Assembly (NCBI GenBank): GCA_040266255.1
Contig: JBDQEV010000001.1
Span: forward strand, 1-58,389
Direction: 5' to 3'
Length of the DNA stretch: 58,389 nt
Origin: Gammaproteobacteria bacterium
Lineage (GTDB): Bacteria > Pseudomonadota > Gammaproteobacteria > Comchoanobacterales > Comchoanobacteraceae
The notes beneath the pieces were generated by a model. It did not search any database. It saw nothing but the letters and a program-made list of their open reading frames with translations, and had not been told where the DNA came from. Shown one piece after another: positions 1 through 58,389 of this stretch. The translations under genes were made by a program, and so were the position numbers. Every line of letters begins with the position of its first letter. Position 1 is the stretch's first letter.

Positions 1-8
1 ATTTAATT

Positions 9-245
9 TCAAGTATTTTTAATAGAATGTTTCTCAAGTTTTTTATATAGAGTCGTTCGACTGATTCCAAGTGCTTGAGCAGATAGAAATAAATTGTGAT
101 TGAAATGCATTAGTGTGGTTCTAATAATTGTTTTTTCAAAGTAATTATTGAAGTCGTAGAGCAGTTTTCCTGAAGTTCCTGCTTGTTTAAGATACTGCTG
201 TACAGACTTTTCAATCAGTTGTGTAAGTTTTTGATGGTCATTCAT
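9..245 (-). CDS. fis: Fis-family HTH DNA-binding protein (short, 78 aa)
   Basis: Fis-like helices 'SVQQYL...LYD...FEKTIIRTTLMHFNHNLFLSAQALGISRTTLYKKL' with the HTH_8 signature at the C-terminus. Confidence 0.8.
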   Translation of the reverse strand: MNDHQKLTQLIEKSVQQYLKQAGTSGKLLYDFNNYFEKTIIRTTLMHFNHNLFLSAQALGISRTTLYKKLEKHSIKNT

Positions 246-342
246 GGTAGCAGGTTAGCAAAATTTATTCACAAAGTGTAGATCTTCTGTGAGATAAAGG
301 TATAACGTGGTATAGTAATGCTGGATATTTGAAAGGAATAGG

Positions 343-957
343 ATGTTTAGGAAGCACTTTGTTGCAGGGTTGCTATTTTGGGTGCCCATTATTGTCACCA
401 TACTGGTTATACAGGTTATAGTTGACGTGTTTGACCAGTTTGCAAAATCACTGCCTGATTATTTACAATTATCTAATTTGATGGGTATGGATATACCAGG
501 GGGAGGCTTTATCATTGTGATATTAGTGGTATGGCTAAGTGGTATATTGGTTGCCAACTTTCTAGGCCGAAGAGTTGTGAAGTTGGGAGATAAAATTGTA
601 CAAAAGATTCCATTGGTTCGCACAGTACATCAAGGAGTAAAGCAAGGTCTTGAGATGATGGTTGCGCCAAATAGTGATGCGTTTTCACAAGTTGTGTGTA
701 TTAATTTCCCTCATGAACACAGCTGGGCTGTTGGATTGGTGACGAATATTGATGAGAAAAGAGATCTGTGGACGGTATTTTTACCAACGACGCCTAACCC
801 AACATCCGGATATGTTTTGATTCTGAAGGGTGAGTCAGTTAGAAAAATAGAGATGACAGTCGATGAAGCCTTGAAATATATCATTTCTTTAGGCACTATT
901 ACAGAGTATAGTCATGCCATAGACCTGACAGATGCACCAGAGGAGAAGAACAAATGA
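343..957 (+). CDS. DUF502 family membrane protein
   Basis: Two N-terminal TM segments, 'KIPLVRTV' and 'VFLPTTPNPTSGY' motifs; usual position upstream of aspS. Confidence 0.9.
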   Translation: MFRKHFVAGLLFWVPIIVTILVIQVIVDVFDQFAKSLPDYLQLSNLMGMDIPGGGFIIVILVVWLSGILVANFLGRRVVKLGDKIVQKIPLVRTVHQGVKQGLEMMVAPNSDAFSQVVCINFPHEHSWAVGLVTNIDEKRDLWTVFLPTTPNPTSGYVLILKGESVRKIEMTVDEALKYIISLGTITEYSHAIDLTDAPEEKNK

Positions 958-2720
958 AATATCGCAGTCATTATTGTGGACAAGTTAATAAAAGTGATTT
1001 AAACCAATCGGTTAAGTTGTGTGGTTGGATCATGAAATCTAGAGATCACGGTGGAGTGATTTTTATAGATTTATTTGATCATAGTGGTTTGGTGCAAGTG
1101 GTTGCAAATCCTGGTTTAAAAGACTTTAAAGTATTAGAGTCACTTAGTACGCATAGTGTCGTTTGTTTAGAGGGGACAGTGATTCCAAGGCCAGATGGAA
1201 CTGTGAACCCTAATTTATCAACTGGTGAGATTGAAGTGACAATTGATCAGCTTGTTTGGTATAACAAAGCAGCACCATTAGGATTTGATGTGAATGATAC
1301 CAAGGTATCAGAGAGTGTTCGTGCGGCTAATAGAATTTTAGATATTCGAAGTGAGCGGATGCAAACAAGTTTGAGGTTTAGAGCAAAAATGATGGGTGCT
1401 ATGCGTCAGTGTTTGGATCACATGCAGTTTTTGGAAGTAGAAACACCAATTTTAACGCGTTCTACACCTGAAGGCGCTAGAGACTACTTGGTTCCATCAA
1501 GAACACATCCGTCAAAAGCTTTTGCGTTACCACAGTCACCACAACAGTTTAAACAAATGTTGATGATGGGGGGAATTGATCGATACTACCAATTTGCAAG
1601 ATGTTTTAGAGACGAAGACCTTCGAGCAGATAGGCAGCCTGAATTTACCCAGTTAGATTTAGAAATGTCATTTATGAGTGCAGAAGAAATTTGTGAACAC
1701 GTTGAAAAATTAGTTCATCACATGTTATCTGAGACATTAGATGTAAAATTACCAAAGTTTGGTACATTATCTTATGATGATGCGCTTACTTATTATGGCA
1801 CTGATGCGCCGCACTTAGGTAATCCATTAAAGCTAATACCACTCGATGATGTGTTTAAAGATTGTGACTTTAAGGTATTCCAGACGCCAGCTATTTCTGA
1901 TGGAAGTCGTGTTGCTGCAATTAAACTGGCTGGTGGCTGTGAGCAATTAAGTCGTAAAGATTTGGATGGTTATGCGAGCTTGGTTATGAAGCTAGGTGCA
2001 AAAGGTTTAGCATATTTGAAAGTTAATGCAATTGAGGATGGAAAAAATGGACTATCATCTCCAATTTTGAAGTTCTTAGATGATCAGACCATAGATCGGT
2101 TGTTAAGTGTATTAGAGGTTGCAAATGGAGATATTGTTTTCTTTGGTGCTGGTGAAGACAAGTTAGTTAATCTAACAATGCATGCCTTGTCTAAGCAGTT
2201 GGCTCAAGATTTGGGCTTGATTGAAGAGGGGTTGCATTTTGTTTGGGTTAAAGATTTCCCAATGTTTGAGAAAGTAGATGGTGGTCTAACAGCTGTGCAT
2301 CACCCATTCACAGCGCCGGTGGATGAGGACTTGAATCATTTAGAAAGTGCAAAAGCACAAGCCTATGACTTGGTATTGAATGGGCATGAACTTGGTGGTG
2401 GCTCGATTAGGATTTCAGATCCACAGTTGCAACAAAAGATCTTTAATATATTGGGCTTAGATGATGATATGGTTAATCAACAATTTGGTTACTTTATGAA
2501 AGCTTTGTCACAAGGCACGCCTATCCATGGTGGTTTTGCATTTGGTATTGATAGAATGGCAATGGTGCTGCAAGGCATTGACTCAATTCGTGAAGTCATT
2601 GCGTTTCCAAAAACTCAAACTGCAAGTTGTGCATTAACACAAGCACCTAGTCAGGTTAGTCGTATGCAGTGGTTTGATTTAGGCTTACAGGCAATGGAGG
2701 TGCAAGATGGCGGGTCATAG
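954..2720 (+). CDS. aspS: Aspartate--tRNA ligase, probably non-discriminating Asp/Asn type
   Basis: 'YRSHYCG', 'RDHGG', 'STPEGARDYLVPSR', 'RCFRDEDLRADRQPEFTQLDLE', 'GGFAFGIDR'; His in RDHGG and Gly in RPDG match non-discriminating enzymes. Confidence 0.97.
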   Translation: MKYRSHYCGQVNKSDLNQSVKLCGWIMKSRDHGGVIFIDLFDHSGLVQVVANPGLKDFKVLESLSTHSVVCLEGTVIPRPDGTVNPNLSTGEIEVTIDQLVWYNKAAPLGFDVNDTKVSESVRAANRILDIRSERMQTSLRFRAKMMGAMRQCLDHMQFLEVETPILTRSTPEGARDYLVPSRTHPSKAFALPQSPQQFKQMLMMGGIDRYYQFARCFRDEDLRADRQPEFTQLDLEMSFMSAEEICEHVEKLVHHMLSETLDVKLPKFGTLSYDDALTYYGTDAPHLGNPLKLIPLDDVFKDCDFKVFQTPAISDGSRVAAIKLAGGCEQLSRKDLDGYASLVMKLGAKGLAYLKVNAIEDGKNGLSSPILKFLDDQTIDRLLSVLEVANGDIVFFGAGEDKLVNLTMHALSKQLAQDLGLIEEGLHFVWVKDFPMFEKVDGGLTAVHHPFTAPVDEDLNHLESAKAQAYDLVLNGHELGGGSIRISDPQLQQKIFNILGLDDDMVNQQFGYFMKALSQGTPIHGGFAFGIDRMAMVLQGIDSIREVIAFPKTQTASCALTQAPSQVSRMQWFDLGLQAMEVQDGGS

Positions 2721-3426
2721 TAAATGGGCAAATATCAAGCATAGAAAAGGTGCTCAAGATGTAAAGCGAGGTAAAATCAATACCCGTTTGATACGAGAGG
2801 TGATGGTTGCTGCTAGAATGGGTGGGGGAGATCGTGCATCTAATCCTTCATTACGTCTTGCAGTGGAAAGAGCAAATAAAGCCAATGTCACCAAAGACTC
2901 GATTGAAAAAGCGATACTAAAAGCAACGGGGCAGTTACCAGGGGTTGAGGTCTCAGAAATCAGTTATGAAGGATATGCGCCTCATGGTGTGGCGATTTGG
3001 GTGCATTGCTTAACGGATAATAAAAATAGAACGGTTGCGGAAGTACGACATGTATTCAGTAAATATGGCGGTTCATTAGGCACTGAGGGTTCTGTTGCAT
3101 ATATGTTTGATAGAGTTACAAGAATCATTTGTGAACATGATAATGTTGATGAAGTATTAGAGCAGGTATTGGATTTTGATGTGGCATCAGTAGAGGCATT
3201 ACCTCAGGGTGTTTTGATACTGGCAGATCCTTCTGAATTGAATCCAATTTGTGCACATTTATCAGAAGTAACTAGCTGGAATATCTTAGAGAGCCAGGTT
3301 ACATTTATGCCCAATGCAACAGTATCTTTGACTGCAGAGCAGTTTGAGTCTCTGGATAAAATGTATGATGCACTAGATGCTTTAGATGATGTACAAGAGA
3401 TCTATTTAAATAGTGAAGAGCTATGA
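2707..3426 (+). CDS. yebC: YebC/PmpR family protein
   Basis: 'MAGHSKWANIKHRKG', 'YEGYAPHGVA', 'TDNKNRT'; aspS-yebC-ruvC synteny. Confidence 0.96.
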   Translation: MAGHSKWANIKHRKGAQDVKRGKINTRLIREVMVAARMGGGDRASNPSLRLAVERANKANVTKDSIEKAILKATGQLPGVEVSEISYEGYAPHGVAIWVHCLTDNKNRTVAEVRHVFSKYGGSLGTEGSVAYMFDRVTRIICEHDNVDEVLEQVLDFDVASVEALPQGVLILADPSELNPICAHLSEVTSWNILESQVTFMPNATVSLTAEQFESLDKMYDALDALDDVQEIYLNSEEL

Positions 3427-3914
3427 TTATCTTGGGTATTGACCCAGGTTCACGTTTTACAGGTTGGGGGGTGATTTCCTATCAATCTAATCACATGACA
3501 TGTGTTTCTGCTGGTAGAATTGTGCTCAAAGAAGAGTCATTCGCACATCGCATGCGTATACTTTACGATAGTATCAGTGAGGTCATAGAAGAGTACCAGC
3601 CAGAGTGCATCGCAATAGAAGATGTGTTTGTGAGTAAAAATGCACGCTCAGCATTGAAACTTGGTCATGCAAGGGGGGTGTTAATGTTAGCAGTTTCAAA
3701 GTATGGACAAATACCAGTGGAAATTAGTGCAAGAAAAGTGAAGCAAGCGATTACTGGTTCTGGAGCTGCAGATAAGGCAAAAGTTGCGATGATGCTTAAG
3801 CACTTGTTATCGCTAAAGGACTCGCTTTCTGCTGATGCATCTGATGCGCTCGGTATTGCTATTGCTTGTGGGCATATGGTATATAAGAATCAGCGATTGG
3901 GAGACATGAGATGA
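3423..3914 (+). CDS. ruvC: Holliday junction resolvase RuvC
   Basis: 'ILGIDPGS', 'AIEDVF', 'LGHARGV', 'DASDALGIA'. Confidence 0.96.
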   Translation: MIILGIDPGSRFTGWGVISYQSNHMTCVSAGRIVLKEESFAHRMRILYDSISEVIEEYQPECIAIEDVFVSKNARSALKLGHARGVLMLAVSKYGQIPVEISARKVKQAITGSGAADKAKVAMMLKHLLSLKDSLSADASDALGIAIACGHMVYKNQRLGDMR

Positions 3915-4477
3915 TTGCATGGTTAGAAGGGCGTGTTGTTCAAAAGTCAGAGGCAGGCTGTATTGTAAATGTCTCTGGTATAGGGTATGAAGTAGAAATG
4001 TTAATGGTCGATGCGGTTTCACTGCCTCCTCCTGGTAGCCTTGTGCAGCTGCATATTGCAGCAATTTATAGAGAGGATAGTCAGCAACTTTATGGTTTTA
4101 TATCCACGCAAAATCGTGATGCATTTAAGACGCTACTTACGGCAAATGGTGTAGGGCCTAAGATGGCACAAAGCATATTACAGTTTCATGGTGCAGAGTC
4201 TTTAAGTTTGTTGGTTGCTCAAGGCAACTATCAAGGTCTTACTCGGGCTAAGGGGGTTGGGCCAAAGTTAGCTAAGCGACTGGTCATTGACTTAAAAGAT
4301 AAATTGATTTGTCACAGTAGGCCAGATATGGCAATGGTATCAACGGATCTGTTAAATATGGCAGTTGAAGCATTGGTTAAGCTAGGGTTTTCAGAGGCAA
4401 GAGCGAAAGCAATGTTAGATGGCGTAGATGGACAATCTGTTGAAGGATTGGTGAAGCAGGCATTACAAAACGCATAA
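3911..4477 (+). CDS. ruvA: Holliday junction branch migration protein RuvA
   Basis: 'MIAWLEG', 'GIGYEV', '[10 protein letters not shown]', two HhH motifs 'GVGPK'. Confidence 0.95.
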
Positions 4478-4487
4478 AAGGTATCGA

Positions 4488-5474
4488 ATGAGTATAGTGA
4501 GAGAAACAGAAATAAGTCAGCATACAGATGTACCAAGTCATATTAGACCGAAGTTATTGAAAGAGTATATTGGACAGAAACAGTTAAAGGCGCAGATGCA
4601 GATTTTTATGGATGCATGTAAAGCAAGGAATGAAGCTTTGGATCATACATTATTGTATGGCCCACCTGGATTAGGTAAAACAACAATGGCGCATATCATT
4701 GCCGCTGAGATGAATGCTCAGTTAATTCAGACTGCAGGGCCGGGAATTGATAAAGTGGGGGATCTTGCTGCTATTCTGACCAGTTTATCTAAGGGAGATG
4801 TGCTATTCATTGATGAAATCCATCGAATGAATATTGCAGTTGAAGAGACTCTTTATGCTGCAATGGAAGATTTTAAATTAGATATTATTATCGGTGAGGG
4901 CTCTACGGCAAGAACAATCACAATTGATTTACCGCCATTTACACTTGTAGGTGCAACAACTCGTTCTGGATTATTGTCAGCCCCTTTGCGTGATCGTTTT
5001 GGGATATCTCAACACTTAGAGTTCTATGAGCATCATGAGCTCATGGCAATCGTGCGTCGCTCTTCAGGTATATTAGGTGTGAAGATTGAGAATGATGCTT
5101 GTTTAGAAATTGCGAAGCGCTCAAGAGGTACGCCACGAATTGCAAACAAGCTTCTTAAGCGAGTCAGAGACTTTCATGAGGTGACTTCTTCTGGTGTTGT
5201 TCTTGTTAAAACTGCATGTGCAGCACTGGAGTTATTAAGGATTGATCAGCATGGTCTTGACCAGCTGGATAGAAAGTTTTTAGATATTATATATACAGAC
5301 TTTGAAGGAGGTCCTGTAGGTCTTGAAAGTTTGGCAGCTAGTTTGGGTGAAGACCGTGGATCAATTGAAGAGGTAATTGAGCCATACTTAATTCAAAGTG
5401 GAATGGTCGTTAGGACGCCAAGAGGTAGAATGCTGACCGCTAAAGGTAATGCTTTGGCTTCTACGGCGGGGTAA
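4488..5474 (+). CDS. ruvB: Holliday junction helicase RuvB
   Basis: Walker A 'GPPGLGKTT', 'LFIDEIHR', 'GATTRSG', 'RSRGTPRIA', 'RTPRGR'. Confidence 0.97.
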
Positions 5475-7281
5475 CAGCAGATGTAATCTCATCTGGATTA
5501 GGTTGTGGAATGTCCATGTCGATAGGTGTTTTGCCACTAACGCCCTTAGCGCCTGAAAGATAATCAAAAATGGTACCATCGAGCAACATGCCTTGAGTGG
5601 TGAAGAATGAGAGTAGCTCAGGATCAGTTTGAACTTGTGTTGCTGAAATTGCGAGTAGTTTTTGCTGATCAGCATAAATTGCATACTGCATTTGTAGCAT
5701 TTGTGCCTGTAGGATGAGAAGCTCTCTCAGTAGGTTTGCATTTTCCATGGTGCTGATGCGATGGATCCAAGAGCCGTCTCCTATTTCGTTATCGCCTACA
5801 GACTGTAATCTCCAGGAGGCATTGTGCTGAAGTACTTCTGTAGGAGTTGCAGTGAATTTGATGTTGCTTCCATTTGAGTATTGGTATTGATTGAAGCGCA
5901 TATCTTTAATGTTTTGTAAAATACCTCTTGCGCCACTTGTTTTCAACTCTTCCTTCATGAGTTTCTGGGTGTAACTGTTACGTAAGTTATCTATATTGGT
6001 TCTAATTTGGCTTCGAGCACTCTGAATGCCGGCAGTAGACTTTGCGTCAATCATAAGACTTTTTCTCTTTTCTTTCGTCGTGGAAACCAAAAAACTATTG
6101 TCATTTTGTTTAAACTTCAGGTACTGGCCTGCAATCAATAAAATATGGCTGTTGTCACTATTTTTAATTCTAGACAATCCTCTTTTGAAGGGTAGCGCAC
6201 TTAAGCTGCCACTTAAGCTATTAACCAGTTGGTCTGCGGCTTTAGAAGTTGAATCAGACCGAGGTCTGCATTGTTTGAAATCAAGGTTTGTATTGTTGTT
6301 ACCAATACCGCTAATCGGGTTATCTGTGCAAGCTACTGGTGCTACTGGTGCTACGGAGGCGTTATTTGAGGCTAGTATTTTGACCATAGTTGGTGCATTT
6401 AAATTGAGTGTAGTATGAATTTCTGATGCAAGAGATTTTTGCAGTTCTAATAGATAAACGTCAAGTTTGGTATCAAGTGTTTTGAGATTGTCTTCAGCTG
6501 TATCTGCTGTACTGGTTGTATCGGTTTTTAACTTATCAAGGGCTGTTTTAACCTTTTCTCCCTCTTCGCTAGGATTGGCAGTAAAGCTTAACTCTGTCTT
6601 TCTGATTTTCTCCCAGCCATTGAATTCGAGGCTGTTTTCATTTTTATTTTTCGTATATTTGCATTGAACTTTAGTGATTGCGTTTTCACCCTGCGTCGTT
6701 GCAGCTTCTGCATTACTAGAGGGTAGGCTTGTTGTTGTGCGAACAATATCGTTGGGTACAGCAAAAGCGTTGATGACTTTTCCTTGCAGTGGATTTGCAA
6801 TCTTATCTGGATCTCCTGCATCCCAATATACCAAACAGCTTTTGACTTCATCACTGAGTTTGAGGGCTGCCCTATATTTATCAGCACTTGATGTAACACT
6901 GTTGCTTAATCCAGCAGGCACTGTTTTATCTGTATCTGTACTGTACGCCTTAATACTAGTTTTAGTATCTACGGAGGTAAGGTCATAGGTCATTGCATCT
7001 AGAGCGTTTTGTATTTTAGTGATGGCGTTATCTTCATTACTGCTATTATTTTGGAGCATGTTTTGAATGATATCGGTAGTCTGGTAATCAAAGGGGTTGA
7101 GTGAGCTCATCAGGTTTGCGTTGCCCCAAGACTTGTCCATGATTGTATCGTCTGTCCCTGTGGTGTCTTTAGAGTTTGATTTTAAATATGACTTAATCTC
7201 TTCTAAGACGCTAAGTTGATCAGCTTGTTGGGCATAAACTTGGCTGCAAAGAAAGCTAAGAATAACGAGAAGAATTGGCAT
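5461..7281 (-). CDS. icmX: Dot/Icm periplasmic protein IcmX-like (enlarged, 606 aa)
   Basis: Signal peptide; C-terminal 'HNASWRL...[29 protein letters not shown]' resembles the conserved IcmX C-terminal region; lies downstream of icmW. Confidence 0.7.
6332..6354. repeat. 9-bp tandem repeat (GCTACTGGT x2.5) inside icmX, encoding VAPVAPVA
   Basis: Read directly: gctactggt gctactggt gctac. Confidence 0.8.
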
Positions 7282-7644
7282 TTATTTCTCCTTTTTGGGG
7301 GTGTTGAATGCGCCAGGAGTGTATGGCTTGTATGTAAATGGTTCTGCGTATGAGCTTGAAGACTTTGGCTGACTTGTGGGCTTGCTTTTACTAACTGGTT
7401 TTGTGGTTGGCTTGCTACTTGCAGTGTTGTTTTTATTTAAGGGAGGCAAATCAACGCTTTTTCTGCTGGGTTGTTTAAGTGTAGTAGTAATTTCATTTTG
7501 TACCTGTTGCTTAACAGAATGCTGTTTTTTAGCACACAGTATTCTTGCATGAGTGCTAGGTGGTGCTGCACAAAACTCTTGCATCTTTGCAGAAGATGAT
7601 GCTGAAAGTAATGTGAGGAAAATAGTGGTGAGGAACTTATTCAT
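7282..7644 (-). CDS. Small exported hypothetical protein between icmW and icmX
   Basis: Signal peptide 'MNKFLTTIFLTLLSASSSA', two Cys, then a P/K/S/T-rich tail; overlaps the icmW stop and abuts the icmX start. Confidence 0.75.
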   Translation of the reverse strand: MNKFLTTIFLTLLSASSSAKMQEFCAAPPSTHARILCAKKQHSVKQQVQNEITTTLKQPSRKSVDLPPLNKNNTASSKPTTKPVSKSKPTSQPKSSSSYAEPFTYKPYTPGAFNTPKKEK

Positions 7645-8068
7645 AAAGGCTCATTAATGCTTTTAAACGATCTGGTTGATAAACTTCTCTGAGAATCCTG
7701 GTGCACTCAAATTTTTTATTGCGCTCTAAAAATTTAGCACAGGCTGCATCAGATTGGTTGGCTTCTGCAACTGAAATCATTTGAGTTGCTTTACCTGGGG
7801 TGATGCTGTCTATTACTTGCATTAAGCGCAGCTTTTGGCTCATGTGCATACTCGCAGCAATTTTAATAAACTCCTTAAGAGGGATAGGGTCGATGCTAGT
7901 GGCATGATCAAATTTGCTACCTAACTCAATAAAGAGTTCTTTGACTTCGGTGTTATTGTGGGTAGAGTCTTCTTCAAATAGCTCCATATATTTGATGATA
8001 TCCGAAACTTGACCACCCATATAGTGTTCCCAAAACGCTCTTGTACTTTCAATCTCAAAGCTTGGCAT
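7637..8068 (-). CDS. icmW: Dot/Icm adaptor/chaperone IcmW
   Basis: 'MPSFEIESTRAFWEHY...IIKYMELFE...LRLMQVIDSITPGKA...FLERNKKFECTRILREVY..DRL' aligns by eye with Legionella IcmW; AGGAG RBS upstream on the minus strand. Confidence 0.9.
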   Translation of the reverse strand: MPSFEIESTRAFWEHYMGGQVSDIIKYMELFEEDSTHNNTEVKELFIELGSKFDHATSIDPIPLKEFIKIAASMHMSQKLRLMQVIDSITPGKATQMISVAEANQSDAACAKFLERNKKFECTRILREVYQPDRLKALMSLYE

Positions 8069-8116
8069 AAGTATACTCCTGAAAATATTTTAATCGATTT
8101 GCCAAGGTGATGCTAG

Positions 8117-8716
8117 TTAAAAAACGGTGTTCATGTTTTGAGTTGATATTTTCAATGATTTGCAAGTAGATACAGCGTATATTTTTGTATCAGGTAGCGG
8201 TATAGGGTAGATGCAAAGTTGGTGTTGTTGAATCAGTTGTTCAATACGCTTATGCCTAGTTTGGTAAAGAGAGCTATCTGTTAATTTGACATAGGCTTCT
8301 CTGATCATCCAGTTGTTTAAAATATCAGATTCATGACAGTGAAAGTATGCGGCAAAGCGTTTTGGGAATTTAGGTGGTCGTTGCTGAATGTCCACACCAA
8401 CTGGATGGTTTGAGAGTAGAATAATCCAATAGTCAGCATCGTGACTCATACTGATATATTGGTTTGGAGCGTTTAAATAGGGCTTTCCAGATGGGTGATA
8501 CATCAATAGATTTGGCTCTAAGCCATGCACAGTGAGCAACTGTTTTAGCAAGTGTCGTCGATGGATATATTGCTGTTGAGCGCTGGGTTGTAGTTGTAGT
8601 TGCTTTTTTTGCTCAAAGTGATGCAAAGGATAGTAAACCTTAGCCTTTGGTAATGATCCGTTTAAAAAATATACAGTCGCACTGGCATTCATCATATTTA
8701 GCGTTAATTGTTTCAA
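8117..8716 (-). CDS. Sfp-type 4'-phosphopantetheinyl transferase (start may be ATG 8695 or 8692)
   Basis: 'SGKPYL', 'ISMSHD', 'VGVDIQ', 'WMIREAYVK' motifs. Confidence 0.85.
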   Translation of the reverse strand: MKQLTLNMMNASATVYFLNGSLPKAKVYYPLHHFEQKKQLQLQPSAQQQYIHRRHLLKQLLTVHGLEPNLLMYHPSGKPYLNAPNQYISMSHDADYWIILLSNHPVGVDIQQRPPKFPKRFAAYFHCHESDILNNWMIREAYVKLTDSSLYQTRHKRIEQLIQQHQLCIYPIPLPDTKIYAVSTCKSLKISTQNMNTVF

Positions 8717-8787
8717 TACATTATAGCCTTAGTGGAGTTGATTTGGTAGAGTAGTGTCACTATGTAAGAAAATAGCTGGAGAAGTGT

Positions 8788-9225
8788 ATGAGCCGTGGTT
8801 TAAATAAAGCAATGATTATTGGTAATGTGGGCCAAGACCCAGAAATGAGATACACCGCAAATGAACAAGCAGTGGTGAATATTAGTATTGCAACTTCTGA
8901 AAGCTGGCGTGATAAGCAGTCAGGTGAAATGCAAGATCGTACTGAGTGGCATCGAATTGTTATGTATGGAAAGTTAGCAGAAATTGTTGGAAAGTATGTT
9001 AAAAGGGGTACTAAACTTTATATAGAGGGTAGTATCAAGACTAGGAAGTGGGCTGATAACCAGGGTGTAGAGCGCTATACAACTGAAATTGTGGCAACAG
9101 AAATGCAAATGTTAGATTCAAGACTGTCTAATGATCAAATGGCAGAGCCTGCCATGGCGGCTCCTTCGCCTGCAGCAGCCCCTGCACCAGCTGCACCAAT
9201 TGCAGAAGATGATATACCATTTTAA
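8788..9225 (+). CDS. ssb: Single-stranded DNA-binding protein
   Basis: '[17 protein letters not shown]', 'TEWHRIV', acidic C-terminus 'EDDIPF'. Confidence 0.97.
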
Positions 9226-9240
9226 ATAAGGTTGTAGGAT

Positions 9241-11778
9241 ATGTACCAAGGACGGTTTAACTTAAAAGAAAAGCAACTGAATAAAATTGCGCAAGATAAA
9301 ATTTCATTTTGGCAGCAGTTACCATTTAGTTTGCGTATTCTACTTGAGAATGCATTGCGAAATGATTTGCTTGCTGCTGAGGAGACAATTGAAAAATTTT
9401 CAAATTGGCGGCAAGGGAATTATGGGTTGATCAATTACTGTCCAAGTCGAGTTTTGATGCAGGACTTGACTGGTGTTCCCGCATTGGTAGATTTAGCAGC
9501 AATGCGGGATGCAAGTCAATCTTTAGGTGCAGATCCACAAAAAATTAACCCATTATGTCGAGTTGATTTGGTGGCAGATCACTCAGTGACGGTTAACCAT
9601 TTTGGTTCTTCAGATGCATATATTAAAAATACAACTGATGAAATCAAGGACAATCAACAGCGCTATGCATTTTTAAAGTGGGCACAGGGTGCATTTGATG
9701 GTGTTAGGATTGTTCCGCCAGGTAAAGGTATTTGTCATCAGGTGAATTTAGAATATTTAGCTACGGTTGTAGAAACCAAAGATGACTGGGTATATCCAGA
9801 TACACTCGTTGGGTTAGATAGCCATACAACTATGATTAACGGCCTTGCAGTATTAGGCTGGGGTGTTGGTGGAATTGAAGCAGAAGCTGCAATGCTCGGT
9901 CAGCCGATTCGTATGGTATTACCAAAAGTAGTTGGTGTTGAGCTCAAGGGAAATATACAAGAAGGCGTGACTGCAACAGATGTGGTTTTAGCATTAACGC
10001 AGTTTCTGCGTGGTATGAATGTGGTAGGCTGTTTTGTTGAATTTTACGGCCAAGGGTTAAAAGACATGGATTTGGCGACACGAGCAACAATTGCTAATAT
10101 GGCGCCTGAGTTTGGTGCAACGTGTGCTTTTTTCCCAGCAGATGAAAAAACGCTGGAGTATTTGCAGTTGTCAGGGCGGAGTCAAGAGCATATCAACTTA
10201 GTAGAGGCGTATTTAAAAGATGCAGATTTATTCTATGACTTGAGTAATCAGGTCACATTTACGCAGCAAGTGATTTTTGATTTAGATGCTGTTGTGTCCT
10301 GTGTGGCAGGGCCGCTTAGGCCTGAGCAGATGCTGCCAGTATCAGAGTTGAAAAATATTGTGCAGCTACCAAATGCAAAAAGGGATGTATTGAGTGATGC
10401 ATCAGTCGTGATTGCTGCAATTACAAGTTGCACCAATACGTCTAACCCATCTGTATTAATTGCGGCAGGATTGGTTGCACAAAAAGCTAGAGCAAGAGGT
10501 TTAACTGTGCCCGATTGGGTGAAAACATCGATGGCACCTGGGTCAAGGGTGGTCATGCAGTACCTATCAGAGCTAGGTTTGGATCAAGATTTGGCCAGTT
10601 TGGGTTTTCATCTAGTTGGCTATGGGTGTACAACGTGTATTGGAAACTCAGGGCCGCTGGAAGATTGGGTTGCAGAAGCGATTACCAAGCAAGATTTAAA
10701 AGTCAGCGCAGTCTTATCAGGTAACAGAAACTTTGAAGGTAGGGTGCATCCTCAAACACAAATGAACTATTTGGCATCCCCCCCTCTTGTTGTAATATAT
10801 GCACTTGCTGGGACAACAGTGATTGATATTAGTCGTGACCCAATTGCTTACACAAAAGATCAACAACCAATATTTTTAAAAGATTTATGGCCAACCCAAG
10901 CTGAGATTAATCATGCGATGCAGTCAGTGCGGCAAGAGATGTTTCTGGAATCGTATCAAGACATCTTAGATGGAACAGAGGCGTGGGATGAGATTTTAAC
11001 CTCAGAAGGACACTCATATCATTGGGATGAAAGCTCAACATATATTCAAATGCCCCCATTTTTACAGCAAGTTAGCCAAAATGTAGAGCCAATGCAGGAT
11101 GTTGTTAACGCGCATGTGTTGGCGTATTTGGGTGATAGCGTGACGACTGATCATATCTCTCCAGCTGGGCATATTCCACATTTAAGTGCAGCGGGGCTGT
11201 ATTTGACCAGTAAAGGGGTGGATCAGTCTGCATTTAACTCTTATGGCTCAAGGCGTGGCAATGCAGAGGTCATGGTGCGAGGGACTTTAGCAAATATTAG
11301 ATTACAAAATAAGTTAGTTGCAGCAACTGGAGGTTTAACACGTCATATTCCAACTGGCGAAGAGATGAGTATCTATGATGCGGCAATGCGATATCAAAAG
11401 GATCAGACTCCGCTGGTGATCATCGCTGGAGAATCATATGGAGTTGGCTCTTCAAGAGACTGGGCAGCAAAAGGTGTAATGCTGTTGGGTGTAAAGGTGG
11501 TTATTGCTAAGAGCTTTGAAAGAATTCATCGAACAAACTTGATTGGCATGGGGGTATTGCCTTGTGTATTTAAAGGGCAAGCGCCAGAGTTAAATGGCAG
11601 TGAGCAGATTACGGTTAGTGGGATTGCATCTATGTCTGAACCAAATACAGACTTGGTATTAAGTATAGCAGGGTACGAACAACAGTATGTTATTCAGGCA
11701 TGCTTGCAAACAGATGCAGAGCTTTCATATTACAAGCATGGCGGTATTTTGCCATATGTCTTGCGCCAGCAGATCTAG
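9241..11778 (+). CDS. acnA: Aconitate hydratase A
   Basis: 'SRVLMQDLTGVPA', 'GICHQVNLE', 'AAITSCTNTSNP', 'GYGCTTCIGNSG', 'GSSRDWAAKG'. Confidence 0.97.
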   Translation: MYQGRFNLKEKQLNKIAQDKISFWQQLPFSLRILLENALRNDLLAAEETIEKFSNWRQGNYGLINYCPSRVLMQDLTGVPALVDLAAMRDASQSLGADPQKINPLCRVDLVADHSVTVNHFGSSDAYIKNTTDEIKDNQQRYAFLKWAQGAFDGVRIVPPGKGICHQVNLEYLATVVETKDDWVYPDTLVGLDSHTTMINGLAVLGWGVGGIEAEAAMLGQPIRMVLPKVVGVELKGNIQEGVTATDVVLALTQFLRGMNVVGCFVEFYGQGLKDMDLATRATIANMAPEFGATCAFFPADEKTLEYLQLSGRSQEHINLVEAYLKDADLFYDLSNQVTFTQQVIFDLDAVVSCVAGPLRPEQMLPVSELKNIVQLPNAKRDVLSDASVVIAAITSCTNTSNPSVLIAAGLVAQKARARGLTVPDWVKTSMAPGSRVVMQYLSELGLDQDLASLGFHLVGYGCTTCIGNSGPLEDWVAEAITKQDLKVSAVLSGNRNFEGRVHPQTQMNYLASPPLVVIYALAGTTVIDISRDPIAYTKDQQPIFLKDLWPTQAEINHAMQSVRQEMFLESYQDILDGTEAWDEILTSEGHSYHWDESSTYIQMPPFLQQVSQNVEPMQDVVNAHVLAYLGDSVTTDHISPAGHIPHLSAAGLYLTSKGVDQSAFNSYGSRRGNAEVMVRGTLANIRLQNKLVAATGGLTRHIPTGEEMSIYDAAMRYQKDQTPLVIIAGESYGVGSSRDWAAKGVMLLGVKVVIAKSFERIHRTNLIGMGVLPCVFKGQAPELNGSEQITVSGIASMSEPNTDLVLSIAGYEQQYVIQACLQTDAELSYYKHGGILPYVLRQQI

Positions 11779-12497
11779 CGTGCTGACTTGTAAGGATAGG
11801 GCTGGTTAAGAATTGCTTTTTGTTGGTCAATGATTGAAGAAATCAAGGGCCACGCTCCATCTAAAATTTTATTCAAGTGATTGCGGCTAAGCGGTTTTCT
11901 TTCGGCAGTGCCTTGTATTTCAACTAAGTCGCCATGCTCTGTCATCACAATATTAATGTCAACTTCAGCACGATGGTCTTTTTGGTAGTCAAGGTCGAAG
12001 CAAACCTCATTGTCTATAATGCCAGCAGAAACTGCCCCAATCATGTGTCGGAGTGGGTCAGAAGTAATGACTTTGTCGATTTGGAGTCGCTGTAGTGTTC
12101 TGACTAAAGCAATTTGTCCACCATTGATTGCATGGCAGCGAGTACTACCGTCAGCTTGTATGACATCATGATCGAGAATGATTGTAATGGCAGGTAGCTT
12201 GGTAATATCAATACTATTTCGAAATGAGCGACCAATTAATCTTTGAATCTCAGAACTGCGTGCAGAAATCTTGCCTTTATTGATATCTCTATCAACTCGA
12301 GTATGAGTTGCAAAAGGAAGCATTTGGTACTCTGCAGTAAGCCAGCCATGATTGGCGTTTCTTAAAAACCTTGGTACTTGTTCAATAATACTACCGGCAC
12401 AAATGATCTTGGTTTTTCCTGCATGAATTTCAACACAACTACTAGCATGATGTTGAGTGTGTTCAGTAATTTGAAGTTTGCGCATAACTGATGCCAT
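11775..12497 (-). CDS. rph: Ribonuclease PH
   Basis: 'GWLTAEYQMLP', 'EIQRLIGRS', 'DVIQADGSTR', 'DLDY', 'VEIQGTAE'. Confidence 0.93.
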   Translation of the reverse strand: MASVMRKLQITEHTQHHASSCVEIHAGKTKIICAGSIIEQVPRFLRNANHGWLTAEYQMLPFATHTRVDRDINKGKISARSSEIQRLIGRSFRNSIDITKLPAITIILDHDVIQADGSTRCHAINGGQIALVRTLQRLQIDKVITSDPLRHMIGAVSAGIIDNEVCFDLDYQKDHRAEVDINIVMTEHGDLVEIQGTAERKPLSRNHLNKILDGAWPLISSIIDQQKAILNQPYPYKSAR

Positions 12498-12595
12498 TGG
12501 TTTCTCGAAATATTTAAGCTATTATTACTGATTATTGTCTTTAAGTAAATCAAGAAGTATCGTAATATAGGGATAAATTAAGATGAGTGCTCAAT

Positions 12596-13132
12596 ATGTA
12601 TCAAATCCTTATTATCACAGGACCATCCGGGGTGGGTAAAACAGTATTATCTGAGCACCTATTAGAGCAAAAAACCTTCAAGCGTTGTATCACTTGTACA
12701 TCTAGAGTGCCACGACCGAAAGAGAAAGATGGGGTTGATTATTTTTTTCTGACACCTGAGGAGTTCAAAGTAACGCGTGAAAGTGGTGGGTTTGTTGAGT
12801 ATAGTCAGCATTATCAGGCTGAATATGGTATTAGACAGATAGACTTGGAGTCTGTGCTGCAAAAAGGGCATGTATTACTGGTCTTAGATTGCGGTGGCGC
12901 AAAAGCAGTTGTAAAACAGTACCCAAGTCATAGTGTGTTTATTGCACCACCATCGATAGAAGCGTTAGAAGAGCGATTGGTGAAACGTTCAGGCTCAGCA
13001 AAAGATAGAATCATTTATGCTGCTAAAGAAATGGAGCAGCAGAAGCATTTTGATCATGTTCTAGTCAATAAAGATTTAGAGAGCGCAAAACAAGCAATAT
13101 CAGATTGGGCTGATCAAATCATTAATTCTTAG
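12596..13132 (+). CDS. gmk: Guanylate kinase (ATG 12596; the ORF extends to GTG 12587)
   Basis: 'GPSGVGKT', 'TSRVPRPKEKDGVDYFF', 'FIAPPS'; gmk-rpoZ-spoT order. Confidence 0.95.
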   Translation: MYQILIITGPSGVGKTVLSEHLLEQKTFKRCITCTSRVPRPKEKDGVDYFFLTPEEFKVTRESGGFVEYSQHYQAEYGIRQIDLESVLQKGHVLLVLDCGGAKAVVKQYPSHSVFIAPPSIEALEERLVKRSGSAKDRIIYAAKEMEQQKHFDHVLVNKDLESAKQAISDWADQIINS

Positions 13133-13140
13133 GAAATCAG

Positions 13141-13168
13141 TTGCAGACTGCATAATATAATGTATAAT
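13141..13168 (+). promoter_or_regulatory. Putative sigma70 promoter for rpoZ-spoT
   Basis: TTGCAG (13141-13146), 16 bp spacer, TATAAT (13163-13168), about 23 bp before the rpoZ ATG. Confidence 0.4.
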
Positions 13169-13191
13169 AAACATTATTTTGGGGATTAGGA

Positions 13192-13413
13192 ATGGCAAGA
13201 ATTACAATGCAAGACTGTCAAAGTGTGATCGAAAGTCCTTTTGAGATTGTTACAGTTGCAGCAGAAAGAGCACGTCAATTACAAGATGGTTTCAACCCGA
13301 TGGTTAATGCGAATGATAATAAGCCAGCAGTGATAGCACTTAGAGAAATTGCTGCAGGTAAATTGACATCCGATGGGGTTCAAGAGGATCCAGAGGAAAT
13401 GGAAGAATTTTAA
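13192..13413 (+). CDS. rpoZ: RNA polymerase omega subunit
   Basis: 'MARITMQDC', 'AAERARQL', 'KPAVIALREIAAG'. Confidence 0.96.
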   Translation: MARITMQDCQSVIESPFEIVTVAAERARQLQDGFNPMVNANDNKPAVIALREIAAGKLTSDGVQEDPEEMEEF

Positions 13414-13422
13414 AGGCTAAGG

Positions 13423-15516
13423 ATGAATGTATCACATTCAACTGCAGGGTTTGGCTTACTCAATTATTTAGACTACTTAACCCAAAAGGAAAGAAAGCAG
13501 GTTGCTTTAGCTTTTAGGTTTGCAAATAAAGCACATAGTGGCCAGTATAGAGTATCTGGTGAGCCATATATTACTCATCCTGTTTCAGTATCAATTATAT
13601 TAGCTTCATTAAAGCAAGATGCCACTTCTATTATGGCTGGACTTTTGCATGATGTTGTTGAAGATACAGCAGTAACACATCAAGAAATAGAAACACATTT
13701 TGGTCAAGATGTTGCACATATTGTAGAGGGAGTAACAAAGTTCAGTCATGTTCAGTATGGTAGTCCTCTAAAGCGTGAGGGTGAAAACTATCGAAAGATG
13801 TTTATTTCGATGTCAAAAGATATTCGAGTGATTATTGTTAAGCTAGCAGATCGACTACATAATATGCGCACTATTCAAGTGATGCCTGCCGAAAAGAGAA
13901 AGCGTTTAGCGCATGAGACTTTAGAGATTTATGCACCAATTGCTAAAAGGTTAGGGATGCAAATGATTTCAATAGAGCTAGAGGAACTTGGGTTTGCAGC
14001 ACTGTATCCTTTACGCTATATGATCTTGCTTTCTCATATGTATCGCGTTAGTGCAGGTCAAGCAGAGGTGTTAGCACATTTGGAGCGAGAGATTCGTTTA
14101 AAGGCGCATGAAGTAGGGCTTAATGTTTTGGATGTGAGTACACGGGAAAAGCAGTTGTATGGCATATATAGAAAGATGTCTAAGCGTAAGAGCTTTAATG
14201 ATTTGCTGGACGTATATGCACTGCGAGTTTGTGTCAAAGATGTCAAGAGTTGTTATGCAATGCTTGGTATATTGCATGGGATGTATATGCCAAAGCCAAA
14301 GAGCTTCAAAGATTATGTTGCAGCGCCAAAAAGAAATGGCTACCAGTCTTTACATACGGTGTTGTATGGACCACATGGTACACCAATTGAGATACAAATT
14401 CGTACCAAAGAAATGCATATGATGGCAACACAAGGCATTGCGTCACACTGGTTATATAAAACAGGTCAAAGTGAGTTTAATTGCAAAAAGCATCAAGCGT
14501 GGTTTAATCAGCTTGCTGAAGCAAAATCAACTTGTGCTACAGATGCAAGCTTTATTGATTTAATTAAGCATACAGTTTATGAGTCAGAGTTGTATGTATT
14601 AACCCCAAGGGGGAAAATTATTGAGCTTAAAAGTGGCTCATCAGTTTTAGATTTCGCTTATAGCATTCATACTGATGTAGGTCACCAAGCGAGCTTTGCA
14701 ATTGTTGATCGTGAAGATGTGCCGATTAGTACAATATTAGAGAATGGACAAACAGTAGAGATTGTTACAAGCGAGTCTGTTACACCAAAACCTGAGTGGT
14801 TAGACTTTGTGAAAACTTCTAGGGCAAAAACCAATATTAAAGTTTTTCTAAAAGAACAAGTGCTTGGTTCTCAAGATAGTCTAGGGTATAAGATTTTATC
14901 CTATGCATTTGAAAAGAAAGGTATGGGGTATTTGGTGAATCGGAAGATATTAGATGATTTGCTGGAGCATGCTGGTATGCAAACGCATGATGTGTATGGT
15001 CAGCTAGGGCGTGGTGAAATTGACCCTGAAGCAGTTATTGATTCATGTCAAGTTGAGTATTTCTGCCAAGTCTCTCAAGCAGGCGTGAAACCAATTTTAA
15101 TTGAAGCTAAGCCGGGTGTTGAAAAGTTTGCAAACTGTTGTTGTCCTATCCCAGGTGATGAGATTGTTGCAATGATGTTGCCTAATGATGGTCTGACAGT
15201 ACATAGAGACAATTGCAGGGCGATTGATTTATTGCATCAGCAGCCATTGTCTGCTAAGTGGGGTGATGTTGGACAGAGTGAGTTTACTACAGTGTGTACG
15301 GTTGAGGTAAAACCGAGTCCAAGAGCGATTTTTAATTGCTTAAGTATTTTGTCAGAGATGAAGATTAATGTACTGGGTTTCAAAACAGAGTTAGAGCATG
15401 CTAAATGTGCGTATTCGATTACAATGCAAGTTCGGTCTAAAAAGCATTTAGAGATTGCATTAAAAAGTTTAAATCAATTGAAGATTGTTGAGAAAGTAAA
15501 AAGAGAGGCGAGATGA
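13423..15516 (+). CDS. spoT: Bifunctional (p)ppGpp synthetase/hydrolase SpoT
   Basis: Intact HD motif 'LLHDVVED', 'KLADRLHNMRT', synthetase 'YQSLHT..EIQIRT', TGS 'DFAYSIHTDVG', 'CCCPIPGD', C-terminal ACT domain. Confidence 0.95.
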   Translation: MNVSHSTAGFGLLNYLDYLTQKERKQVALAFRFANKAHSGQYRVSGEPYITHPVSVSIILASLKQDATSIMAGLLHDVVEDTAVTHQEIETHFGQDVAHIVEGVTKFSHVQYGSPLKREGENYRKMFISMSKDIRVIIVKLADRLHNMRTIQVMPAEKRKRLAHETLEIYAPIAKRLGMQMISIELEELGFAALYPLRYMILLSHMYRVSAGQAEVLAHLEREIRLKAHEVGLNVLDVSTREKQLYGIYRKMSKRKSFNDLLDVYALRVCVKDVKSCYAMLGILHGMYMPKPKSFKDYVAAPKRNGYQSLHTVLYGPHGTPIEIQIRTKEMHMMATQGIASHWLYKTGQSEFNCKKHQAWFNQLAEAKSTCATDASFIDLIKHTVYESELYVLTPRGKIIELKSGSSVLDFAYSIHTDVGHQASFAIVDREDVPISTILENGQTVEIVTSESVTPKPEWLDFVKTSRAKTNIKVFLKEQVLGSQDSLGYKILSYAFEKKGMGYLVNRKILDDLLEHAGMQTHDVYGQLGRGEIDPEAVIDSCQVEYFCQVSQAGVKPILIEAKPGVEKFANCCCPIPGDEIVAMMLPNDGLTVHRDNCRAIDLLHQQPLSAKWGDVGQSEFTTVCTVEVKPSPRAIFNCLSILSEMKINVLGFKTELEHAKCAYSITMQVRSKKHLEIALKSLNQLKIVEKVKREAR

Positions 15517-16622
15517 TTGTTATTATTGGATCTGGACTATCTGGACAGTTGGTTCTTCGTGGATTAAGAGATAAAGGCTACGTGGGTAAGATTACAATGA
15601 TCAGTGAGCATATTGCAGACTTCTACTCTAAACCAAGCTTATCAAATTTAGTGAAGCAAAATAAACAAGCACATGATTTGATTCAAATGAGTGAATCTGA
15701 AATTGCTGAAAAATATGATGTATCAATACTGAGTCAGCAATCTGTAACAAGCATTGATCGTGAAAATAAAATCGTGTATGTGGATAAGAAAGAAGTTCCA
15801 TATAAGCAGTTGGTTTTAGCAACAGGTGCAGTACCAAAAGAATTCGATATTTTAGCAAATGATAAAAGGATCTTTCGTGTCAATGATTTGTGGGCATATG
15901 ATCGCTTTTCAAAAAAGTTAAACAAGAACACACGCCTGGTTATATTGGGAGGCGGCCTAATTGGTTGTGAGTTTGCAAATGATTTGATGAGTCAAGTGGG
16001 CAGTATAGCAGTGTTAGAAGCTAGCTCATCTTTGATGTCTCAGATGGTGCCAAAAGAAATTGGGCAAGGGCTTAAACAACAGTTGGAAACAATTGGTGTC
16101 CAAGTCCATACTTCAAGTCCATTAGAAAAGATTGAAGAAAAATCAGATGCTTTAAAACTATACTGTCAAGATCAAGTCTTAGAGGCTGATATTGTATTAG
16201 CAGCTGTAGGAATGGTGACAAATACCAAACTTGCAAAAGAGGCTGGATTAGACGTTGAACAAGGTGTTTTGATTAATCAATATGCGCAAACTAGTGATCC
16301 CGATATTTACGCTATAGGTGACTGTACACAGTCACAGTGGGGTGTGAGATATTATGTTGCACCACTGAAGCTCACAGCAGAGGTCGTAGTCAGTCAATTG
16401 ATGGCTGGTGATCTTTTCTTGCAATTTCCAGCGCTGCCCGTAATGGTAAAAACGCCAGTTTATCCTATTTGTTTTTGTATAAAAGCACCACCTGATCGTT
16501 GGGAAGTTGAACAGCAAGATGGTGGAGTAAAAGCGTTAGGGTATTTAGAAAACACAATGGTTGCCTTTGCACTGACAGGTAAATACATGCCTCAAAGGGT
16601 GCAATTGAAACAGCAATTGTAG
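15513..16622 (+). CDS. FAD/NAD(P)-dependent oxidoreductase, rubredoxin-NAD+ reductase-like
   Basis: 'IIGSGLSG', 'FYSKPSLS', 'LVLATGA', 'GGGLIGCEFANDL', 'IYAIGDC', 'PVMVKTP'. Confidence 0.85.
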   Translation: MIVIIGSGLSGQLVLRGLRDKGYVGKITMISEHIADFYSKPSLSNLVKQNKQAHDLIQMSESEIAEKYDVSILSQQSVTSIDRENKIVYVDKKEVPYKQLVLATGAVPKEFDILANDKRIFRVNDLWAYDRFSKKLNKNTRLVILGGGLIGCEFANDLMSQVGSIAVLEASSSLMSQMVPKEIGQGLKQQLETIGVQVHTSSPLEKIEEKSDALKLYCQDQVLEADIVLAAVGMVTNTKLAKEAGLDVEQGVLINQYAQTSDPDIYAIGDCTQSQWGVRYYVAPLKLTAEVVVSQLMAGDLFLQFPALPVMVKTPVYPICFCIKAPPDRWEVEQQDGGVKALGYLENTMVAFALTGKYMPQRVQLKQQL

Positions 16623-16690
16623 ATATATAAATCCACTGATGACTTTAAGGGCTTCATGCGCTATATTTTGTTACAGATGAATTTGGAAAA

Positions 16691-17878
16691 ATGTTCATGA
16701 TAAATTTTTTAAAAAAGCTTTTTTTGCCAGCTCCAGGGCCTCAGCAAGTTATTGAGAGAGATCATCATCATCTCAGCTTCAAAGATGTTGATCCTAATGC
16801 ACTTTCAGTTTTAAAAGGGTTGCATAAAAAAGGCCATGATGCTTATTTGGTTGGGGGAGTCATCAGAGATTTAGGCTCTGGTGTCATGACCAAAGATTGT
16901 GATGTGGTAACTTCAGCCAAGCCCGATAAAGTCAATAAATGCTTTAAGCGTAGTGTATGTATTGGGAAGCGTTTTAGATTGGTGCATGTATTCTTTGGTC
17001 GACAATTTATAGAAGTTTCTACTTTTAGAGCGAATGCAATGCGAGGCAGGGTTTATGCAAATAATGGCATGATCAAACGCGATAATGTTTATGGTAAAAT
17101 CCATGATGATGTGATGCGTAGAGACTTTACCATTAATGCTTTATATATGCGTTATCCAGATGGTGCAATTATTGATTACTTAGGCGGATGGGAAGATCTA
17201 CAAAGTAAATCATTGAGAAGTATTGGCCCAGCATCTGAGAGATTTAAAGAAGATCCAATTAGAATTCTTAGAGCAATTCGCTTTAAGGCAAAACTATCAC
17301 TTAGTATGAGTGATGAAATTGAACAGGCCATTGAGCAGCTGAAAAAGCGCTTATTAGATGTACCAGGGCAGAGACTGTTTGTTGAAGTAGTGAAACTGTA
17401 TTACTCAGGTTATGCCGTTGAGGTAAATCGATTGATATGGGAAAAAGGAATTTTTCAAGTTTTATTCCCAGATGCGATAAAGTCAAATCAAAAGCTAGCC
17501 AAACAGCTGATGATGAGATTAAGTGCTGCAGCTGATTTACGGTATAAAAACCAGGATAAGCTCAGTGTTGCATATTTAATTGCAACATTGTATTGGGCTA
17601 AGTGTGAGTCTGAAATGAGAGAAAAGAAGATGAAAGGTTTTTCAGCAAAGTTGGCCAAAGAAGTATTGCTAAATTCTAGTATGGATGTACCACCAAGAGT
17701 ATGTGATGCAGTGATTGAAATTTGGCAGTTGCAATACTTATTTAGAGCAAAAGAGAAGATGCTAAATCGAGTTCAGAGATCATCTAGGCTAAGAGCTGGG
17801 TATGATTTATTATCTGCACGTGCTACTTATCAAGAAAGATTAGTAGATCTTGGCTTCTACTGGGAAGAGTATGTCTAG
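16691..17878 (+). CDS. pcnB: Poly(A) polymerase I
   Basis: 'YLVGGVIRD..KDCDVVT', PAP-specific 'IGKRFRLVHV', 'RRDFTINAL', 'EDPIRILRA'. Confidence 0.92.
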   Translation: MFMINFLKKLFLPAPGPQQVIERDHHHLSFKDVDPNALSVLKGLHKKGHDAYLVGGVIRDLGSGVMTKDCDVVTSAKPDKVNKCFKRSVCIGKRFRLVHVFFGRQFIEVSTFRANAMRGRVYANNGMIKRDNVYGKIHDDVMRRDFTINALYMRYPDGAIIDYLGGWEDLQSKSLRSIGPASERFKEDPIRILRAIRFKAKLSLSMSDEIEQAIEQLKKRLLDVPGQRLFVEVVKLYYSGYAVEVNRLIWEKGIFQVLFPDAIKSNQKLAKQLMMRLSAAADLRYKNQDKLSVAYLIATLYWAKCESEMREKKMKGFSAKLAKEVLLNSSMDVPPRVCDAVIEIWQLQYLFRAKEKMLNRVQRSSRLRAGYDLLSARATYQERLVDLGFYWEEYV

Positions 17879-18107
17879 TACTCAGCTGATTAAGGGCCAT
17901 GTATATCGCATCATGGGCTTCATTGTAGATTGTCGTCAAAAAAGATCTCGCTTGGTCGCTTTAGGTTTTATTCCTGGTGTTGAAATAGAGTGTATTACAA
18001 GTTGGTTTTTCGGTAAATACTGGCTGATCTGTATAGGAACACAATGCTACGGCATGAGTCATCAAGAGTTGGCTTTGCTGAGGCTGCATGTGATTAATTA
18101 TGATTAA
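17871..18107 (+). CDS. feoA: Ferrous iron transport protein FeoA (ATG 17871)
   Basis: 'RSRLVALGFIPGVEI' motif; directly upstream of feoB. Confidence 0.85.
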   Translation: MSSTQLIKGHVYRIMGFIVDCRQKRSRLVALGFIPGVEIECITSWFFGKYWLICIGTQCYGMSHQELALLRLHVINYD

Positions 18108-20106
18108 TTGCGCGTTAATTGGTTTGCCGAATACGGGTAAGACAAGCTTTTTCAATGCTCTAACCAATTCAAGAGGCAAAACTGGTAACTGGTCAGGTGT
18201 TACTGTTCAAGAAAGCCATGCAAAAATTCAAGGTACTGAAATTACTGTAATTGACTTGCCGGGTGTGATTGGTTTATTTGAGAGTCATGACCAAATTGAT
18301 TACCAGGTCAGTTTAACCGCGGTTGAAACTGCTGATATTATAGTGCAAGTTTTAGATGTTCAGCATTTACACCGAGATTTGATTTTAACCATTCAGCTTT
18401 TGTTGCTGGGTAAGCCATTAGTAGTGGTATTAAATCACACAAAAGAGCAGAATCTAAAGATGATTCAAAAGATGCTGCCAGTGATCGCTTTGCCGTTTGA
18501 TGCGCCTACATCATGCTTTATTGATGCGATTAAATCATCCAAAGTTGTTAATTTTGACTCTGTAGTAGACTGGCCTGTTGGGTTCTCCTCGGTCTATCAA
18601 AAAGCACCAATTCAAGGCACCAAGAAGGACAAAATGCAATGGCTGATACAGTCAAGCTTTGAAATTGATGGGTTATCGATGGATGTATTGATTCATGAAA
18701 CCTTTTATAATACTGCTAGAACCTGGCTTAATCGTGCAGGATTGCTCAAAAAAAATGCGATGAGGCATCTTTATCTAGATGAGTATTTACTTTCTCCTTG
18801 GATAGGGGTGCCTATTTTTTTAGTGATGATGTATTTGATGTTTTTCTGCACGATAGGCATTGGGGGTGTTATCGGAGAATTCTTGTCTGATTTAATGCAA
18901 GTACTGTTTAACTTCATTTTGCCGGATAACTTTTTAGGCAGGGCAGTTTATTCTGTTGCAACAGGTGTTGCGATGTGTGCGGCATTTATTCCTATTTTGT
19001 CTATCATGTATATTTTTATTGGGTACATGGAGCAAACAGGTTATTTAGCGCGAGTCGCGTTATTGGCTGATATACTCATGCGGCCACTTGGGTTAAGTGG
19101 GCACTCATTTATTCCTTTGCTGCTGGGCTTTGGTTGTAATGTGCCAGCAATTATGGCTATTCGAGTTGTCGAGGGTCGTTCACAGCGCTTGCTAACAGCA
19201 TTAATGGTGCCTTTTATATCATGTTCAGCAAGGCTAAGTATATTGGCAATATTTGCAGGTGCTTTTTTTGCAAAAATTGCAACTACTGTCATTCTAACAC
19301 TATATGTTTGTGGGCTGATGTTGGCATTTTTTTCATTATGGTGGTTAAAGAAGGTATTGAATATAGGGAAGGCGGCATCTATGTCGCTAAGCCTGCCCCA
19401 GATACAATGGCCTGAGTTTTCATCTATTGTGCATAATGCTCACTTAAGAGTGAAAACGTTTGTGCTGCGGTCAGCAAAATTAATTGTAGGATTTTCGGGA
19501 GCTGTTGGGCTGTTATCTAATATTAATCAATACGGTGAAGTAGTCGATATTGAATACTCTTTGATTGCAGTTTTGGGAAAAACAATAGCACCATATTTTA
19601 GTTTTATGGGTCTTGGCATAGAGCTGTGGCAGCCAGTAGTAGCTTTACTTGCTGGAGTAGTTGCTAAAGAGATTGTCTTAACAACTCTCAACAGCTTATA
19701 TCATTTATCTGCTGTGAGTGAACTAGGCTTTGTTGATAGTATCATGGATGTTTGTGCTCAGATGTATCACCGTTTGCTAGAGCTATTTGGGGTAGAAGTT
19801 TTGGGTGAGGCAGCTTCTCCACTACAGCAAGTCATACCAAGCGAGGCAGCATTGGCTTATATGGTTTTTATACTGCTATATTTTCCTTGTGTATCAACAT
19901 TGGTTGTGCTCAAGCAAGAGTGTGGTACAAAGTGGGCTTTATTATCGTTCGGTTTTACAACGGTTCTGTCTGTTTGGGCCGCAACGGTAGTTTACAGAGG
20001 TGTAGGACTTGAAACAGTAATTTTAGCAATTATTATGCTACTATGTATTATCTTAAGGAATATATATGACGCCTATTGCAGTGCAAAAACTATTTATGCA
20101 TCATAG
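18100..20106 (+). CDS. feoB: Ferrous iron transporter FeoB
   Basis: G1 'GLPNTGKTS', 'GNWSGVTV', 'DLPG', 'GFGCNVPAIMA', 'PFISCSARL', 'LYFPCVST'. Confidence 0.95.
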   Translation: MINCALIGLPNTGKTSFFNALTNSRGKTGNWSGVTVQESHAKIQGTEITVIDLPGVIGLFESHDQIDYQVSLTAVETADIIVQVLDVQHLHRDLILTIQLLLLGKPLVVVLNHTKEQNLKMIQKMLPVIALPFDAPTSCFIDAIKSSKVVNFDSVVDWPVGFSSVYQKAPIQGTKKDKMQWLIQSSFEIDGLSMDVLIHETFYNTARTWLNRAGLLKKNAMRHLYLDEYLLSPWIGVPIFLVMMYLMFFCTIGIGGVIGEFLSDLMQVLFNFILPDNFLGRAVYSVATGVAMCAAFIPILSIMYIFIGYMEQTGYLARVALLADILMRPLGLSGHSFIPLLLGFGCNVPAIMAIRVVEGRSQRLLTALMVPFISCSARLSILAIFAGAFFAKIATTVILTLYVCGLMLAFFSLWWLKKVLNIGKAASMSLSLPQIQWPEFSSIVHNAHLRVKTFVLRSAKLIVGFSGAVGLLSNINQYGEVVDIEYSLIAVLGKTIAPYFSFMGLGIELWQPVVALLAGVVAKEIVLTTLNSLYHLSAVSELGFVDSIMDVCAQMYHRLLELFGVEVLGEAASPLQQVIPSEAALAYMVFILLYFPCVSTLVVLKQECGTKWALLSFGFTTVLSVWAATVVYRGVGLETVILAIIMLLCIILRNIYDAYCSAKTIYAS

Positions 20107-20278
20107 CCAGCTGACAATAGAGCAGGTGAAAGACTATTTTGCTATCGAATTATCAATTGCAAAGCAGCTTATTGATTTTTGGTTAGTGCGAGGATATTTG
20201 ATAGAGAGTCATTGTGGGATGTGCTCCAAACGTTGTTTTACTAAAGTTGTATATCAATGGCGCAAAAATATAGATTGA
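20066..20278 (+). CDS. feoC: FeoC-like small winged-helix protein
   Basis: 70 aa directly after feoB, winged-helix-like 'LIDFWLVRGYL', Cys cluster 'CGMCSKRC', end 'YQW'. Confidence 0.75.
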   Translation: MTPIAVQKLFMHHSQLTIEQVKDYFAIELSIAKQLIDFWLVRGYLIESHCGMCSKRCFTKVVYQWRKNID

Positions 20279-21723
20279 TTAATAATGCTCTGATTACGCT
20301 GTTATCTCGGGTGTTGGGTTTTTTACGGGATATTGTTTTTGCAAGAATGTTTGGCGCAACACCTGTATTAGATGCATTCTTTATGGCATTTCGCATTCCT
20401 AATCTATTTAGAAGATTTTTTGCCGAAGGCGTTTTCATGCAGTCTATGCTGCCATGCGTCATGCAGAATCAAAAAAATCATAATTTACTACAAGATCTAT
20501 TAAGCTGGCTTGTATTAGTGTTGTTGGTTATTTCACTACCTTTTGTCGTTTTCCCTCAATTTGCGATCTGGCTATTTGCACCAGGCATTCATAATGAAGA
20601 GACATATCAAATGGTATTATCCCAGGTTCCGTGGACTTTCCCATATTTATTTTTTATCAGTTTATGTGGCTATTATACTGTTATCTTGAATATCAGCGGT
20701 CATCTTTGGGTGACTTCATTATTACCTGTGCTGTTAAATGTTTGCTTAATAATAGGTGCCATATGTTTTCAATCTACTTTGGGTATTGCAAAAATGGTAT
20801 TTATTGCAGGTTTGATTCAACTCTTATTATGTCTTGTTGTCACAGCGTATGTTAAGGGACTATCTGGCATAAGGGTCCCTCGATATTCAAGTAGCTTGGG
20901 ACAGTTTGTGAATATGGCATCTAAGGGGTTTTTAGCACAAGTTGTTCAGTATGCGTCTAGTTGTTTTGATTTGCTAATTTTATCTTTTTTGCCTGGAGGG
21001 TATATTAGTGTGATTTATTTTGCAGAGCGCTTGGTGCAAATGCCTTTGGGTATCTTTGCAGTCACGTTGACTAATATTTATGCACCATTGTTTTCAGAAT
21101 CAATTGTGGCAGATGATGAACTCAGGTTGCAGCAGTTATTACATGCAGCTATAAAGAAGACACTGATGATTGGATTGCCGGCTTTAGGTGGTTTATGGCT
21201 GCTATCAGATGAGGTAATGCAGTTGCTATATGGACAACAGTCAGATTATGTCTTGGCTTCAGCAATTGCGCTTAGGGGTTATGCATTTGCGCTTCCAGCA
21301 ATGATGATCAATAAGATTTTAACAACATACCTACTGGCAAAAAAACAAGCGGATAAGATTTTGAAATCAGCAAGTATAGGGTTTGGGTTGAGTGTACTCA
21401 CCTGTTTAGTATTTTTTAAACCATTGGGCTATCAGGCCGTGATCTTAGCTGCAATAGTAAGTGCATGGATGCAGTGCATTTTGTTATACCGTTCTTTGAA
21501 TATGGAATCAGCAGTATTTTGGCAGTGCATCGGTATAGCAGCTATTGCATCAGTACTTATGAGCTGTTGGTTAAAGGTGCTATCAGGTGTATTGGCTTTT
21601 GGTATTTTAGGGTTGATCATCAAGGTGATCAGTAGTATGATCGTGTATGATATTGTTTTACATAGGTTTGGAGCGAGTTTGAAAGAGGTTTTGCTCCTTC
21701 AATTTAATCGAGAGCTCAAATGA
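20257..21723 (+). CDS. murJ: Lipid II flippase MurJ
   Basis: 'TLLSRVLGFLRD', 'DAFFMAFRIPNLFRRFFAEG', 'AERLVQMPLGIF'; many TM segments. Confidence 0.95.
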   Translation: MAQKYRLINNALITLLSRVLGFLRDIVFARMFGATPVLDAFFMAFRIPNLFRRFFAEGVFMQSMLPCVMQNQKNHNLLQDLLSWLVLVLLVISLPFVVFPQFAIWLFAPGIHNEETYQMVLSQVPWTFPYLFFISLCGYYTVILNISGHLWVTSLLPVLLNVCLIIGAICFQSTLGIAKMVFIAGLIQLLLCLVVTAYVKGLSGIRVPRYSSSLGQFVNMASKGFLAQVVQYASSCFDLLILSFLPGGYISVIYFAERLVQMPLGIFAVTLTNIYAPLFSESIVADDELRLQQLLHAAIKKTLMIGLPALGGLWLLSDEVMQLLYGQQSDYVLASAIALRGYAFALPAMMINKILTTYLLAKKQADKILKSASIGFGLSVLTCLVFFKPLGYQAVILAAIVSAWMQCILLYRSLNMESAVFWQCIGIAAIASVLMSCWLKVLSGVLAFGILGLIIKVISSMIVYDIVLHRFGASLKEVLLLQFNRELK

Positions 21724-23066
21724 AACTTTATGATTCTCTAAAGCAAGAAAAAATTGCTTTAAATTTAAATGCAGACATTTTTAAACTCTATGTGTGTGGA
21801 TTAACAGTTTATGATGAAGCGCATATAGGACACCTTCGTACAATGTTGGTCTTTGATTTATTGGTCAGGGTTTTGCGTTCTAAAGGTGTAACGGTCAAGT
21901 ATGTGAGAAATATCACTGATGTAGATGATAAAATTATTCATCGTGCTAATCAAGAAGGTCTCAATTGGAAGGTGCTCACTCAGACAATTATTGAGGGCAT
22001 ACAGTTGCAAGAGAGGCGTTTATCTTTGATTACACCAGATATAGAGCCAAAAGCATCTGAGTATATTGCTGAAATGATTGATATGATCCAAAAATTGCAG
22101 GATAAGAAGTATGCGTATGTCAGTGAAAGTGGAGATGTCTGTTTTAAAGTCAGCGCATACCCCAACTATGGTGCACTTTCACGACAGAATTTAGATGAGC
22201 TAAAAGCAGCGGTTAGAGTAGACCAAGGAATGAAAGACTCAGCAAACGATTTTGTGTTATGGAAGATGAGTAAGCCAAATGAACCTGCATGGCCTTCTCC
22301 ATGGGGAGAGGGAAGACCAGGCTGGCATATTGAATGCTCTGCGATGTCAACTCAGTTATTAGGAGATAAGTTTGATCTGCATGGAGGGGGATTAGACTTG
22401 AAGTTTCCACATCATGAAAATGAGATTGCACAAGCGTGCTGTGCTACTAACGCAGCATTTGCAAAGCAATGGATGCATGTTACACCACTGCTAGTCAATG
22501 GCGAGAAAATGTCAAAATCATTAGGTAATTTTGTCACCATTAATGATGCATTGTCTAGTTATCATCCTGAGGTATTGCGCTGGTATTTATTAAAAACTCA
22601 TTATCGTATGCCATTAAATTATGAGAATCAGGGATTAATTCAAGCGCAAAAAAATCTTTTGAGTGTCTATCAAGCACTACGTGGAGAAGTTGGAGAGGTT
22701 ACAGAAGGAAAGTATCTCACTCTGTTTAGGACTTATTTAGAAGATGATCTCAATGTGGCGGGTGCAATTGGCGTAATACATGATTGTATCACACATCTTA
22801 AAACCAAAGATGAACGAGCAGAATTGAAAACAATGGTAAACATTCTTGGTGTTGGGTATGAAAGCCCGATACATTATTTACAATCGGGTATTGATGTTGA
22901 TCAGGTTGAATCATTAATTGCACTAAGAAATGAAGCGAGACAAGCAAAAGATTTTATAAAAGCAGATCAGTTCAGAGACCAAATTGCTTTACTTAGTGTG
23001 GTGGTTGAGGATACGCCAGAGGGAAGTATTTGGTATAATCCTTTTGCAGGCGTAATTAAGTCGTGA
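21720..23066 (+). CDS. cysS: Cysteine--tRNA ligase
   Basis: 'YVCGLTVYD..HIGH', 'GRPGWHIECSAM', 'FPHHENE', 'KMSKS'. Confidence 0.97.
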   Translation: MKLYDSLKQEKIALNLNADIFKLYVCGLTVYDEAHIGHLRTMLVFDLLVRVLRSKGVTVKYVRNITDVDDKIIHRANQEGLNWKVLTQTIIEGIQLQERRLSLITPDIEPKASEYIAEMIDMIQKLQDKKYAYVSESGDVCFKVSAYPNYGALSRQNLDELKAAVRVDQGMKDSANDFVLWKMSKPNEPAWPSPWGEGRPGWHIECSAMSTQLLGDKFDLHGGGLDLKFPHHENEIAQACCATNAAFAKQWMHVTPLLVNGEKMSKSLGNFVTINDALSSYHPEVLRWYLLKTHYRMPLNYENQGLIQAQKNLLSVYQALRGEVGEVTEGKYLTLFRTYLEDDLNVAGAIGVIHDCITHLKTKDERAELKTMVNILGVGYESPIHYLQSGIDVDQVESLIALRNEARQAKDFIKADQFRDQIALLSVVVEDTPEGSIWYNPFAGVIKS

Positions 23067-23116
23067 GGATTAGATTTTTTTTTGTTATGCTGTAAGTATT
23101 CAAGTTTGGATTGAGC

Positions 23117-25747
23117 ATGGCAAGGTATTTAAAATGCCTGTTGATTTTAATGTTGGTGTCATTACCAAGTCTCATATTTGCAAATAATGATGCAGCAGAA
23201 AATATCAGGACCATTGATTTTTTGAGTAAAAATCTTTTTACTGGTGACGTTATTGCAGCCAATACAAATGATCCATCACATATTTATTTGGGGTTGATTT
23301 TTGGTGAAATTGCTGGGCTGACGGGCAGCAGTATGGTAATGGAAATGTTCCGTATCTTTAACGTGGGTGTTTCTTTGGCATTGGTTATTTCTGTGATTTA
23401 TGTTGGTATTGCTGGCTTTTCTTCTTTACCAAGTGAGGGCGGAATGATTGGTTCTGGTCGCGCAAGTCCATTTATGATATTTAGAACAATAGCGGGGTTT
23501 GCGCTTGTTGCACCAACACCAACTGGCTACTCCTTGATTCAAAAGTTTGTAATGAATGTTGTGCTTTCTGGGGTTGTGGTTGCTAACTATGGTTGGAATC
23601 AGGTATTAGATAGCTTTTCTGAGAATAGTGGTTTACCAGAGGTTGTTGTAACCGGGCCAGATACAAGTGCATTATTAGCGAAGCCTAAAGACATAAAGAT
23701 ACAGTCAGATTCATCTGTGGGAGGAGAATTTGTGTATTCCCTACTGCAGCAGACTGAGAGTGGTAGTGTGATGGATAGCTTTCTGTGGCGGCTGAACGAA
23801 GTTGCTGCAAATGCGCTTTCACTGGTTGAAAATGCTGATATGATAGGCGGAACATATTTAAGTGCGCCAAAGTTTTTCGATGCTTCAAGTACAGCTGATT
23901 TTAAGAACGGGATCATTAAGATTGAGGCTGAGTTTAATGCTGCAGGGCAATTATTCAGAGAAACAGTTCTACAGATTCAGTTAAATAGTTTAGATGATAC
24001 TAATACTGTTGAAAAGCGCAAAGAGTTAACCAAAGCAATTAAGTTTTATTTGTTGAAAATTTTAAACGATACATCAGCTAGGTATCAATTAGAGCTGTTG
24101 AAAAGAGGAACAGTTACCTCTTTGGGTAAAGTCGAAAAAAATGAAGCAAAGTCATTAAAGGATAGTGCAATGAGGGGGTTTGTAGCACAGGCCCCTATAG
24201 AAGAAATTAAAGGCCCTTTGGATCCTGTAGCTTGGAGAAATCAGGCAAAAGGTTGGGGTTGGCTTGGTGCTGGTGTGTATTATTTGCAATTTGAATCTGC
24301 CTTGAAACAAGATCAGAAACCAAAACAAGTACAAGAAAAATTTTGGTTGCCAACTAGTATTACGCTTACTAGCTATCCTTGGATTAAGCCAGGCAAGAGG
24401 TCAATCAGTTGTAATGAGAATCCTCAAGCTGAGTTGCCTAATGTTAATTGTTTGAAAAGAGCTAAAATCGACAATGATACCCTACCAGCTTGGTTAAAAT
24501 ACTATTTAGTTGATGGGGCCGGAAGCTCGACTTCTTTTCCTCGTTCTAAAACAGACTCTAGTCGTGCTAAGTATATTTTACAGAAATTAAACCAATCCCC
24601 AGCATATATTCAGAGCTTCCCTAAAGTTCATTTGCCTCATAGTAAAGGCTTTAGTGTAGATGCTGAAATACCATTGAATAATATGAAAACTATGTCTGGA
24701 ACTGTGTTGGATGCACTACTAAACCCAGTAGATAAAAGTACTAATCAGAGCTTTCAAGGGGAGTATAATTCGCCTCTAAAAACGGCAATGTATGTCGGTT
24801 TTAAAATGATGAGTGCTGCAAAAACCTATTGGTCTAGTACAAGAGATAAGATTTTTGATGAGATACATGCTACACAGGGGGCTGCATATGGCACTACAGC
24901 AGCTGTGTTAATGGTAAAGTCTGCATTTGATGTTTTGGTTCAAATCAATAAGGATAGGGCTACTAAACTCAGGGTGATGCAGGTAGATGAAATCTATGGT
25001 CGTAATATGCTAGGTAAGTTGCCATCTGCGCTGATAGATCCCATTATGGATATGGTCAATATTATGACATCTATTGCAAAATCAATTTTGGGAATATATT
25101 TACCATTAGGAAATGGATTAGCAACTGTATATTTCTTAGCGGGTGCAATTTTAGGGATTTATATTCCATTTATCCCATCTGTGATCTATATTTTTTCAAT
25201 CTTGGCATGGCTGTTTGCGGTGATTGAGTCTATGGTTGCGTCACCGTTGATTACTATTGGTATTGCACACCCGGAAGGGCAAGAGGTGATGGGACGAGGA
25301 GAGCAGGCTGTCATGTTGCTGGTTGGTGTATTTTTACGTCCAGTATTGTCGTTAGTAGGTATGTTAATTGCTGTCTCACTGAGTACGATTGCAGTTGAAC
25401 TGTATAATGATATCTATTTAAATATAATGCCACTGTATCTAGATATGTTATATAAAGATGATTTAAGTCATGCGTTATTTGTGATATTTTTTGCAGCTGG
25501 TTTTGTGATTTTATATGTTTATGCATTATTGGTTATCATTGAGCAATGTTATTCACTAATTTATATGGTTCCGGATAGAATTTTAAAGTGGCTAGGTGGT
25601 CAGGCAGATATGGCTGGCGCAGGTGTGGGTGGCGCATTGCAACAAATCTCTTCTGGCTTATCTCAAGACGCTGGGGCAGCAGGTCAGGCTTCAGGATCAC
25701 AGTCAACATCAGGTGTGCATCAAGATACAAATATTAACAGAAAATAG
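23117..25747 (+). CDS. dotA: DotA/TraY family inner-membrane protein, paralog 1 (ATG 23117; the ORF extends to TTG 23111)
   Basis: Signal peptide; 'DPSHIYLGLIFG', 'MFRIFNVG', 'FRTIAGFALVAPTPTGYSLIQ', 'GWLGAGVYY', 'WLFAVIESMVASPL..IAHPEGQEVMGRGEQ..VFLRP', 'IYMVPDRILKWLGG'. Confidence 0.9.
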   Translation: MARYLKCLLILMLVSLPSLIFANNDAAENIRTIDFLSKNLFTGDVIAANTNDPSHIYLGLIFGEIAGLTGSSMVMEMFRIFNVGVSLALVISVIYVGIAGFSSLPSEGGMIGSGRASPFMIFRTIAGFALVAPTPTGYSLIQKFVMNVVLSGVVVANYGWNQVLDSFSENSGLPEVVVTGPDTSALLAKPKDIKIQSDSSVGGEFVYSLLQQTESGSVMDSFLWRLNEVAANALSLVENADMIGGTYLSAPKFFDASSTADFKNGIIKIEAEFNAAGQLFRETVLQIQLNSLDDTNTVEKRKELTKAIKFYLLKILNDTSARYQLELLKRGTVTSLGKVEKNEAKSLKDSAMRGFVAQAPIEEIKGPLDPVAWRNQAKGWGWLGAGVYYLQFESALKQDQKPKQVQEKFWLPTSITLTSYPWIKPGKRSISCNENPQAELPNVNCLKRAKIDNDTLPAWLKYYLVDGAGSSTSFPRSKTDSSRAKYILQKLNQSPAYIQSFPKVHLPHSKGFSVDAEIPLNNMKTMSGTVLDALLNPVDKSTNQSFQGEYNSPLKTAMYVGFKMMSAAKTYWSSTRDKIFDEIHATQGAAYGTTAAVLMVKSAFDVLVQINKDRATKLRVMQVDEIYGRNMLGKLPSALIDPIMDMVNIMTSIAKSILGIYLPLGNGLATVYFLAGAILGIYIPFIPSVIYIFSILAWLFAVIESMVASPLITIGIAHPEGQEVMGRGEQAVMLLVGVFLRPVLSLVGMLIAVSLSTIAVELYNDIYLNIMPLYLDMLYKDDLSHALFVIFFAAGFVILYVYALLVIIEQCYSLIYMVPDRILKWLGGQADMAGAGVGGALQQISSGLSQDAGAAGQASGSQSTSGVHQDTNINRK

Positions 25748-25818
25748 ATAGGATCTAGATGATTTGTGATATTATAGGGTGCAATATTTATTTAGTTTTG
25801 ATACGATCAAGCTAGGCT

Positions 25819-26265
25819 ATGGAGTTTATCATGCGTTTTGGTTTTAGAAGTACTTTTAAGTCCTTATTTAATGTAAGATCTTGGATTGCTTGGAACTCTT
25901 TACGAGACAATGCATCTTTCATACGGGGTGCCTATCAATCAATTTTGAAGTCAAAACCTAAGTATGCAAAGCCTCAAACGTTTTCTGAGGCAGTTCAGCA
26001 GTATGGATACACTGAGGAGTTTTTAAAGCAACAGCACGAAAAGTTCTTGTTTGCATCTAGAGCTTATCTATGCGCCTTAACTGTAGGCTGTAGTTACTTA
26101 GGGTGGTTGGCTTATACACAAGCATATCTTTCAGCAGCAGTCATGCTACCTTTCAACTTTTTATTATTTAGCTTTTACTTTAGAGAGAGCTTTTGGGCAA
26201 TGCAGGTTGAAAAACGTAAATTGGGCCTGAGCTTTATCGATTGGGTCAATGGTCATTTAGGATGA
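25819..26265 (+). CDS. icmV: Dot/Icm inner-membrane protein IcmV
   Basis: 'LFNVRSW', 'TFSEAV', two TM segments, 'FW..QVEKRKLGLSFIDW'; ATGA-coupled to the following dotA. Confidence 0.9.
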   Translation: MEFIMRFGFRSTFKSLFNVRSWIAWNSLRDNASFIRGAYQSILKSKPKYAKPQTFSEAVQQYGYTEEFLKQQHEKFLFASRAYLCALTVGCSYLGWLAYTQAYLSAAVMLPFNFLLFSFYFRESFWAMQVEKRKLGLSFIDWVNGHLG

Positions 26266-29180
26266 GTTTTTTACGACAATATATTTATAAGTTTGCTTTA
26301 TTGGCAATAGCAGGTTTCTCTTGGGCAGATACTACTGTTAAGAGTCCTAAGACTGTAACTTTAGCCGATATCAGGGCAGTTGGTGATACTGAGGTCCTGG
26401 AAAGCTTTATTTTCTCCTTGTTAGATAAGACTCAAGATTTATCATATCAGTTTCTAGAAATTATTTTTGGACCTGTTGTGTCTAATACAGCGACAAACTT
26501 TTTGATTGCTGAGGTTTTTAAAGCCCTTAATATAGGCGTCTTATCAGTCATGTCGATTATTATTGGGTATAGTATTGTTTTATCTGTAATCGCTACTTCA
26601 CAAGATAGTACAGGCGCTTTTTCTCAACGAGTCAGCCCTTGGACATTATTTAGAACAGTGTTCGGTGTATCAATGATCCTCCCTTTAAACAATGGCTATT
26701 GTGCTTTGCAGGTTCTAGTTATGCAAGTTGTTCTAATGGGCATCGGTTTTGCTAATACAGCATGGGTGACTGCGGTTAACTATATCACGGATGTTTCTTC
26801 GTTGCGGCTTGAGTTGTCAGAGAGTGAAGTTAAAACAAGGAATAAGCTAGAAAATCAGTTAAAGCCATATGTTGCAGCATTGATTGAAGAGAATATTCAT
26901 CAATATACTAAAAACTGTGTTGTTTATGGTGCACTCTCGCAACACTTTAAACCAGGAGCGGTAAATCTTAAAGCTTTAAGCCCTTTAAATCCGACATATC
27001 AAACAACACTGACTGCATGCGCCTTGTTTGATTATGATACAAGGCGTGATAGTGGGCGGTCAGGTTTAGGGTATATTCAGAAAGATGGTGATAGAAATCA
27101 AGTTAATTCAAGATATTTAGCTCAAGTGAAGCTCTATCGCCCTACACTTGGAGATGATGGAACACCGACGTCTAATAACTGGAATTCACTTATACTTGAT
27201 ATGGAAGAAAAAGTTTCTCGTCAGGTGTTTAGGGCGATTAGGTCTTATGTAGAGGCTGTAAGTAGTATAGTCCCAAAAGATGGCGTCAAAGATCCAGTGA
27301 TATATCAAAACAAAAACGCTGCACAGTTAGGAACTAAATTAAGTTTTGATGCAATAATGGGCGGGGATACTGAAGGCTTGATGGTCGCCATTAAAAAGGA
27401 AACGGATAATCTACTACGTGCTATAAATAACAGTGATACAGAAAAACAGAAGTTTGAACGCATAATCAATCAAATTGCAAAAGAAGCTTTAGATGAGTTA
27501 GTTGCCTCTGTATTATCCACAATAGACACTGCAGCAATGACAGCCCAAGGGGTGAAATGGGCTAAGACAGGTGCCGATAGTACTAAAGCAAAAAAAGATG
27601 CTCAAGCAAAAGGCTGGCTAGCTGCTGGGATGCATTACAGAAAGTTTTTAGAAAAAGGTCAAGGCAAAGCTAGTGCTGATACCTTGCTTAAAGTGCCTGA
27701 TAATCTACCACCAATGCAATTAGCGCAGGTAATAGAGATACAATATAATAACCCAGTATTGCGAGCAGCTAAGTTAGATGTCGCAATACCTGCGTCCATT
27801 ATAGATAATATAGGTGCTATATCTGATGGGGCTAATAATTCAGCAAATTACGCCACTAATCGTGGGCTTATAATTGAAAATATTATCCCGAATATTAGTG
27901 GTAAGATAGGTTCAACAAAATGGATTTATGGAGCAGGTGTCGATAAACCAGTTAAGTATATGGTCATCATGATACAGAATGCCGCGCAGACTGTTTTAGG
28001 CTTGAAAATATTTGACCCTAGTGGAGGAGGAGTATTGTCAACTTTCCAGGCTAGTATCAGTACATTGAAAGAAGTGGTCGAAACAGGGGATGGGAACCTC
28101 ATAGAGGCGCAAAATGCCATCTCATCAAGCATATCTCCAGATAGAGGGCTATTAGCATCATTTGTTAGTGGGTATGTTGACCCTATTGATGCAGCAGCGC
28201 TGATGGGTAAGGACTTAATTTCGTTTGCAACAACTTATTATAGTCAGACTATAACGGCTTTATATCAGGAAATGAAAGACCTTGCATGGAGTCATTATGG
28301 TGCTATACTGCCAGTCGCTTTAGCTGCAGATGCTGCAACTGCTGCAGTCCACGCATCTCCAGGATGGCCAGGTGCAGTTGCTGCAAAGCTGGCAAAAGAT
28401 GTTACGATTGCAGGTTTAAATATAGCGTATGCTGGTACAAAAACTGCTTTGAATTTATATGTTCCTATGGGAACAGCTTTGGCAGGAATGTTTTTAGCCT
28501 TGGGTGTTATGTTGGGTGTTTATATTCCATTGATGCCATTCATGTTGTTCTTATTTGGTGCAGTGTCATGGTTGATGTCTGTTGCAGAAGCGTTAGTTGC
28601 AGCGCCATTGGTTGGTCTCGGTATTACTCATCCAGAAGGGCATGATTTACTAGGAAAGGCAGAGCAAGCAGTCATACTATTGTTAGGGGTATTTATTCGT
28701 CCAATTACAATTTTATTTGGACTATTCATGGCGATTTTAACGTCACAAGTGATATTTAAAATCTTCAATATTGCTTTTGCAGCAGTTGCAGTACAAGTGA
28801 TTGCGGATGCAATGACTAATAATGCGAATCAAGTTAACCTCATGTTAGGCATAGTCGTTGGTGGGACTCTGTTAGTCTATGTCTATGCAATGATTAGTAT
28901 AATAGAGCAGTCCTATGCACTCATTTATCAGGTTCCAGATCGTATTTTAAGATGGGTTGGTGGGCCTCAAGATCAATCTATGGTTGGCCAGTTAGCTGAG
29001 CAGGCTAAAGGTGAGTCTCAACAGGCTGCAGGTCAAGTTGGCTCTGGTGCAGGTGCAGCAACTAAGGGACCAGATATACAAGCTCAAGGTTCAGGAGGCA
29101 ATTATCAAGCGCCTAAGACAGGAGATAAAGACGATCAAAATGATAAGGGCACTAAGGTAGACAGTAGTGATAATACATAA
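26262..29180 (+). CDS. dotA: DotA/TraY family protein, paralog 2 (most canonical, coupled to icmV)
   Basis: 'DLSYQFLEIIFG', 'SPWTLFRTVFGVSMILPLNNGYCALQVLVM', 'GWLAAGMHY', 'GITHPEGHDLLGKAEQ..VFIRP', 'IYQVPDRILRWVGG'; ATG overlaps the icmV TGA. Confidence 0.93.
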   Translation: MSFLRQYIYKFALLAIAGFSWADTTVKSPKTVTLADIRAVGDTEVLESFIFSLLDKTQDLSYQFLEIIFGPVVSNTATNFLIAEVFKALNIGVLSVMSIIIGYSIVLSVIATSQDSTGAFSQRVSPWTLFRTVFGVSMILPLNNGYCALQVLVMQVVLMGIGFANTAWVTAVNYITDVSSLRLELSESEVKTRNKLENQLKPYVAALIEENIHQYTKNCVVYGALSQHFKPGAVNLKALSPLNPTYQTTLTACALFDYDTRRDSGRSGLGYIQKDGDRNQVNSRYLAQVKLYRPTLGDDGTPTSNNWNSLILDMEEKVSRQVFRAIRSYVEAVSSIVPKDGVKDPVIYQNKNAAQLGTKLSFDAIMGGDTEGLMVAIKKETDNLLRAINNSDTEKQKFERIINQIAKEALDELVASVLSTIDTAAMTAQGVKWAKTGADSTKAKKDAQAKGWLAAGMHYRKFLEKGQGKASADTLLKVPDNLPPMQLAQVIEIQYNNPVLRAAKLDVAIPASIIDNIGAISDGANNSANYATNRGLIIENIIPNISGKIGSTKWIYGAGVDKPVKYMVIMIQNAAQTVLGLKIFDPSGGGVLSTFQASISTLKEVVETGDGNLIEAQNAISSSISPDRGLLASFVSGYVDPIDAAALMGKDLISFATTYYSQTITALYQEMKDLAWSHYGAILPVALAADAATAAVHASPGWPGAVAAKLAKDVTIAGLNIAYAGTKTALNLYVPMGTALAGMFLALGVMLGVYIPLMPFMLFLFGAVSWLMSVAEALVAAPLVGLGITHPEGHDLLGKAEQAVILLLGVFIRPITILFGLFMAILTSQVIFKIFNIAFAAVAVQVIADAMTNNANQVNLMLGIVVGGTLLVYVYAMISIIEQSYALIYQVPDRILRWVGGPQDQSMVGQLAEQAKGESQQAAGQVGSGAGAATKGPDIQAQGSGGNYQAPKTGDKDDQNDKGTKVDSSDNT

Positions 29181-31671
29181 AGCATACTTCAAAAAACAGC
29201 CCTATACTTGGCTTTATGTAATTTGCTTTTTGATTTTTGCACCAGCAGCTGCAAGTGTTGGAAAGTCAGAAGTCATTTTGAATCAAATTTTTGGACAAGT
29301 AGCTGGTTTAGGTAGCTTGACAGATAAAAAATCTGTTATGGGTGATATATTCAGAATTGTGAATGTTTCTATTGCGATTTTTGCAGGAATGGTTGCTTCT
29401 ATAACAGTTTATCAGGGTGTTGTACAAACTGCTGCTCAGGGAGTATTCATGGGCAAAAGGGGGAGTCAATCCAGTTTTTTTACGGTATTTAGAACGCTTT
29501 CAGGGTTAGCATTAGTCATGCCCATTTATAGTGGTTACTCAGTTCTACAGTATGGAGTCATGTCTATTGCGCTTCAAAGTATTACTGTAGCAGATAATAT
29601 TTCAGAGATTATATTGGCAACACCTCAGGCACGAGTAGGTCAGCTGTTTGAAAGAGTATTAGATCTTGATACCATTCAGGCAAATCAGCAAGAATCAGAG
29701 AAAGAGCGAAAAATAACTTCATCAGTTTCAGGTGAAAAGGTAAAAACATATTATGCTATGTTAGCTGATATTGCATATTGTTCAGTAGAAAATAAAAGTA
29801 CAGTTATTCCTAGAGCAGAAATAAACGGTGAGACTCTAGTATTTAATAATGTAGAGTCTTGCGGAAAGGGGTACACCCTACAGATTGAAAACCCTCAATT
29901 AAAAGATGTGATCTCCAAGTTAACTAATTTGACACTCGGTTCTTTATATAATGAAGCACTCATCAATAAAACAAGCAACAATAACCCAAGCACAACAGAT
30001 AAGGAAAAAAAAGCTAAAGAAGAACTGGCAAAAGAAGAACTGGCAAAAGTAGCGGTTAAGATAGCAAAGCGTGATGCACCAGCATTTGTTTTGCCAACGA
30101 CTAAACTTGAAGGAGGTAGCTATACAAAAGATTGGATTCAATTTCCTTGGCATTACACGTCGCTGAGTATGGGATGTCCTCTCCAAGATCCATCTAAAAA
30201 TTATACGGCATGCGTAGACTCATTTACGGATCTGAATAGCGCGATAGCTCCTTCTGATGTTAGCGATGTTAGCCCTTCTCAACCATATATTACAACAAAA
30301 ATGATTGATACGGCACTAAAAGCAGCAGCCCCTAGCGTCAGCGCTAGTCAATCTTCAACGACTGATATATCTAAATTTTCTCAGCACTTCAATCAGCTAT
30401 CATTTAATGATATTGACCCAAAAGGTGGGCAAGTGCTGAGTTCATGGAATAATCCAACTACTTCAGGTGTGTCAATTTTTAAACAAAATACTGCCATTCA
30501 AGCGCCTTTACAGGCTGTTTTGGGTGATACATTAAAAATCTGGTATGATGCATTCTATGTCAATGTATCTGCAATGCTTGCTAACCCACCCCTTGAGTTA
30601 GGAAAGCTATCCATCAGTTTATCATCTCATATGACAATGTTCATGTTTACGATTGCGCGTGATGTGATGTCAGCTCAAATTAAGGCAACACTTGATACAT
30701 ATTGGGTGATGTTTGCACTTAAGATAAGAAGATATGCCGTAGAAGCATGGCTGGCTGCTAACTTAGAATATCAGTGGGATATATTTTATTGCTTGAATCC
30801 TTTTGCACCAAATTCAAGTACGCGTGTTCTTATGTGCCCTCCGACATTAATTCCTTACCCGCCTCCGATGATGATCGGGCCTAATCCAGTGTGGGCAGCT
30901 GCAGTCGCAATAAACATGAGCACTATAGCCATAATGTCAGTCCAATATGCTGTTCCTGTTGCAGTTAATACTGCTATAGAGCAAACAACTCAGCTTCATT
31001 GGTCTCTGATTTCTCAAGCATCACTATCTTCACAGTATCAAGGTATTATTATTGCATCAATATCACCACTAATGGTATTAACTAATGTTTTATCAATCTG
31101 GCTGCCACTACTTCCATCTCTGACATATTATGTAGCGGTAATAGGTTGGGTGCTTGCTGTAGTAGAAGCAATGGTTGCTTTTCCATTAACAGCATTGGGA
31201 ATGAGTTTTCCACAAGGACATGATTTTTTAGGATCAGCTCAACAGTCATTAATTTTACTCCTGAGCTTATTTATTAGGGCGCCTCTAATAGTCATTGGTT
31301 TTTATATTGGAATGCAGTTAATTTCTGCTGGTATGGCAGGCATTTTATTAGCTTTAAATAATATTTTCCAGCCGATGCTTGAGTCACCTTCAGTAGCGTC
31401 TGCTGTAGCGCTGATAGCCACTATGGTTATGGTTATTTATATATCTGCAACGTTAATTACATATTGCTTAAGTGCTGCATATCGGATTCCAAGTATGGTC
31501 ATTAGGTGGGTAGGGGCTCAAGCTGATACAGGATCAGAGCAACAGAGTATTCAACGAATTTACTCCTTGCTAAATCAACAACAGGGCTCTGCTCTATCTT
31601 CAGTTCAACAGTCTGCACAAAGTGCTGAACAAGGTGGTCAAGCGGTTTCGGGGCAAATGCGTGTTCAATAG
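29167..31671 (+). CDS. dotA: DotA/TraY family protein, paralog 3 (divergent)
   Basis: 'ILNQIFG', 'IFRIVN', 'FRTLSGLALVMPIYSGYSVLQ', 'WVLAVVEAMVAFPL..SFPQGHDFLGSAQQ..LFIRAP', 'RIPSMVIRWVG'. Confidence 0.87.
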   Translation: MIIHKAYFKKQPYTWLYVICFLIFAPAAASVGKSEVILNQIFGQVAGLGSLTDKKSVMGDIFRIVNVSIAIFAGMVASITVYQGVVQTAAQGVFMGKRGSQSSFFTVFRTLSGLALVMPIYSGYSVLQYGVMSIALQSITVADNISEIILATPQARVGQLFERVLDLDTIQANQQESEKERKITSSVSGEKVKTYYAMLADIAYCSVENKSTVIPRAEINGETLVFNNVESCGKGYTLQIENPQLKDVISKLTNLTLGSLYNEALINKTSNNNPSTTDKEKKAKEELAKEELAKVAVKIAKRDAPAFVLPTTKLEGGSYTKDWIQFPWHYTSLSMGCPLQDPSKNYTACVDSFTDLNSAIAPSDVSDVSPSQPYITTKMIDTALKAAAPSVSASQSSTTDISKFSQHFNQLSFNDIDPKGGQVLSSWNNPTTSGVSIFKQNTAIQAPLQAVLGDTLKIWYDAFYVNVSAMLANPPLELGKLSISLSSHMTMFMFTIARDVMSAQIKATLDTYWVMFALKIRRYAVEAWLAANLEYQWDIFYCLNPFAPNSSTRVLMCPPTLIPYPPPMMIGPNPVWAAAVAINMSTIAIMSVQYAVPVAVNTAIEQTTQLHWSLISQASLSSQYQGIIIASISPLMVLTNVLSIWLPLLPSLTYYVAVIGWVLAVVEAMVAFPLTALGMSFPQGHDFLGSAQQSLILLLSLFIRAPLIVIGFYIGMQLISAGMAGILLALNNIFQPMLESPSVASAVALIATMVMVIYISATLITYCLSAAYRIPSMVIRWVGAQADTGSEQQSIQRIYSLLNQQQGSALSSVQQSAQSAEQGGQAVSGQMRVQ
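30016..30049 (+). repeat. Perfect 15-bp direct repeat (AAAGAAGAACTGGCA x2 + AAAG) encoding KEELA-KEELA-K in dotA paralog 3
   Basis: Read directly at 30016-30030 and 30031-30045. Confidence 0.9.
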
Positions 31672-34408
31672 ATTATTAAAGATTTTTATATTGATGCTTA
31701 TTTCTGTTTGCTATGCAGCAGGAGATGAAGCAGGTGGATTAAATCAAGCGGCAGCTGTTTTATTGATGGATAACTACCAGTATTTTAATGTAACAGGTTT
31801 TATTTCAAGTCTGATACGGATCTATAATATTGGTATTATTTCAGTACTCACTATTGCAGCAATTGGTTCACTATCATATTTAGGTGCTCTGGCAGCTTCT
31901 GAAGGTAAGGGAATTGGTCGAAAAATAAGTACTTGGGTTGCAATAAGAACATTGGTTGGCTTTACACTATTAGTACCTTTAGGGCCATCTTCAATGAGTG
32001 GTGCACAGCATGTTGTCATTGCAATTGTGAACTCCAGTATAGAAGCAACTGAGTTTATGGCAACGCAACTTGCAGGTAGTCCCAAAACTCTATCACCCAT
32101 AACAGATCATGTGCCAGAGGAGGTAAAACCGGATGAGATAGCAAATGTTTATGTAAGCGTGGTACAGATGGCACTGTGTAATATGATTCAGAATAAAGCT
32201 GATCCTTATATGGTAAAGTATGATTCAGACAACAAAGCTTTTTACTTTTCTCCAGCAAGTACGGATGTTAAGAAATGCGGCCACATTAAAAGTAAAGAAT
32301 CATTTGCCTCAAAAGGTGTGCTAGAAAATATATATGAGGATGTTCTCAGTTGGTATAAAGTTGCTAATAGCGCGATAGAGCTTCAAAAAGCAAAGGATAA
32401 AGCAGAGGCAGCAGAAAAGGCAGGAGTAGCTGTCAGTCCTAAAAAGCTCTTAGAAGTGACCAAAAGTGTCACTACAGTTTGTGCTGATGAGAAAGCAAAA
32501 TCATGTAAGCCATTGAATGAAGTGTTTAAGATAAAGAATGCAATTGCTTTAGTAGAGCACTTTAGTACAGATGCACCTGTTCAACCTGCTACAGATAATA
32601 CAGAATATGGTTGGATAGAGAAAATTCTAGATAGGGATCACTTAATGGCATCTCTACTGTCAAGTGAAAAAGTTGAGTTTGATAGCAATATTGTGAGTGT
32701 GCCAAGCTTAGAACGGGACATAGATTTTTCGATTGATAATATTAATGCTAATAGTATCAGTGGCTTAACTGCCTTAATTAGTAAAAAAATCCCTGAGGTA
32801 AAAGGCACACTGTTGACGAGTCAATCTCTTACTTCTCCTAAGTTTGACGGATTAATGCAATCCAATTGGCTTTATGAAGATGAAAAAACACAGATTGACC
32901 CGGCTAATGTATCGATTGATGTGAATTTACTGCCAAAGGCAATTAATGTTTTAGCAAAGGGTGTTATTCAAGACTTAAAACGTTTAATTGAGAGTAAAAA
33001 TCCTGTAATGGCTACATCTAAAGTAGGGTTAAATATTATTCAAAAGGTAGAAACTTATTGGAATGTTTCAACAAAAGACCTAGCAGAACAGAACTCTCAG
33101 TTGGGTAAGGTGCAATATGCAATGCAACAGGCATCGCAGGCGGCGGCTTATGGCGCATATGCTGCAGCTAAATTTGGATTAAAACCAGGTGGTGCTTGGC
33201 ATACTCCTGCATATATAGCGATAGCAGTCTTTGATAATCTCTTTACGATGCTAAATATTCTAGTAGATATTGATTATGCTAACCTATTTAAGTGGGAGCC
33301 ACTTGGTGCTGCATTGAGTACATTGTTTTTCATTTGGGGTGCTTTTTATGGTGTGTTACTGCCTGTCGTTCCATCACTAATTGTGATCTTTGCATTAATT
33401 GGTTGGTTATTGCTAATTGTTGAAGCAATATTAGCTTCTCCATTAATTGCATTAGGATTAGCGCATCCTAGCGGTCAGCAATTTTTTGGAGCATCAGAAC
33501 AGTCATCAATGCTACTGTTGATGTTGTTCTTACGACCAATGCTTATATTTGTAGGTGTTATTGTCTCTATTGCCATCTCTCATTGCGGTCTCACGATGTT
33601 AAACTATGCAATAGAGGTTTTCATTCTAGATCTTATTACAGGGACTAGTTGGTGGATTGATGGTGTGATGCTTTTGATGCTGATGGTAATCTATGGTTAT
33701 ATAGCATTTTTAGTTTTGGTACAAAGCTATACTGTTATTGGTATGTTGCCGGATAAAGTCAGTGCATGGATTGGCTCAGGGCCTCTCGGTGGGGATAGTC
33801 CTCTGCAACAAATATTAGCAGTTAGAGCAGGCGTAGAATCAGCAGCACAAAAAGCAGCTCAAGGTGCTGGCGCTTCAGTATCAGATAAAGGTTCTGCAAA
33901 TATGCAGATGAATGTAGCCGAATTAGCTGAATTAGATGATAAACGTACAGAAGACAAAGATCTCATAAAGGATCTAGAGGATAGCAAAGAAGATTTTCAT
34001 ACTCAATTAACTGATAAAGCAATAGATGATCTTGGTCTTAAAGATCTTGAAAAAAGTGGTAAAGTTCCAGACAGAATAAAGGTGTTGACAAAACAAGATA
34101 TCGAAGAGGCTCGTGCAAATGGTACGTTGAAACTAAGCCAAAGTAAGATTGATGATATGTTTAAAGGAAAAGATAAGTTATACTTTGTGAAAGAAACGGG
34201 CTTTAAGAGCTTGGCGGAGACTCAAGAAGACTATAGAAATCAATATGCTCATAGTACGCAAGTCATTACGAGTGCTCCAGCTTCAATAGGGATTTTTGCA
34301 GAACATTTTTACAATAAGCATATGAAACAACTTGCAGTTAGTAGAGTTAATCGTGCAAAGCAGAAATATCAGTTTAACTTGAGTGACTATCTTAAAGATG
34401 TTGAATAA
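31661..34408 (+). CDS. dotA: DotA/TraY family protein, paralog 4, with long C-terminal extension (probable GTG start 31661; the ORF extends to 31622)
   Basis: Signal peptide; 'IRIYNIG', 'WVAIRTLVGFTLLVP', 'WLLLIVEAILASPL..LAHPSGQQFFGASEQ..LFLRP', 'LPDKVSAWIG'. Confidence 0.87.
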   Translation: MFNRLLKIFILMLISVCYAAGDEAGGLNQAAAVLLMDNYQYFNVTGFISSLIRIYNIGIISVLTIAAIGSLSYLGALAASEGKGIGRKISTWVAIRTLVGFTLLVPLGPSSMSGAQHVVIAIVNSSIEATEFMATQLAGSPKTLSPITDHVPEEVKPDEIANVYVSVVQMALCNMIQNKADPYMVKYDSDNKAFYFSPASTDVKKCGHIKSKESFASKGVLENIYEDVLSWYKVANSAIELQKAKDKAEAAEKAGVAVSPKKLLEVTKSVTTVCADEKAKSCKPLNEVFKIKNAIALVEHFSTDAPVQPATDNTEYGWIEKILDRDHLMASLLSSEKVEFDSNIVSVPSLERDIDFSIDNINANSISGLTALISKKIPEVKGTLLTSQSLTSPKFDGLMQSNWLYEDEKTQIDPANVSIDVNLLPKAINVLAKGVIQDLKRLIESKNPVMATSKVGLNIIQKVETYWNVSTKDLAEQNSQLGKVQYAMQQASQAAAYGAYAAAKFGLKPGGAWHTPAYIAIAVFDNLFTMLNILVDIDYANLFKWEPLGAALSTLFFIWGAFYGVLLPVVPSLIVIFALIGWLLLIVEAILASPLIALGLAHPSGQQFFGASEQSSMLLLMLFLRPMLIFVGVIVSIAISHCGLTMLNYAIEVFILDLITGTSWWIDGVMLLMLMVIYGYIAFLVLVQSYTVIGMLPDKVSAWIGSGPLGGDSPLQQILAVRAGVESAAQKAAQGAGASVSDKGSANMQMNVAELAELDDKRTEDKDLIKDLEDSKEDFHTQLTDKAIDDLGLKDLEKSGKVPDRIKVLTKQDIEEARANGTLKLSQSKIDDMFKGKDKLYFVKETGFKSLAETQEDYRNQYAHSTQVITSAPASIGIFAEHFYNKHMKQLAVSRVNRAKQKYQFNLSDYLKDVE

Positions 34409-34417
34409 AGCTGACAG

Positions 34418-35575
34418 TTATTTGATTTTAATATCTAAGTCTTTTGATTTCTCATGTCTCTCTAAGCTAGAGAATACTTCTTTTGAGATCTTTTTTTGCT
34501 TATAAAGCTTACTGGCTACATCAAGCATTGTCTGCTTTTTGCTTTTTAGGATTTTACGTATTGATTTAGTAATGTTGGTTAGGTCTGACTCAAGGAGTGA
34601 CTCTCTAACAGCTTCATCAAATACTAAAAATTCTCTTAGTGCAATTTGTTTACCATCAGTAGATGGAACCAGTTGTTGCCATACAATTAGTCGCGTGGTT
34701 TCTATGATATCAACTGTTTTGCCTATTCTTTCACTTCTAGGGAAGCTACCAACTAGTCTTCTCACTGTTTCAGCTACACCGTTGCTGTGCACAGTGGTAT
34801 AAACAGGGTGACCAGTTAGTGCTGCATCAATCACTGCATTAATTGTTTCATAGTCTCTTGATTCACCAACAAGAATAAGTCGTGGCTTACGACGAAGTGC
34901 ATTTCTAACACCTGCTGCAAAGCTTGGAAGATGTTTTGGAATCTCAGTTTGCGAGATAACTGAACTAGGTTTTTCAATATTATCATAAACGAACTCAATA
35001 GGTGATTCGTAGGTTAGAATTTTTCGATGTGCTTCTGGTTGTTCTGCAATTTCTCTTATGATACCAGCAAGTAAAGTTGATTTACCTGATCCTGTAACAC
35101 CTGTGACATAAATTACACCGTCATTAGGACTCATCCCCGCAATAATTTCTTTTTCTAAATCTAACTCTTCAATTGAGGGTGGGTCAGTAGGGATGGTTCT
35201 GAGGGTGATTTGAATCCCCTCATGCCCATCAACAAGGCATGCAGTAGCATTCACCCTAAAGCGTAGTCTTTCTGCTCTAGAAGGCTTAAATTCATAATTG
35301 GTATCAATGTCTTCACCGCTTAATAGACGGGTAGTACCATTGGCACCATAAATGCCATTTAGAATATCTCCAACTTCAGGTGTTGTGAGCTGTTTTTTTG
35401 TAATAGGGTTTAGTTTGCCATACTCTTCAATATAGATAAACTCACCTGATTGAATCGTAATATCTGAGACTTTGAATTCGGCACAATGCTCTAGAATGAT
35501 ATTGAGGTCCATTTCTGCAAATCGACCAGGCTCATTCTTCATTAAATATTTGTTATCTTTTGTATCTTCGCTCAC
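34418..35575 (-). CDS. dotB: Dot/Icm PilT-like ATPase DotB
   Basis: 'SDITIQSG', 'RFRVNATAC', 'GIQITLRTIP', Walker A 'GVTGSGKSTLLA', 'TYESPIEFVYD', 'RNALRRKP..ILVGESRD'. Confidence 0.96.
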   Translation of the reverse strand: MSEDTKDNKYLMKNEPGRFAEMDLNIILEHCAEFKVSDITIQSGEFIYIEEYGKLNPITKKQLTTPEVGDILNGIYGANGTTRLLSGEDIDTNYEFKPSRAERLRFRVNATACLVDGHEGIQITLRTIPTDPPSIEELDLEKEIIAGMSPNDGVIYVTGVTGSGKSTLLAGIIREIAEQPEAHRKILTYESPIEFVYDNIEKPSSVISQTEIPKHLPSFAAGVRNALRRKPRLILVGESRDYETINAVIDAALTGHPVYTTVHSNGVAETVRRLVGSFPRSERIGKTVDIIETTRLIVWQQLVPSTDGKQIALREFLVFDEAVRESLLESDLTNITKSIRKILKSKKQTMLDVASKLYKQKKISKEVFSSLERHEKSKDLDIKIK

Positions 35576-35628
35576 ATTAACTCCAATGTTTCTAATTCTT
35601 TAATGTTATAGTACAAGAATAAATAAAA

Positions 35629-36381
35629 TCAGGAAGATTCGTTAATAATGATTGGATGCCACTGATTGGTAAGAGGGTTTAGGACAGATGGACGCGTGAT
35701 CTTAATGATTTTATCGTTTAGACGTAGCGCACTTGAGTCACCTGTTATGCCAAGATCCATGACCTCAGCATAAGGTGCTGATATCATATTCTGTAAGTGC
35801 AGTTCCTGGAAGAGGACCATCCCCTGAAAGTCTCTATTCAACCTCGAAAGCGCATCTTGGAATATTGCAGAGGCTTGCTCGACACCTTTATCCCAACCTT
35901 GTCTAGATGCTTTTTGCCAGATTTCTGATTCTTCAGGGTCTTGTGGCAAAATTGCTTCTGGTGGTTCATCTGGCTCCACATAAGCCAAGTAAATATAGTC
36001 TCTCCATGATGGTGCGACTGATACAAAGCGAGCAGCAGCCATCATATTAATTTCTTGATCAGATACCCTTACTAAGTCAGACTGTTGTATGGTATATGAC
36101 TTACCATATGATGTTACTACAGGAGGAAGGATATTGTGTGGCAACAATAATGCATTGAAGTTATAGACTTGATCAAGTTTTTGACTTTGTTGGTCTAAGT
36201 ACGCCGCTATACTTTGGGACTTCCAGTGTAGTCCTGATTGTGCGCCATAAGATAGTGCAATTTCTTGCATGGCTTTTTTACGGCCAGACTCACCATCTTC
36301 TCCTCTTAATTGGCAACCAGATAAAAGCCCAAGCGCTGCACTTACGATAACCAATGGTCTAAAAAGCTGTTTCATTAACAT
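35629..36381 (-). CDS. dotC: Dot/Icm outer-membrane lipoprotein DotC
   Basis: Lipobox 'LLSGC', 'ALSYGAQSGL', 'YNFNALLL..ILPPV', 'ARFVSVAPSWRDY', 'RLNRDFQGM', 'MISAPY'. Confidence 0.93.
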   Translation of the reverse strand: MLMKQLFRPLVIVSAALGLLSGCQLRGEDGESGRKKAMQEIALSYGAQSGLHWKSQSIAAYLDQQSQKLDQVYNFNALLLPHNILPPVVTSYGKSYTIQQSDLVRVSDQEINMMAAARFVSVAPSWRDYIYLAYVEPDEPPEAILPQDPEESEIWQKASRQGWDKGVEQASAIFQDALSRLNRDFQGMVLFQELHLQNMISAPYAEVMDLGITGDSSALRLNDKIIKITRPSVLNPLTNQWHPIIINESS

Positions 36382-36389
36382 GCTTGTTC

Positions 36390-36899
36390 TCAGTTCAGAT
36401 AAATGATTTCAATAACTTTTCTATCGGTATTGAATGATACTTTTGCATGATTTCTGACTTGATATGCAATATTCTGGATAATCTCTGCTAAGGGGGTAGC
36501 CTCGGCTTTGATTGATACAATAATTGAAGTTGCAGTCGGGTTTCCGATTAAATTGACATCAACATCAGCTGTTCTGGCAATCTGTTCAATCAAAGGTTCA
36601 CACGGTCCAGTATATTCTACTGAAGCAAGTCCTGATAACTCCATGGCAAAATCTTGCCTAAAGCTGTTATCAATAGCTGGTTGTGCTGATGCTTGGAGTT
36701 GAGCTAGTTTTTGTAAAGATGCTGCAGCAGCTCTAGCTGCTTCAGATAATGCAAGCTCAGTATCCTTTGTATCTTTGGGTGCATCAGGCAAAAGATTTTT
36801 AACTACAGACGCAGACGGTCCATAATCATCTGATAATTCTCCACATCCTGCTAGGGAAGCAAGTATTATAAGTGAAATAACCTGTTTTTTCATGGCCAT
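36390..36899 (-). CDS. dotD: Dot/Icm lipoprotein DotD (start uncertain: 36905, 36899 or 36893)
   Basis: Lipobox 'LAGC', 'LSEAA..SL..LA', 'ASVEYTGPCEPL', 'IIQNIAYQ', 'KVIEIIY'; dotD-dotC-dotB order. Confidence 0.9.
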   Translation of the reverse strand: MAMKKQVISLIILASLAGCGELSDDYGPSASVVKNLLPDAPKDTKDTELALSEAARAAAASLQKLAQLQASAQPAIDNSFRQDFAMELSGLASVEYTGPCEPLIEQIARTADVDVNLIGNPTATSIIVSIKAEATPLAEIIQNIAYQVRNHAKVSFNTDRKVIEIIYLN

Positions 36900-37005
36900 A
36901 TCCAAAGCAATTACTACTTATTATTGAATGATGTTCTTGTTCCAAAGTCAAGTCTCTAGAGGTAATTAGCAAGCAATCACCAACTATATATTGATTATTC
37001 AATTA

Positions 37006-38382
37006 TTAACAGTTCTCAGAAACTTTTTCTAGTAAGCGTTGAGCGACTGGATGCAGTTTTGGATCTTCAGCAGCTTTTTGTAGGTGCTGAATAGAGAGCT
37101 TAGGATGATCATTCAGATAATGTATGCCATATTCAAGCATCAGTGCGGGATGTTCTGGGTATATTTCTCTGAATGCATTTAAATGTTTTAGGCTTTTGTC
37201 TTTTTCAGTAGTGGTTCTATAGATTCTTGCAGTATGTAGATGTGCAAAATCAAGTTGTTTTGTAAAAGCATTGGATAAACAGCGATTGATACACGCATCT
37301 AGAGATGGAGAAGCAACAAGATGAGGTGATTGACTGAGAAGCTCCAAACAAAAGCGATCATGGTGTAAAATTCTACAAATTGCAAGTGCGTGATCATTGC
37401 TTTCTAAAGGCGTGTTTTTGATGCTTTGAATCAACGAGGAAGTCTCTGGACAGAGTAAATCGTGATCATCTATTTCATTTTTACTAATGACACAAGATTT
37501 AATCGGAGATGTTTGATGTCCGTATCGCGCAATATTTAAGTCAGTTGGTAATGCTGAGAGTAATAAATGAAAGTTGAGGCGGCTAGAAAAGCAACCTTCT
37601 AGGTCTATTGAGAAGTCGCCATCATCAGCAATGTCATCTAATGTTAAAGCGCCTTTATCGTTGATAATTGCAATTTGGCAATGGCTGTCTTCAAAAATAG
37701 CGTTGAGCAGTTCAATGCCTTTGGTGGGGATGGTGTAATGTTTTTTATCGATTTGATACTTTAGGTTTGGCTGTTGGCCGCTACAGTGAAACTGCATATC
37801 TAATTGCCTTAGGTTGCCATTAAAAGCGCCGTTTTGGAGGTGTTTTTCATTGGTATATAAGCGGAGATTTTGCATATAGTTGTGTGATACTGCCTGTAAT
37901 GGCAAAGAGTCAATGAGATAATTGAAGATATAGGCATGTGGTTGGTATTGTTGCTTTACTTGTGTCGTATCTTGCTCAATATCACCGCTGAGTAAGTGAG
38001 GGATGACCAGTCCTTGATCGATCAATACTGATAACTGTGGATGGTTGCGCCAATATGAGAGTGTTCTCTCACTGATATCAGCAAGAATCAGCTTAAATTT
38101 TCTATTGGGTCTCAGTGCTTGTAATTCAGTAGCTAAGAAGAATCCATGTTGGCCAATGCCTGCTCCATAGTCAACAATGCAGATGTTGTCCTGAGAGCTT
38201 GTCTGGCTTAGGATGCGCTTAGCGTGGGCGTGAGCAATAGACCGTAAATTAGTAATGGTGAATGGTACCTGGTCATTCCATGCGTCAGGACCTTGTTGAA
38301 TGTAAAAATTTTTGACGATATGCCAAAGTATGGATTGTTCAACAAGGTTGTCATCAAGTTTTTTTTTCCTGAATGGGTACAT
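37006..38382 (-). CDS. Class I SAM-dependent methyltransferase (MidA/NDUFAF7-like) with a helical, TPR-like C-terminus
   Basis: Motif I 'IVDYGAGIGQHG', 'ILADISE', 'IFNYLIDSLP', 'INDKG'; C-terminal 'TARIYR..KSLKHL..YPEHP..YGIHY..SIQHLQKA'. Confidence 0.7.
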   Translation of the reverse strand: MYPFRKKKLDDNLVEQSILWHIVKNFYIQQGPDAWNDQVPFTITNLRSIAHAHAKRILSQTSSQDNICIVDYGAGIGQHGFFLATELQALRPNRKFKLILADISERTLSYWRNHPQLSVLIDQGLVIPHLLSGDIEQDTTQVKQQYQPHAYIFNYLIDSLPLQAVSHNYMQNLRLYTNEKHLQNGAFNGNLRQLDMQFHCSGQQPNLKYQIDKKHYTIPTKGIELLNAIFEDSHCQIAIINDKGALTLDDIADDGDFSIDLEGCFSSRLNFHLLLSALPTDLNIARYGHQTSPIKSCVISKNEIDDHDLLCPETSSLIQSIKNTPLESNDHALAICRILHHDRFCLELLSQSPHLVASPSLDACINRCLSNAFTKQLDFAHLHTARIYRTTTEKDKSLKHLNAFREIYPEHPALMLEYGIHYLNDHPKLSIQHLQKAAEDPKLHPVAQRLLEKVSENC

Positions 38383-38447
38383 GAGAAGATTGATTGCTAG
38401 GGTGTCACTATGTTAACATGCAAAAGAGTATATATGTAGGACTATTT

Positions 38448-38699
38448 GTGGCAGATGGTATAGGAAGCTGGAGAGACTCAGGTAGAGAGGCTAAGTTTTG
38501 GATATTCAATTCTACAGCAAGCCTTCCTGTGCTGTTGTTTCTTGTTAATATATCTTGGAATACATTTGGGATAGTGGTTTTAACTATTGCGGCTCTGACT
38601 ATCTTAGATTATTATGGCATGAAGCCAAAAGTTTTTGTTCGATTTATGCGTAGCTCTTTGGCTGGAAGAGTGAAGCGTCCTAGGCCATGGTGGTTATAA
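38448..38699 (+). CDS. icmT: Dot/Icm protein IcmT/TraK (probable GTG start 38448 after AGGA)
   Basis: 'WRDSGREAKFWIF..ASLPVLLFL..WNTF..LDYYG..FVRFMRS.LAG..RPWW'. Confidence 0.93.
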   Translation: MADGIGSWRDSGREAKFWIFNSTASLPVLLFLVNISWNTFGIVVLTIAALTILDYYGMKPKVFVRFMRSSLAGRVKRPRPWWL

Positions 38700-38702
38700 A
38701 AT

Positions 38703-39050
38703 ATGTTAAAGTCAATCGCAGAAAAACTGATTAAGTACTGTAAAGAAAACCAATGGACCTTTGTGCTTAGAGGTAAGGAATGCTCATATGATGAAATGTT
38801 TGCAGATTTCGGGGTATTACCAGGCATGCTCAAAAGAGCAGAAAAGTATACCATATTGTGTGAGGGGGCTTCGATAGGTGCAGAGTTTACTGATGATGAA
38901 AAAACATTGCTGGGTTATAAAGTCAAGTTAGAGAAATGTCACATCAAAGAGCCGGTCTTAATGTTGTATTTGTTATACGTGCTTGATAATATTGTTAATG
39001 CGGGGCATAATGGGTCTGAAATACAATTAGATCAATTAACATATGAGTAG
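38703..39050 (+). CDS. icmS: Dot/Icm adaptor IcmS
   Basis: 115 aa acidic protein, 'TFVLRGKECSYDEMFADFGVLPGMLKRAEK..LC', C-terminal 'LDQLTYE'; follows icmT. Confidence 0.9.
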   Translation: MLKSIAEKLIKYCKENQWTFVLRGKECSYDEMFADFGVLPGMLKRAEKYTILCEGASIGAEFTDDEKTLLGYKVKLEKCHIKEPVLMLYLLYVLDNIVNAGHNGSEIQLDQLTYE

Positions 39051-39570
39051 AATTTCAAGCAACTTTTTAATGCTATTGACACAGATTAATCAGTTAATAG
39101 TTAGTGCAAAAATTGAAAGAACGAAAGAAGAGTTAGAAAGGCTATCAAGTCTTCTTAGCACTAGTGGGATTAAATCAGATCAGTTATCTGAAGCTGATTT
39201 TCAAACCGGTACTGCTCAACACTATCGAGATAGAGCCAAGGTTATTTTAGATTGTGAGAGTAGTGAAGTCTTTCACAGTGGAGATAAGGTGACAAGGTAT
39301 GCAGTTCTTGCGCATGTAGAGGGTCCAAAAGGGATTTCGCCTAACTACCAGCTAAATGGCAGGCAAATATTTAATAATAAGGTCGAGGCAGAGTCTTTTG
39401 CAGTGCTAAATAGCTCTGATCAGATGAAGCTTTTTGTGATGCCGCTGAATGTGTGCGACAAGGATCTGCCAAATATACATAAGTTGTCTTTAAGGTGCTT
39501 AGGTATTAACAGTCTTGTCTTACAGCAGTTGCTGAATGAGCAGTCTGCAAATTGCAAAGAGTTTGCCTGA
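39043..39570 (+). CDS. Putative highly divergent IcmQ
   Basis: Lies between icmS and icmP; weak echoes of IcmQ motifs ('SSNFLMLL' ~ KSNFLRVI, 'GRQIFNNKVE' ~ SRPIYADEED, 'KLSLR' ~ LLTLK). Confidence 0.5.
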   Translation: MSRISSNFLMLLTQINQLIVSAKIERTKEELERLSSLLSTSGIKSDQLSEADFQTGTAQHYRDRAKVILDCESSEVFHSGDKVTRYAVLAHVEGPKGISPNYQLNGRQIFNNKVEAESFAVLNSSDQMKLFVMPLNVCDKDLPNIHKLSLRCLGINSLVLQQLLNEQSANCKEFA

Positions 39571-39700
39571 GAAGTTGAATTGTTTTAGGCGAATCAAATA
39601 AGTTGCTGCTTAATATAAACTATTCCTTGAAAGTCCCAGTAGTGTTTGAATTTTAGTCAAGTGCACTGTAGACTGAAAAGGTCTTCAATTGGATTTTTTC

Positions 39701-40855
39701 GTGAAAGGTGGCGGTGGGCAACAGCAACAGCCTGATCAGGCTCAAGACACGTTTTTACTGATCGGCTTTATAGTCGTCGTGGTGATTCTTGCGTGGTATA
39801 ACTACTCAGATGCGATAGTAAAGGTTATATTCTTATTTCGAGTTGCACTAGGAACTGCGTTGCTTTATGTGCTTGAACATGCTGATGTGTTATTTGAGCT
39901 CGTAGACTCAAGGTTGCTTGCAATTGATGATTTAAGGTCTTCTCTTACTGCAATGCGTTCTACGCCATATGGTGCAGTTGATTATGACAGATTGAAGCTT
40001 ATCTCAGAAGTATATGGCCATGCTTTTGCGTTACCAAATATTATCTTAGGGGTTTTCGGTGTTGCATATTCTTTATTCTTCCATCGATTTTCTCGTTTTT
40101 CAAAAGAGCACTCGATGCATTCATTGAGCCATCAGGAAGTAAAAAATTGGCCACAAATCGCATGTGTCCTAGGTAAGAATTTGATCAAAGCTGATGTTGA
40201 GACAGGTCCATGGAGAATGAGTGATAGGCCATTAGACTTTGCTAAAAAGCATAACTTAATTGAGCCTGAAACAGTGAAGGGAAAAGTAGTGGCTAGGCTA
40301 GATAAGGCAAAGTCAAGACAGATTTTTGCACTACAAATGGGGCCTGCTTGGAGTGGGTTAGAAGATATGCCGCCGTATGCTTTGGCGCTATTTGCAATTT
40401 TTGCAGCTCGAGGTGAGGGTGACGCAAAAGGTGCAAGAAAGCTACTTCGCCAGATTTCTGCTTCAGCAGGAGAGGGCGTATTGAACTTTGGTGGAACTAG
40501 ATTACTTTTGTTCAAACATGTTCGATCTTCACAAAAAGTGGGTCGTGCTGTTGGTCCTCATGCTTATTTATATACAGTAATGGCATCTATGCTTGAGTTA
40601 TCTAGAGAGGAAGGTGTGCTATCAGTTTCAGAATTCTTATGGTTAAAGGCGGTTGATCGTCAGCTATGGTATATGTTGTCCTCGGTAGGAAGAACAACTG
40701 CTTTTGTTGAAGTATCTGCACCTTATTCACATTGGCTGGTTGAAAAGCGTTTACGGCGTCCATTGAAGGTGCCAGTCTTTGATCAAGCAATTGAGGCATT
40801 AGATGACGCACTATCTAATATAGTCATAGATCCTGAAGAGATTAAAAATGGTTGA
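39701..40855 (+). CDS. icmP: Dot/Icm coupling-complex protein IcmP/DotM (probable GTG 39701; the ORF extends to TTG 39689)
   Basis: Q-rich N-terminus and TM segments; 'WPQI', 'GPWRM..PLDFAKK', 'FALQMGP.W', 'HAYLYTVMASML', 'FLWLKAVDRQLWYML', 'HWLVE'. Confidence 0.95.
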   Translation: MKGGGGQQQQPDQAQDTFLLIGFIVVVVILAWYNYSDAIVKVIFLFRVALGTALLYVLEHADVLFELVDSRLLAIDDLRSSLTAMRSTPYGAVDYDRLKLISEVYGHAFALPNIILGVFGVAYSLFFHRFSRFSKEHSMHSLSHQEVKNWPQIACVLGKNLIKADVETGPWRMSDRPLDFAKKHNLIEPETVKGKVVARLDKAKSRQIFALQMGPAWSGLEDMPPYALALFAIFAARGEGDAKGARKLLRQISASAGEGVLNFGGTRLLLFKHVRSSQKVGRAVGPHAYLYTVMASMLELSREEGVLSVSEFLWLKAVDRQLWYMLSSVGRTTAFVEVSAPYSHWLVEKRLRRPLKVPVFDQAIEALDDALSNIVIDPEEIKNG

Positions 40856-43112
40856 TAGAGGTGTAAGGCGAGAGCAGGAGCAAAATGCCAGCTTATTGGT
40901 TCGTGATACTAGGTCGTTTTCACAGAAGTTTTCAGACTTATTTAATAAGCCAGTATCTGCAGCAGCAGTGATATTCAGTACTGCAGTTGCTGCAGTCTTT
41001 CTGCCTGCATTCGCAGATATGCTGTTTTTAATCAATATTGTGTTTGTTTCTTTAGTGCTATTTAGGCATATAAAATTGCCATTTCGAGTGCCTAAAGCTT
41101 CTGGTATCAGTGATTTTAATGACTTAAACCCTGGAACTGGGAAACCAAATAAAGCAAGTGGTATTTATTACTTTGGGAATGAGAAAACAGATAAAAAAGA
41201 ACTCTGGTTTGGTGATACAGATATGCGTACGCACGTACTGATCTTCGGTTCTACAGGTTCAGGTAAAACAGTTTTTCTCATCGGGTTGGCATTCAATGCT
41301 TTGGTGCAAGCAAGTGGTTTTATTTATGTAGATGGTAAGGGTGATAATAGCTTATACGCGAATATATTTTCTATTGTTCGCTATTTAGGTCGAGAAGACG
41401 ATTTGCTGCTGATCAACTTTATGACTGGAGCAAAAGACATCATTGGTCCACAAGAAAAGCGTTTATCTAATACCTTAAATCCATTTGCAAGTGGCTCATC
41501 TAGTATGCTTGCAAACTTAGTGACTGGCATGATGGATTCGTCATCTGGGAGTGGTGATGGTGATATGTGGAAAGGTCGTGCGATTGCGTTTGTTGAAGCT
41601 CTGTTAAAGGTATTGGTTGCGATGAGAGACGCTGGCCATATTCTACTTGATGCCAATACAATTCGTAATTATTTCTCATTAGAGCGTCTTGAAGCAATGG
41701 CTGATAATGTATTCATTAGAGATAATGGACAATACTCAATTGATATGGGCTCACTACCAAGTGAAATCAAAGAGCCAATCATGAATTATTTATCGACATT
41801 GCCGGGTTATCAAAAAGGAAAGCGAGGTCAGCAAGTATCACAGGTGTTTGAGCAGCATGGTTATATTATAATGCAGCTTACACGTATCTTTACCTCTTTG
41901 GCAGATACTTATGGGCATATTTTAAGAACAAAGCTTGCAGAGGTTGATCTGAGAGATGTTGTATTAAATAGAAGAATTTTAGTTGTGCTCTTGCCTGCGT
42001 TGGAAAAGTCTCCAGATGAGCTGTCTAATCTAGGTAAAGTTGTGATTGCATCCATGCGCTCTATGATGGCAGCAGGTCTTGGAGACTCAGTAGAGGGGGA
42101 CTATAGAGATTTAATCTTATCAAAGCCTACAAATGCGGAAACGCCATTTTTATGTATTCTAGATGAGTATGGTTACTATGCTGTAAAAGGTTTTGCTGTT
42201 GTGCCTGCTCAGGCTAGGTCTTTGGGTTTCTCAGTTGTGTTTGCAGGGCAGGATTTGCCAGCCTTCCAAAAAGCATCAAAAGAAGAGGCTGCATCAATTG
42301 GTGCTAATACAAATATTAAAATTTGTATGAAGTTAGAAGATCCTACAGATACCTGGGAGTTCTTCATGAAAGGTGCAGGTGAGGCATATGTTACAGCAGT
42401 TGATAGCTTTAGTGCATCTCAAAACAGTATTTCTAATGCATACTTAGATACCAAATCGGCAAAGACAGAAAAACGAGCTAGAATTGACTTACTTGATCTT
42501 AAAGATCAGGGCTTAGGTGAAGCGCATATCTTCTTCAAGTCAGATATAGTTAGAGCTAAGACTTTTTATGCAAATCCTCCGCCATGTAAGAGAATGCGGT
42601 TGAATCAGTTCTTGAAAGTCGAGCCACCAGAGGATACCTACTTATATGATTTAGTGAAGGGAATTGAAGATTTTCAAGAGATGAGTTTTTCACAGTTGCC
42701 AGCAGTTGAAAATGATACAGTGCTTTCTGGAATGGTTAACGCTCTAAATGCTGATGACAACTATATTCAGGCAGCAATTAATATGCTGATGTCTAATGAA
42801 GGTGAGGCATTATTAACAGAAGACATTGTAGATGAAGGTGAAGGTAGTATTGACGTATTCTCTAGGTATCAAGTAGACGGGGTCACCTTATCTGCTATTA
42901 TGCCCAAGAGTGAAATTAGCAAGGTGCTGAATTTTTGTGGTAGATTTGCAGGTCTTTCTGAAACACAGTCTCAGAAAGAGGTTGACCAGCAGCTAGAAAG
43001 TATTCGTAAAATGACGGAGTACAGCATGAGCATGAATCAAGAGGATGTTGAGAGTTGCATAGAGGGTATAAAATATGTCAATGAGCATCTTAAGTTAGAG
43101 GAGGAGAAGTAG
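40848..43112 (+). CDS. icmO: Type IVB coupling protein IcmO/DotL
   Basis: 'RTHVLIFGSTGSGKT', 'YVDGKGD', 'DGDMWKGRAI', 'ILDEYGYYAVKGFAVVPAQARSLGF'. Confidence 0.97.
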   Translation: MVDRGVRREQEQNASLLVRDTRSFSQKFSDLFNKPVSAAAVIFSTAVAAVFLPAFADMLFLINIVFVSLVLFRHIKLPFRVPKASGISDFNDLNPGTGKPNKASGIYYFGNEKTDKKELWFGDTDMRTHVLIFGSTGSGKTVFLIGLAFNALVQASGFIYVDGKGDNSLYANIFSIVRYLGREDDLLLINFMTGAKDIIGPQEKRLSNTLNPFASGSSSMLANLVTGMMDSSSGSGDGDMWKGRAIAFVEALLKVLVAMRDAGHILLDANTIRNYFSLERLEAMADNVFIRDNGQYSIDMGSLPSEIKEPIMNYLSTLPGYQKGKRGQQVSQVFEQHGYIIMQLTRIFTSLADTYGHILRTKLAEVDLRDVVLNRRILVVLLPALEKSPDELSNLGKVVIASMRSMMAAGLGDSVEGDYRDLILSKPTNAETPFLCILDEYGYYAVKGFAVVPAQARSLGFSVVFAGQDLPAFQKASKEEAASIGANTNIKICMKLEDPTDTWEFFMKGAGEAYVTAVDSFSASQNSISNAYLDTKSAKTEKRARIDLLDLKDQGLGEAHIFFKSDIVRAKTFYANPPPCKRMRLNQFLKVEPPEDTYLYDLVKGIEDFQEMSFSQLPAVENDTVLSGMVNALNADDNYIQAAINMLMSNEGEALLTEDIVDEGEGSIDVFSRYQVDGVTLSAIMPKSEISKVLNFCGRFAGLSETQSQKEVDQQLESIRKMTEYSMSMNQEDVESCIEGIKYVNEHLKLEEEK

Positions 43113-43113
43113 T

Positions 43114-43584
43114 ATGTGGAATAAGATTAAAATGTTAGCATTTGTATCAATAGTGTCATTGGCGCAAATTAATATTTCTAAAATAGAGTCAGACTTAAGA
43201 GCGTTTAATGCATATTTGACGCAAAATGGAGAAGAGGTTACAGTTGTTGTACCAATTAGTTCTATGTTTACAGGAGAAACAACTTTTGTGCAGAATAGAG
43301 CAGGCCCATTAGTAGAGTCCTTGATTGGCTTAATTGCACAGTCTAAAGGTATTGTGCAACTAGAAGCGCTTATCACACCTACAGCGGATGAGCAGCAGGC
43401 GCTCAGCAGCTCAATTGCTTATACTCAGGTAGTAGAGCTATCTAAAGTCTTATTGCAAGGTGGTGGTGAAATTAGTTATGCACCACTGACTGTAAAACTT
43501 CAACCTAGAAATAATGATTACGGCTTCTGGAAACGCTTTGGAACTGAAAATAGATTTATCCAAATGACATTGAGTATTGATTAA
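43114..43584 (+). CDS. icmN: IcmN/DotK-like OmpA-fold periplasmic protein lacking a lipoprotein Cys
   Basis: Position after icmO; 'LTQNGEEVTVVVPISSMF' resembles the IcmN/OmpA_C start and 'ENRFIQMTL' resembles the OmpA_C NRRVEI end. Confidence 0.6.
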   Translation: MWNKIKMLAFVSIVSLAQINISKIESDLRAFNAYLTQNGEEVTVVVPISSMFTGETTFVQNRAGPLVESLIGLIAQSKGIVQLEALITPTADEQQALSSSIAYTQVVELSKVLLQGGGEISYAPLTVKLQPRNNDYGFWKRFGTENRFIQMTLSID

Positions 43585-43615
43585 TATTGTATATTCTAAA
43601 ATGTTAAAGTTTGCT

Positions 43616-43645
43616 TTGCATAAGATTTGATTTTTATGAGATAAT
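43616..43645 (+). promoter_or_regulatory. Putative internal sigma70 promoter upstream of icmL
   Basis: TTGCAT (43616-43621), 18 bp spacer, GATAAT (43640-43645) with extended TGn, in an 87-bp AT-rich gap. Confidence 0.3.
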
Positions 43646-43671
43646 GTTAATAGATAAGTGGGGATACCTAA

Positions 43672-44292
43672 ATGTCAGATGATGTTTTAGAAACGGTTCG
43701 ACTAAGAACGGATTTCTACAAAGATGGCTACAGAAAGCTAGCAACCATTGTTCTTTTGTTGTGTGTTGCAAATGTGTTTTTGGGCTTGACCTTGGTTACA
43801 GTGTATTCCAAGCCAGAAGAAGTTCGATTTTTTGCGACATCAACTGACGGTAGAATTATTCCAGTAGAGCCACTCAATCGTCCTGGCAGAACCAATGCTG
43901 AGATACTAGATTGGACAGTCCGTGCCGCCTCTAATGTTTACTCATATGACTATGTGAATTATCGAGATGATTTACAAAGTGTTTCGGCGATGTTCACAGG
44001 TTCCGGTTGGCAAAGTTTCCAGGAAACTTTAACAAGTTCCAGAATGTTGAAAACTGTGATTGCAGAAAAGTTAGTTATGAACGCACAGCCTACTGGTGCT
44101 GCAAGTATTACAGAGCAAGGGCTGATTAATGGTAGGTATACCTGGAAGGTACAAGTGCCGCTATTGGTCAAGATGCAGGGAAATACGACTCTTAGTACAC
44201 CTGTGTTGGTCACAATGTTGGTCCAAAGAGTCAGTTTAGTGAATAATCCAGATGGAATAGGCATTATCCAAATATTAGTGAGTGAAGGCTAG
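43672..44292 (+). CDS. icmL: Dot/Icm IcmL/DotI (VirB8-like)
   Basis: 'LETVRLRTDFYKDGYR', 'FFATSTDGRIIP', 'YSYDYVNYR..LQ..S..FT..GW..F', 'GRYTWKVQVP'. Confidence 0.95.
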   Translation: MSDDVLETVRLRTDFYKDGYRKLATIVLLLCVANVFLGLTLVTVYSKPEEVRFFATSTDGRIIPVEPLNRPGRTNAEILDWTVRAASNVYSYDYVNYRDDLQSVSAMFTGSGWQSFQETLTSSRMLKTVIAEKLVMNAQPTGAASITEQGLINGRYTWKVQVPLLVKMQGNTTLSTPVLVTMLVQRVSLVNNPDGIGIIQILVSEG

Positions 44293-44930
44293 TGGTACAA
44301 GTTCAGTCAAAGGTAATTAATTTAGGCTTATTGCTAAGTTCAGTATCCTTATTGCTTTCGATTGCTTTTTATTTCCAAGCTTCTCAGTCAACGTATATTG
44401 ATGCAAAAACAGTGGCTGATAATTATTATATGGCTGCGAATGGAGATGTTCTATTTTCTTCAAAGGTAGAAAAAGTCAGTGATATTTTCTTGCTTGAGGT
44501 TCCGGTTAAATCAATGATTGAGGTAGCTCAGTGGGCTGCAAGAGTCTCTACAGATTTGTTCACGGTTGATTTCTTCTCTTACCAAGACCATTTTGAAGGA
44601 ATGAAAAACTTTTTTACAGATGAAGGGTGGAAGTCTATTAATCAAGCGATATACCAGTCGGGTTGGTTGTCTGATCTGATTGATAAAAAGCTAACAGCAT
44701 CAGCTGTTCTTGTTGATACACCCATTATATTGAATCATGGAAGTCTGAATGGGTTTTATAATTGGACTTTCAGCTTTCCGTTACTTGTTTCATATGAGAG
44801 TGCAAGTGAAAGAGGTGTGAAAGAACGCAGGTCCTTAATAGTACAGGTGAGAAGGATTCCAACTGATTTTTCACAAGGTAAAGCTGGGATAGCAATTGAG
44901 AGTATAGAGTCGTCAAAGGTCGGGATATAG
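44292..44930 (+). CDS. Second, divergent IcmL/DotI paralog
   Basis: Single N-terminal TM segment; 'QWAARV..LFTVDFFSY..FFTDEGW', 'KKLTASAV..P.I...G..NG.Y.W..SFPLLVSY', 'GIAIES'. Confidence 0.85.
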   Translation: MVQVQSKVINLGLLLSSVSLLLSIAFYFQASQSTYIDAKTVADNYYMAANGDVLFSSKVEKVSDIFLLEVPVKSMIEVAQWAARVSTDLFTVDFFSYQDHFEGMKNFFTDEGWKSINQAIYQSGWLSDLIDKKLTASAVLVDTPIILNHGSLNGFYNWTFSFPLLVSYESASERGVKERRSLIVQVRRIPTDFSQGKAGIAIESIESSKVGI

Positions 44931-44932
44931 AA

Positions 44933-45877
44933 ATGAAAATGAATGTTAAAAAGCTAAGATATGTTTTACTGGCAGTTTTTTCTGTCTCGCCAATTTATGC
45001 GCAGCAGTATCAGTCTTTAGACTTTCTGGACGATAATGCATCAGGGTCTAATTTAAGCGCTACGCCAGAAGTTGTGATGAATGCAAAGCAGGATGTGCAA
45101 AACGAAGCCTTTAACACGGTAAAGGAGTCTCTTTCTCCACTATCAGTTGGGCAGATTGATGAGTTAAAAGAGCTTTATAAGTCTATTAACCGTGCTTCCA
45201 ACTTAGAAAACAACCCGCCAACACCAACATTTTCTTCTATATCAGTTGATCTGCAGCCTGGTTCTGCTCCTCCAGCGATACGTTTGTCTGCAGGTTTAGT
45301 TTCATCATTGGTATTCGTGGATATTACCGGAGCACCTTGGCCTATTCGTGCTTATGATGTTGGTGATCCCACCAACTTTAACATCGTGTGGAACCAGAAT
45401 GGTGAGGATGAAACATCTATGACTAATACGCTCTTGATGCAGCCGATGTCACTTTATAAGGATGGTAACCTAGCTGTGATGCTTCAAGGTTTGAATACAC
45501 CAGTAATGCTTTCATTGATCCCAGGCCAAAAAGAAGTAGATTACCGGGTGGATATTCAAGTTCCAGGAAGAGGGCCGTTTGCTAAAGATACAGATACTAT
45601 GCTAAAAGCTTCTACTAACCCTGCTTTAAATCAGGTAATCAATAATATTTCACCAGATGGAAGTAAGTTACTTAAGGTCACAGGTGGGGCCGCAAGAGCT
45701 TGGTTGTTTGGTGATGTCATGTATGTAAGAACAGCACTGCCAATTGTTTCACCAGCGTGGAACGCAACAATGAGAGGTGCAGGTGGTACTGTCAGCGCTT
45801 ATGAATTACCAAAATCTCCTGTGATCTTGGTGATGGATAATGGGCGTATTCGTAAACTTAATGTGGAAGGGTTTTAA
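44933..45877 (+). CDS. icmK: Dot/Icm core-complex protein IcmK/DotH
   Basis: Signal peptide; 'VDLQPGSAPPAIRLSAGLVSSLVFVDITGAPWPI..YDVGDP', 'GNLAV.L.GLNTPVMLSLIPGQKEVDYRVD'. Confidence 0.96.
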   Translation: MKMNVKKLRYVLLAVFSVSPIYAQQYQSLDFLDDNASGSNLSATPEVVMNAKQDVQNEAFNTVKESLSPLSVGQIDELKELYKSINRASNLENNPPTPTFSSISVDLQPGSAPPAIRLSAGLVSSLVFVDITGAPWPIRAYDVGDPTNFNIVWNQNGEDETSMTNTLLMQPMSLYKDGNLAVMLQGLNTPVMLSLIPGQKEVDYRVDIQVPGRGPFAKDTDTMLKASTNPALNQVINNISPDGSKLLKVTGGAARAWLFGDVMYVRTALPIVSPAWNATMRGAGGTVSAYELPKSPVILVMDNGRIRKLNVEGF

Positions 45878-45879
45878 CA

Positions 45880-48681
45880 GTGAAAGATGATCAAAATAAA
45901 TCTCTCTCAGACCGGTTGGCAAAATTAGATTTTGCTCAGGTCGGGGCTATTGGCGGTGTTGCTCTAGTGGTTATTTTTCTAGGGTATATGTTTTTTGGGC
46001 CAAGTGATGCTGGTACGGCTTCTTCTCAGGTAGGCGGTAACCCAGAAATTGAGTCGTTACCTGGAGTTGGAGATCCATCTGTTGAGTATTCGAAGCTCAT
46101 CTCTTCTCAAAATCAGGCCTCTGTAGATGAAGCAGCTCGGTTAGGCCAAAGTAGTATTCCAACATTGATTAAGCCTCAATATTCTTTAGACATGGAAAAG
46201 TTCACTGATCAATATGACCAAAAACAAGTGCAAAGAGATGTAGATCGTTGTTCTCCTGAAAATCTTAAAAAAGCACGAGAAGCAGGCGTAAAGGCTTCAG
46301 AGCTTAGATGTTTTGGTTGCACACTTGAAGATTTGAAGAATGCTGGATATTCTGCAGCAGAGCTAAGAGCTGCTGGTTTCAGTGCTGAGGAGTTACTGGC
46401 TTCAGGTTTCTCAGTAAAAGATTTAGTTGATGCAGGTTATAGTATCAGTGAATTGCGAGCAGCAGGTGTTTCAGCCTCAAGTCTATTGGCTGCAGGTGTT
46501 TCCGTACACCAGCTATTAGATGCTGGCTTTACCCCTGAACAGTTACTGTCTGCAGGTGTTTCCATTGCTGATTTGAGAGCTGCAGGTGTGCCGTTAGCAG
46601 ATATGATTGCATCTGGCGCAAATTCTGGCGATATTGTTGATGGTGGGTATTGTGCTCGTGGGCTTCTTATTGCAACTGAGGACCAATCTCAAATTAAATC
46701 AGGTGGTGTTAAGGCAGAGGATTTATATGATGGTGGGGTTACAGTAAGAGAGTTGCTAGATCTTGACTATTCTGTGAGTGAAATTGCTGCAGCTGGTGTT
46801 ACACCTGCACAGTTCTTAGCAGTTGGCTTATCAGTAGATGATCTGTCAAGTGCAGGCTTTACGAATCGTGAGGTATCATTTGCAGAGAAAAATAGAGCAC
46901 AGCTTAAGAATGGTGAGTGTAGTGCACAATACATTGAATCTCAAATGTCGATGGGCGTTAATGCAAAAGTTTTGTTAAGCCTAGGTTGCTCAGCAAAATT
47001 AATGGCTGATGAGGGATATAGAGCTGCTGATTTAATTCAAGAAGGGGTGACACCTGGTCAAATGCGCGTAATCGGCTTTTCTGCATCTGATTTGGTTGCG
47101 CTTGGAGTTGGTTTAGAAGATTTAGTCGATGCTTGTTATGATGCTGCAAGTTTGCTTGAGGCTGGTTTTACGCCTGATCAATTGGTTGCTGCGGGTATTC
47201 CAATTCAAGACTTGTTGAATGCTGGTGTCAGTATTAGAGACCTTAAGTCAAGTGGCGTTGGTTGTGGTGCAATGTATAAAGCTGGTATTTCTGTTGAAGA
47301 ACTGTTCATGTTAGGCTGCGATGCAGAATCTCTACGTGCAGCAGGTGCAAGTGCTGGAGAGTTGCTTGCTGCTGGTTATTCAGTCAGCGAGCTGAAAAGG
47401 GCTGGTTTTGGGCTTGATGAGCTAATAGCAGCAGGCGTTTCAGCAAATGATTTACTTGCGGCAGGGTACAGTATAGATGACTTACTTGCATCAGGGATGA
47501 CTAAGGGTGATTTGATCAGAGCAGGTATTAATCCTGATGAATTATATGTGTCAGATACAAATACGAGCGGCTGTAGTCCAAAACAGATCGATATGATGCT
47601 AAACTCAGGCCTGAGTGTAAAAGAGATTTTAGACGATGGCTGTTCTATTGAGTCACTTTTAAATGCTGGAGTGAGTGTTTCGGAGCTTTTAGATTCTGGC
47701 GTAGATGCAAGAAGGTTGGTTGCTTCTGGAGTCAGTTCTAATGAGCTATTTGCAGCTGGAGTCAATGCATCTGAACTAAAAGGTTTAGATTCGACTGAAA
47801 ATCTTTTAAATGCTGGATATAGTATATTAGATTTAGTCAATGCAGGATTTTCTCAGTCTGAAATTGCTAAAAGCTCTTCTGCAGATGAAATTGCATTATC
47901 AGGTACATCATTGACTCGCAGCGATACAGACTTGCTATTAGAGGAGCAAGATAGAGAGGCAAAGATTCTAAGACTTGCATCAGCGATGCAATCACAGGCA
48001 AGCGGCCTATATTCTACTTGGGATAGCATGCCTGTACAGACTGTGAGTTCTTCTTCACTGACCCCTGAGAAATATGGTATGAATATTGTCAATGGTCAGC
48101 AAGAAAGTAAAGTATTGCAAGAGGGTAACTTCATTAAAGCAGGAAGTCTAATGTATGCGGTATTGGACAATGATCTAAACTCAGAAGATCCTACTCCAGT
48201 GCTTGCAACTATTGCTAATGGTCCACTTAAGGGATCAAGAGTACTAGGTAGCTTTGTGCAAAATGAAAACAAGCTGGTATTGAAGTTTGATCGAATCAAT
48301 CGGCCTACAAAAAATAGAACAGAAAGCATTTCTGTATTTGCTGTAGACGTTAATACAGTCAATAATGTTGAGATTGAGAGTCACTACTTGCTGAAATATG
48401 GCGCATTGTTTGGTGCATCGTTCTTATCTGGTCTCAATGATGTAGCCAAGAATATCGGTACAACTGTTTCGACATCAACAGGGGTGAATGGAACATCTGT
48501 CACAGTAGATGGTGGTAATATTAATCAATCTAAAATACTTGCGGCCGGACTAGGAAAAGTTGGAGATAACCTAGTGAGTGAGGTACAAAAGTTCCAAGAT
48601 AAAGAGCCAACAATCAGAATGCGGTCAGGTGCAACATTTGGCTTACTGGTTATGGACGACTTTGAAGATCAAGCAGACTAA
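45880..48681 (+). CDS. icmE: Dot/Icm IcmE/DotG (VirB10/TrbI-like C-terminus, central repeat stalk)
   Basis: N-terminal TM segment, 'IESLPG', dozens of 'L..AG.S..EL' repeats, C-terminal 'IKAGSLMYAVLD..NSED..PVLATI..GPLKGS.VLG', 'HYLLKYG.LF.ASFL.G'. Confidence 0.95.
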   Translation: MKDDQNKSLSDRLAKLDFAQVGAIGGVALVVIFLGYMFFGPSDAGTASSQVGGNPEIESLPGVGDPSVEYSKLISSQNQASVDEAARLGQSSIPTLIKPQYSLDMEKFTDQYDQKQVQRDVDRCSPENLKKAREAGVKASELRCFGCTLEDLKNAGYSAAELRAAGFSAEELLASGFSVKDLVDAGYSISELRAAGVSASSLLAAGVSVHQLLDAGFTPEQLLSAGVSIADLRAAGVPLADMIASGANSGDIVDGGYCARGLLIATEDQSQIKSGGVKAEDLYDGGVTVRELLDLDYSVSEIAAAGVTPAQFLAVGLSVDDLSSAGFTNREVSFAEKNRAQLKNGECSAQYIESQMSMGVNAKVLLSLGCSAKLMADEGYRAADLIQEGVTPGQMRVIGFSASDLVALGVGLEDLVDACYDAASLLEAGFTPDQLVAAGIPIQDLLNAGVSIRDLKSSGVGCGAMYKAGISVEELFMLGCDAESLRAAGASAGELLAAGYSVSELKRAGFGLDELIAAGVSANDLLAAGYSIDDLLASGMTKGDLIRAGINPDELYVSDTNTSGCSPKQIDMMLNSGLSVKEILDDGCSIESLLNAGVSVSELLDSGVDARRLVASGVSSNELFAAGVNASELKGLDSTENLLNAGYSILDLVNAGFSQSEIAKSSSADEIALSGTSLTRSDTDLLLEEQDREAKILRLASAMQSQASGLYSTWDSMPVQTVSSSSLTPEKYGMNIVNGQQESKVLQEGNFIKAGSLMYAVLDNDLNSEDPTPVLATIANGPLKGSRVLGSFVQNENKLVLKFDRINRPTKNRTESISVFAVDVNTVNNVEIESHYLLKYGALFGASFLSGLNDVAKNIGTTVSTSTGVNGTSVTVDGGNINQSKILAAGLGKVGDNLVSEVQKFQDKEPTIRMRSGATFGLLVMDDFEDQAD
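46246..47875 (+). repeat. Degenerate decapeptide (paired pentapeptide) coding repeats of DotG
   Basis: Recurrent ~30-bp units such as 'AGYSAAELRA/AGFSAEELLA/AGYSISELRA', interrupted by Cys-containing segments. Confidence 0.9.
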
Positions 48682-48695
48682 TTTGGGAGATAGTA

Positions 48696-49403
48696 ATGGT
48701 AGATAATGATCCAAATAAAACGAATGAGCAAACAGCAGATCAGGGCTATGAGTTTCAGAAAGAAACAACACAAGAGTTTGGTAATGCTTCAGCTTCAGGC
48801 GGAACAGAAGACTTAATGTCTATTTTGCGTAACAAAAATGTTATGTATACGCTAGGAGGCATTGTAGGCTTATATGTGTTGCTCAACTTGTTTTCTTCAG
48901 GCAGTGAGATAGAGCCAGTAGAGGCTGAGGAAGTACAGCAGGAAGTCGCTGAGCCTCCAACCATGCAAGAGCAATCAGCATCCTATACTTCATTTGATAC
49001 AATGCTTAAAGAAACAACTGAGAAGGATGAAGATCTGGAAAAGTTGCAGCGTCAAGTCTCTTCACTCAATAGGCAAAATACAGACTTAAGATCTAGGGTT
49101 CAAACATTAGATCAGAAAATAGATGATATTAACATTAGTCTTAAGCGAACATCTGCACAGCTAGAAAAGCTGATTGATAAAGATATGGCAAAGTCTCAGG
49201 ATAAAAAAGAGGTTGTGTTAGAAGAATATCGCATTAAAGCTGTAATCTCAGGTAGAGCATGGTTGGTAGACCGATCAGGCAATAATACAACAGTGAAAGT
49301 TGGTGATAAACTTCCTACATATGGTAGAGTAACTGAAATTAAGCCAGTTGAGGGAATTGTGAATACTTCTTCAGGCAGGGTGATTGGATTTGATGCAAGT
49401 TAA
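48696..49403 (+). CDS. icmG: Dot/Icm IcmG/DotF
   Basis: Acidic N-terminus with 'YEF', one TM segment, coiled coil, C-terminal 'YRIKAVISGRAWL...TVKVGDKLPTYGRV..I....G.VNTSSGRVI'. Confidence 0.93.
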   Translation: MVDNDPNKTNEQTADQGYEFQKETTQEFGNASASGGTEDLMSILRNKNVMYTLGGIVGLYVLLNLFSSGSEIEPVEAEEVQQEVAEPPTMQEQSASYTSFDTMLKETTEKDEDLEKLQRQVSSLNRQNTDLRSRVQTLDQKIDDINISLKRTSAQLEKLIDKDMAKSQDKKEVVLEEYRIKAVISGRAWLVDRSGNNTTVKVGDKLPTYGRVTEIKPVEGIVNTSSGRVIGFDAS

Positions 49404-49959
49404 TTTGTTAACAGCTCTTTTTTTACTGACATTTGAGTTTGTTTCAGCTCAAACAGTTGGTGATAATATTGTGAAAGGACTGGCTGGTTCTGAAGAGTTT
49501 TTTGTTTACCTCTATTATGTAGTTGGAGTAGGTTTTGTATTCTCTGGGATTAATCGATTAAAAAAGCTTGGGCATAGAACTGCGTTTATGAATGTAGATG
49601 CGGGTGTCACTGGCCCAATGATGCTAGTTATTATTGGTGCTTGTTTAACTGCATTACCTACATTTCTAACAAGTATTAATAAGACCATCTACAATGAGGG
49701 AAGTATCGCTGCCGCTGCAGATCTCGCTTATGCAAAAAGTAATACTGATTTTATACAGCAAATAAAGCCAGTTATTTTCATCATTCAACTGATTGGAATG
49801 ATTGCACTACTGAGAGGATTTCTGATATTGTCTAAAGCAACTGGTCAAGGTGCGCAGCCTGGAACTATTTCAAAAGGTTTTATACATATCATTGGTGGCG
49901 TTCTAGCTGTGAATATTGTAGCAACTGCAAATGTCTTTACGAAAACTTTTGGAGTGTGA
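49393..49959 (+). CDS. icmC: Dot/Icm IcmC/DotE (ATG 49393)
   Basis: 'YVVGVGFVFSGINRLKKLG', 'IIQLIGMIALLRG..ILSK..GQGAQPGTISKGFIHIIGGVLAVNI'. Confidence 0.92.
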   Translation: MQVNLLTALFLLTFEFVSAQTVGDNIVKGLAGSEEFFVYLYYVVGVGFVFSGINRLKKLGHRTAFMNVDAGVTGPMMLVIIGACLTALPTFLTSINKTIYNEGSIAAAADLAYAKSNTDFIQQIKPVIFIIQLIGMIALLRGFLILSKATGQGAQPGTISKGFIHIIGGVLAVNIVATANVFTKTFGV

Positions 49960-50387
49960 TAGTGAAGAGTTATAGAAATATATTATTACTCAGTGTTGCA
50001 CTTCAACCTATGGTTGCTTTAACTGCTACTTGTGCTGAGTCAACAACACCTGGTACAATTGGTGCAATCTTATGTAATGTAAAAGATCAAGCGTTAGTTG
50101 GTATATTGATTTTCATTTATGCAGCATCTTTGTTGATAGGTTCTGGATTGATTGTTGCAGGTATTTTTAAACTTAAGCAAGTAAAAGAAAACCCAACACA
50201 GATTCCTGTTTCAACTCCAGGTGCATTTTTTATTGCTGGGGCAATGTTGTTATTTATACCGAATGTTTTTCCTAAGGTGAGACAAACAGTATTTGGAAGT
50301 TCTGCCAGTGGTTTGACGGGGGCGAATGAATATGCAGGAAAAACAGCCGGCGAGACTCAGGACATAACGAACTTATTTAGCGATTGA
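49956..50387 (+). CDS. IcmD/DotP family protein, paralog 1
   Basis: Signal peptide; 'GSGLIVAGIFKLKQVKENPTQIPVSTPGAFFIAGAMLLFIP'. Confidence 0.85.
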   Translation: MIVKSYRNILLLSVALQPMVALTATCAESTTPGTIGAILCNVKDQALVGILIFIYAASLLIGSGLIVAGIFKLKQVKENPTQIPVSTPGAFFIAGAMLLFIPNVFPKVRQTVFGSSASGLTGANEYAGKTAGETQDITNLFSD

Positions 50388-50734
50388 TGATGATAGGAAT
50401 ACTCAAAAAAAGCTTATTGGTGTTGTGCTTTAATTTGATTCAAGCGCAAACTATTACAGAGATCGCAATAAGTAGTAAACAAGATGTCATTAACGTTTAC
50501 AAAATGATGGGAGCACTGGCTTTTATTTGTGGGCTTTGTTTTATGGTTGTTTCAATTTTTAAGTTTAAACAGTTTAAAGATAATCCTCAGCAAACGACCG
50601 TTGGTACACCAATCATGCTTTTTTTTATTGGTGTTTTATTAGTCTATATGCCATCATTAGAAGATGCGTCTAGAGACACATTATTTAATGAAGCAGGTGA
50701 GTCATCATTTAATAAGATAAACACTTTATCGTAA
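50384..50734 (+). CDS. IcmD/DotP family protein, paralog 2
   Basis: 'GLCFMVVSIFKFKQFKDNPQQTTVGTPIMLFFIGVLLVYMPS'. Confidence 0.85.
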   Translation: MMMIGILKKSLLVLCFNLIQAQTITEIAISSKQDVINVYKMMGALAFICGLCFMVVSIFKFKQFKDNPQQTTVGTPIMLFFIGVLLVYMPSLEDASRDTLFNEAGESSFNKINTLS

Positions 50735-50752
50735 CTTTAACTGGAGAACATA

Positions 50753-51184
50753 ATGTTTAGATCACTCTTAATAAGAGCGTTGCCTTTGTTATCTTTAACT
50801 CAGGTCGTTGCACAGGCGGATGGTGCTGGGGGAGCTGGCACAGGACAAGGAATTGGATCAGTTGCTACTACGATTACTAGCCAGCTAGCAGCTGTTGGAA
50901 AGTTAGTTATTGGTGTTGCGCAAGTTGCTGGCCTTGTATTTATGGCTGCAGGTTTATTTAAGCTGAAACAGCATAAAGATAATCCACAGCAAATTCCAAT
51001 AGGAACGCCATTAACCATGCTTGTTATAGGTGCTTGTTTAGCGTTCTTACCAAGTCTTGTTGATACTGGTGGTGCAACTCTATTCGCTGATGGCGGAAAA
51101 AAAGGCGGATTTACTGGGCAAGGCTTCCAAGATGGTGCTGCTGACGCTGGTGGCGCTGCTGACGCTGCTGGTCGTCCTGGTTAA
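50753..51184 (+). CDS. icmD: IcmD/DotP, paralog 3 (most canonical)
   Basis: 'IGSVATTIT..LAAVGKLV..AQVAGL.F..AGLFKLKQHKDNPQQIPIGTP..ML.IG..L.FLPS....G.TLF'; GGAG RBS upstream. Confidence 0.92.
   Translation: MFRSLLIRALPLLSLTQVVAQADGAGGAGTGQGIGSVATTITSQLAAVGKLVIGVAQVAGLVFMAAGLFKLKQHKDNPQQIPIGTPLTMLVIGACLAFLPSLVDTGGATLFADGGKKGGFTGQGFQDGAADAGGAADAAGRPG
51134..51169 (+). repeat. 18-bp near-perfect tandem duplication (16/18) encoding GAADAG-GAADAA at the icmD C-terminus
   Basis: ggtgctgctgacgctggt followed by ggcgctgctgacgctgct. Confidence 0.8.
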
Positions 51185-51197
51185 ACTGGAACTTAGA

Positions 51198-51797
51198 ATG
51201 CATGAGCTTAATTTACGCTTAGGTCGAGAATCCTTGATGCTGTATCTTGAAAGAGATATTGACCCTAAATTTACCTCGTATGCAGATCAAGTAAAAGCTA
51301 GAGACCACAATACTTGCCAGTTTTGTGGTTTTCAGTCCTCTAAGTGTATGAAAGTTGTTAATGTTGATCATAATTATAGAAATAATTTGATGAGCAACTT
51401 AGCAACTGCTTGTCCATTCTGTGTGCAATGTATATTCTTAGAGTCTGTTGGCAATCTACTACCTGGTGGTGGTTACCTGATTCATATGCCTGATATAAGC
51501 CAAGCTCGGTTAAATGGAGCTTCACATGTGCTATTTGCAGCCATTGTTAATGGTTCACATTTATCGAGCAAGGCAGATTCAATGGTCAAGACTTTAAAGC
51601 TTAGAACAGCAGAGGTTGAAGGTCATTTTGGTAAAGGAATGTCAAGTCCAGGGTTTATGGGACGTATGATGATAGATACACCTGGAATGGATTTTTCAAC
51701 TGAAGAATTAATATTAAAAGATCTAAGGCTATTGCCTTCATTAAAACACTTTGAAAAGGATATTTTAAATTGGGCACATCAGGCGCAGATGTTTTAG
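51198..51797 (+). CDS. icmJ: Dot/Icm IcmJ/DotN (ATG 51198)
   Basis: 'RDHNTCQFCGFQ', 'VNVDHNYRNN..SNLATACPFCVQC.FLESVG', 'GGGYLI.MP.ISQ..LN', 'LRLLP'. Confidence 0.95.
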   Translation: MHELNLRLGRESLMLYLERDIDPKFTSYADQVKARDHNTCQFCGFQSSKCMKVVNVDHNYRNNLMSNLATACPFCVQCIFLESVGNLLPGGGYLIHMPDISQARLNGASHVLFAAIVNGSHLSSKADSMVKTLKLRTAEVEGHFGKGMSSPGFMGRMMIDTPGMDFSTEELILKDLRLLPSLKHFEKDILNWAHQAQMF

Positions 51798-51812
51798 TAC
51801 AGGAGTTAAGCC

Positions 51813-54800
51813 ATGGCATCATCAATATTAGAAGGAATTTTAGATGGAGTGTCTTTCTTAGGAAGCACGATATCAGTGGCCCTTAAAAAATCAGGTAGTA
51901 GCTATACTGATCTTCAAACAGCTGATGGAGAGTTTGATTTAGTTAGAGACGATGGGACTTTGGTTTCTATTATTCAAATTAGAGGCTTTATCGGACTGGT
52001 AGGTGAGGAAGAGTATGCAAGATTAATTGAGCAATCATTGCAAACTTTTAACACGCCGATGAAAAATGTAGGCCATACATGGTCAATGAACTTCAGTTAT
52101 AATATTGATCAGGTAAAAGATAAAATATCAGAGAATTATGCATTAGCAAGAGAGACGGCTAAACGATTAGATTTAGACTTAGAAGATGTTCTCAGAGAAC
52201 GTGTAGATTATATGAGTCGTTATTGCTCATCTGAAGATGTTTTCTTGGTGATCAATACACATTTAGATGTTTTGACTGGAGAGCAGTTACGATCCGCATC
52301 CAAAGATAAGATAAAAGATTTAAAAGAGAAAAAAACGCCAAACTTCAAAAAGACACAAAGCCCAGTAGTTTCACTGCATGAGATTAGAGATGCACATAAG
52401 TCGTTTGTTGCATCAATTGTGTCAGATCTCAATTCTGCTGGTGTGAGTTGCTCATTACTGCCTGCGCATGAAGCAGTATATCATATTAGATATAGTTCAT
52501 TTCCAAATTTCACAGATAAAAGTTGGTCACCAGTATTAATTGGAGATAAAGTTAAACCTAAAGTGGTAGAAGAAAACTTAAACATCTCCCCTGAGGCTGA
52601 TTTAGCAGACTTATTATGGCCATCACTAGAATCACAGTTATTTCCTCAAGATGGTGAGGTTCTTGATATCAAAACATGTAGAGTGGGAGATAAGCTCTTT
52701 TCCTCAATTTATATTGATTTATATCCAAAAGATGTACAGCCATTTAACCGTCTGTTCTCAAGGGTAATTCAAAATCATTTCCCATGGAAAATGGACTTCA
52801 ATGTAAAAGGTGGGGGATTGTCATCTCTGAAGTTTAAGCGTGCAATGTCAAGTGTTCTTGCATTCTCATCTTCGCAGAATAGATTGATTAATGATGCTGT
52901 AAAGCTACTAGATTATTTAGACCTTGAGACTGATGATTCTGTAGTCATTGTTCGTGCAGTTTTTTCAACTTGGGTGAATGAGACCGGTTCAAGAGAAGAA
53001 GATTTGAAAAAGTTGAGAACGCAAGTTGCAACGCTTGCTCGTGCTGTACAAGGTTGGGGCACAATTGATGTGACTGAGGTCTGCGGAGATCCTTTTGAAG
53101 GTGCAATTTCAAGTATGTTGGGGATGACCTATGATTCTCCAGCGCCTAAAACAGTTGCTTCCCTGAGAGATATTCTTAAAATGATGCCATTAACTCGTCC
53201 AGCTTCACCTTGGCAAAATGGCTCTTTGATGTTACGCTCTCCAGATGGTAAATTATGGGCATATCAGCCTGGCTCTCCTTTACAAACTACATGGATTGAC
53301 ATGATTTATGCTCGTCCAGGTTCAGGTAAGTCTGTTTTATCTAATGCGATTAATTTAGGCTTGTGTGTACAGGGTGGGATACAGCGCTTGCCAAGAATTT
53401 CAGTGATTGATATTGGCCCATCAAGTTCTGGGTTAGTCTCTTTGATTAAAGAAGCATTACCTGAGGATCAAAAGCATCTTGCATCATACATTCGGTTTAA
53501 TATGTCAAAGGAATACTCAATCAATCCTTTTGATACACAGTTAGGTAGCCGCTTTCCACTACCATTAGAGCGGTCATTTTTAGTGAACTTTGTCTCACTA
53601 CTTGCTACCCCAGTTGGGCAGGCATCAGCATATGATGGTGTAGCTGACTTGGTTGGGATGGTAGTTGATGAAGCATATAAAGCGCTAAATGATGATAGTA
53701 ACCCAAATGTTTACACCAAGGGAATTAGTGAAAAAGTTGATGAGATGCTAGACAGTATCAAGCATCAGGTGGACTCTAAGACTAGTTGGTGGGAAGTTAC
53801 AGATGCTTTATTTGATGCAGGGCATATTAGGGAGGCGTTATTAGCACAGAGGAATGCTGTTCCTTTGCTGAGTGATTTAACCTCAATAGCACGTTCAGCA
53901 GCAGTGGTTGATTTATATGGAAAAATAACAGTTTCTACAGGGGAGAGCTTGATTGATGCATTTGTCAGAATGCTTTCAAGTGCCGTTAGGGAATACCCAG
54001 TATTGTCAAGGTATACACAGTTTGATTTAGGTGAAGCGAGAGTTATATCGTTTGACTTAGATGAGGTTGCTAAGAGCGGTGGTGAAGCTGCTGAGCGGCA
54101 AACATCAGTAATGTATATGTTAGCACGCTATATTATAGCAAAAGATTTTTATCTTAATAAAGAGGCGGTTGCATCACTGCCAGAAAAGTATCGATTGCAT
54201 CATGAAAAAAGAGCTGCAGAGCTTAAAGAAGATCAAAAGCGTATTGTTTTTGATGAGTTCCATCGGACTGCAAAATCTGATGCAGTCAGAGATCAAGTAT
54301 TAGTAGATATGAGAGAAGGAAGGAAGTGGAGAGTACAAGTTTGTGTTATATCACAGGATTTAGCAGACTTTGATGATCAGATTGTTAAGTTTGCAACTTC
54401 TACATTCATTATGGATGCGGGGCCAGAGCAAGCAATTAAAGAAACTACACAGCGTTTTGGTTTATCAAAGACCGCTCAAACTGCTCTGAGACAGTCAGTT
54501 CGAGGTCCAAGAGAGGGAGGCGCAACATTTTTAGGTCAGTTTGCAACTAAAAATGGAAATCACTTACAGCTTTTAACATTGACATTAGGCCCAGTAGAAC
54601 TTTGGGCATTTTCAACGACATCAGAAGATGTATTGGTAAGAACTGTTTTATATGAGTCATTAGGTCCAATGGAAGCAAGACGAGTGCTCGCAAATATATT
54701 TCCATCAGGATCGGCATCGAAGTACATACAAGAGAAATTGAATAAGCAGTCAGAAGGTACGGGCGTTATTTCTGATGATGAGAAAAACTCTGTTGTTACC

Positions 54801-54863
54801 AGTGTAATCGAATCAATTATAAAAGCGTATCAAGAAAATCCAAACGTCAGACATTTAAGTTAA
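51813..54863 (+). CDS. icmB: Dot/Icm VirB4-like ATPase IcmB/DotO
   Basis: 'LQTADGEFDLV..DGTLVS', 'RSPDGKLW.YQPGS..QTTWID', Walker A 'ARPGSGKS', 'FDEFHRT', 'DMREGRKW'. Confidence 0.97.
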   Translation: MASSILEGILDGVSFLGSTISVALKKSGSSYTDLQTADGEFDLVRDDGTLVSIIQIRGFIGLVGEEEYARLIEQSLQTFNTPMKNVGHTWSMNFSYNIDQVKDKISENYALARETAKRLDLDLEDVLRERVDYMSRYCSSEDVFLVINTHLDVLTGEQLRSASKDKIKDLKEKKTPNFKKTQSPVVSLHEIRDAHKSFVASIVSDLNSAGVSCSLLPAHEAVYHIRYSSFPNFTDKSWSPVLIGDKVKPKVVEENLNISPEADLADLLWPSLESQLFPQDGEVLDIKTCRVGDKLFSSIYIDLYPKDVQPFNRLFSRVIQNHFPWKMDFNVKGGGLSSLKFKRAMSSVLAFSSSQNRLINDAVKLLDYLDLETDDSVVIVRAVFSTWVNETGSREEDLKKLRTQVATLARAVQGWGTIDVTEVCGDPFEGAISSMLGMTYDSPAPKTVASLRDILKMMPLTRPASPWQNGSLMLRSPDGKLWAYQPGSPLQTTWIDMIYARPGSGKSVLSNAINLGLCVQGGIQRLPRISVIDIGPSSSGLVSLIKEALPEDQKHLASYIRFNMSKEYSINPFDTQLGSRFPLPLERSFLVNFVSLLATPVGQASAYDGVADLVGMVVDEAYKALNDDSNPNVYTKGISEKVDEMLDSIKHQVDSKTSWWEVTDALFDAGHIREALLAQRNAVPLLSDLTSIARSAAVVDLYGKITVSTGESLIDAFVRMLSSAVREYPVLSRYTQFDLGEARVISFDLDEVAKSGGEAAERQTSVMYMLARYIIAKDFYLNKEAVASLPEKYRLHHEKRAAELKEDQKRIVFDEFHRTAKSDAVRDQVLVDMREGRKWRVQVCVISQDLADFDDQIVKFATSTFIMDAGPEQAIKETTQRFGLSKTAQTALRQSVRGPREGGATFLGQFATKNGNHLQLLTLTLGPVELWAFSTTSEDVLVRTVLYESLGPMEARRVLANIFPSGSASKYIQEKLNKQSEGTGVISDDEKNSVVTSVIESIIKAYQENPNVRHLS

Positions 54864-58389: not shown

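What the first reader, a model, noticed from the sequence alone, without database searches (positions are those of the whole stretch)
23117..34408. Array of four full-length, diverged dotA/traY paralogs in one Dot/Icm locus
Seen: four intact ORFs of 834-979 aa arranged dotA1-icmV-dotA2-dotA3-dotA4; icmV and copies 2-4 have overlapping stop and start codons. Each copy has a signal peptide, the N-terminal TM block (R-T-x-x-G...P) and the C-terminal TM block (W..VE...P..[HF]P.G.....G..[EQ]Q....F.R / P....W.G). The central ~400-550 aa are barely alignable by eye. Known: L. pneumophila and C. burnetii have a single essential dotA. DotA is the IncI TraY homologue, and the variable internal region of TraY sets entry-exclusion specificity. 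Inference: this is an old expansion kept by selection, giving either a hetero-oligomeric inner-membrane platform or interchangeable DotA subunits with different periplasmic/surface domains, possibly for host range or substrate class.
Basis: partly seen in the sequence, partly recalled or inferred. Interest (0 to 1): 0.9.

Follow-up and report, generated by a model that had tools for sequence, protein, structure and literature searches.

The report
Family-wide array of DotA channel paralogs
A small-genome marine bacterium, related to choanoflagellate-associated 'Comchoano' symbionts, carries four ancient, intact and very different copies of dotA, the gene for the central five-subunit channel of its type IV secretion machine, and its whole family keeps two to four such copies, which likely assemble into one mixed channel as has been suspected but never shown for Rickettsia and its relatives.

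Summary
Confirmed. Four intact DotA/TraY genes (all pass TIGR04346; 20-33% identical) lie in one Dot/Icm locus with a single icmX. This is a family trait of Ca. Comchoanobacterales: 25 of 25 family genomes examined carry 2-4 copies (17 have three, five have four, none has one). The copies form old orthologous classes that follow the dotB/C/D tree; class B (copy 3) is kept once in every genome and has its own fixed residues. Published metatranscriptome counts show all four orthologs transcribed at similar levels, together about equal to icmX. DotA is now known to be the pentameric VirB6 counterpart, so this parallels the 4-5 tandem rvhB6 genes of Rickettsiales. Best reading: a hetero-pentameric channel (0.5); co-assembly is untested. 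A 2022 supplement labels four DotA per genome without discussing them. New variant of a known kind.

The parts
23117..25747 (+). dotA copy 1 (upstream of icmV; extra copy close to class A), 876 aa from ATG
   Evidence: TIGR04346 161 bits; clade with the upstream copies of G001, G008, G023, 100/100
25819..26265 (+). icmV, 148 aa; its stop overlaps the ATG of copy 2
   Evidence: NF038219 68 bits, below cut-off 100; junction sequence; found beside the array in every family locus that reaches it
26262..29180 (+). dotA copy 2 (class A, the most conserved copy), 972 aa
   Evidence: TIGR04346 236 bits; only PDB match is L. pneumophila DotA 9NGY, E 3e-38; class A keeps 83% of the 70 columns conserved in single-copy DotA
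29167..31671 (+). dotA copy 3 (class B, one per genome family-wide), 834 aa; carries the class-B proline (P634) and lacks the otherwise invariant His
   Evidence: TIGR04346 154 bits; clade 100/97; signature counts; model pLDDT 76.5, Z 20.3 to 9NGY DotA
31661..34408 (+). dotA copy 4 (class C, long C-terminal tail of about 200 aa), 915 aa from the second GTG
   Evidence: TIGR04346 146 bits; clade of nine, 100/98; model pLDDT 68.6, Z 21.9 to 9NGY DotA; tail lengths
5461..7281 (-). single icmX (cap partner of DotA), 606 aa, enlarged and diverged
   Evidence: missed by NF038225 but the only hit in the genome, E 6e-17, of an HMM built from family and outgroup IcmX without it; lies two genes after icmW
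7637..8068 (-). icmW
   Evidence: PF23130 93 bits
34418..36905 (-). dotD-dotC-dotB, convergent on the array
   Evidence: PF16816, PF16932; TIGR02524 above cut-off
38703..54863 (+). rest of the Dot/Icm locus: icmS, dotM, dotL, dotI twice, dotH, dotG, dotF, icmC/icmD-like genes, dotN, and a 1016-aa ATPase taken as dotO from size, place and a weak TraC hit
30198..30265 (+). minor allele with four substitutions and a net 9-nt in-frame shortening, at the edge of a low-confidence loop of the copy-3 extended domain
   Evidence: one contig of run X1, depth 16 against 45; pLDDT below 50 at residues 350-400

Best explanation
The four genes are ancient, vertically inherited DotA paralogs of one Dot/Icm machine that likely co-assemble into a single hetero-pentameric protochannel under one IcmX cap. 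Shown here: four intact DotA-family genes, one icmX, one set of the other core genes, orthologous classes kept across the family, a class-B sequence signature, a DotA-like predicted fold for the two most diverged copies. Taken from papers: DotA fills five positions on the machine's axis, and the orthologous genes are all transcribed in the sea. Inferred: after tandem duplication the copies specialised for different positions in the ring (class A close to the ancestral subunit; class B with a new proline in a hydrophobic helix and loss of an otherwise invariant His; class C with a long tail), so that A and B can no longer be lost. An asymmetric ring would offer different outer faces to IcmX and the DotG cage and could fix where the closed channel opens; that last step is speculation.
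For: Classes A and B each present in 25 of 25 family genomes, B exactly once (22 in a 100/97 clade; 3 fragmentary ones by class HMM); no genome with one copy and none with more than four, i.e. never above the five positions. No homogenisation: own copies as a clade rejected, p-AU 7e-8; sub-trees match dotB/C/D. Class B gained Pro at the position matching L. pneumophila 741 (23 of 24, against 0 of 42 single-copy, 1 of 26 class A, 0 of 14 class C) and lost His788 (1 of 24 against 42 of 42); classes B and C keep only 62% of the columns conserved in single-copy DotA, class A 83%, the pattern expected of subunits no longer bound to pack against themselves. One icmX for four dotA here and one in most relatives. 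Published read counts: 15, 17, 13, 11 and 23, 27, 14, 18 for the four orthologs in two genomes, equal per kb within noise (p 0.84, 0.24); summed dotA over icmX per kb 1.09 (0.71-1.67) and 1.19 (0.81-1.74), as a 5:5 complex would want. Overlapping reading frames suggest one transcript for icmV to copy 4. Predicted folds match DotA 9NGY at Z 20.3 and 21.9, next TrwI/VirB6 at 9.7-9.9.
Against: No direct evidence of co-assembly. Equal transcript levels also follow from an operon and from a mixture of homo-pentameric machines; counts are small, pooled over a population, come from relatives and do not track stoichiometry for other subunits (dotG, dotB, dotO all near 23-29 reads per kb). DotA and IcmX meet mainly through their extended domains (PMC12501162), which are only 21-25% identical between the window's copies, so one IcmX pentamer would have to fit four unlike surfaces. 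Copy number varies from 2 to 4, so no fixed stoichiometry holds for the family; a three-copy relative inside the clade (L082) has no clear class B; the class-A copy of G024 is split by one TGA. Seven genomes have two or more icmX. Class-B support drops to 84 in a thinned tree with long-branch warnings; classes were named after the tree was seen, and class A is a grade picked by position and short branch, not a supported clade.
Confidence: 0.5

Rival explanations
1. Each paralog forms its own homo-pentamer, and a cell builds several kinds of machine at once or in turn (different substrates, life stages or host compartments), all capped by the same IcmX.
For: All copies keep the full DotA core and a DotA-like predicted fold; cores of all four are under purifying selection; transcript sums fit a mixed population as well; copy number is flexible; the same alternative is posed for rvhB6 (PMC8035066, passage).
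Against: No loss or turnover of classes A and B in 25 genomes of 18 genera that probably differ in host (host differences not tested); class B has lost residues that are invariant in single-copy DotA; reading frames overlap, and a consensus scan gave no excess of internal promoters (33 found, 39.8 expected; weak test); the middle domain is no more variable than in single-copy DotA.
Confidence: 0.25
2. Only class A builds the channel; classes B and C and the extra copies have become accessory, secreted or surface-exposed proteins that touch the host, as reported for two of the four VirB6 paralogs of Anaplasma.
For: Class A is much the most conserved (41% mean within-class core identity against 29% for B and C); class C has long tails, median 252 aa, up to 578; DotA is released into culture supernatants (PMC12501162, passage); VirB6-3 and -4 are surface exposed (PMC7648143, passages).
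Against: B and C keep both helical blocks and the invariant R, P, Q, W, E, P, G core residues; class A alone has 0.3-0.4 of the icmX transcript level while the sum matches it.
Confidence: 0.18
3. The copies are redundant and kept for dosage or by drift; the dotA locus simply duplicates often and nothing distinguishes the copies functionally.
For: Tandem dotA pairs or trios in at least 17 of 94 other Gammaproteobacteria with a DotA/TraY match, in about 14 separate clades, some 94% identical.
Against: Genomes of 0.9-1.6 Mb keep 8-11 kb of such genes intact since the family's root; 1 interrupted copy among the 82 ORFs collected; class-specific fixed residues; no gene conversion.
Confidence: 0.06
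4. The array is an assembly or binning artefact.
For: The genome is a 47-contig draft; no single read-derived contig spans the whole stretch.
Against: Copies share no long DNA identity; even depth; same order in named genomes, one of them complete.
Confidence: 0.01

Closest known systems
[quoted passage not shown] 2025, PMC12501162)
   Same: Same family (TIGR04346), same layout of N-terminal membrane helices, extended domain and C-terminal hydrophobic helices; icmV neighbour; full Dot/Icm context; predicted folds match at Z 20-22.
   Different: One gene and a homo-pentamer there; four genes at 20-33% identity and one icmX here; none passes the DotA equivalog cut-off; extended domains in the family are longer (median 480-560 aa against 361 in single-copy relatives).
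Tandem rvhB6/virB6 paralogs of Rickettsiales (4 in Anaplasmataceae, 5 in Rickettsiaceae; PMC7648143, PMC8035066, PMC12407924)
   Same: The same structural position (the pentameric VirB6-type subunit) is expanded in tandem in small-genome host-associated bacteria; copies about 80% diverged, all expressed, some with long tails; mixed versus separate assembly is the open question there too.
   Different: A different class of type IV system and no sequence-level kinship (no TrbL/VirB6 Pfam hit; only fold-level Z about 10 to TrwI), so the expansion is independent; Rickettsiales lack VirB5 whereas IcmX is kept here.
pT4SSi of Ca. Comchoanobacter bicostacola and Ca. Synchoanobacter obligatus (Needham et al. 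2022, PMC9418006)
   Same: Orthologous four-gene array in the same order (L065, L066); Supplementary Data 9 carries eight DotA labels, four per genome, and read counts.
   Different: The main text has no occurrence of 'dotA' or 'traY'; no classes, family survey or mechanism in the passages and supplement parts read. Figure 4a, which I could not see, probably draws the four genes.
Bartonella Trw trwJ-trwI-trwH repeats (PMC2883598)
   Same: Tandem amplification that includes the VirB6 homologue in a host-contact type IV system.
   Different: There the VirB5 gene is co-amplified and is the diversified one, copy number varies and recombination blurs orthology; here icmX is unlinked and mostly single and the dotA classes keep clear orthology.
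IncI/IncL/M TraY and ExcA entry exclusion (PMC4416936)
   Same: Same protein family; TraY is the cognate partner that sets exclusion specificity.
   Different: Plasmid conjugation with one traY; the Comchoano system is reported to lack a relaxase (PMC9418006); nothing here points to exclusion.

Membership tests
DotA/TraY family (TIGR04346) | Score above the curated cut-off of 100 bits | tested here: met
   161, 236, 154, 146 bits
DotA equivalog (NF033886) | Score above 500 bits | tested here: not met
   284, 338, 167, 136 bits; three single-copy outgroup proteins score 521-622. Lowers 'same function as a lone DotA', not family membership
DotA/TraY family | N-terminal membrane helices, extended domain, C-terminal hydrophobic helices in the DotA fold | tested here: met
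   Models of copies 3 and 4: only Foldseek match at E<=0.001 is 9NGY; Z 20.3, rmsd 3.8 over 379; Z 21.9, rmsd 4.0 over 368. Copies 1 and 2 were not folded; the alignments used for folding included single-copy DotA rows
Dot/Icm type IVB system | Core genes dotB, C, D, F, G, H, I, L, M, N, O, icmS, V, W, X in the genome | tested here: met
   dotO by size, place and a weak hit only
DotA-IcmX protochannel | Forms a pentamer on the machine's axis | not testable with these tools
DotA-IcmX protochannel | Beta-hairpin and loop 205-220 that lock into IcmX; hydrophobic neck L719/I722/F725/M729 | tested here: inconclusive
   Neck positions mapped by offset are not conserved even among single-copy DotA; class A has Q/K/E and class B Q/hydrophobic/F there. 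The hairpin was not mapped
Rickettsiales rvhB6 array | VirB6/TrbL sequence family within a VirB-type system | tested here: not met
   No Pfam hit for any copy; works like it, is not a member
Rickettsiales rvhB6 array | Several tandem, strongly diverged, co-expressed paralogs conserved across a whole lineage | tested here: met
   expression from published counts for orthologs
Bartonella trwJIH-type cassette amplification | VirB5 counterpart amplified together with the VirB6 counterpart | tested here: not met
   One unlinked icmX in G000; one in 21 and two or more in 7 of the 28 family genomes with a match, of 31 searched
TraY/ExcA entry exclusion | Conjugative element with relaxase and cognate excA | not tested
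   Relaxase absence is taken from PMC9418006 for two relatives

The most novel reading that the evidence does not exclude
Type IV secretion systems of small-genome, host-dependent bacteria have at least twice, in unrelated system classes (Rickettsiales rvhB6 and Comchoanobacterales DotA), turned the five-fold symmetric axial channel into an obligate hetero-pentamer with position-specific subunits, and the many younger tandem dotA pairs across Gammaproteobacteria are snapshots of that path from homo- to hetero-oligomer.
Probability: 0.35. Interest if true: 0.85.

Novelty: new variant of a known kind. Interest (0 to 1): 0.63.

Why it matters
DotA was only recently shown to be the pentameric gate of the Dot/Icm channel and the counterpart of VirB6, and textbook systems have one gene for it. 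A family that has kept two to four specialised copies since its root gives an independent replicate of the unexplained rvhB6 arrays of Rickettsia, Anaplasma, Ehrlichia and Wolbachia. Because the copies fall into clean classes, and because other lineages hold pairs from 94% down to 33% identity, the question 'mixed ring or separate machines' can be put to structure prediction, co-expression and cryo-EM along a graded series. It also warns that single-copy dotA cannot be assumed in surveys of uncultured Dot/Icm carriers.

Tried and rejected
Complex prediction of class A with class B cores: tool not available, no result. Sequencing runs: no RNA holder listed for the window's own DNA, no evidence either way; runs X2-X4 gave only short pieces that do not bridge the dotA junctions. 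Many independent origins of the third and fourth copies: suggested by the free trees but not established; all upstream copies as one clade is not rejected (p-AU 0.38) and a single ancestral third copy is borderline (p-AU 0.0497). dN/dS: synonymous sites are saturated in all pairs (pS 0.60-0.86), so no test of positive selection. Diversifying selection special to the array's middle domains: rejected as an inference, single-copy DotA behaves alike. Fused DotA-DotA proteins suggested by open frames of 1926 and 2306 aa in G006 and G015: each has a stop between two in-frame genes. The 458-aa ORF beside dotD as IcmX: rejected. Neck-residue argument: inconclusive. Promoter and terminator scan: nothing above chance. 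A single-protein scan of genome contigs found nothing; the alignment did. Order-level surveys around G029 and G027 held only 4 and 1 genomes. The homologue searches added depth but no context. Bao et al. 2009 was not held. Literature searches that found no description of dotA paralog arrays: ('dota' is swamped by radiochemistry papers; subscription journals are mostly missing; bioRxiv supplements were closed and the supplement with T4BSS copy numbers of 10.1101/852004 could not be seen).
Full report
1. The observation. Four uninterrupted ORFs flank icmV as described. All pass TIGR04346 DotA_TraY (161, 236, 154, 146 bits; cut-off 100), none the stricter DotA equivalog, and Pfam has no model for them. 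Local identity between copies is 20-33% and DNA similarity is limited to 122 nt or less at under 80%. The 957-kb draft genome holds no further copy and one icmX, at window 5461-7281, found with a home-made profile at E 6e-17. The rest of a Dot/Icm locus follows downstream. Depth is even in the one run that covers the array, which may be its source; two named genomes, one complete, have the same four-gene order.

2. Lineage and spread. The closest titled relatives are Ca. Comchoanobacter bicostacola and Ca. Synchoanobacter obligatus (L065, L066), so the family is Ca. Comchoanobacteraceae/Comchoanobacterales, described as obligate associates of a marine choanoflagellate (PMC9418006; abstract, passages and two supplement parts read). 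29 of 30 other family genomes match TIGR04346; the miss is 86% complete. I fetched the loci of the 25 family genomes, the window's included: 17 have three copies, five have four, two have two, one has at least two in fragments; seven of these arrays are split over two contigs. The six further genomes were not fetched by handle.

3. History. A tree of the two conserved blocks (74 rows with both blocks, of 82 ORFs; eight partial ones left out) puts copy 3 in a clade with exactly one gene from each of 22 genomes (class B, 100/97); the three remaining genomes have fragments that score best as class B (leave-one-out 64 of 64). Copy 4 lies in a nine-member clade (100/98), with a second long-tailed group of four whose union with it is supported only in the quick trees (class C). 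Copy 2 is the short-branched icmV-adjacent gene (class A, a grade). Within each class the branching repeats the dotB/C/D tree. The window's four copies as one clade are rejected (p-AU 7e-8). Whether third and fourth copies arose once or several times is open (p-AU 0.38 and 0.0497). All family copies form one clade among 132 rows (SH-aLRT 99), which also takes in a three-copy array from outside the family, L082, without a clear class B. In a thinned tree class-B support is 84.

4. Selection and divergence. Against congeneric orthologs the four cores are 54-64% identical (dN 0.30-0.43, like cysS 0.36 and dotC 0.29) with saturated dS; the middles are 22-32% identical. That contrast is ordinary for DotA: pairs of single-copy genes with 50-59% core identity have 29% in the middle, array classes 24-33%. 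Of 70 columns conserved in 42 relatives with one copy in the fetched locus, class A keeps 83%, extra copies 74%, classes B and C 62%. Class B has a proline at the position matching Legionella residue 741 in 23 of 24 members against 0 of 42, 1 of 26 and 0 of 14, and has lost His788 (1 of 24 against 42 of 42): a new fixed feature, not only decay. Class C has long tails.

5. Structure. Yue et al. 2025 (PMC12501162, passages) and a commentary (PMC12595440, whole text) show DotA as a pentamer under an IcmX pentamer, closed at rest, resembling VirB6-VirB5; a review adopts the names DotA-B6 and IcmX-B5 (PMC12857230, passages). Models of copies 3 and 4 (pLDDT 76.5, 68.6) match only 9NGY significantly (Z 20.3 and 21.9, next TrwI/VirB6 at 9.7-9.9). 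Co-assembly could not be modelled.

6. Expression. No RNA run is listed for the window's own DNA. Supplementary Data 9 of PMC9418006 gives reads per gene; its gene-name column is shifted against the rows, so I matched by coordinates to the ORFs of L065 and L066. The four orthologs have 15, 17, 13, 11 reads and icmX 34 in one genome; 23, 27, 14, 18 and two icmX genes 34 and 5 in the other. Per kb the copies do not differ significantly and their sum is 1.09 and 1.19 times icmX. So no copy is silent; the sum fits shared use of five positions but does not tell mixed rings from mixed machines.

7. Outside the family. Among 400 Gammaproteobacteria drawn evenly by family, 94 outside the family match TIGR04346 (at most two candidates scored per genome). 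I fetched 40 of the 94, chosen for double or weak hits: 17, from 12 families, hold tandem arrays, 14 with two copies (one of them with a split copy) and three with three; the 13 intact pairs are 33-94% identical. Apart from G061, whose ORFs repeat those of L082, these form their own small clades, about 14 with those. Titled Legionella, Coxiella and Rickettsiella loci are single, except one uncultured Legionellaceae locus with two. So dotA duplicates repeatedly, and this family is the oldest, most diverged and only family-wide case seen in these samples. Unchecked notes of this scan report DotA-like trios in Micavibrio relatives and VirB6-like arrays in archaea and cyanobacteria; I did not test them.

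8. How it likely works. Duplicated, co-transcribed subunits of a homo-pentamer would enter the same rings from the start; position-specific changes can then make each copy needed. One-per-genome retention of A and B, the class-B signature, relaxed conservation of residues invariant in single-copy DotA, a single IcmX, matching transcript sums and a ceiling below five all fit this; none proves it (0.5). Separate homo-pentameric machines (0.25) and one channel subunit plus accessory or surface copies (0.18) remain.

9. What is known. Rickettsiales carry four or five tandem virB6 paralogs, up to about 80% diverged and co-transcribed, and whether they mix is stated as open (PMC8035066, PMC7648143, PMC12407924; passages). 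Bartonella co-amplifies trwJ, I and H (PMC2883598, passages). TraY is the cognate partner of ExcA (PMC4416936, passages). A review of these endosymbionts lists DotI as duplicated and does not mention DotA duplication in the passages found (PMC11338181; its figure was not seen). The 2022 Comchoano paper labels DotA eight times in a supplement and never in the main text. Five searches found no paper on dotA paralog arrays, within a library that lacks most subscription papers.

10. Verdict. Real, old, family-wide and expressed; a new variant of the Dot/Icm system that converges on the rickettsial VirB6 arrays. Interest 0.63.

Noticed in passing
window 49384-51184: Four small adjacent membrane genes, three with DUF6750 hits and three with weak TraQ hits (IcmC/IcmD-like); the published table labels IcmD three times in a relative. 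A second small expansion in the same machine.
   Followed up: no
window 43672-44930: Two tandem dotI/icmL genes, as known for Coxiella (PMC11338181 passage).
   Followed up: partly
window 5461-7281 and family genomes: IcmX open frames are mostly 550-950 aa in the family against about 380-400 in three outgroup loci, and there are two or more copies in 7 genomes, tandem in five; in L066's genome the second copy has far fewer reads (5 against 34).
   Followed up: partly
window 7282-7644: A 120-aa secreted-looking ORF between icmW and icmX with no family hit; outgroup loci L048 and L050 also have an unnamed gene there.
   Followed up: no
window 37006-38382: A 458-aa ORF between dotD and icmS with no Pfam or NCBIfam hit, with homologues near dotD in nine other family genomes; by eye a methyltransferase-like N-terminus (recalled motif, untested).
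   Followed up: partly
window 30024 and 30198-30265: The only in-frame indel variants seen in 15 kb of run X1 both fall in the extended domain of copy 3; two events in one run.
   Followed up: partly
L063:1-2912 (G024): The class-A copy is split by one in-frame TGA in a 64%-complete genome; error or true break not known.
   Followed up: no
L033:10942-15957 (G003): A class-C copy of 1671 aa with a 578-aa C-terminal tail, recalling the long last paralog of Anaplasma arrays.
   Followed up: no
L156, L158, L160, L170: In several young arrays outside the family the duplicated unit is icmV plus dotA, whereas the family keeps one icmV for 2-4 dotA.
   Followed up: partly
PMC9418006 Supplementary Data 9: The pT4SSi gene-name column is shifted against the rows as held here, so labels fall on neighbouring genes.
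   Followed up: yes

Follow-up and report, generated by a model that had tools for sequence, protein, structure and literature searches.

Why one secretion machine should carry four genes for the channel subunit DotA, three IcmD-like genes and two DotI genes, with its other parts single, is the question raised by a stretch of 58,389 nucleotides (hereafter the window, at its full length) from a Gammaproteobacteria bacterium (GCA_040266255.1). In Rickettsiales, which have 4–5 VirB6 paralogs, it is an open question whether these form one mixed complex or separate ones (PMC8035066), and a marine small-genome family with stable DotA classes provides an independent replicate of VirB6 multiplication. 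The expansion of DotA is the robust part of the multiplication seen here; the DotI and IcmD parts are weaker.

The locus and its single-copy parts

The window contains one Dot/Icm (type IVB) system of a 957-kb genome in 47 contigs, 89% complete (Table 1). According to tblastn and family profiles run over all 47 contigs, dotB, C, D, F, G, H, L, M, N and O and icmS, T, V and W occur in one copy each, and no further DotA, DotI or IcmD-like copies were found in this 89% complete genome. A sequence-only reading of the window had counted four DotA, three IcmD and two DotI, which is confirmed, all being intact ORFs with the other parts single; its claim that the ATPases and the outer-membrane core are single copy holds genome-wide in the same searches. 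Its statement that multiplication is confined to membrane or pilin-like subunits is correct as it stands, but other membrane subunits, namely DotM, IcmT, IcmC, DotF and DotG, are single. DotC, D, F, G and H of the core complex are all present as single copies by Pfam or NCBIfam matches, and the coupling complex and DotB are present as well, with TIGR02524, NF033890, NF038221 and the IcmW Pfam model over cut-off and IcmS weak. The DotO/IcmB candidate is a 1016-aa ORF at the expected place, 73% identical to that of the relative G001, with weak matches to VirB4-type models, and the true start of dotN/icmJ probably lies later than the listed 51057. DotU has no match in the 89% complete genome. All parts belong to Dot/Icm families, the DotA proteins nest among other DotAs, and descent from a type IVA vir system was not found.

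Table 1. Features of the Dot/Icm locus, with positions counted from the first nucleotide of the window
Feature	Position	Strand	Basis or remark
IcmX (VirB5 counterpart), single	5461..7281	-	606 aa; downstream of icmW
120-aa ORF between icmW and icmX	7282..7644	-	no Pfam/NCBIfam match; same place in G001 and G008
icmW	7637..8068	-	PF23130 E 2e-26
DotA copy 1	23111..25747	+	878 aa; TIGR04346 161 bits; upstream of icmV
icmV, single	25819..26265	+	NF038219 E 1e-18; between DotA copies 1 and 2
DotA copy 2, class I	26241..29180	+	979 aa; TIGR04346 236 bits; adjoins icmV
DotA copy 3, class II	29167..31671	+	834 aa; TIGR04346 154 bits; divergent
DotA copy 4, class III	31622..34408	+	928 aa; TIGR04346 146 bits; long C-terminal tail
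dotB ATPase, single	34418..35575	-	TIGR02524 528 bits, over cut-off
dotC, single	35629..36381	-	PF16932
dotD, single	36390..36905	-	PF16816
icmT	38394..38699	+	NF038220 over cut-off
icmS	38703..39050	+	PF12608 E 6e-5, under cut-off; position
ORF at icmQ position (putative icmQ)	39043..39570	+	no family match
dotM	39689..40855	+	NF033890 368 bits, over cut-off
dotL coupling ATPase, single	40848..43112	+	PF12696, NF041447
ORF at dotK/icmN position	43114..43584	+	no family match; name by position alone
DotI copy 1 (VirB8 counterpart)	43672..44292	+	PF11393 178 bits; NF038072 183 bits, over cut-off
DotI copy 2, divergent	44292..44930	+	PF11393 92.5 bits; clade of 8 genomes, 99/99
dotH, single (taken here as the VirB9 counterpart)	44933..45877	+	PF12293
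dotG, single	45880..48681	+	NF033900, PF25296
dotF, single	48696..49403	+	NF038218 E 4e-26
icmC/dotE-like (IcmC/TraQ-like), single	49384..49959	+	TraQ model E 1e-7; position
IcmD-like copy 1	49956..50387	+	DUF6750 E 0.0015; 29–44% to other two
IcmD-like copy 2	50384..50734	+	39% to copy 3, E 7e-20
IcmD-like copy 3	50753..51184	+	DUF6750 over cut-off; predicted helical hairpin
dotN/icmJ	51057..51797	+	NF038221 215 bits, over cut-off; match begins at residue 46
dotO/icmB (VirB4 counterpart), single	51813..54863	+	weak VirB4-type matches; position

The lineage is small-genomed, its relatives having genomes of 0.9–1.9 Mb in which ~11 kb of DotA genes are retained. The nearest named relative is the host-associated Ca. 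Comchoanobacter (best named DotB relative 83% identical), in agreement with the host-dependent setting proposed from the sequence. Eight loci were obtained in a DotB search of genomes; a genome search with DotA copy 2 as query found no relative.

IcmX, which like icmW lies outside the part of the window considered in the sequence-only reading, was recognized through a profile of 22 relatives that matched the solved IcmX (9ngy) at E 1.1e-16; the single sequence had no match among solved sequences, and the profile was needed. It was found in 25 of 30 relatives, 18 of which have one IcmX and seven of which have 2–3 IcmX-like genes, among them tandem paralogs in G015 (3), G016 (3), G008 (2) and G023 (2). 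In G209 and G226, two IcmX matches each fall inside one ORF and were not accepted as two genes. In the window genome and those 18 relatives, a single IcmX gene is present alongside 2–4 DotA. Among the parts that change fastest here are DotA and IcmX, with 29–40% identity to G001 versus 83% for DotB, and both are under recombination and selection in Legionella according to a study of 58 Legionella.

DotA paralog classes and the VirB6 counterpart

The four dotA ORFs of the window are uninterrupted and above the 100-bit cut-off of the DotA/TraY model TIGR04346, but with the Legionella-type model NF033886 all four fall short of the 500 bits required. The dotA–icmV run is overlapping or abutting (gaps of 71, -25, -14 and -50 nt), with fewer terminator-like sites than expected by chance (5 vs 10.1) and a promoter scan at chance level (49 vs 54.7). 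In the named relative Comchoano-1, metatranscriptome reads cover all four dotA ORFs at comparably low levels (4/7, 8/5, 11/6 and 4/11 in two samples), these being few and from a population rather than single cells. Every copy has kept its two membrane regions along with the conserved motif positions of the core, and the membrane cores of the four are 24–35% identical; no mutual similarity was detectable among their periplasmic middle domains. Against their orthologs in G001, the cores are 44–65% identical versus 23–29% for the middle domains. The tail of copy 4 extends 213 aa beyond the last conserved Trp.

Three to four DotA copies, never more, are found in 24 of 31 family genomes, intact and 21–47% identical to one another. 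Outside the family, 5 of 88 DotA-bearing genomes have three copies and none has four, and the 2–3 cores present in 22 of the 88 are mostly sister pairs within a genome (43–96% identical). At least 17 dotA duplications, mostly recent, occurred in these other lineages, which together with the family make up a gradation that runs from almost identical copies to entirely diverged ones. Long open frames of 1485–2306 aa that resembled DotA–DotA fusions were rejected as adjacent genes in one frame with stops between them, and the apparent fourth core in G029 seems to come from a gene broken between the ends of two contigs, so that three were counted for that genome.

A single clade for the window's four DotA was rejected (AU test, 41 rows, p-AU 2e-6). 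In the careful tree, which holds 76 of 96 DotA rows after 20 outgroup rows were dropped, the copy 1 type forms a clade of three rows (support 100/100); this copy upstream of icmV is shared with G001, G008 and G023, the one in G023 being assigned via the class profile. Class I, the slowest-evolving class, comes out as a clade (100/97) whose 14 rows represent 13 genomes, class II as a clade from 16 of 19 genomes (97/92) and class III as one from 8 genomes (97/95). G277 was left out of the class survey. Identity between genera is 44% for class I versus 29% and 31% for the other classes. A class-specific proline marks class II (18 of 19 rows), which also departs where class I and the outgroups are conserved; the tail of the last copy has a median length of 202 aa in one clade and 272 aa in another, versus 57–90 aa elsewhere. 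The copies are old, and across genera they group for the most part according to their gene position; the expansion, family-wide and in old classes, is not random. A third or fourth copy was gained on several occasions, and only two DotA are seen in either genome of genus g10 (81% and 64% complete), so that the stoichiometry is not fixed family-wide. The supposed link between dotA copy number and small genome size failed outside the family (rho 0.07, n=88).

DotA has been described by cryo-EM as a pentamer that is the structural counterpart of VirB6 and the gate of the Dot/Icm channel (bioRxiv 10.1101/2025.06.23.660953), a VirB6 role that the sequence-only reading had cited as proposed, and therefore the parallel with the Rickettsiales VirB6 arrays holds. 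Copy 2 matches the solved DotA by sequence (E 3e-38), and the copy 3 model by fold (Z 17.2, rmsd 4.4, 389 residues aligned); the solved DotA is the only significant match by either route. Alignment of a DotA model with TrwI/VirB6 chains covers 239–257 of 260–272 residues and both membrane regions of the model, at a Z of 6.9–7.4 that lies within the helical background (rmsd 6.1–6.6). By Foldseek, the VirB6 structure is matched at E 1.7, and no sequence link to VirB6 was found by phmmer, which matches DotA alone. A complex prediction for a ring of five C-terminal cores, with a pair from class I and one from each of the others, reached 0.01 against a mark of 0.32 and is not counted for or against a ring.

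The DotI and IcmD-like genes

The two full-length DotI of the window are 26% identical over 118 aa, and no separate DotJ was found in the operon. Two DotI are also present in 11 of 20 relatives' operons, and the second alternates with DotJ in 17 of 20 family operons, where it would stand in for DotJ. This replacement is known from Coxiella (PMC4454188), and a place for the doubled DotI in a package with the other expansions is not supported.

The three IcmD-like proteins are 29–44% identical pairwise, and because no IcmD-named model matches them, their name rests on position, DUF6750/TraQ matches and a relative's published labels. Anaplasmataceae carry multiple VirB2 pilins, and one paper is said to mention a duplication of icmD in Legionella. 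IcmC/D units are commoner in the family (median 5 vs 3 outside) and turn over by lineage in a tree from which 4 rows without the anchor motif were left out. The suggested co-occurrence of dotA and icmD expansions found no support, the two not covarying (rho -0.04 inside the family, where 8 of 31 genomes with fragmentary counts were left out, and 0.06 outside), so that the IcmD copies would be an independent, faster-turning expansion. The TraQ model is matched by 24 of 52 IcmD-like proteins, and TraQ/TraR have been tied indirectly to VirB2 through profile comparison (PMC4027160). The top match of the IcmD model is the archaeal conjugation pilin 8dfu (Z 7.1, rmsd 2.5, 75/84 aligned), which ties with unrelated hairpins and is within background; Foldseek gave nothing under E 0.001, and the IcmD profile matched designed coiled coils and no pilin among solved sequences. 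A pilus has never been seen in Dot/Icm, according to the same cryo-EM report (bioRxiv 10.1101/2025.06.23.660953).

A proposed mixed ring, and known relatives of the system

Our preferred reading, held at about even odds, is that the four divergent DotA come together in one inner-membrane channel of five mixed subunits, with the single IcmX as its cap. Counted for such a ring are the packed gene run with few terminator-like sites and similar low reads, a copy maximum of 4 that fits five slots, old classes kept across genera at a cost of ~11 kb in small genomes, the class II proline, the better conservation of cores than of middle domains and the case of Ehrlichia, whose four VirB6 paralogs are reportedly expressed and interacting. 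Counted against it are the repeated origin of a third or fourth copy, the two DotA of g10, the small number of population-level reads, the extra IcmX-like genes of 7 of 25 relatives, which could pair with separate homo-rings, and the five identical extended periplasmic domains that dock the IcmX pentamer in Legionella (bioRxiv 10.1101/2025.06.23.660953; PDB 9ngy), a symmetry that unrelated domains would break. It is rather unlikely, in our judgement, that each paralog instead forms its own homo-pentamer, in which case a shared chassis would carry different machines, each suited to particular hosts, membranes, stages or substrates. Every copy does retain the full membrane core and a predicted DotA fold, the tandem IcmX of four relatives could be matching caps, the fast change of DotA and IcmX agrees with this, and both options likewise stand for Rickettsia (PMC8035066); however, a single IcmX would have to serve 2–4 DotA with dissimilar docking domains, and the packed run and similar read levels give no sign of switching.

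An improbable arrangement is that class I, the most conserved class and the one that stays beside icmV, alone forms the channel, the other DotA being repurposed, e.g. as shed or surface host-contact proteins or assembly aids. Secretion of DotA in Legionella (58-Legionella study) and the long-tailed last copy fit it, but a free decoy would not need the membrane regions and core motif positions found in all copies. That dotA is merely prone to tandem duplication, with extra copies redundant or decaying, is suggested by the sister pairs outside the family; within it, divergent, intact copies retained by class across genera in reduced genomes, with cores conserved about twice as well as middle domains, largely refute this reading, which we consider highly improbable.

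Under the mixed ring, which we prefer, an early dotA duplication would have been followed by a division of work: class I would have stayed conserved, class II would have acquired a kink and the last copy a long tail, and because of this division the ring would be asymmetric and its host-exposed gate free to diversify, as suspected for Rickettsiales VirB6. The stricter form, in which the Comchoanobacterales gate is obligately asymmetric, a hetero-pentamer of 3–4 fixed-role DotA with a mixed IcmX cap in some lineages, is a conjecture that we place somewhat short of an even chance. If true, the multi-VirB6 stalk of Rickettsiales would have a counterpart that originated independently, obligate host-associated bacteria would have turned repeatedly to hetero-oligomerization of the central five-fold channel, and it would be a hint that the 4–5 rvhB6 genes fill the five places of one ring. 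The family and the duplications elsewhere point to the DotA–IcmX gate as what these protist associates diversify.

The same gene order with four dotA is found in the pT4SSi of Ca. Comchoanobacter/Synchoanobacter, order UBA7916 (locus L073, whose last copy is cut by the locus end), and Supplementary Data 9 of PMC9418006 (2022) labels 4 DotA, 3 IcmD and 2 IcmL per genome, in a label column shifted by one row. To call the system undescribed was thus an overstatement, although the main text of that paper does not contain the word dotA, passing over the multiplication without comment; it has neither DotA paralog classes nor a comparison with VirB6. No report of multi-copy dotA or icmD was found in the literature searched, subscription papers being outside the search, and the text of the 58-Legionella study does not contain 'duplicat' or 'paralog'; dotA duplicates may already be shown in the supplementary figure where a Legionellales ancestral-reconstruction paper indicates which T4BSS genes are multi-copy. 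Legionella pneumophila has the same gene set with homologous DotA and IcmX, but the ring solved for it is built from five subunits of a single DotA, whereas here there are four DotA, two DotI without DotJ and three IcmD-like proteins. Coxiella burnetii shares the two DotI in place of DotI and DotJ (PMC4454188), unlike the window in that no multi-copy dotA was found in print. IncI TraQ/TraR resemble IcmD in TraQ model matches and predicted hairpin fold and may tie it indirectly to VirB2 pilins, the structural match to a pilin being within background and Dot/Icm being without an observed pilus.

The convergence with Rickettsiales proposed from the sequence stands for the DotA array, which parallels VirB6, and is not supported as a coordinated three-part package. 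Common to both lineages are a doubled VirB8-type subunit, small host-dependent genomes and several diverged VirB6-type paralogs bearing large variable domains (equivalence from the published cryo-EM), those of rvh up to ~80% diverged and some with long extensions (PMC8035066). In contrast, rvh belongs to another T4SS class, and phmmer gave no sequence link between it and the window DotA; VirB4 and VirB9 are duplicated there and dotO and dotH single here, and VirB5 is lost there and IcmX present here, multiplied in 7 relatives (PMC8035066). Here the variation sits mainly in an internal periplasmic domain, and not only in terminal extensions.

Gene content and DotA copy number of the Dot/Icm locus

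The near-complete Dot/Icm locus of the window, flanked by cysS and an alpha/beta hydrolase gene, lies on contig 1 of a genome of 957 kb (89% complete, 38-39% GC, 47 contigs). It begins with dotA, icmV, dotA, dotA and dotA, followed by dotD, dotC and dotB on the strand opposite to this run, and continues with icmT, icmS, an ORF at the icmQ position, dotM, dotL, an ORF at the dotK position, two dotI, dotH, dotG, dotF, icmC, three icmD-like genes, dotN and dotO; icmW and icmX are located 15 kb upstream. IcmX was named through a 22-row profile, whose sole match is the solved IcmX (E 1.1e-16). No further copies of the Dot/Icm genes were found on any of the 47 contigs, and the counts of the sequence-only reading, four DotA, three IcmD and two DotI, are correct. 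DotU has no match in this 89% complete genome; if the absence is real, the machine would be without the usual polar-targeting pair.

Candidatus Comchoanobacter bicostacola, the best named relative by DotB (83% identity), has the same gene order (locus L073). According to its published description (PMC9418006), this lineage lives in obligate association with a choanoflagellate and has a Coxiella-like pT4SSi whose genes are all expressed; from kinship and genome size we infer the same lifestyle for the window's organism. Supplementary Data 9 of that paper labels 4 DotA, 3 IcmD and 2 IcmL in each of its two genomes, while dotA does not occur in the main text; the counts are therefore already in print, as uncommented table labels. 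A search of the open-access literature found no paper discussing multi-copy dotA.

DotA was counted with a 104-position profile of its C-terminal core. Among 31 genomes of the family Comchoanobacteraceae, 24 have at least three cores (5 of them four, the fourth match in G029 being a split gene), 4 have two, 1 has one and 2 have none, the 7 low-count genomes being 53-87% complete. By comparison, in 91 other gammaproteobacterial genomes, picked for DotA presence in an earlier survey of 400, one core was found in 66, two in 17, three in 5, none in 3 and four in 0. Duplication of dotA is thus recurrent in this part of the Gammaproteobacteria, and three to four copies as the norm are special to the family. 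The envisaged correlation of dotA expansion with small genome size is not borne out outside the family (rho 0.07, p 0.5, n=88, kin not being independent). Recent duplications of the entire icmV-dotA unit in three outside genomes, with cores 71-96% identical, are early stages of the same process as the family array.

The methyltransferase-domain protein between dotD and icmT, with PF02636 matched in 5 of 7 aligned relatives, has a counterpart at the equivalent site in many genomes of the family, among them G001, G006, G008, G012, G013, G015, G018 and G029, and is not at this position in G002, G010 and G011. In family genomes, DotG is between about 925 and 1853 aa long. In loci L036, L047, L048 and L051 (genera g4 and g5), the icm operon is interrupted after icmC by an inverted icmD and an Hsp90 gene, dotN and dotO are elsewhere, and the second DotI lies upstream, at the expected DotJ site.

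Features in the window and in loci of compared genomes
Location	Feature	Description
Window 7282-7644 (-)	Small ORF, icmW and icmX on either side	Signal-peptide-like start, Pro/Ser/Lys-rich tail; also in G001, G008; no family match
Window 37006-38382 (-)	458-aa protein	SAM-dependent methyltransferase domain, TPR-like C-terminus
Window 45880-48681	DotG	Long decapeptide-repeat region
L068:6237-11816	Duplicated icmV-dotA unit	G314
L032:6985-12911	Duplicated icmV-dotA unit	G058
L063:6218-14219	Duplicated icmV-dotA unit	G309
L093:3478-11222	Tandem IcmX paralogs	G015
L035:13791-14564	Fused IcmD-like gene	
L038:7735-8982	Fused IcmD-like gene	
L041:8465-9232	Fused IcmD-like gene	
L049:8273-9031	Fused IcmD-like gene	
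L052:8842-9582	Fused IcmD-like gene	

Age and classes of the DotA paralogs

Outside the family, DotA duplicates are mostly sisters inside their own genome, and the core identity of within-genome copies (345 columns) is 43-96%, as against 21-47% in the family and 24-35% in the window. A maximum-likelihood tree of 76 rows places every DotA of the family and of G056, an outside genome with three dotA in tandem, in a single group (support 99/94); on the DotH tree, G056 is sister of the family with support that is not firm (90/77). The copy that follows icmV (class I) forms a supported clade in 13 of the 19 family genomes. Class II (third copy in the window) does so in 16 of 19, the remaining 3 adjoining at weaker support, and class III (fourth copy) in 8. 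Additional copies of separate origin are the upstream copies in g1/g8 and in g4/g5 and the last copy in g3/g7/g12, with single cases in G002, G009 and G012. Position labels change 12 times on the tree versus 44.9 when shuffled and classes are kept across genera, so that DotA expansion is not random across relatives. A single clade of the window's four copies was rejected (p-AU 2e-6).

Between genera, class I is the most conserved (44% identity; 29% and 31% for the others). A proline present in 18 of 19 class II rows is found in no other class at that position, and in two clades a long C-terminal tail extends the last copy, with median lengths of 202 and 272 aa. Among the four DotAs of the window, no middle domain matches another at E 10; identity to the G001 orthologs is 23-29% for these domains and 44-65% for the cores.

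Assembly of the paralogs and the role of IcmX

In situ cryo-EM has resolved a pentamer of DotA. The protein is VirB6-like in its two N-terminal membrane helices and its five hydrophobic helices, and its large extended domain docks a VirB5-like IcmX pentamer (bioRxiv 10.1101/2025.06.23.660953); the names DotA-B6 and IcmX-B5 were adopted by a 2025 review. The paralogs of one cell may well form a putative mixed pentamer, a proposal to which we give an even chance. The dotA genes lie in one packed run, show similar low read counts for all four in the named relative and never exceed four; two classes are retained almost everywhere, there are class-specific core residues, and IcmX is usually single. 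Against this, symmetry at the IcmX interface would be broken, and the third and fourth copies turn over. Separate homo-rings, each of a single paralog, are a possible though less probable arrangement, which fits the multiple IcmX of some relatives, an observation that counts against mixing. A channel of class I alone fits less well and is improbable; mere redundancy of the copies, which also fits less well, is very unlikely.

IcmX was found in 25 of 30 relatives, with two or three matches in 7; these are separate ORFs in G008, G023, G015, G016 and G009, with a weaker case in G025 and G007, and among 25 outside genomes no case of two IcmX genes was seen. Tandem IcmX paralogs, 24-30% identical, occur in G015 and also in G016 (L094, L095), G008 (L098) and G023 (L101). 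IcmX is mostly 550-1100 aa long in the family, while most genomes outside it encode an IcmX of about 300-490 aa. When the window is compared with G001, IcmX and the DotAs show some of the lowest identities of all parts (29-40%, versus 83% for DotB), and Legionella DotA and IcmX have been reported to be under recombination and selection. With DotA multiplied, IcmX sometimes multiplied and both fast-changing, the system is better described as one chassis whose central gate (B6, sometimes B5) has been expanded and diversified.

Comparison with known secretion systems

The sequence-only reading likened the multiplied subunits to the rvh system of Rickettsiales. For IcmD, the proposed co-occurrence with dotA expansion did not emerge: IcmC/D units (median 5 in 23 family genomes versus 3 in 25 others) show no covariation with DotA copy number inside or outside the family, and G056 has three dotA, but one icmD and one in-operon dotI. 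The IcmC/D tree shows turnover at lineage level with little resolution. IcmD is predicted to fold into a long helical hairpin; out of 48,161 chains compared with this model, an archaeal conjugation pilin matches best (Z 7.1, tied with unrelated hairpins). A TraQ model is matched by 24 of 52 IcmD-like members, and TraQ can be connected to VirB2 indirectly through profiles (PMC4027160); according to the cryo-EM preprint (bioRxiv 10.1101/2025.06.23.660953), Dot/Icm systems have shown no pilus. A pilin-like IcmD, and with it the Rickettsiales parallel for the pilin, is a tentative lead. In genera g3, g7 and g12, two or three IcmD-like units are fused per ORF (246-415 aa), which suggests that they work side by side.

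Among 20 family operons, 10 have two full DotI without DotJ, 7 have DotJ and one DotI, 1 has both and 2 have a lone DotI. DotI and DotJ form a heterocomplex, and a duplicated DotI in place of DotJ has been reported in Coxiella (both PMC4454188); the doubled DotI without DotJ is a known solution. DotA class III and the clade of the window's second DotI occur in an identical set of six genera, which reflects common descent.

The predicted class II DotA model (pLDDT 70, low in the middle) aligns with solved DotA over 389 residues (Z 17.2, rmsd 4.4) and with TrwI/VirB6 over 239-257 of 260-272 residues, a notable coverage, with Z 6.9-7.4, within background, and rmsd about 6; the DotA-VirB6 equivalence is accordingly based on the published structure. 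The Rickettsiales parallel fails for VirB4, VirB9 and VirB5 (rvh comparison in PMC8035066); it stands for the VirB6-type subunit, through the DotA array and the published DotA structure, and for the VirB8-type subunit, where it was already known from Coxiella. DotA and rickettsial VirB6 come from different classes of T4SS, and their arrays therefore arose independently. The multi-DotA machine is a genuine variant of a known system and extends across the family.
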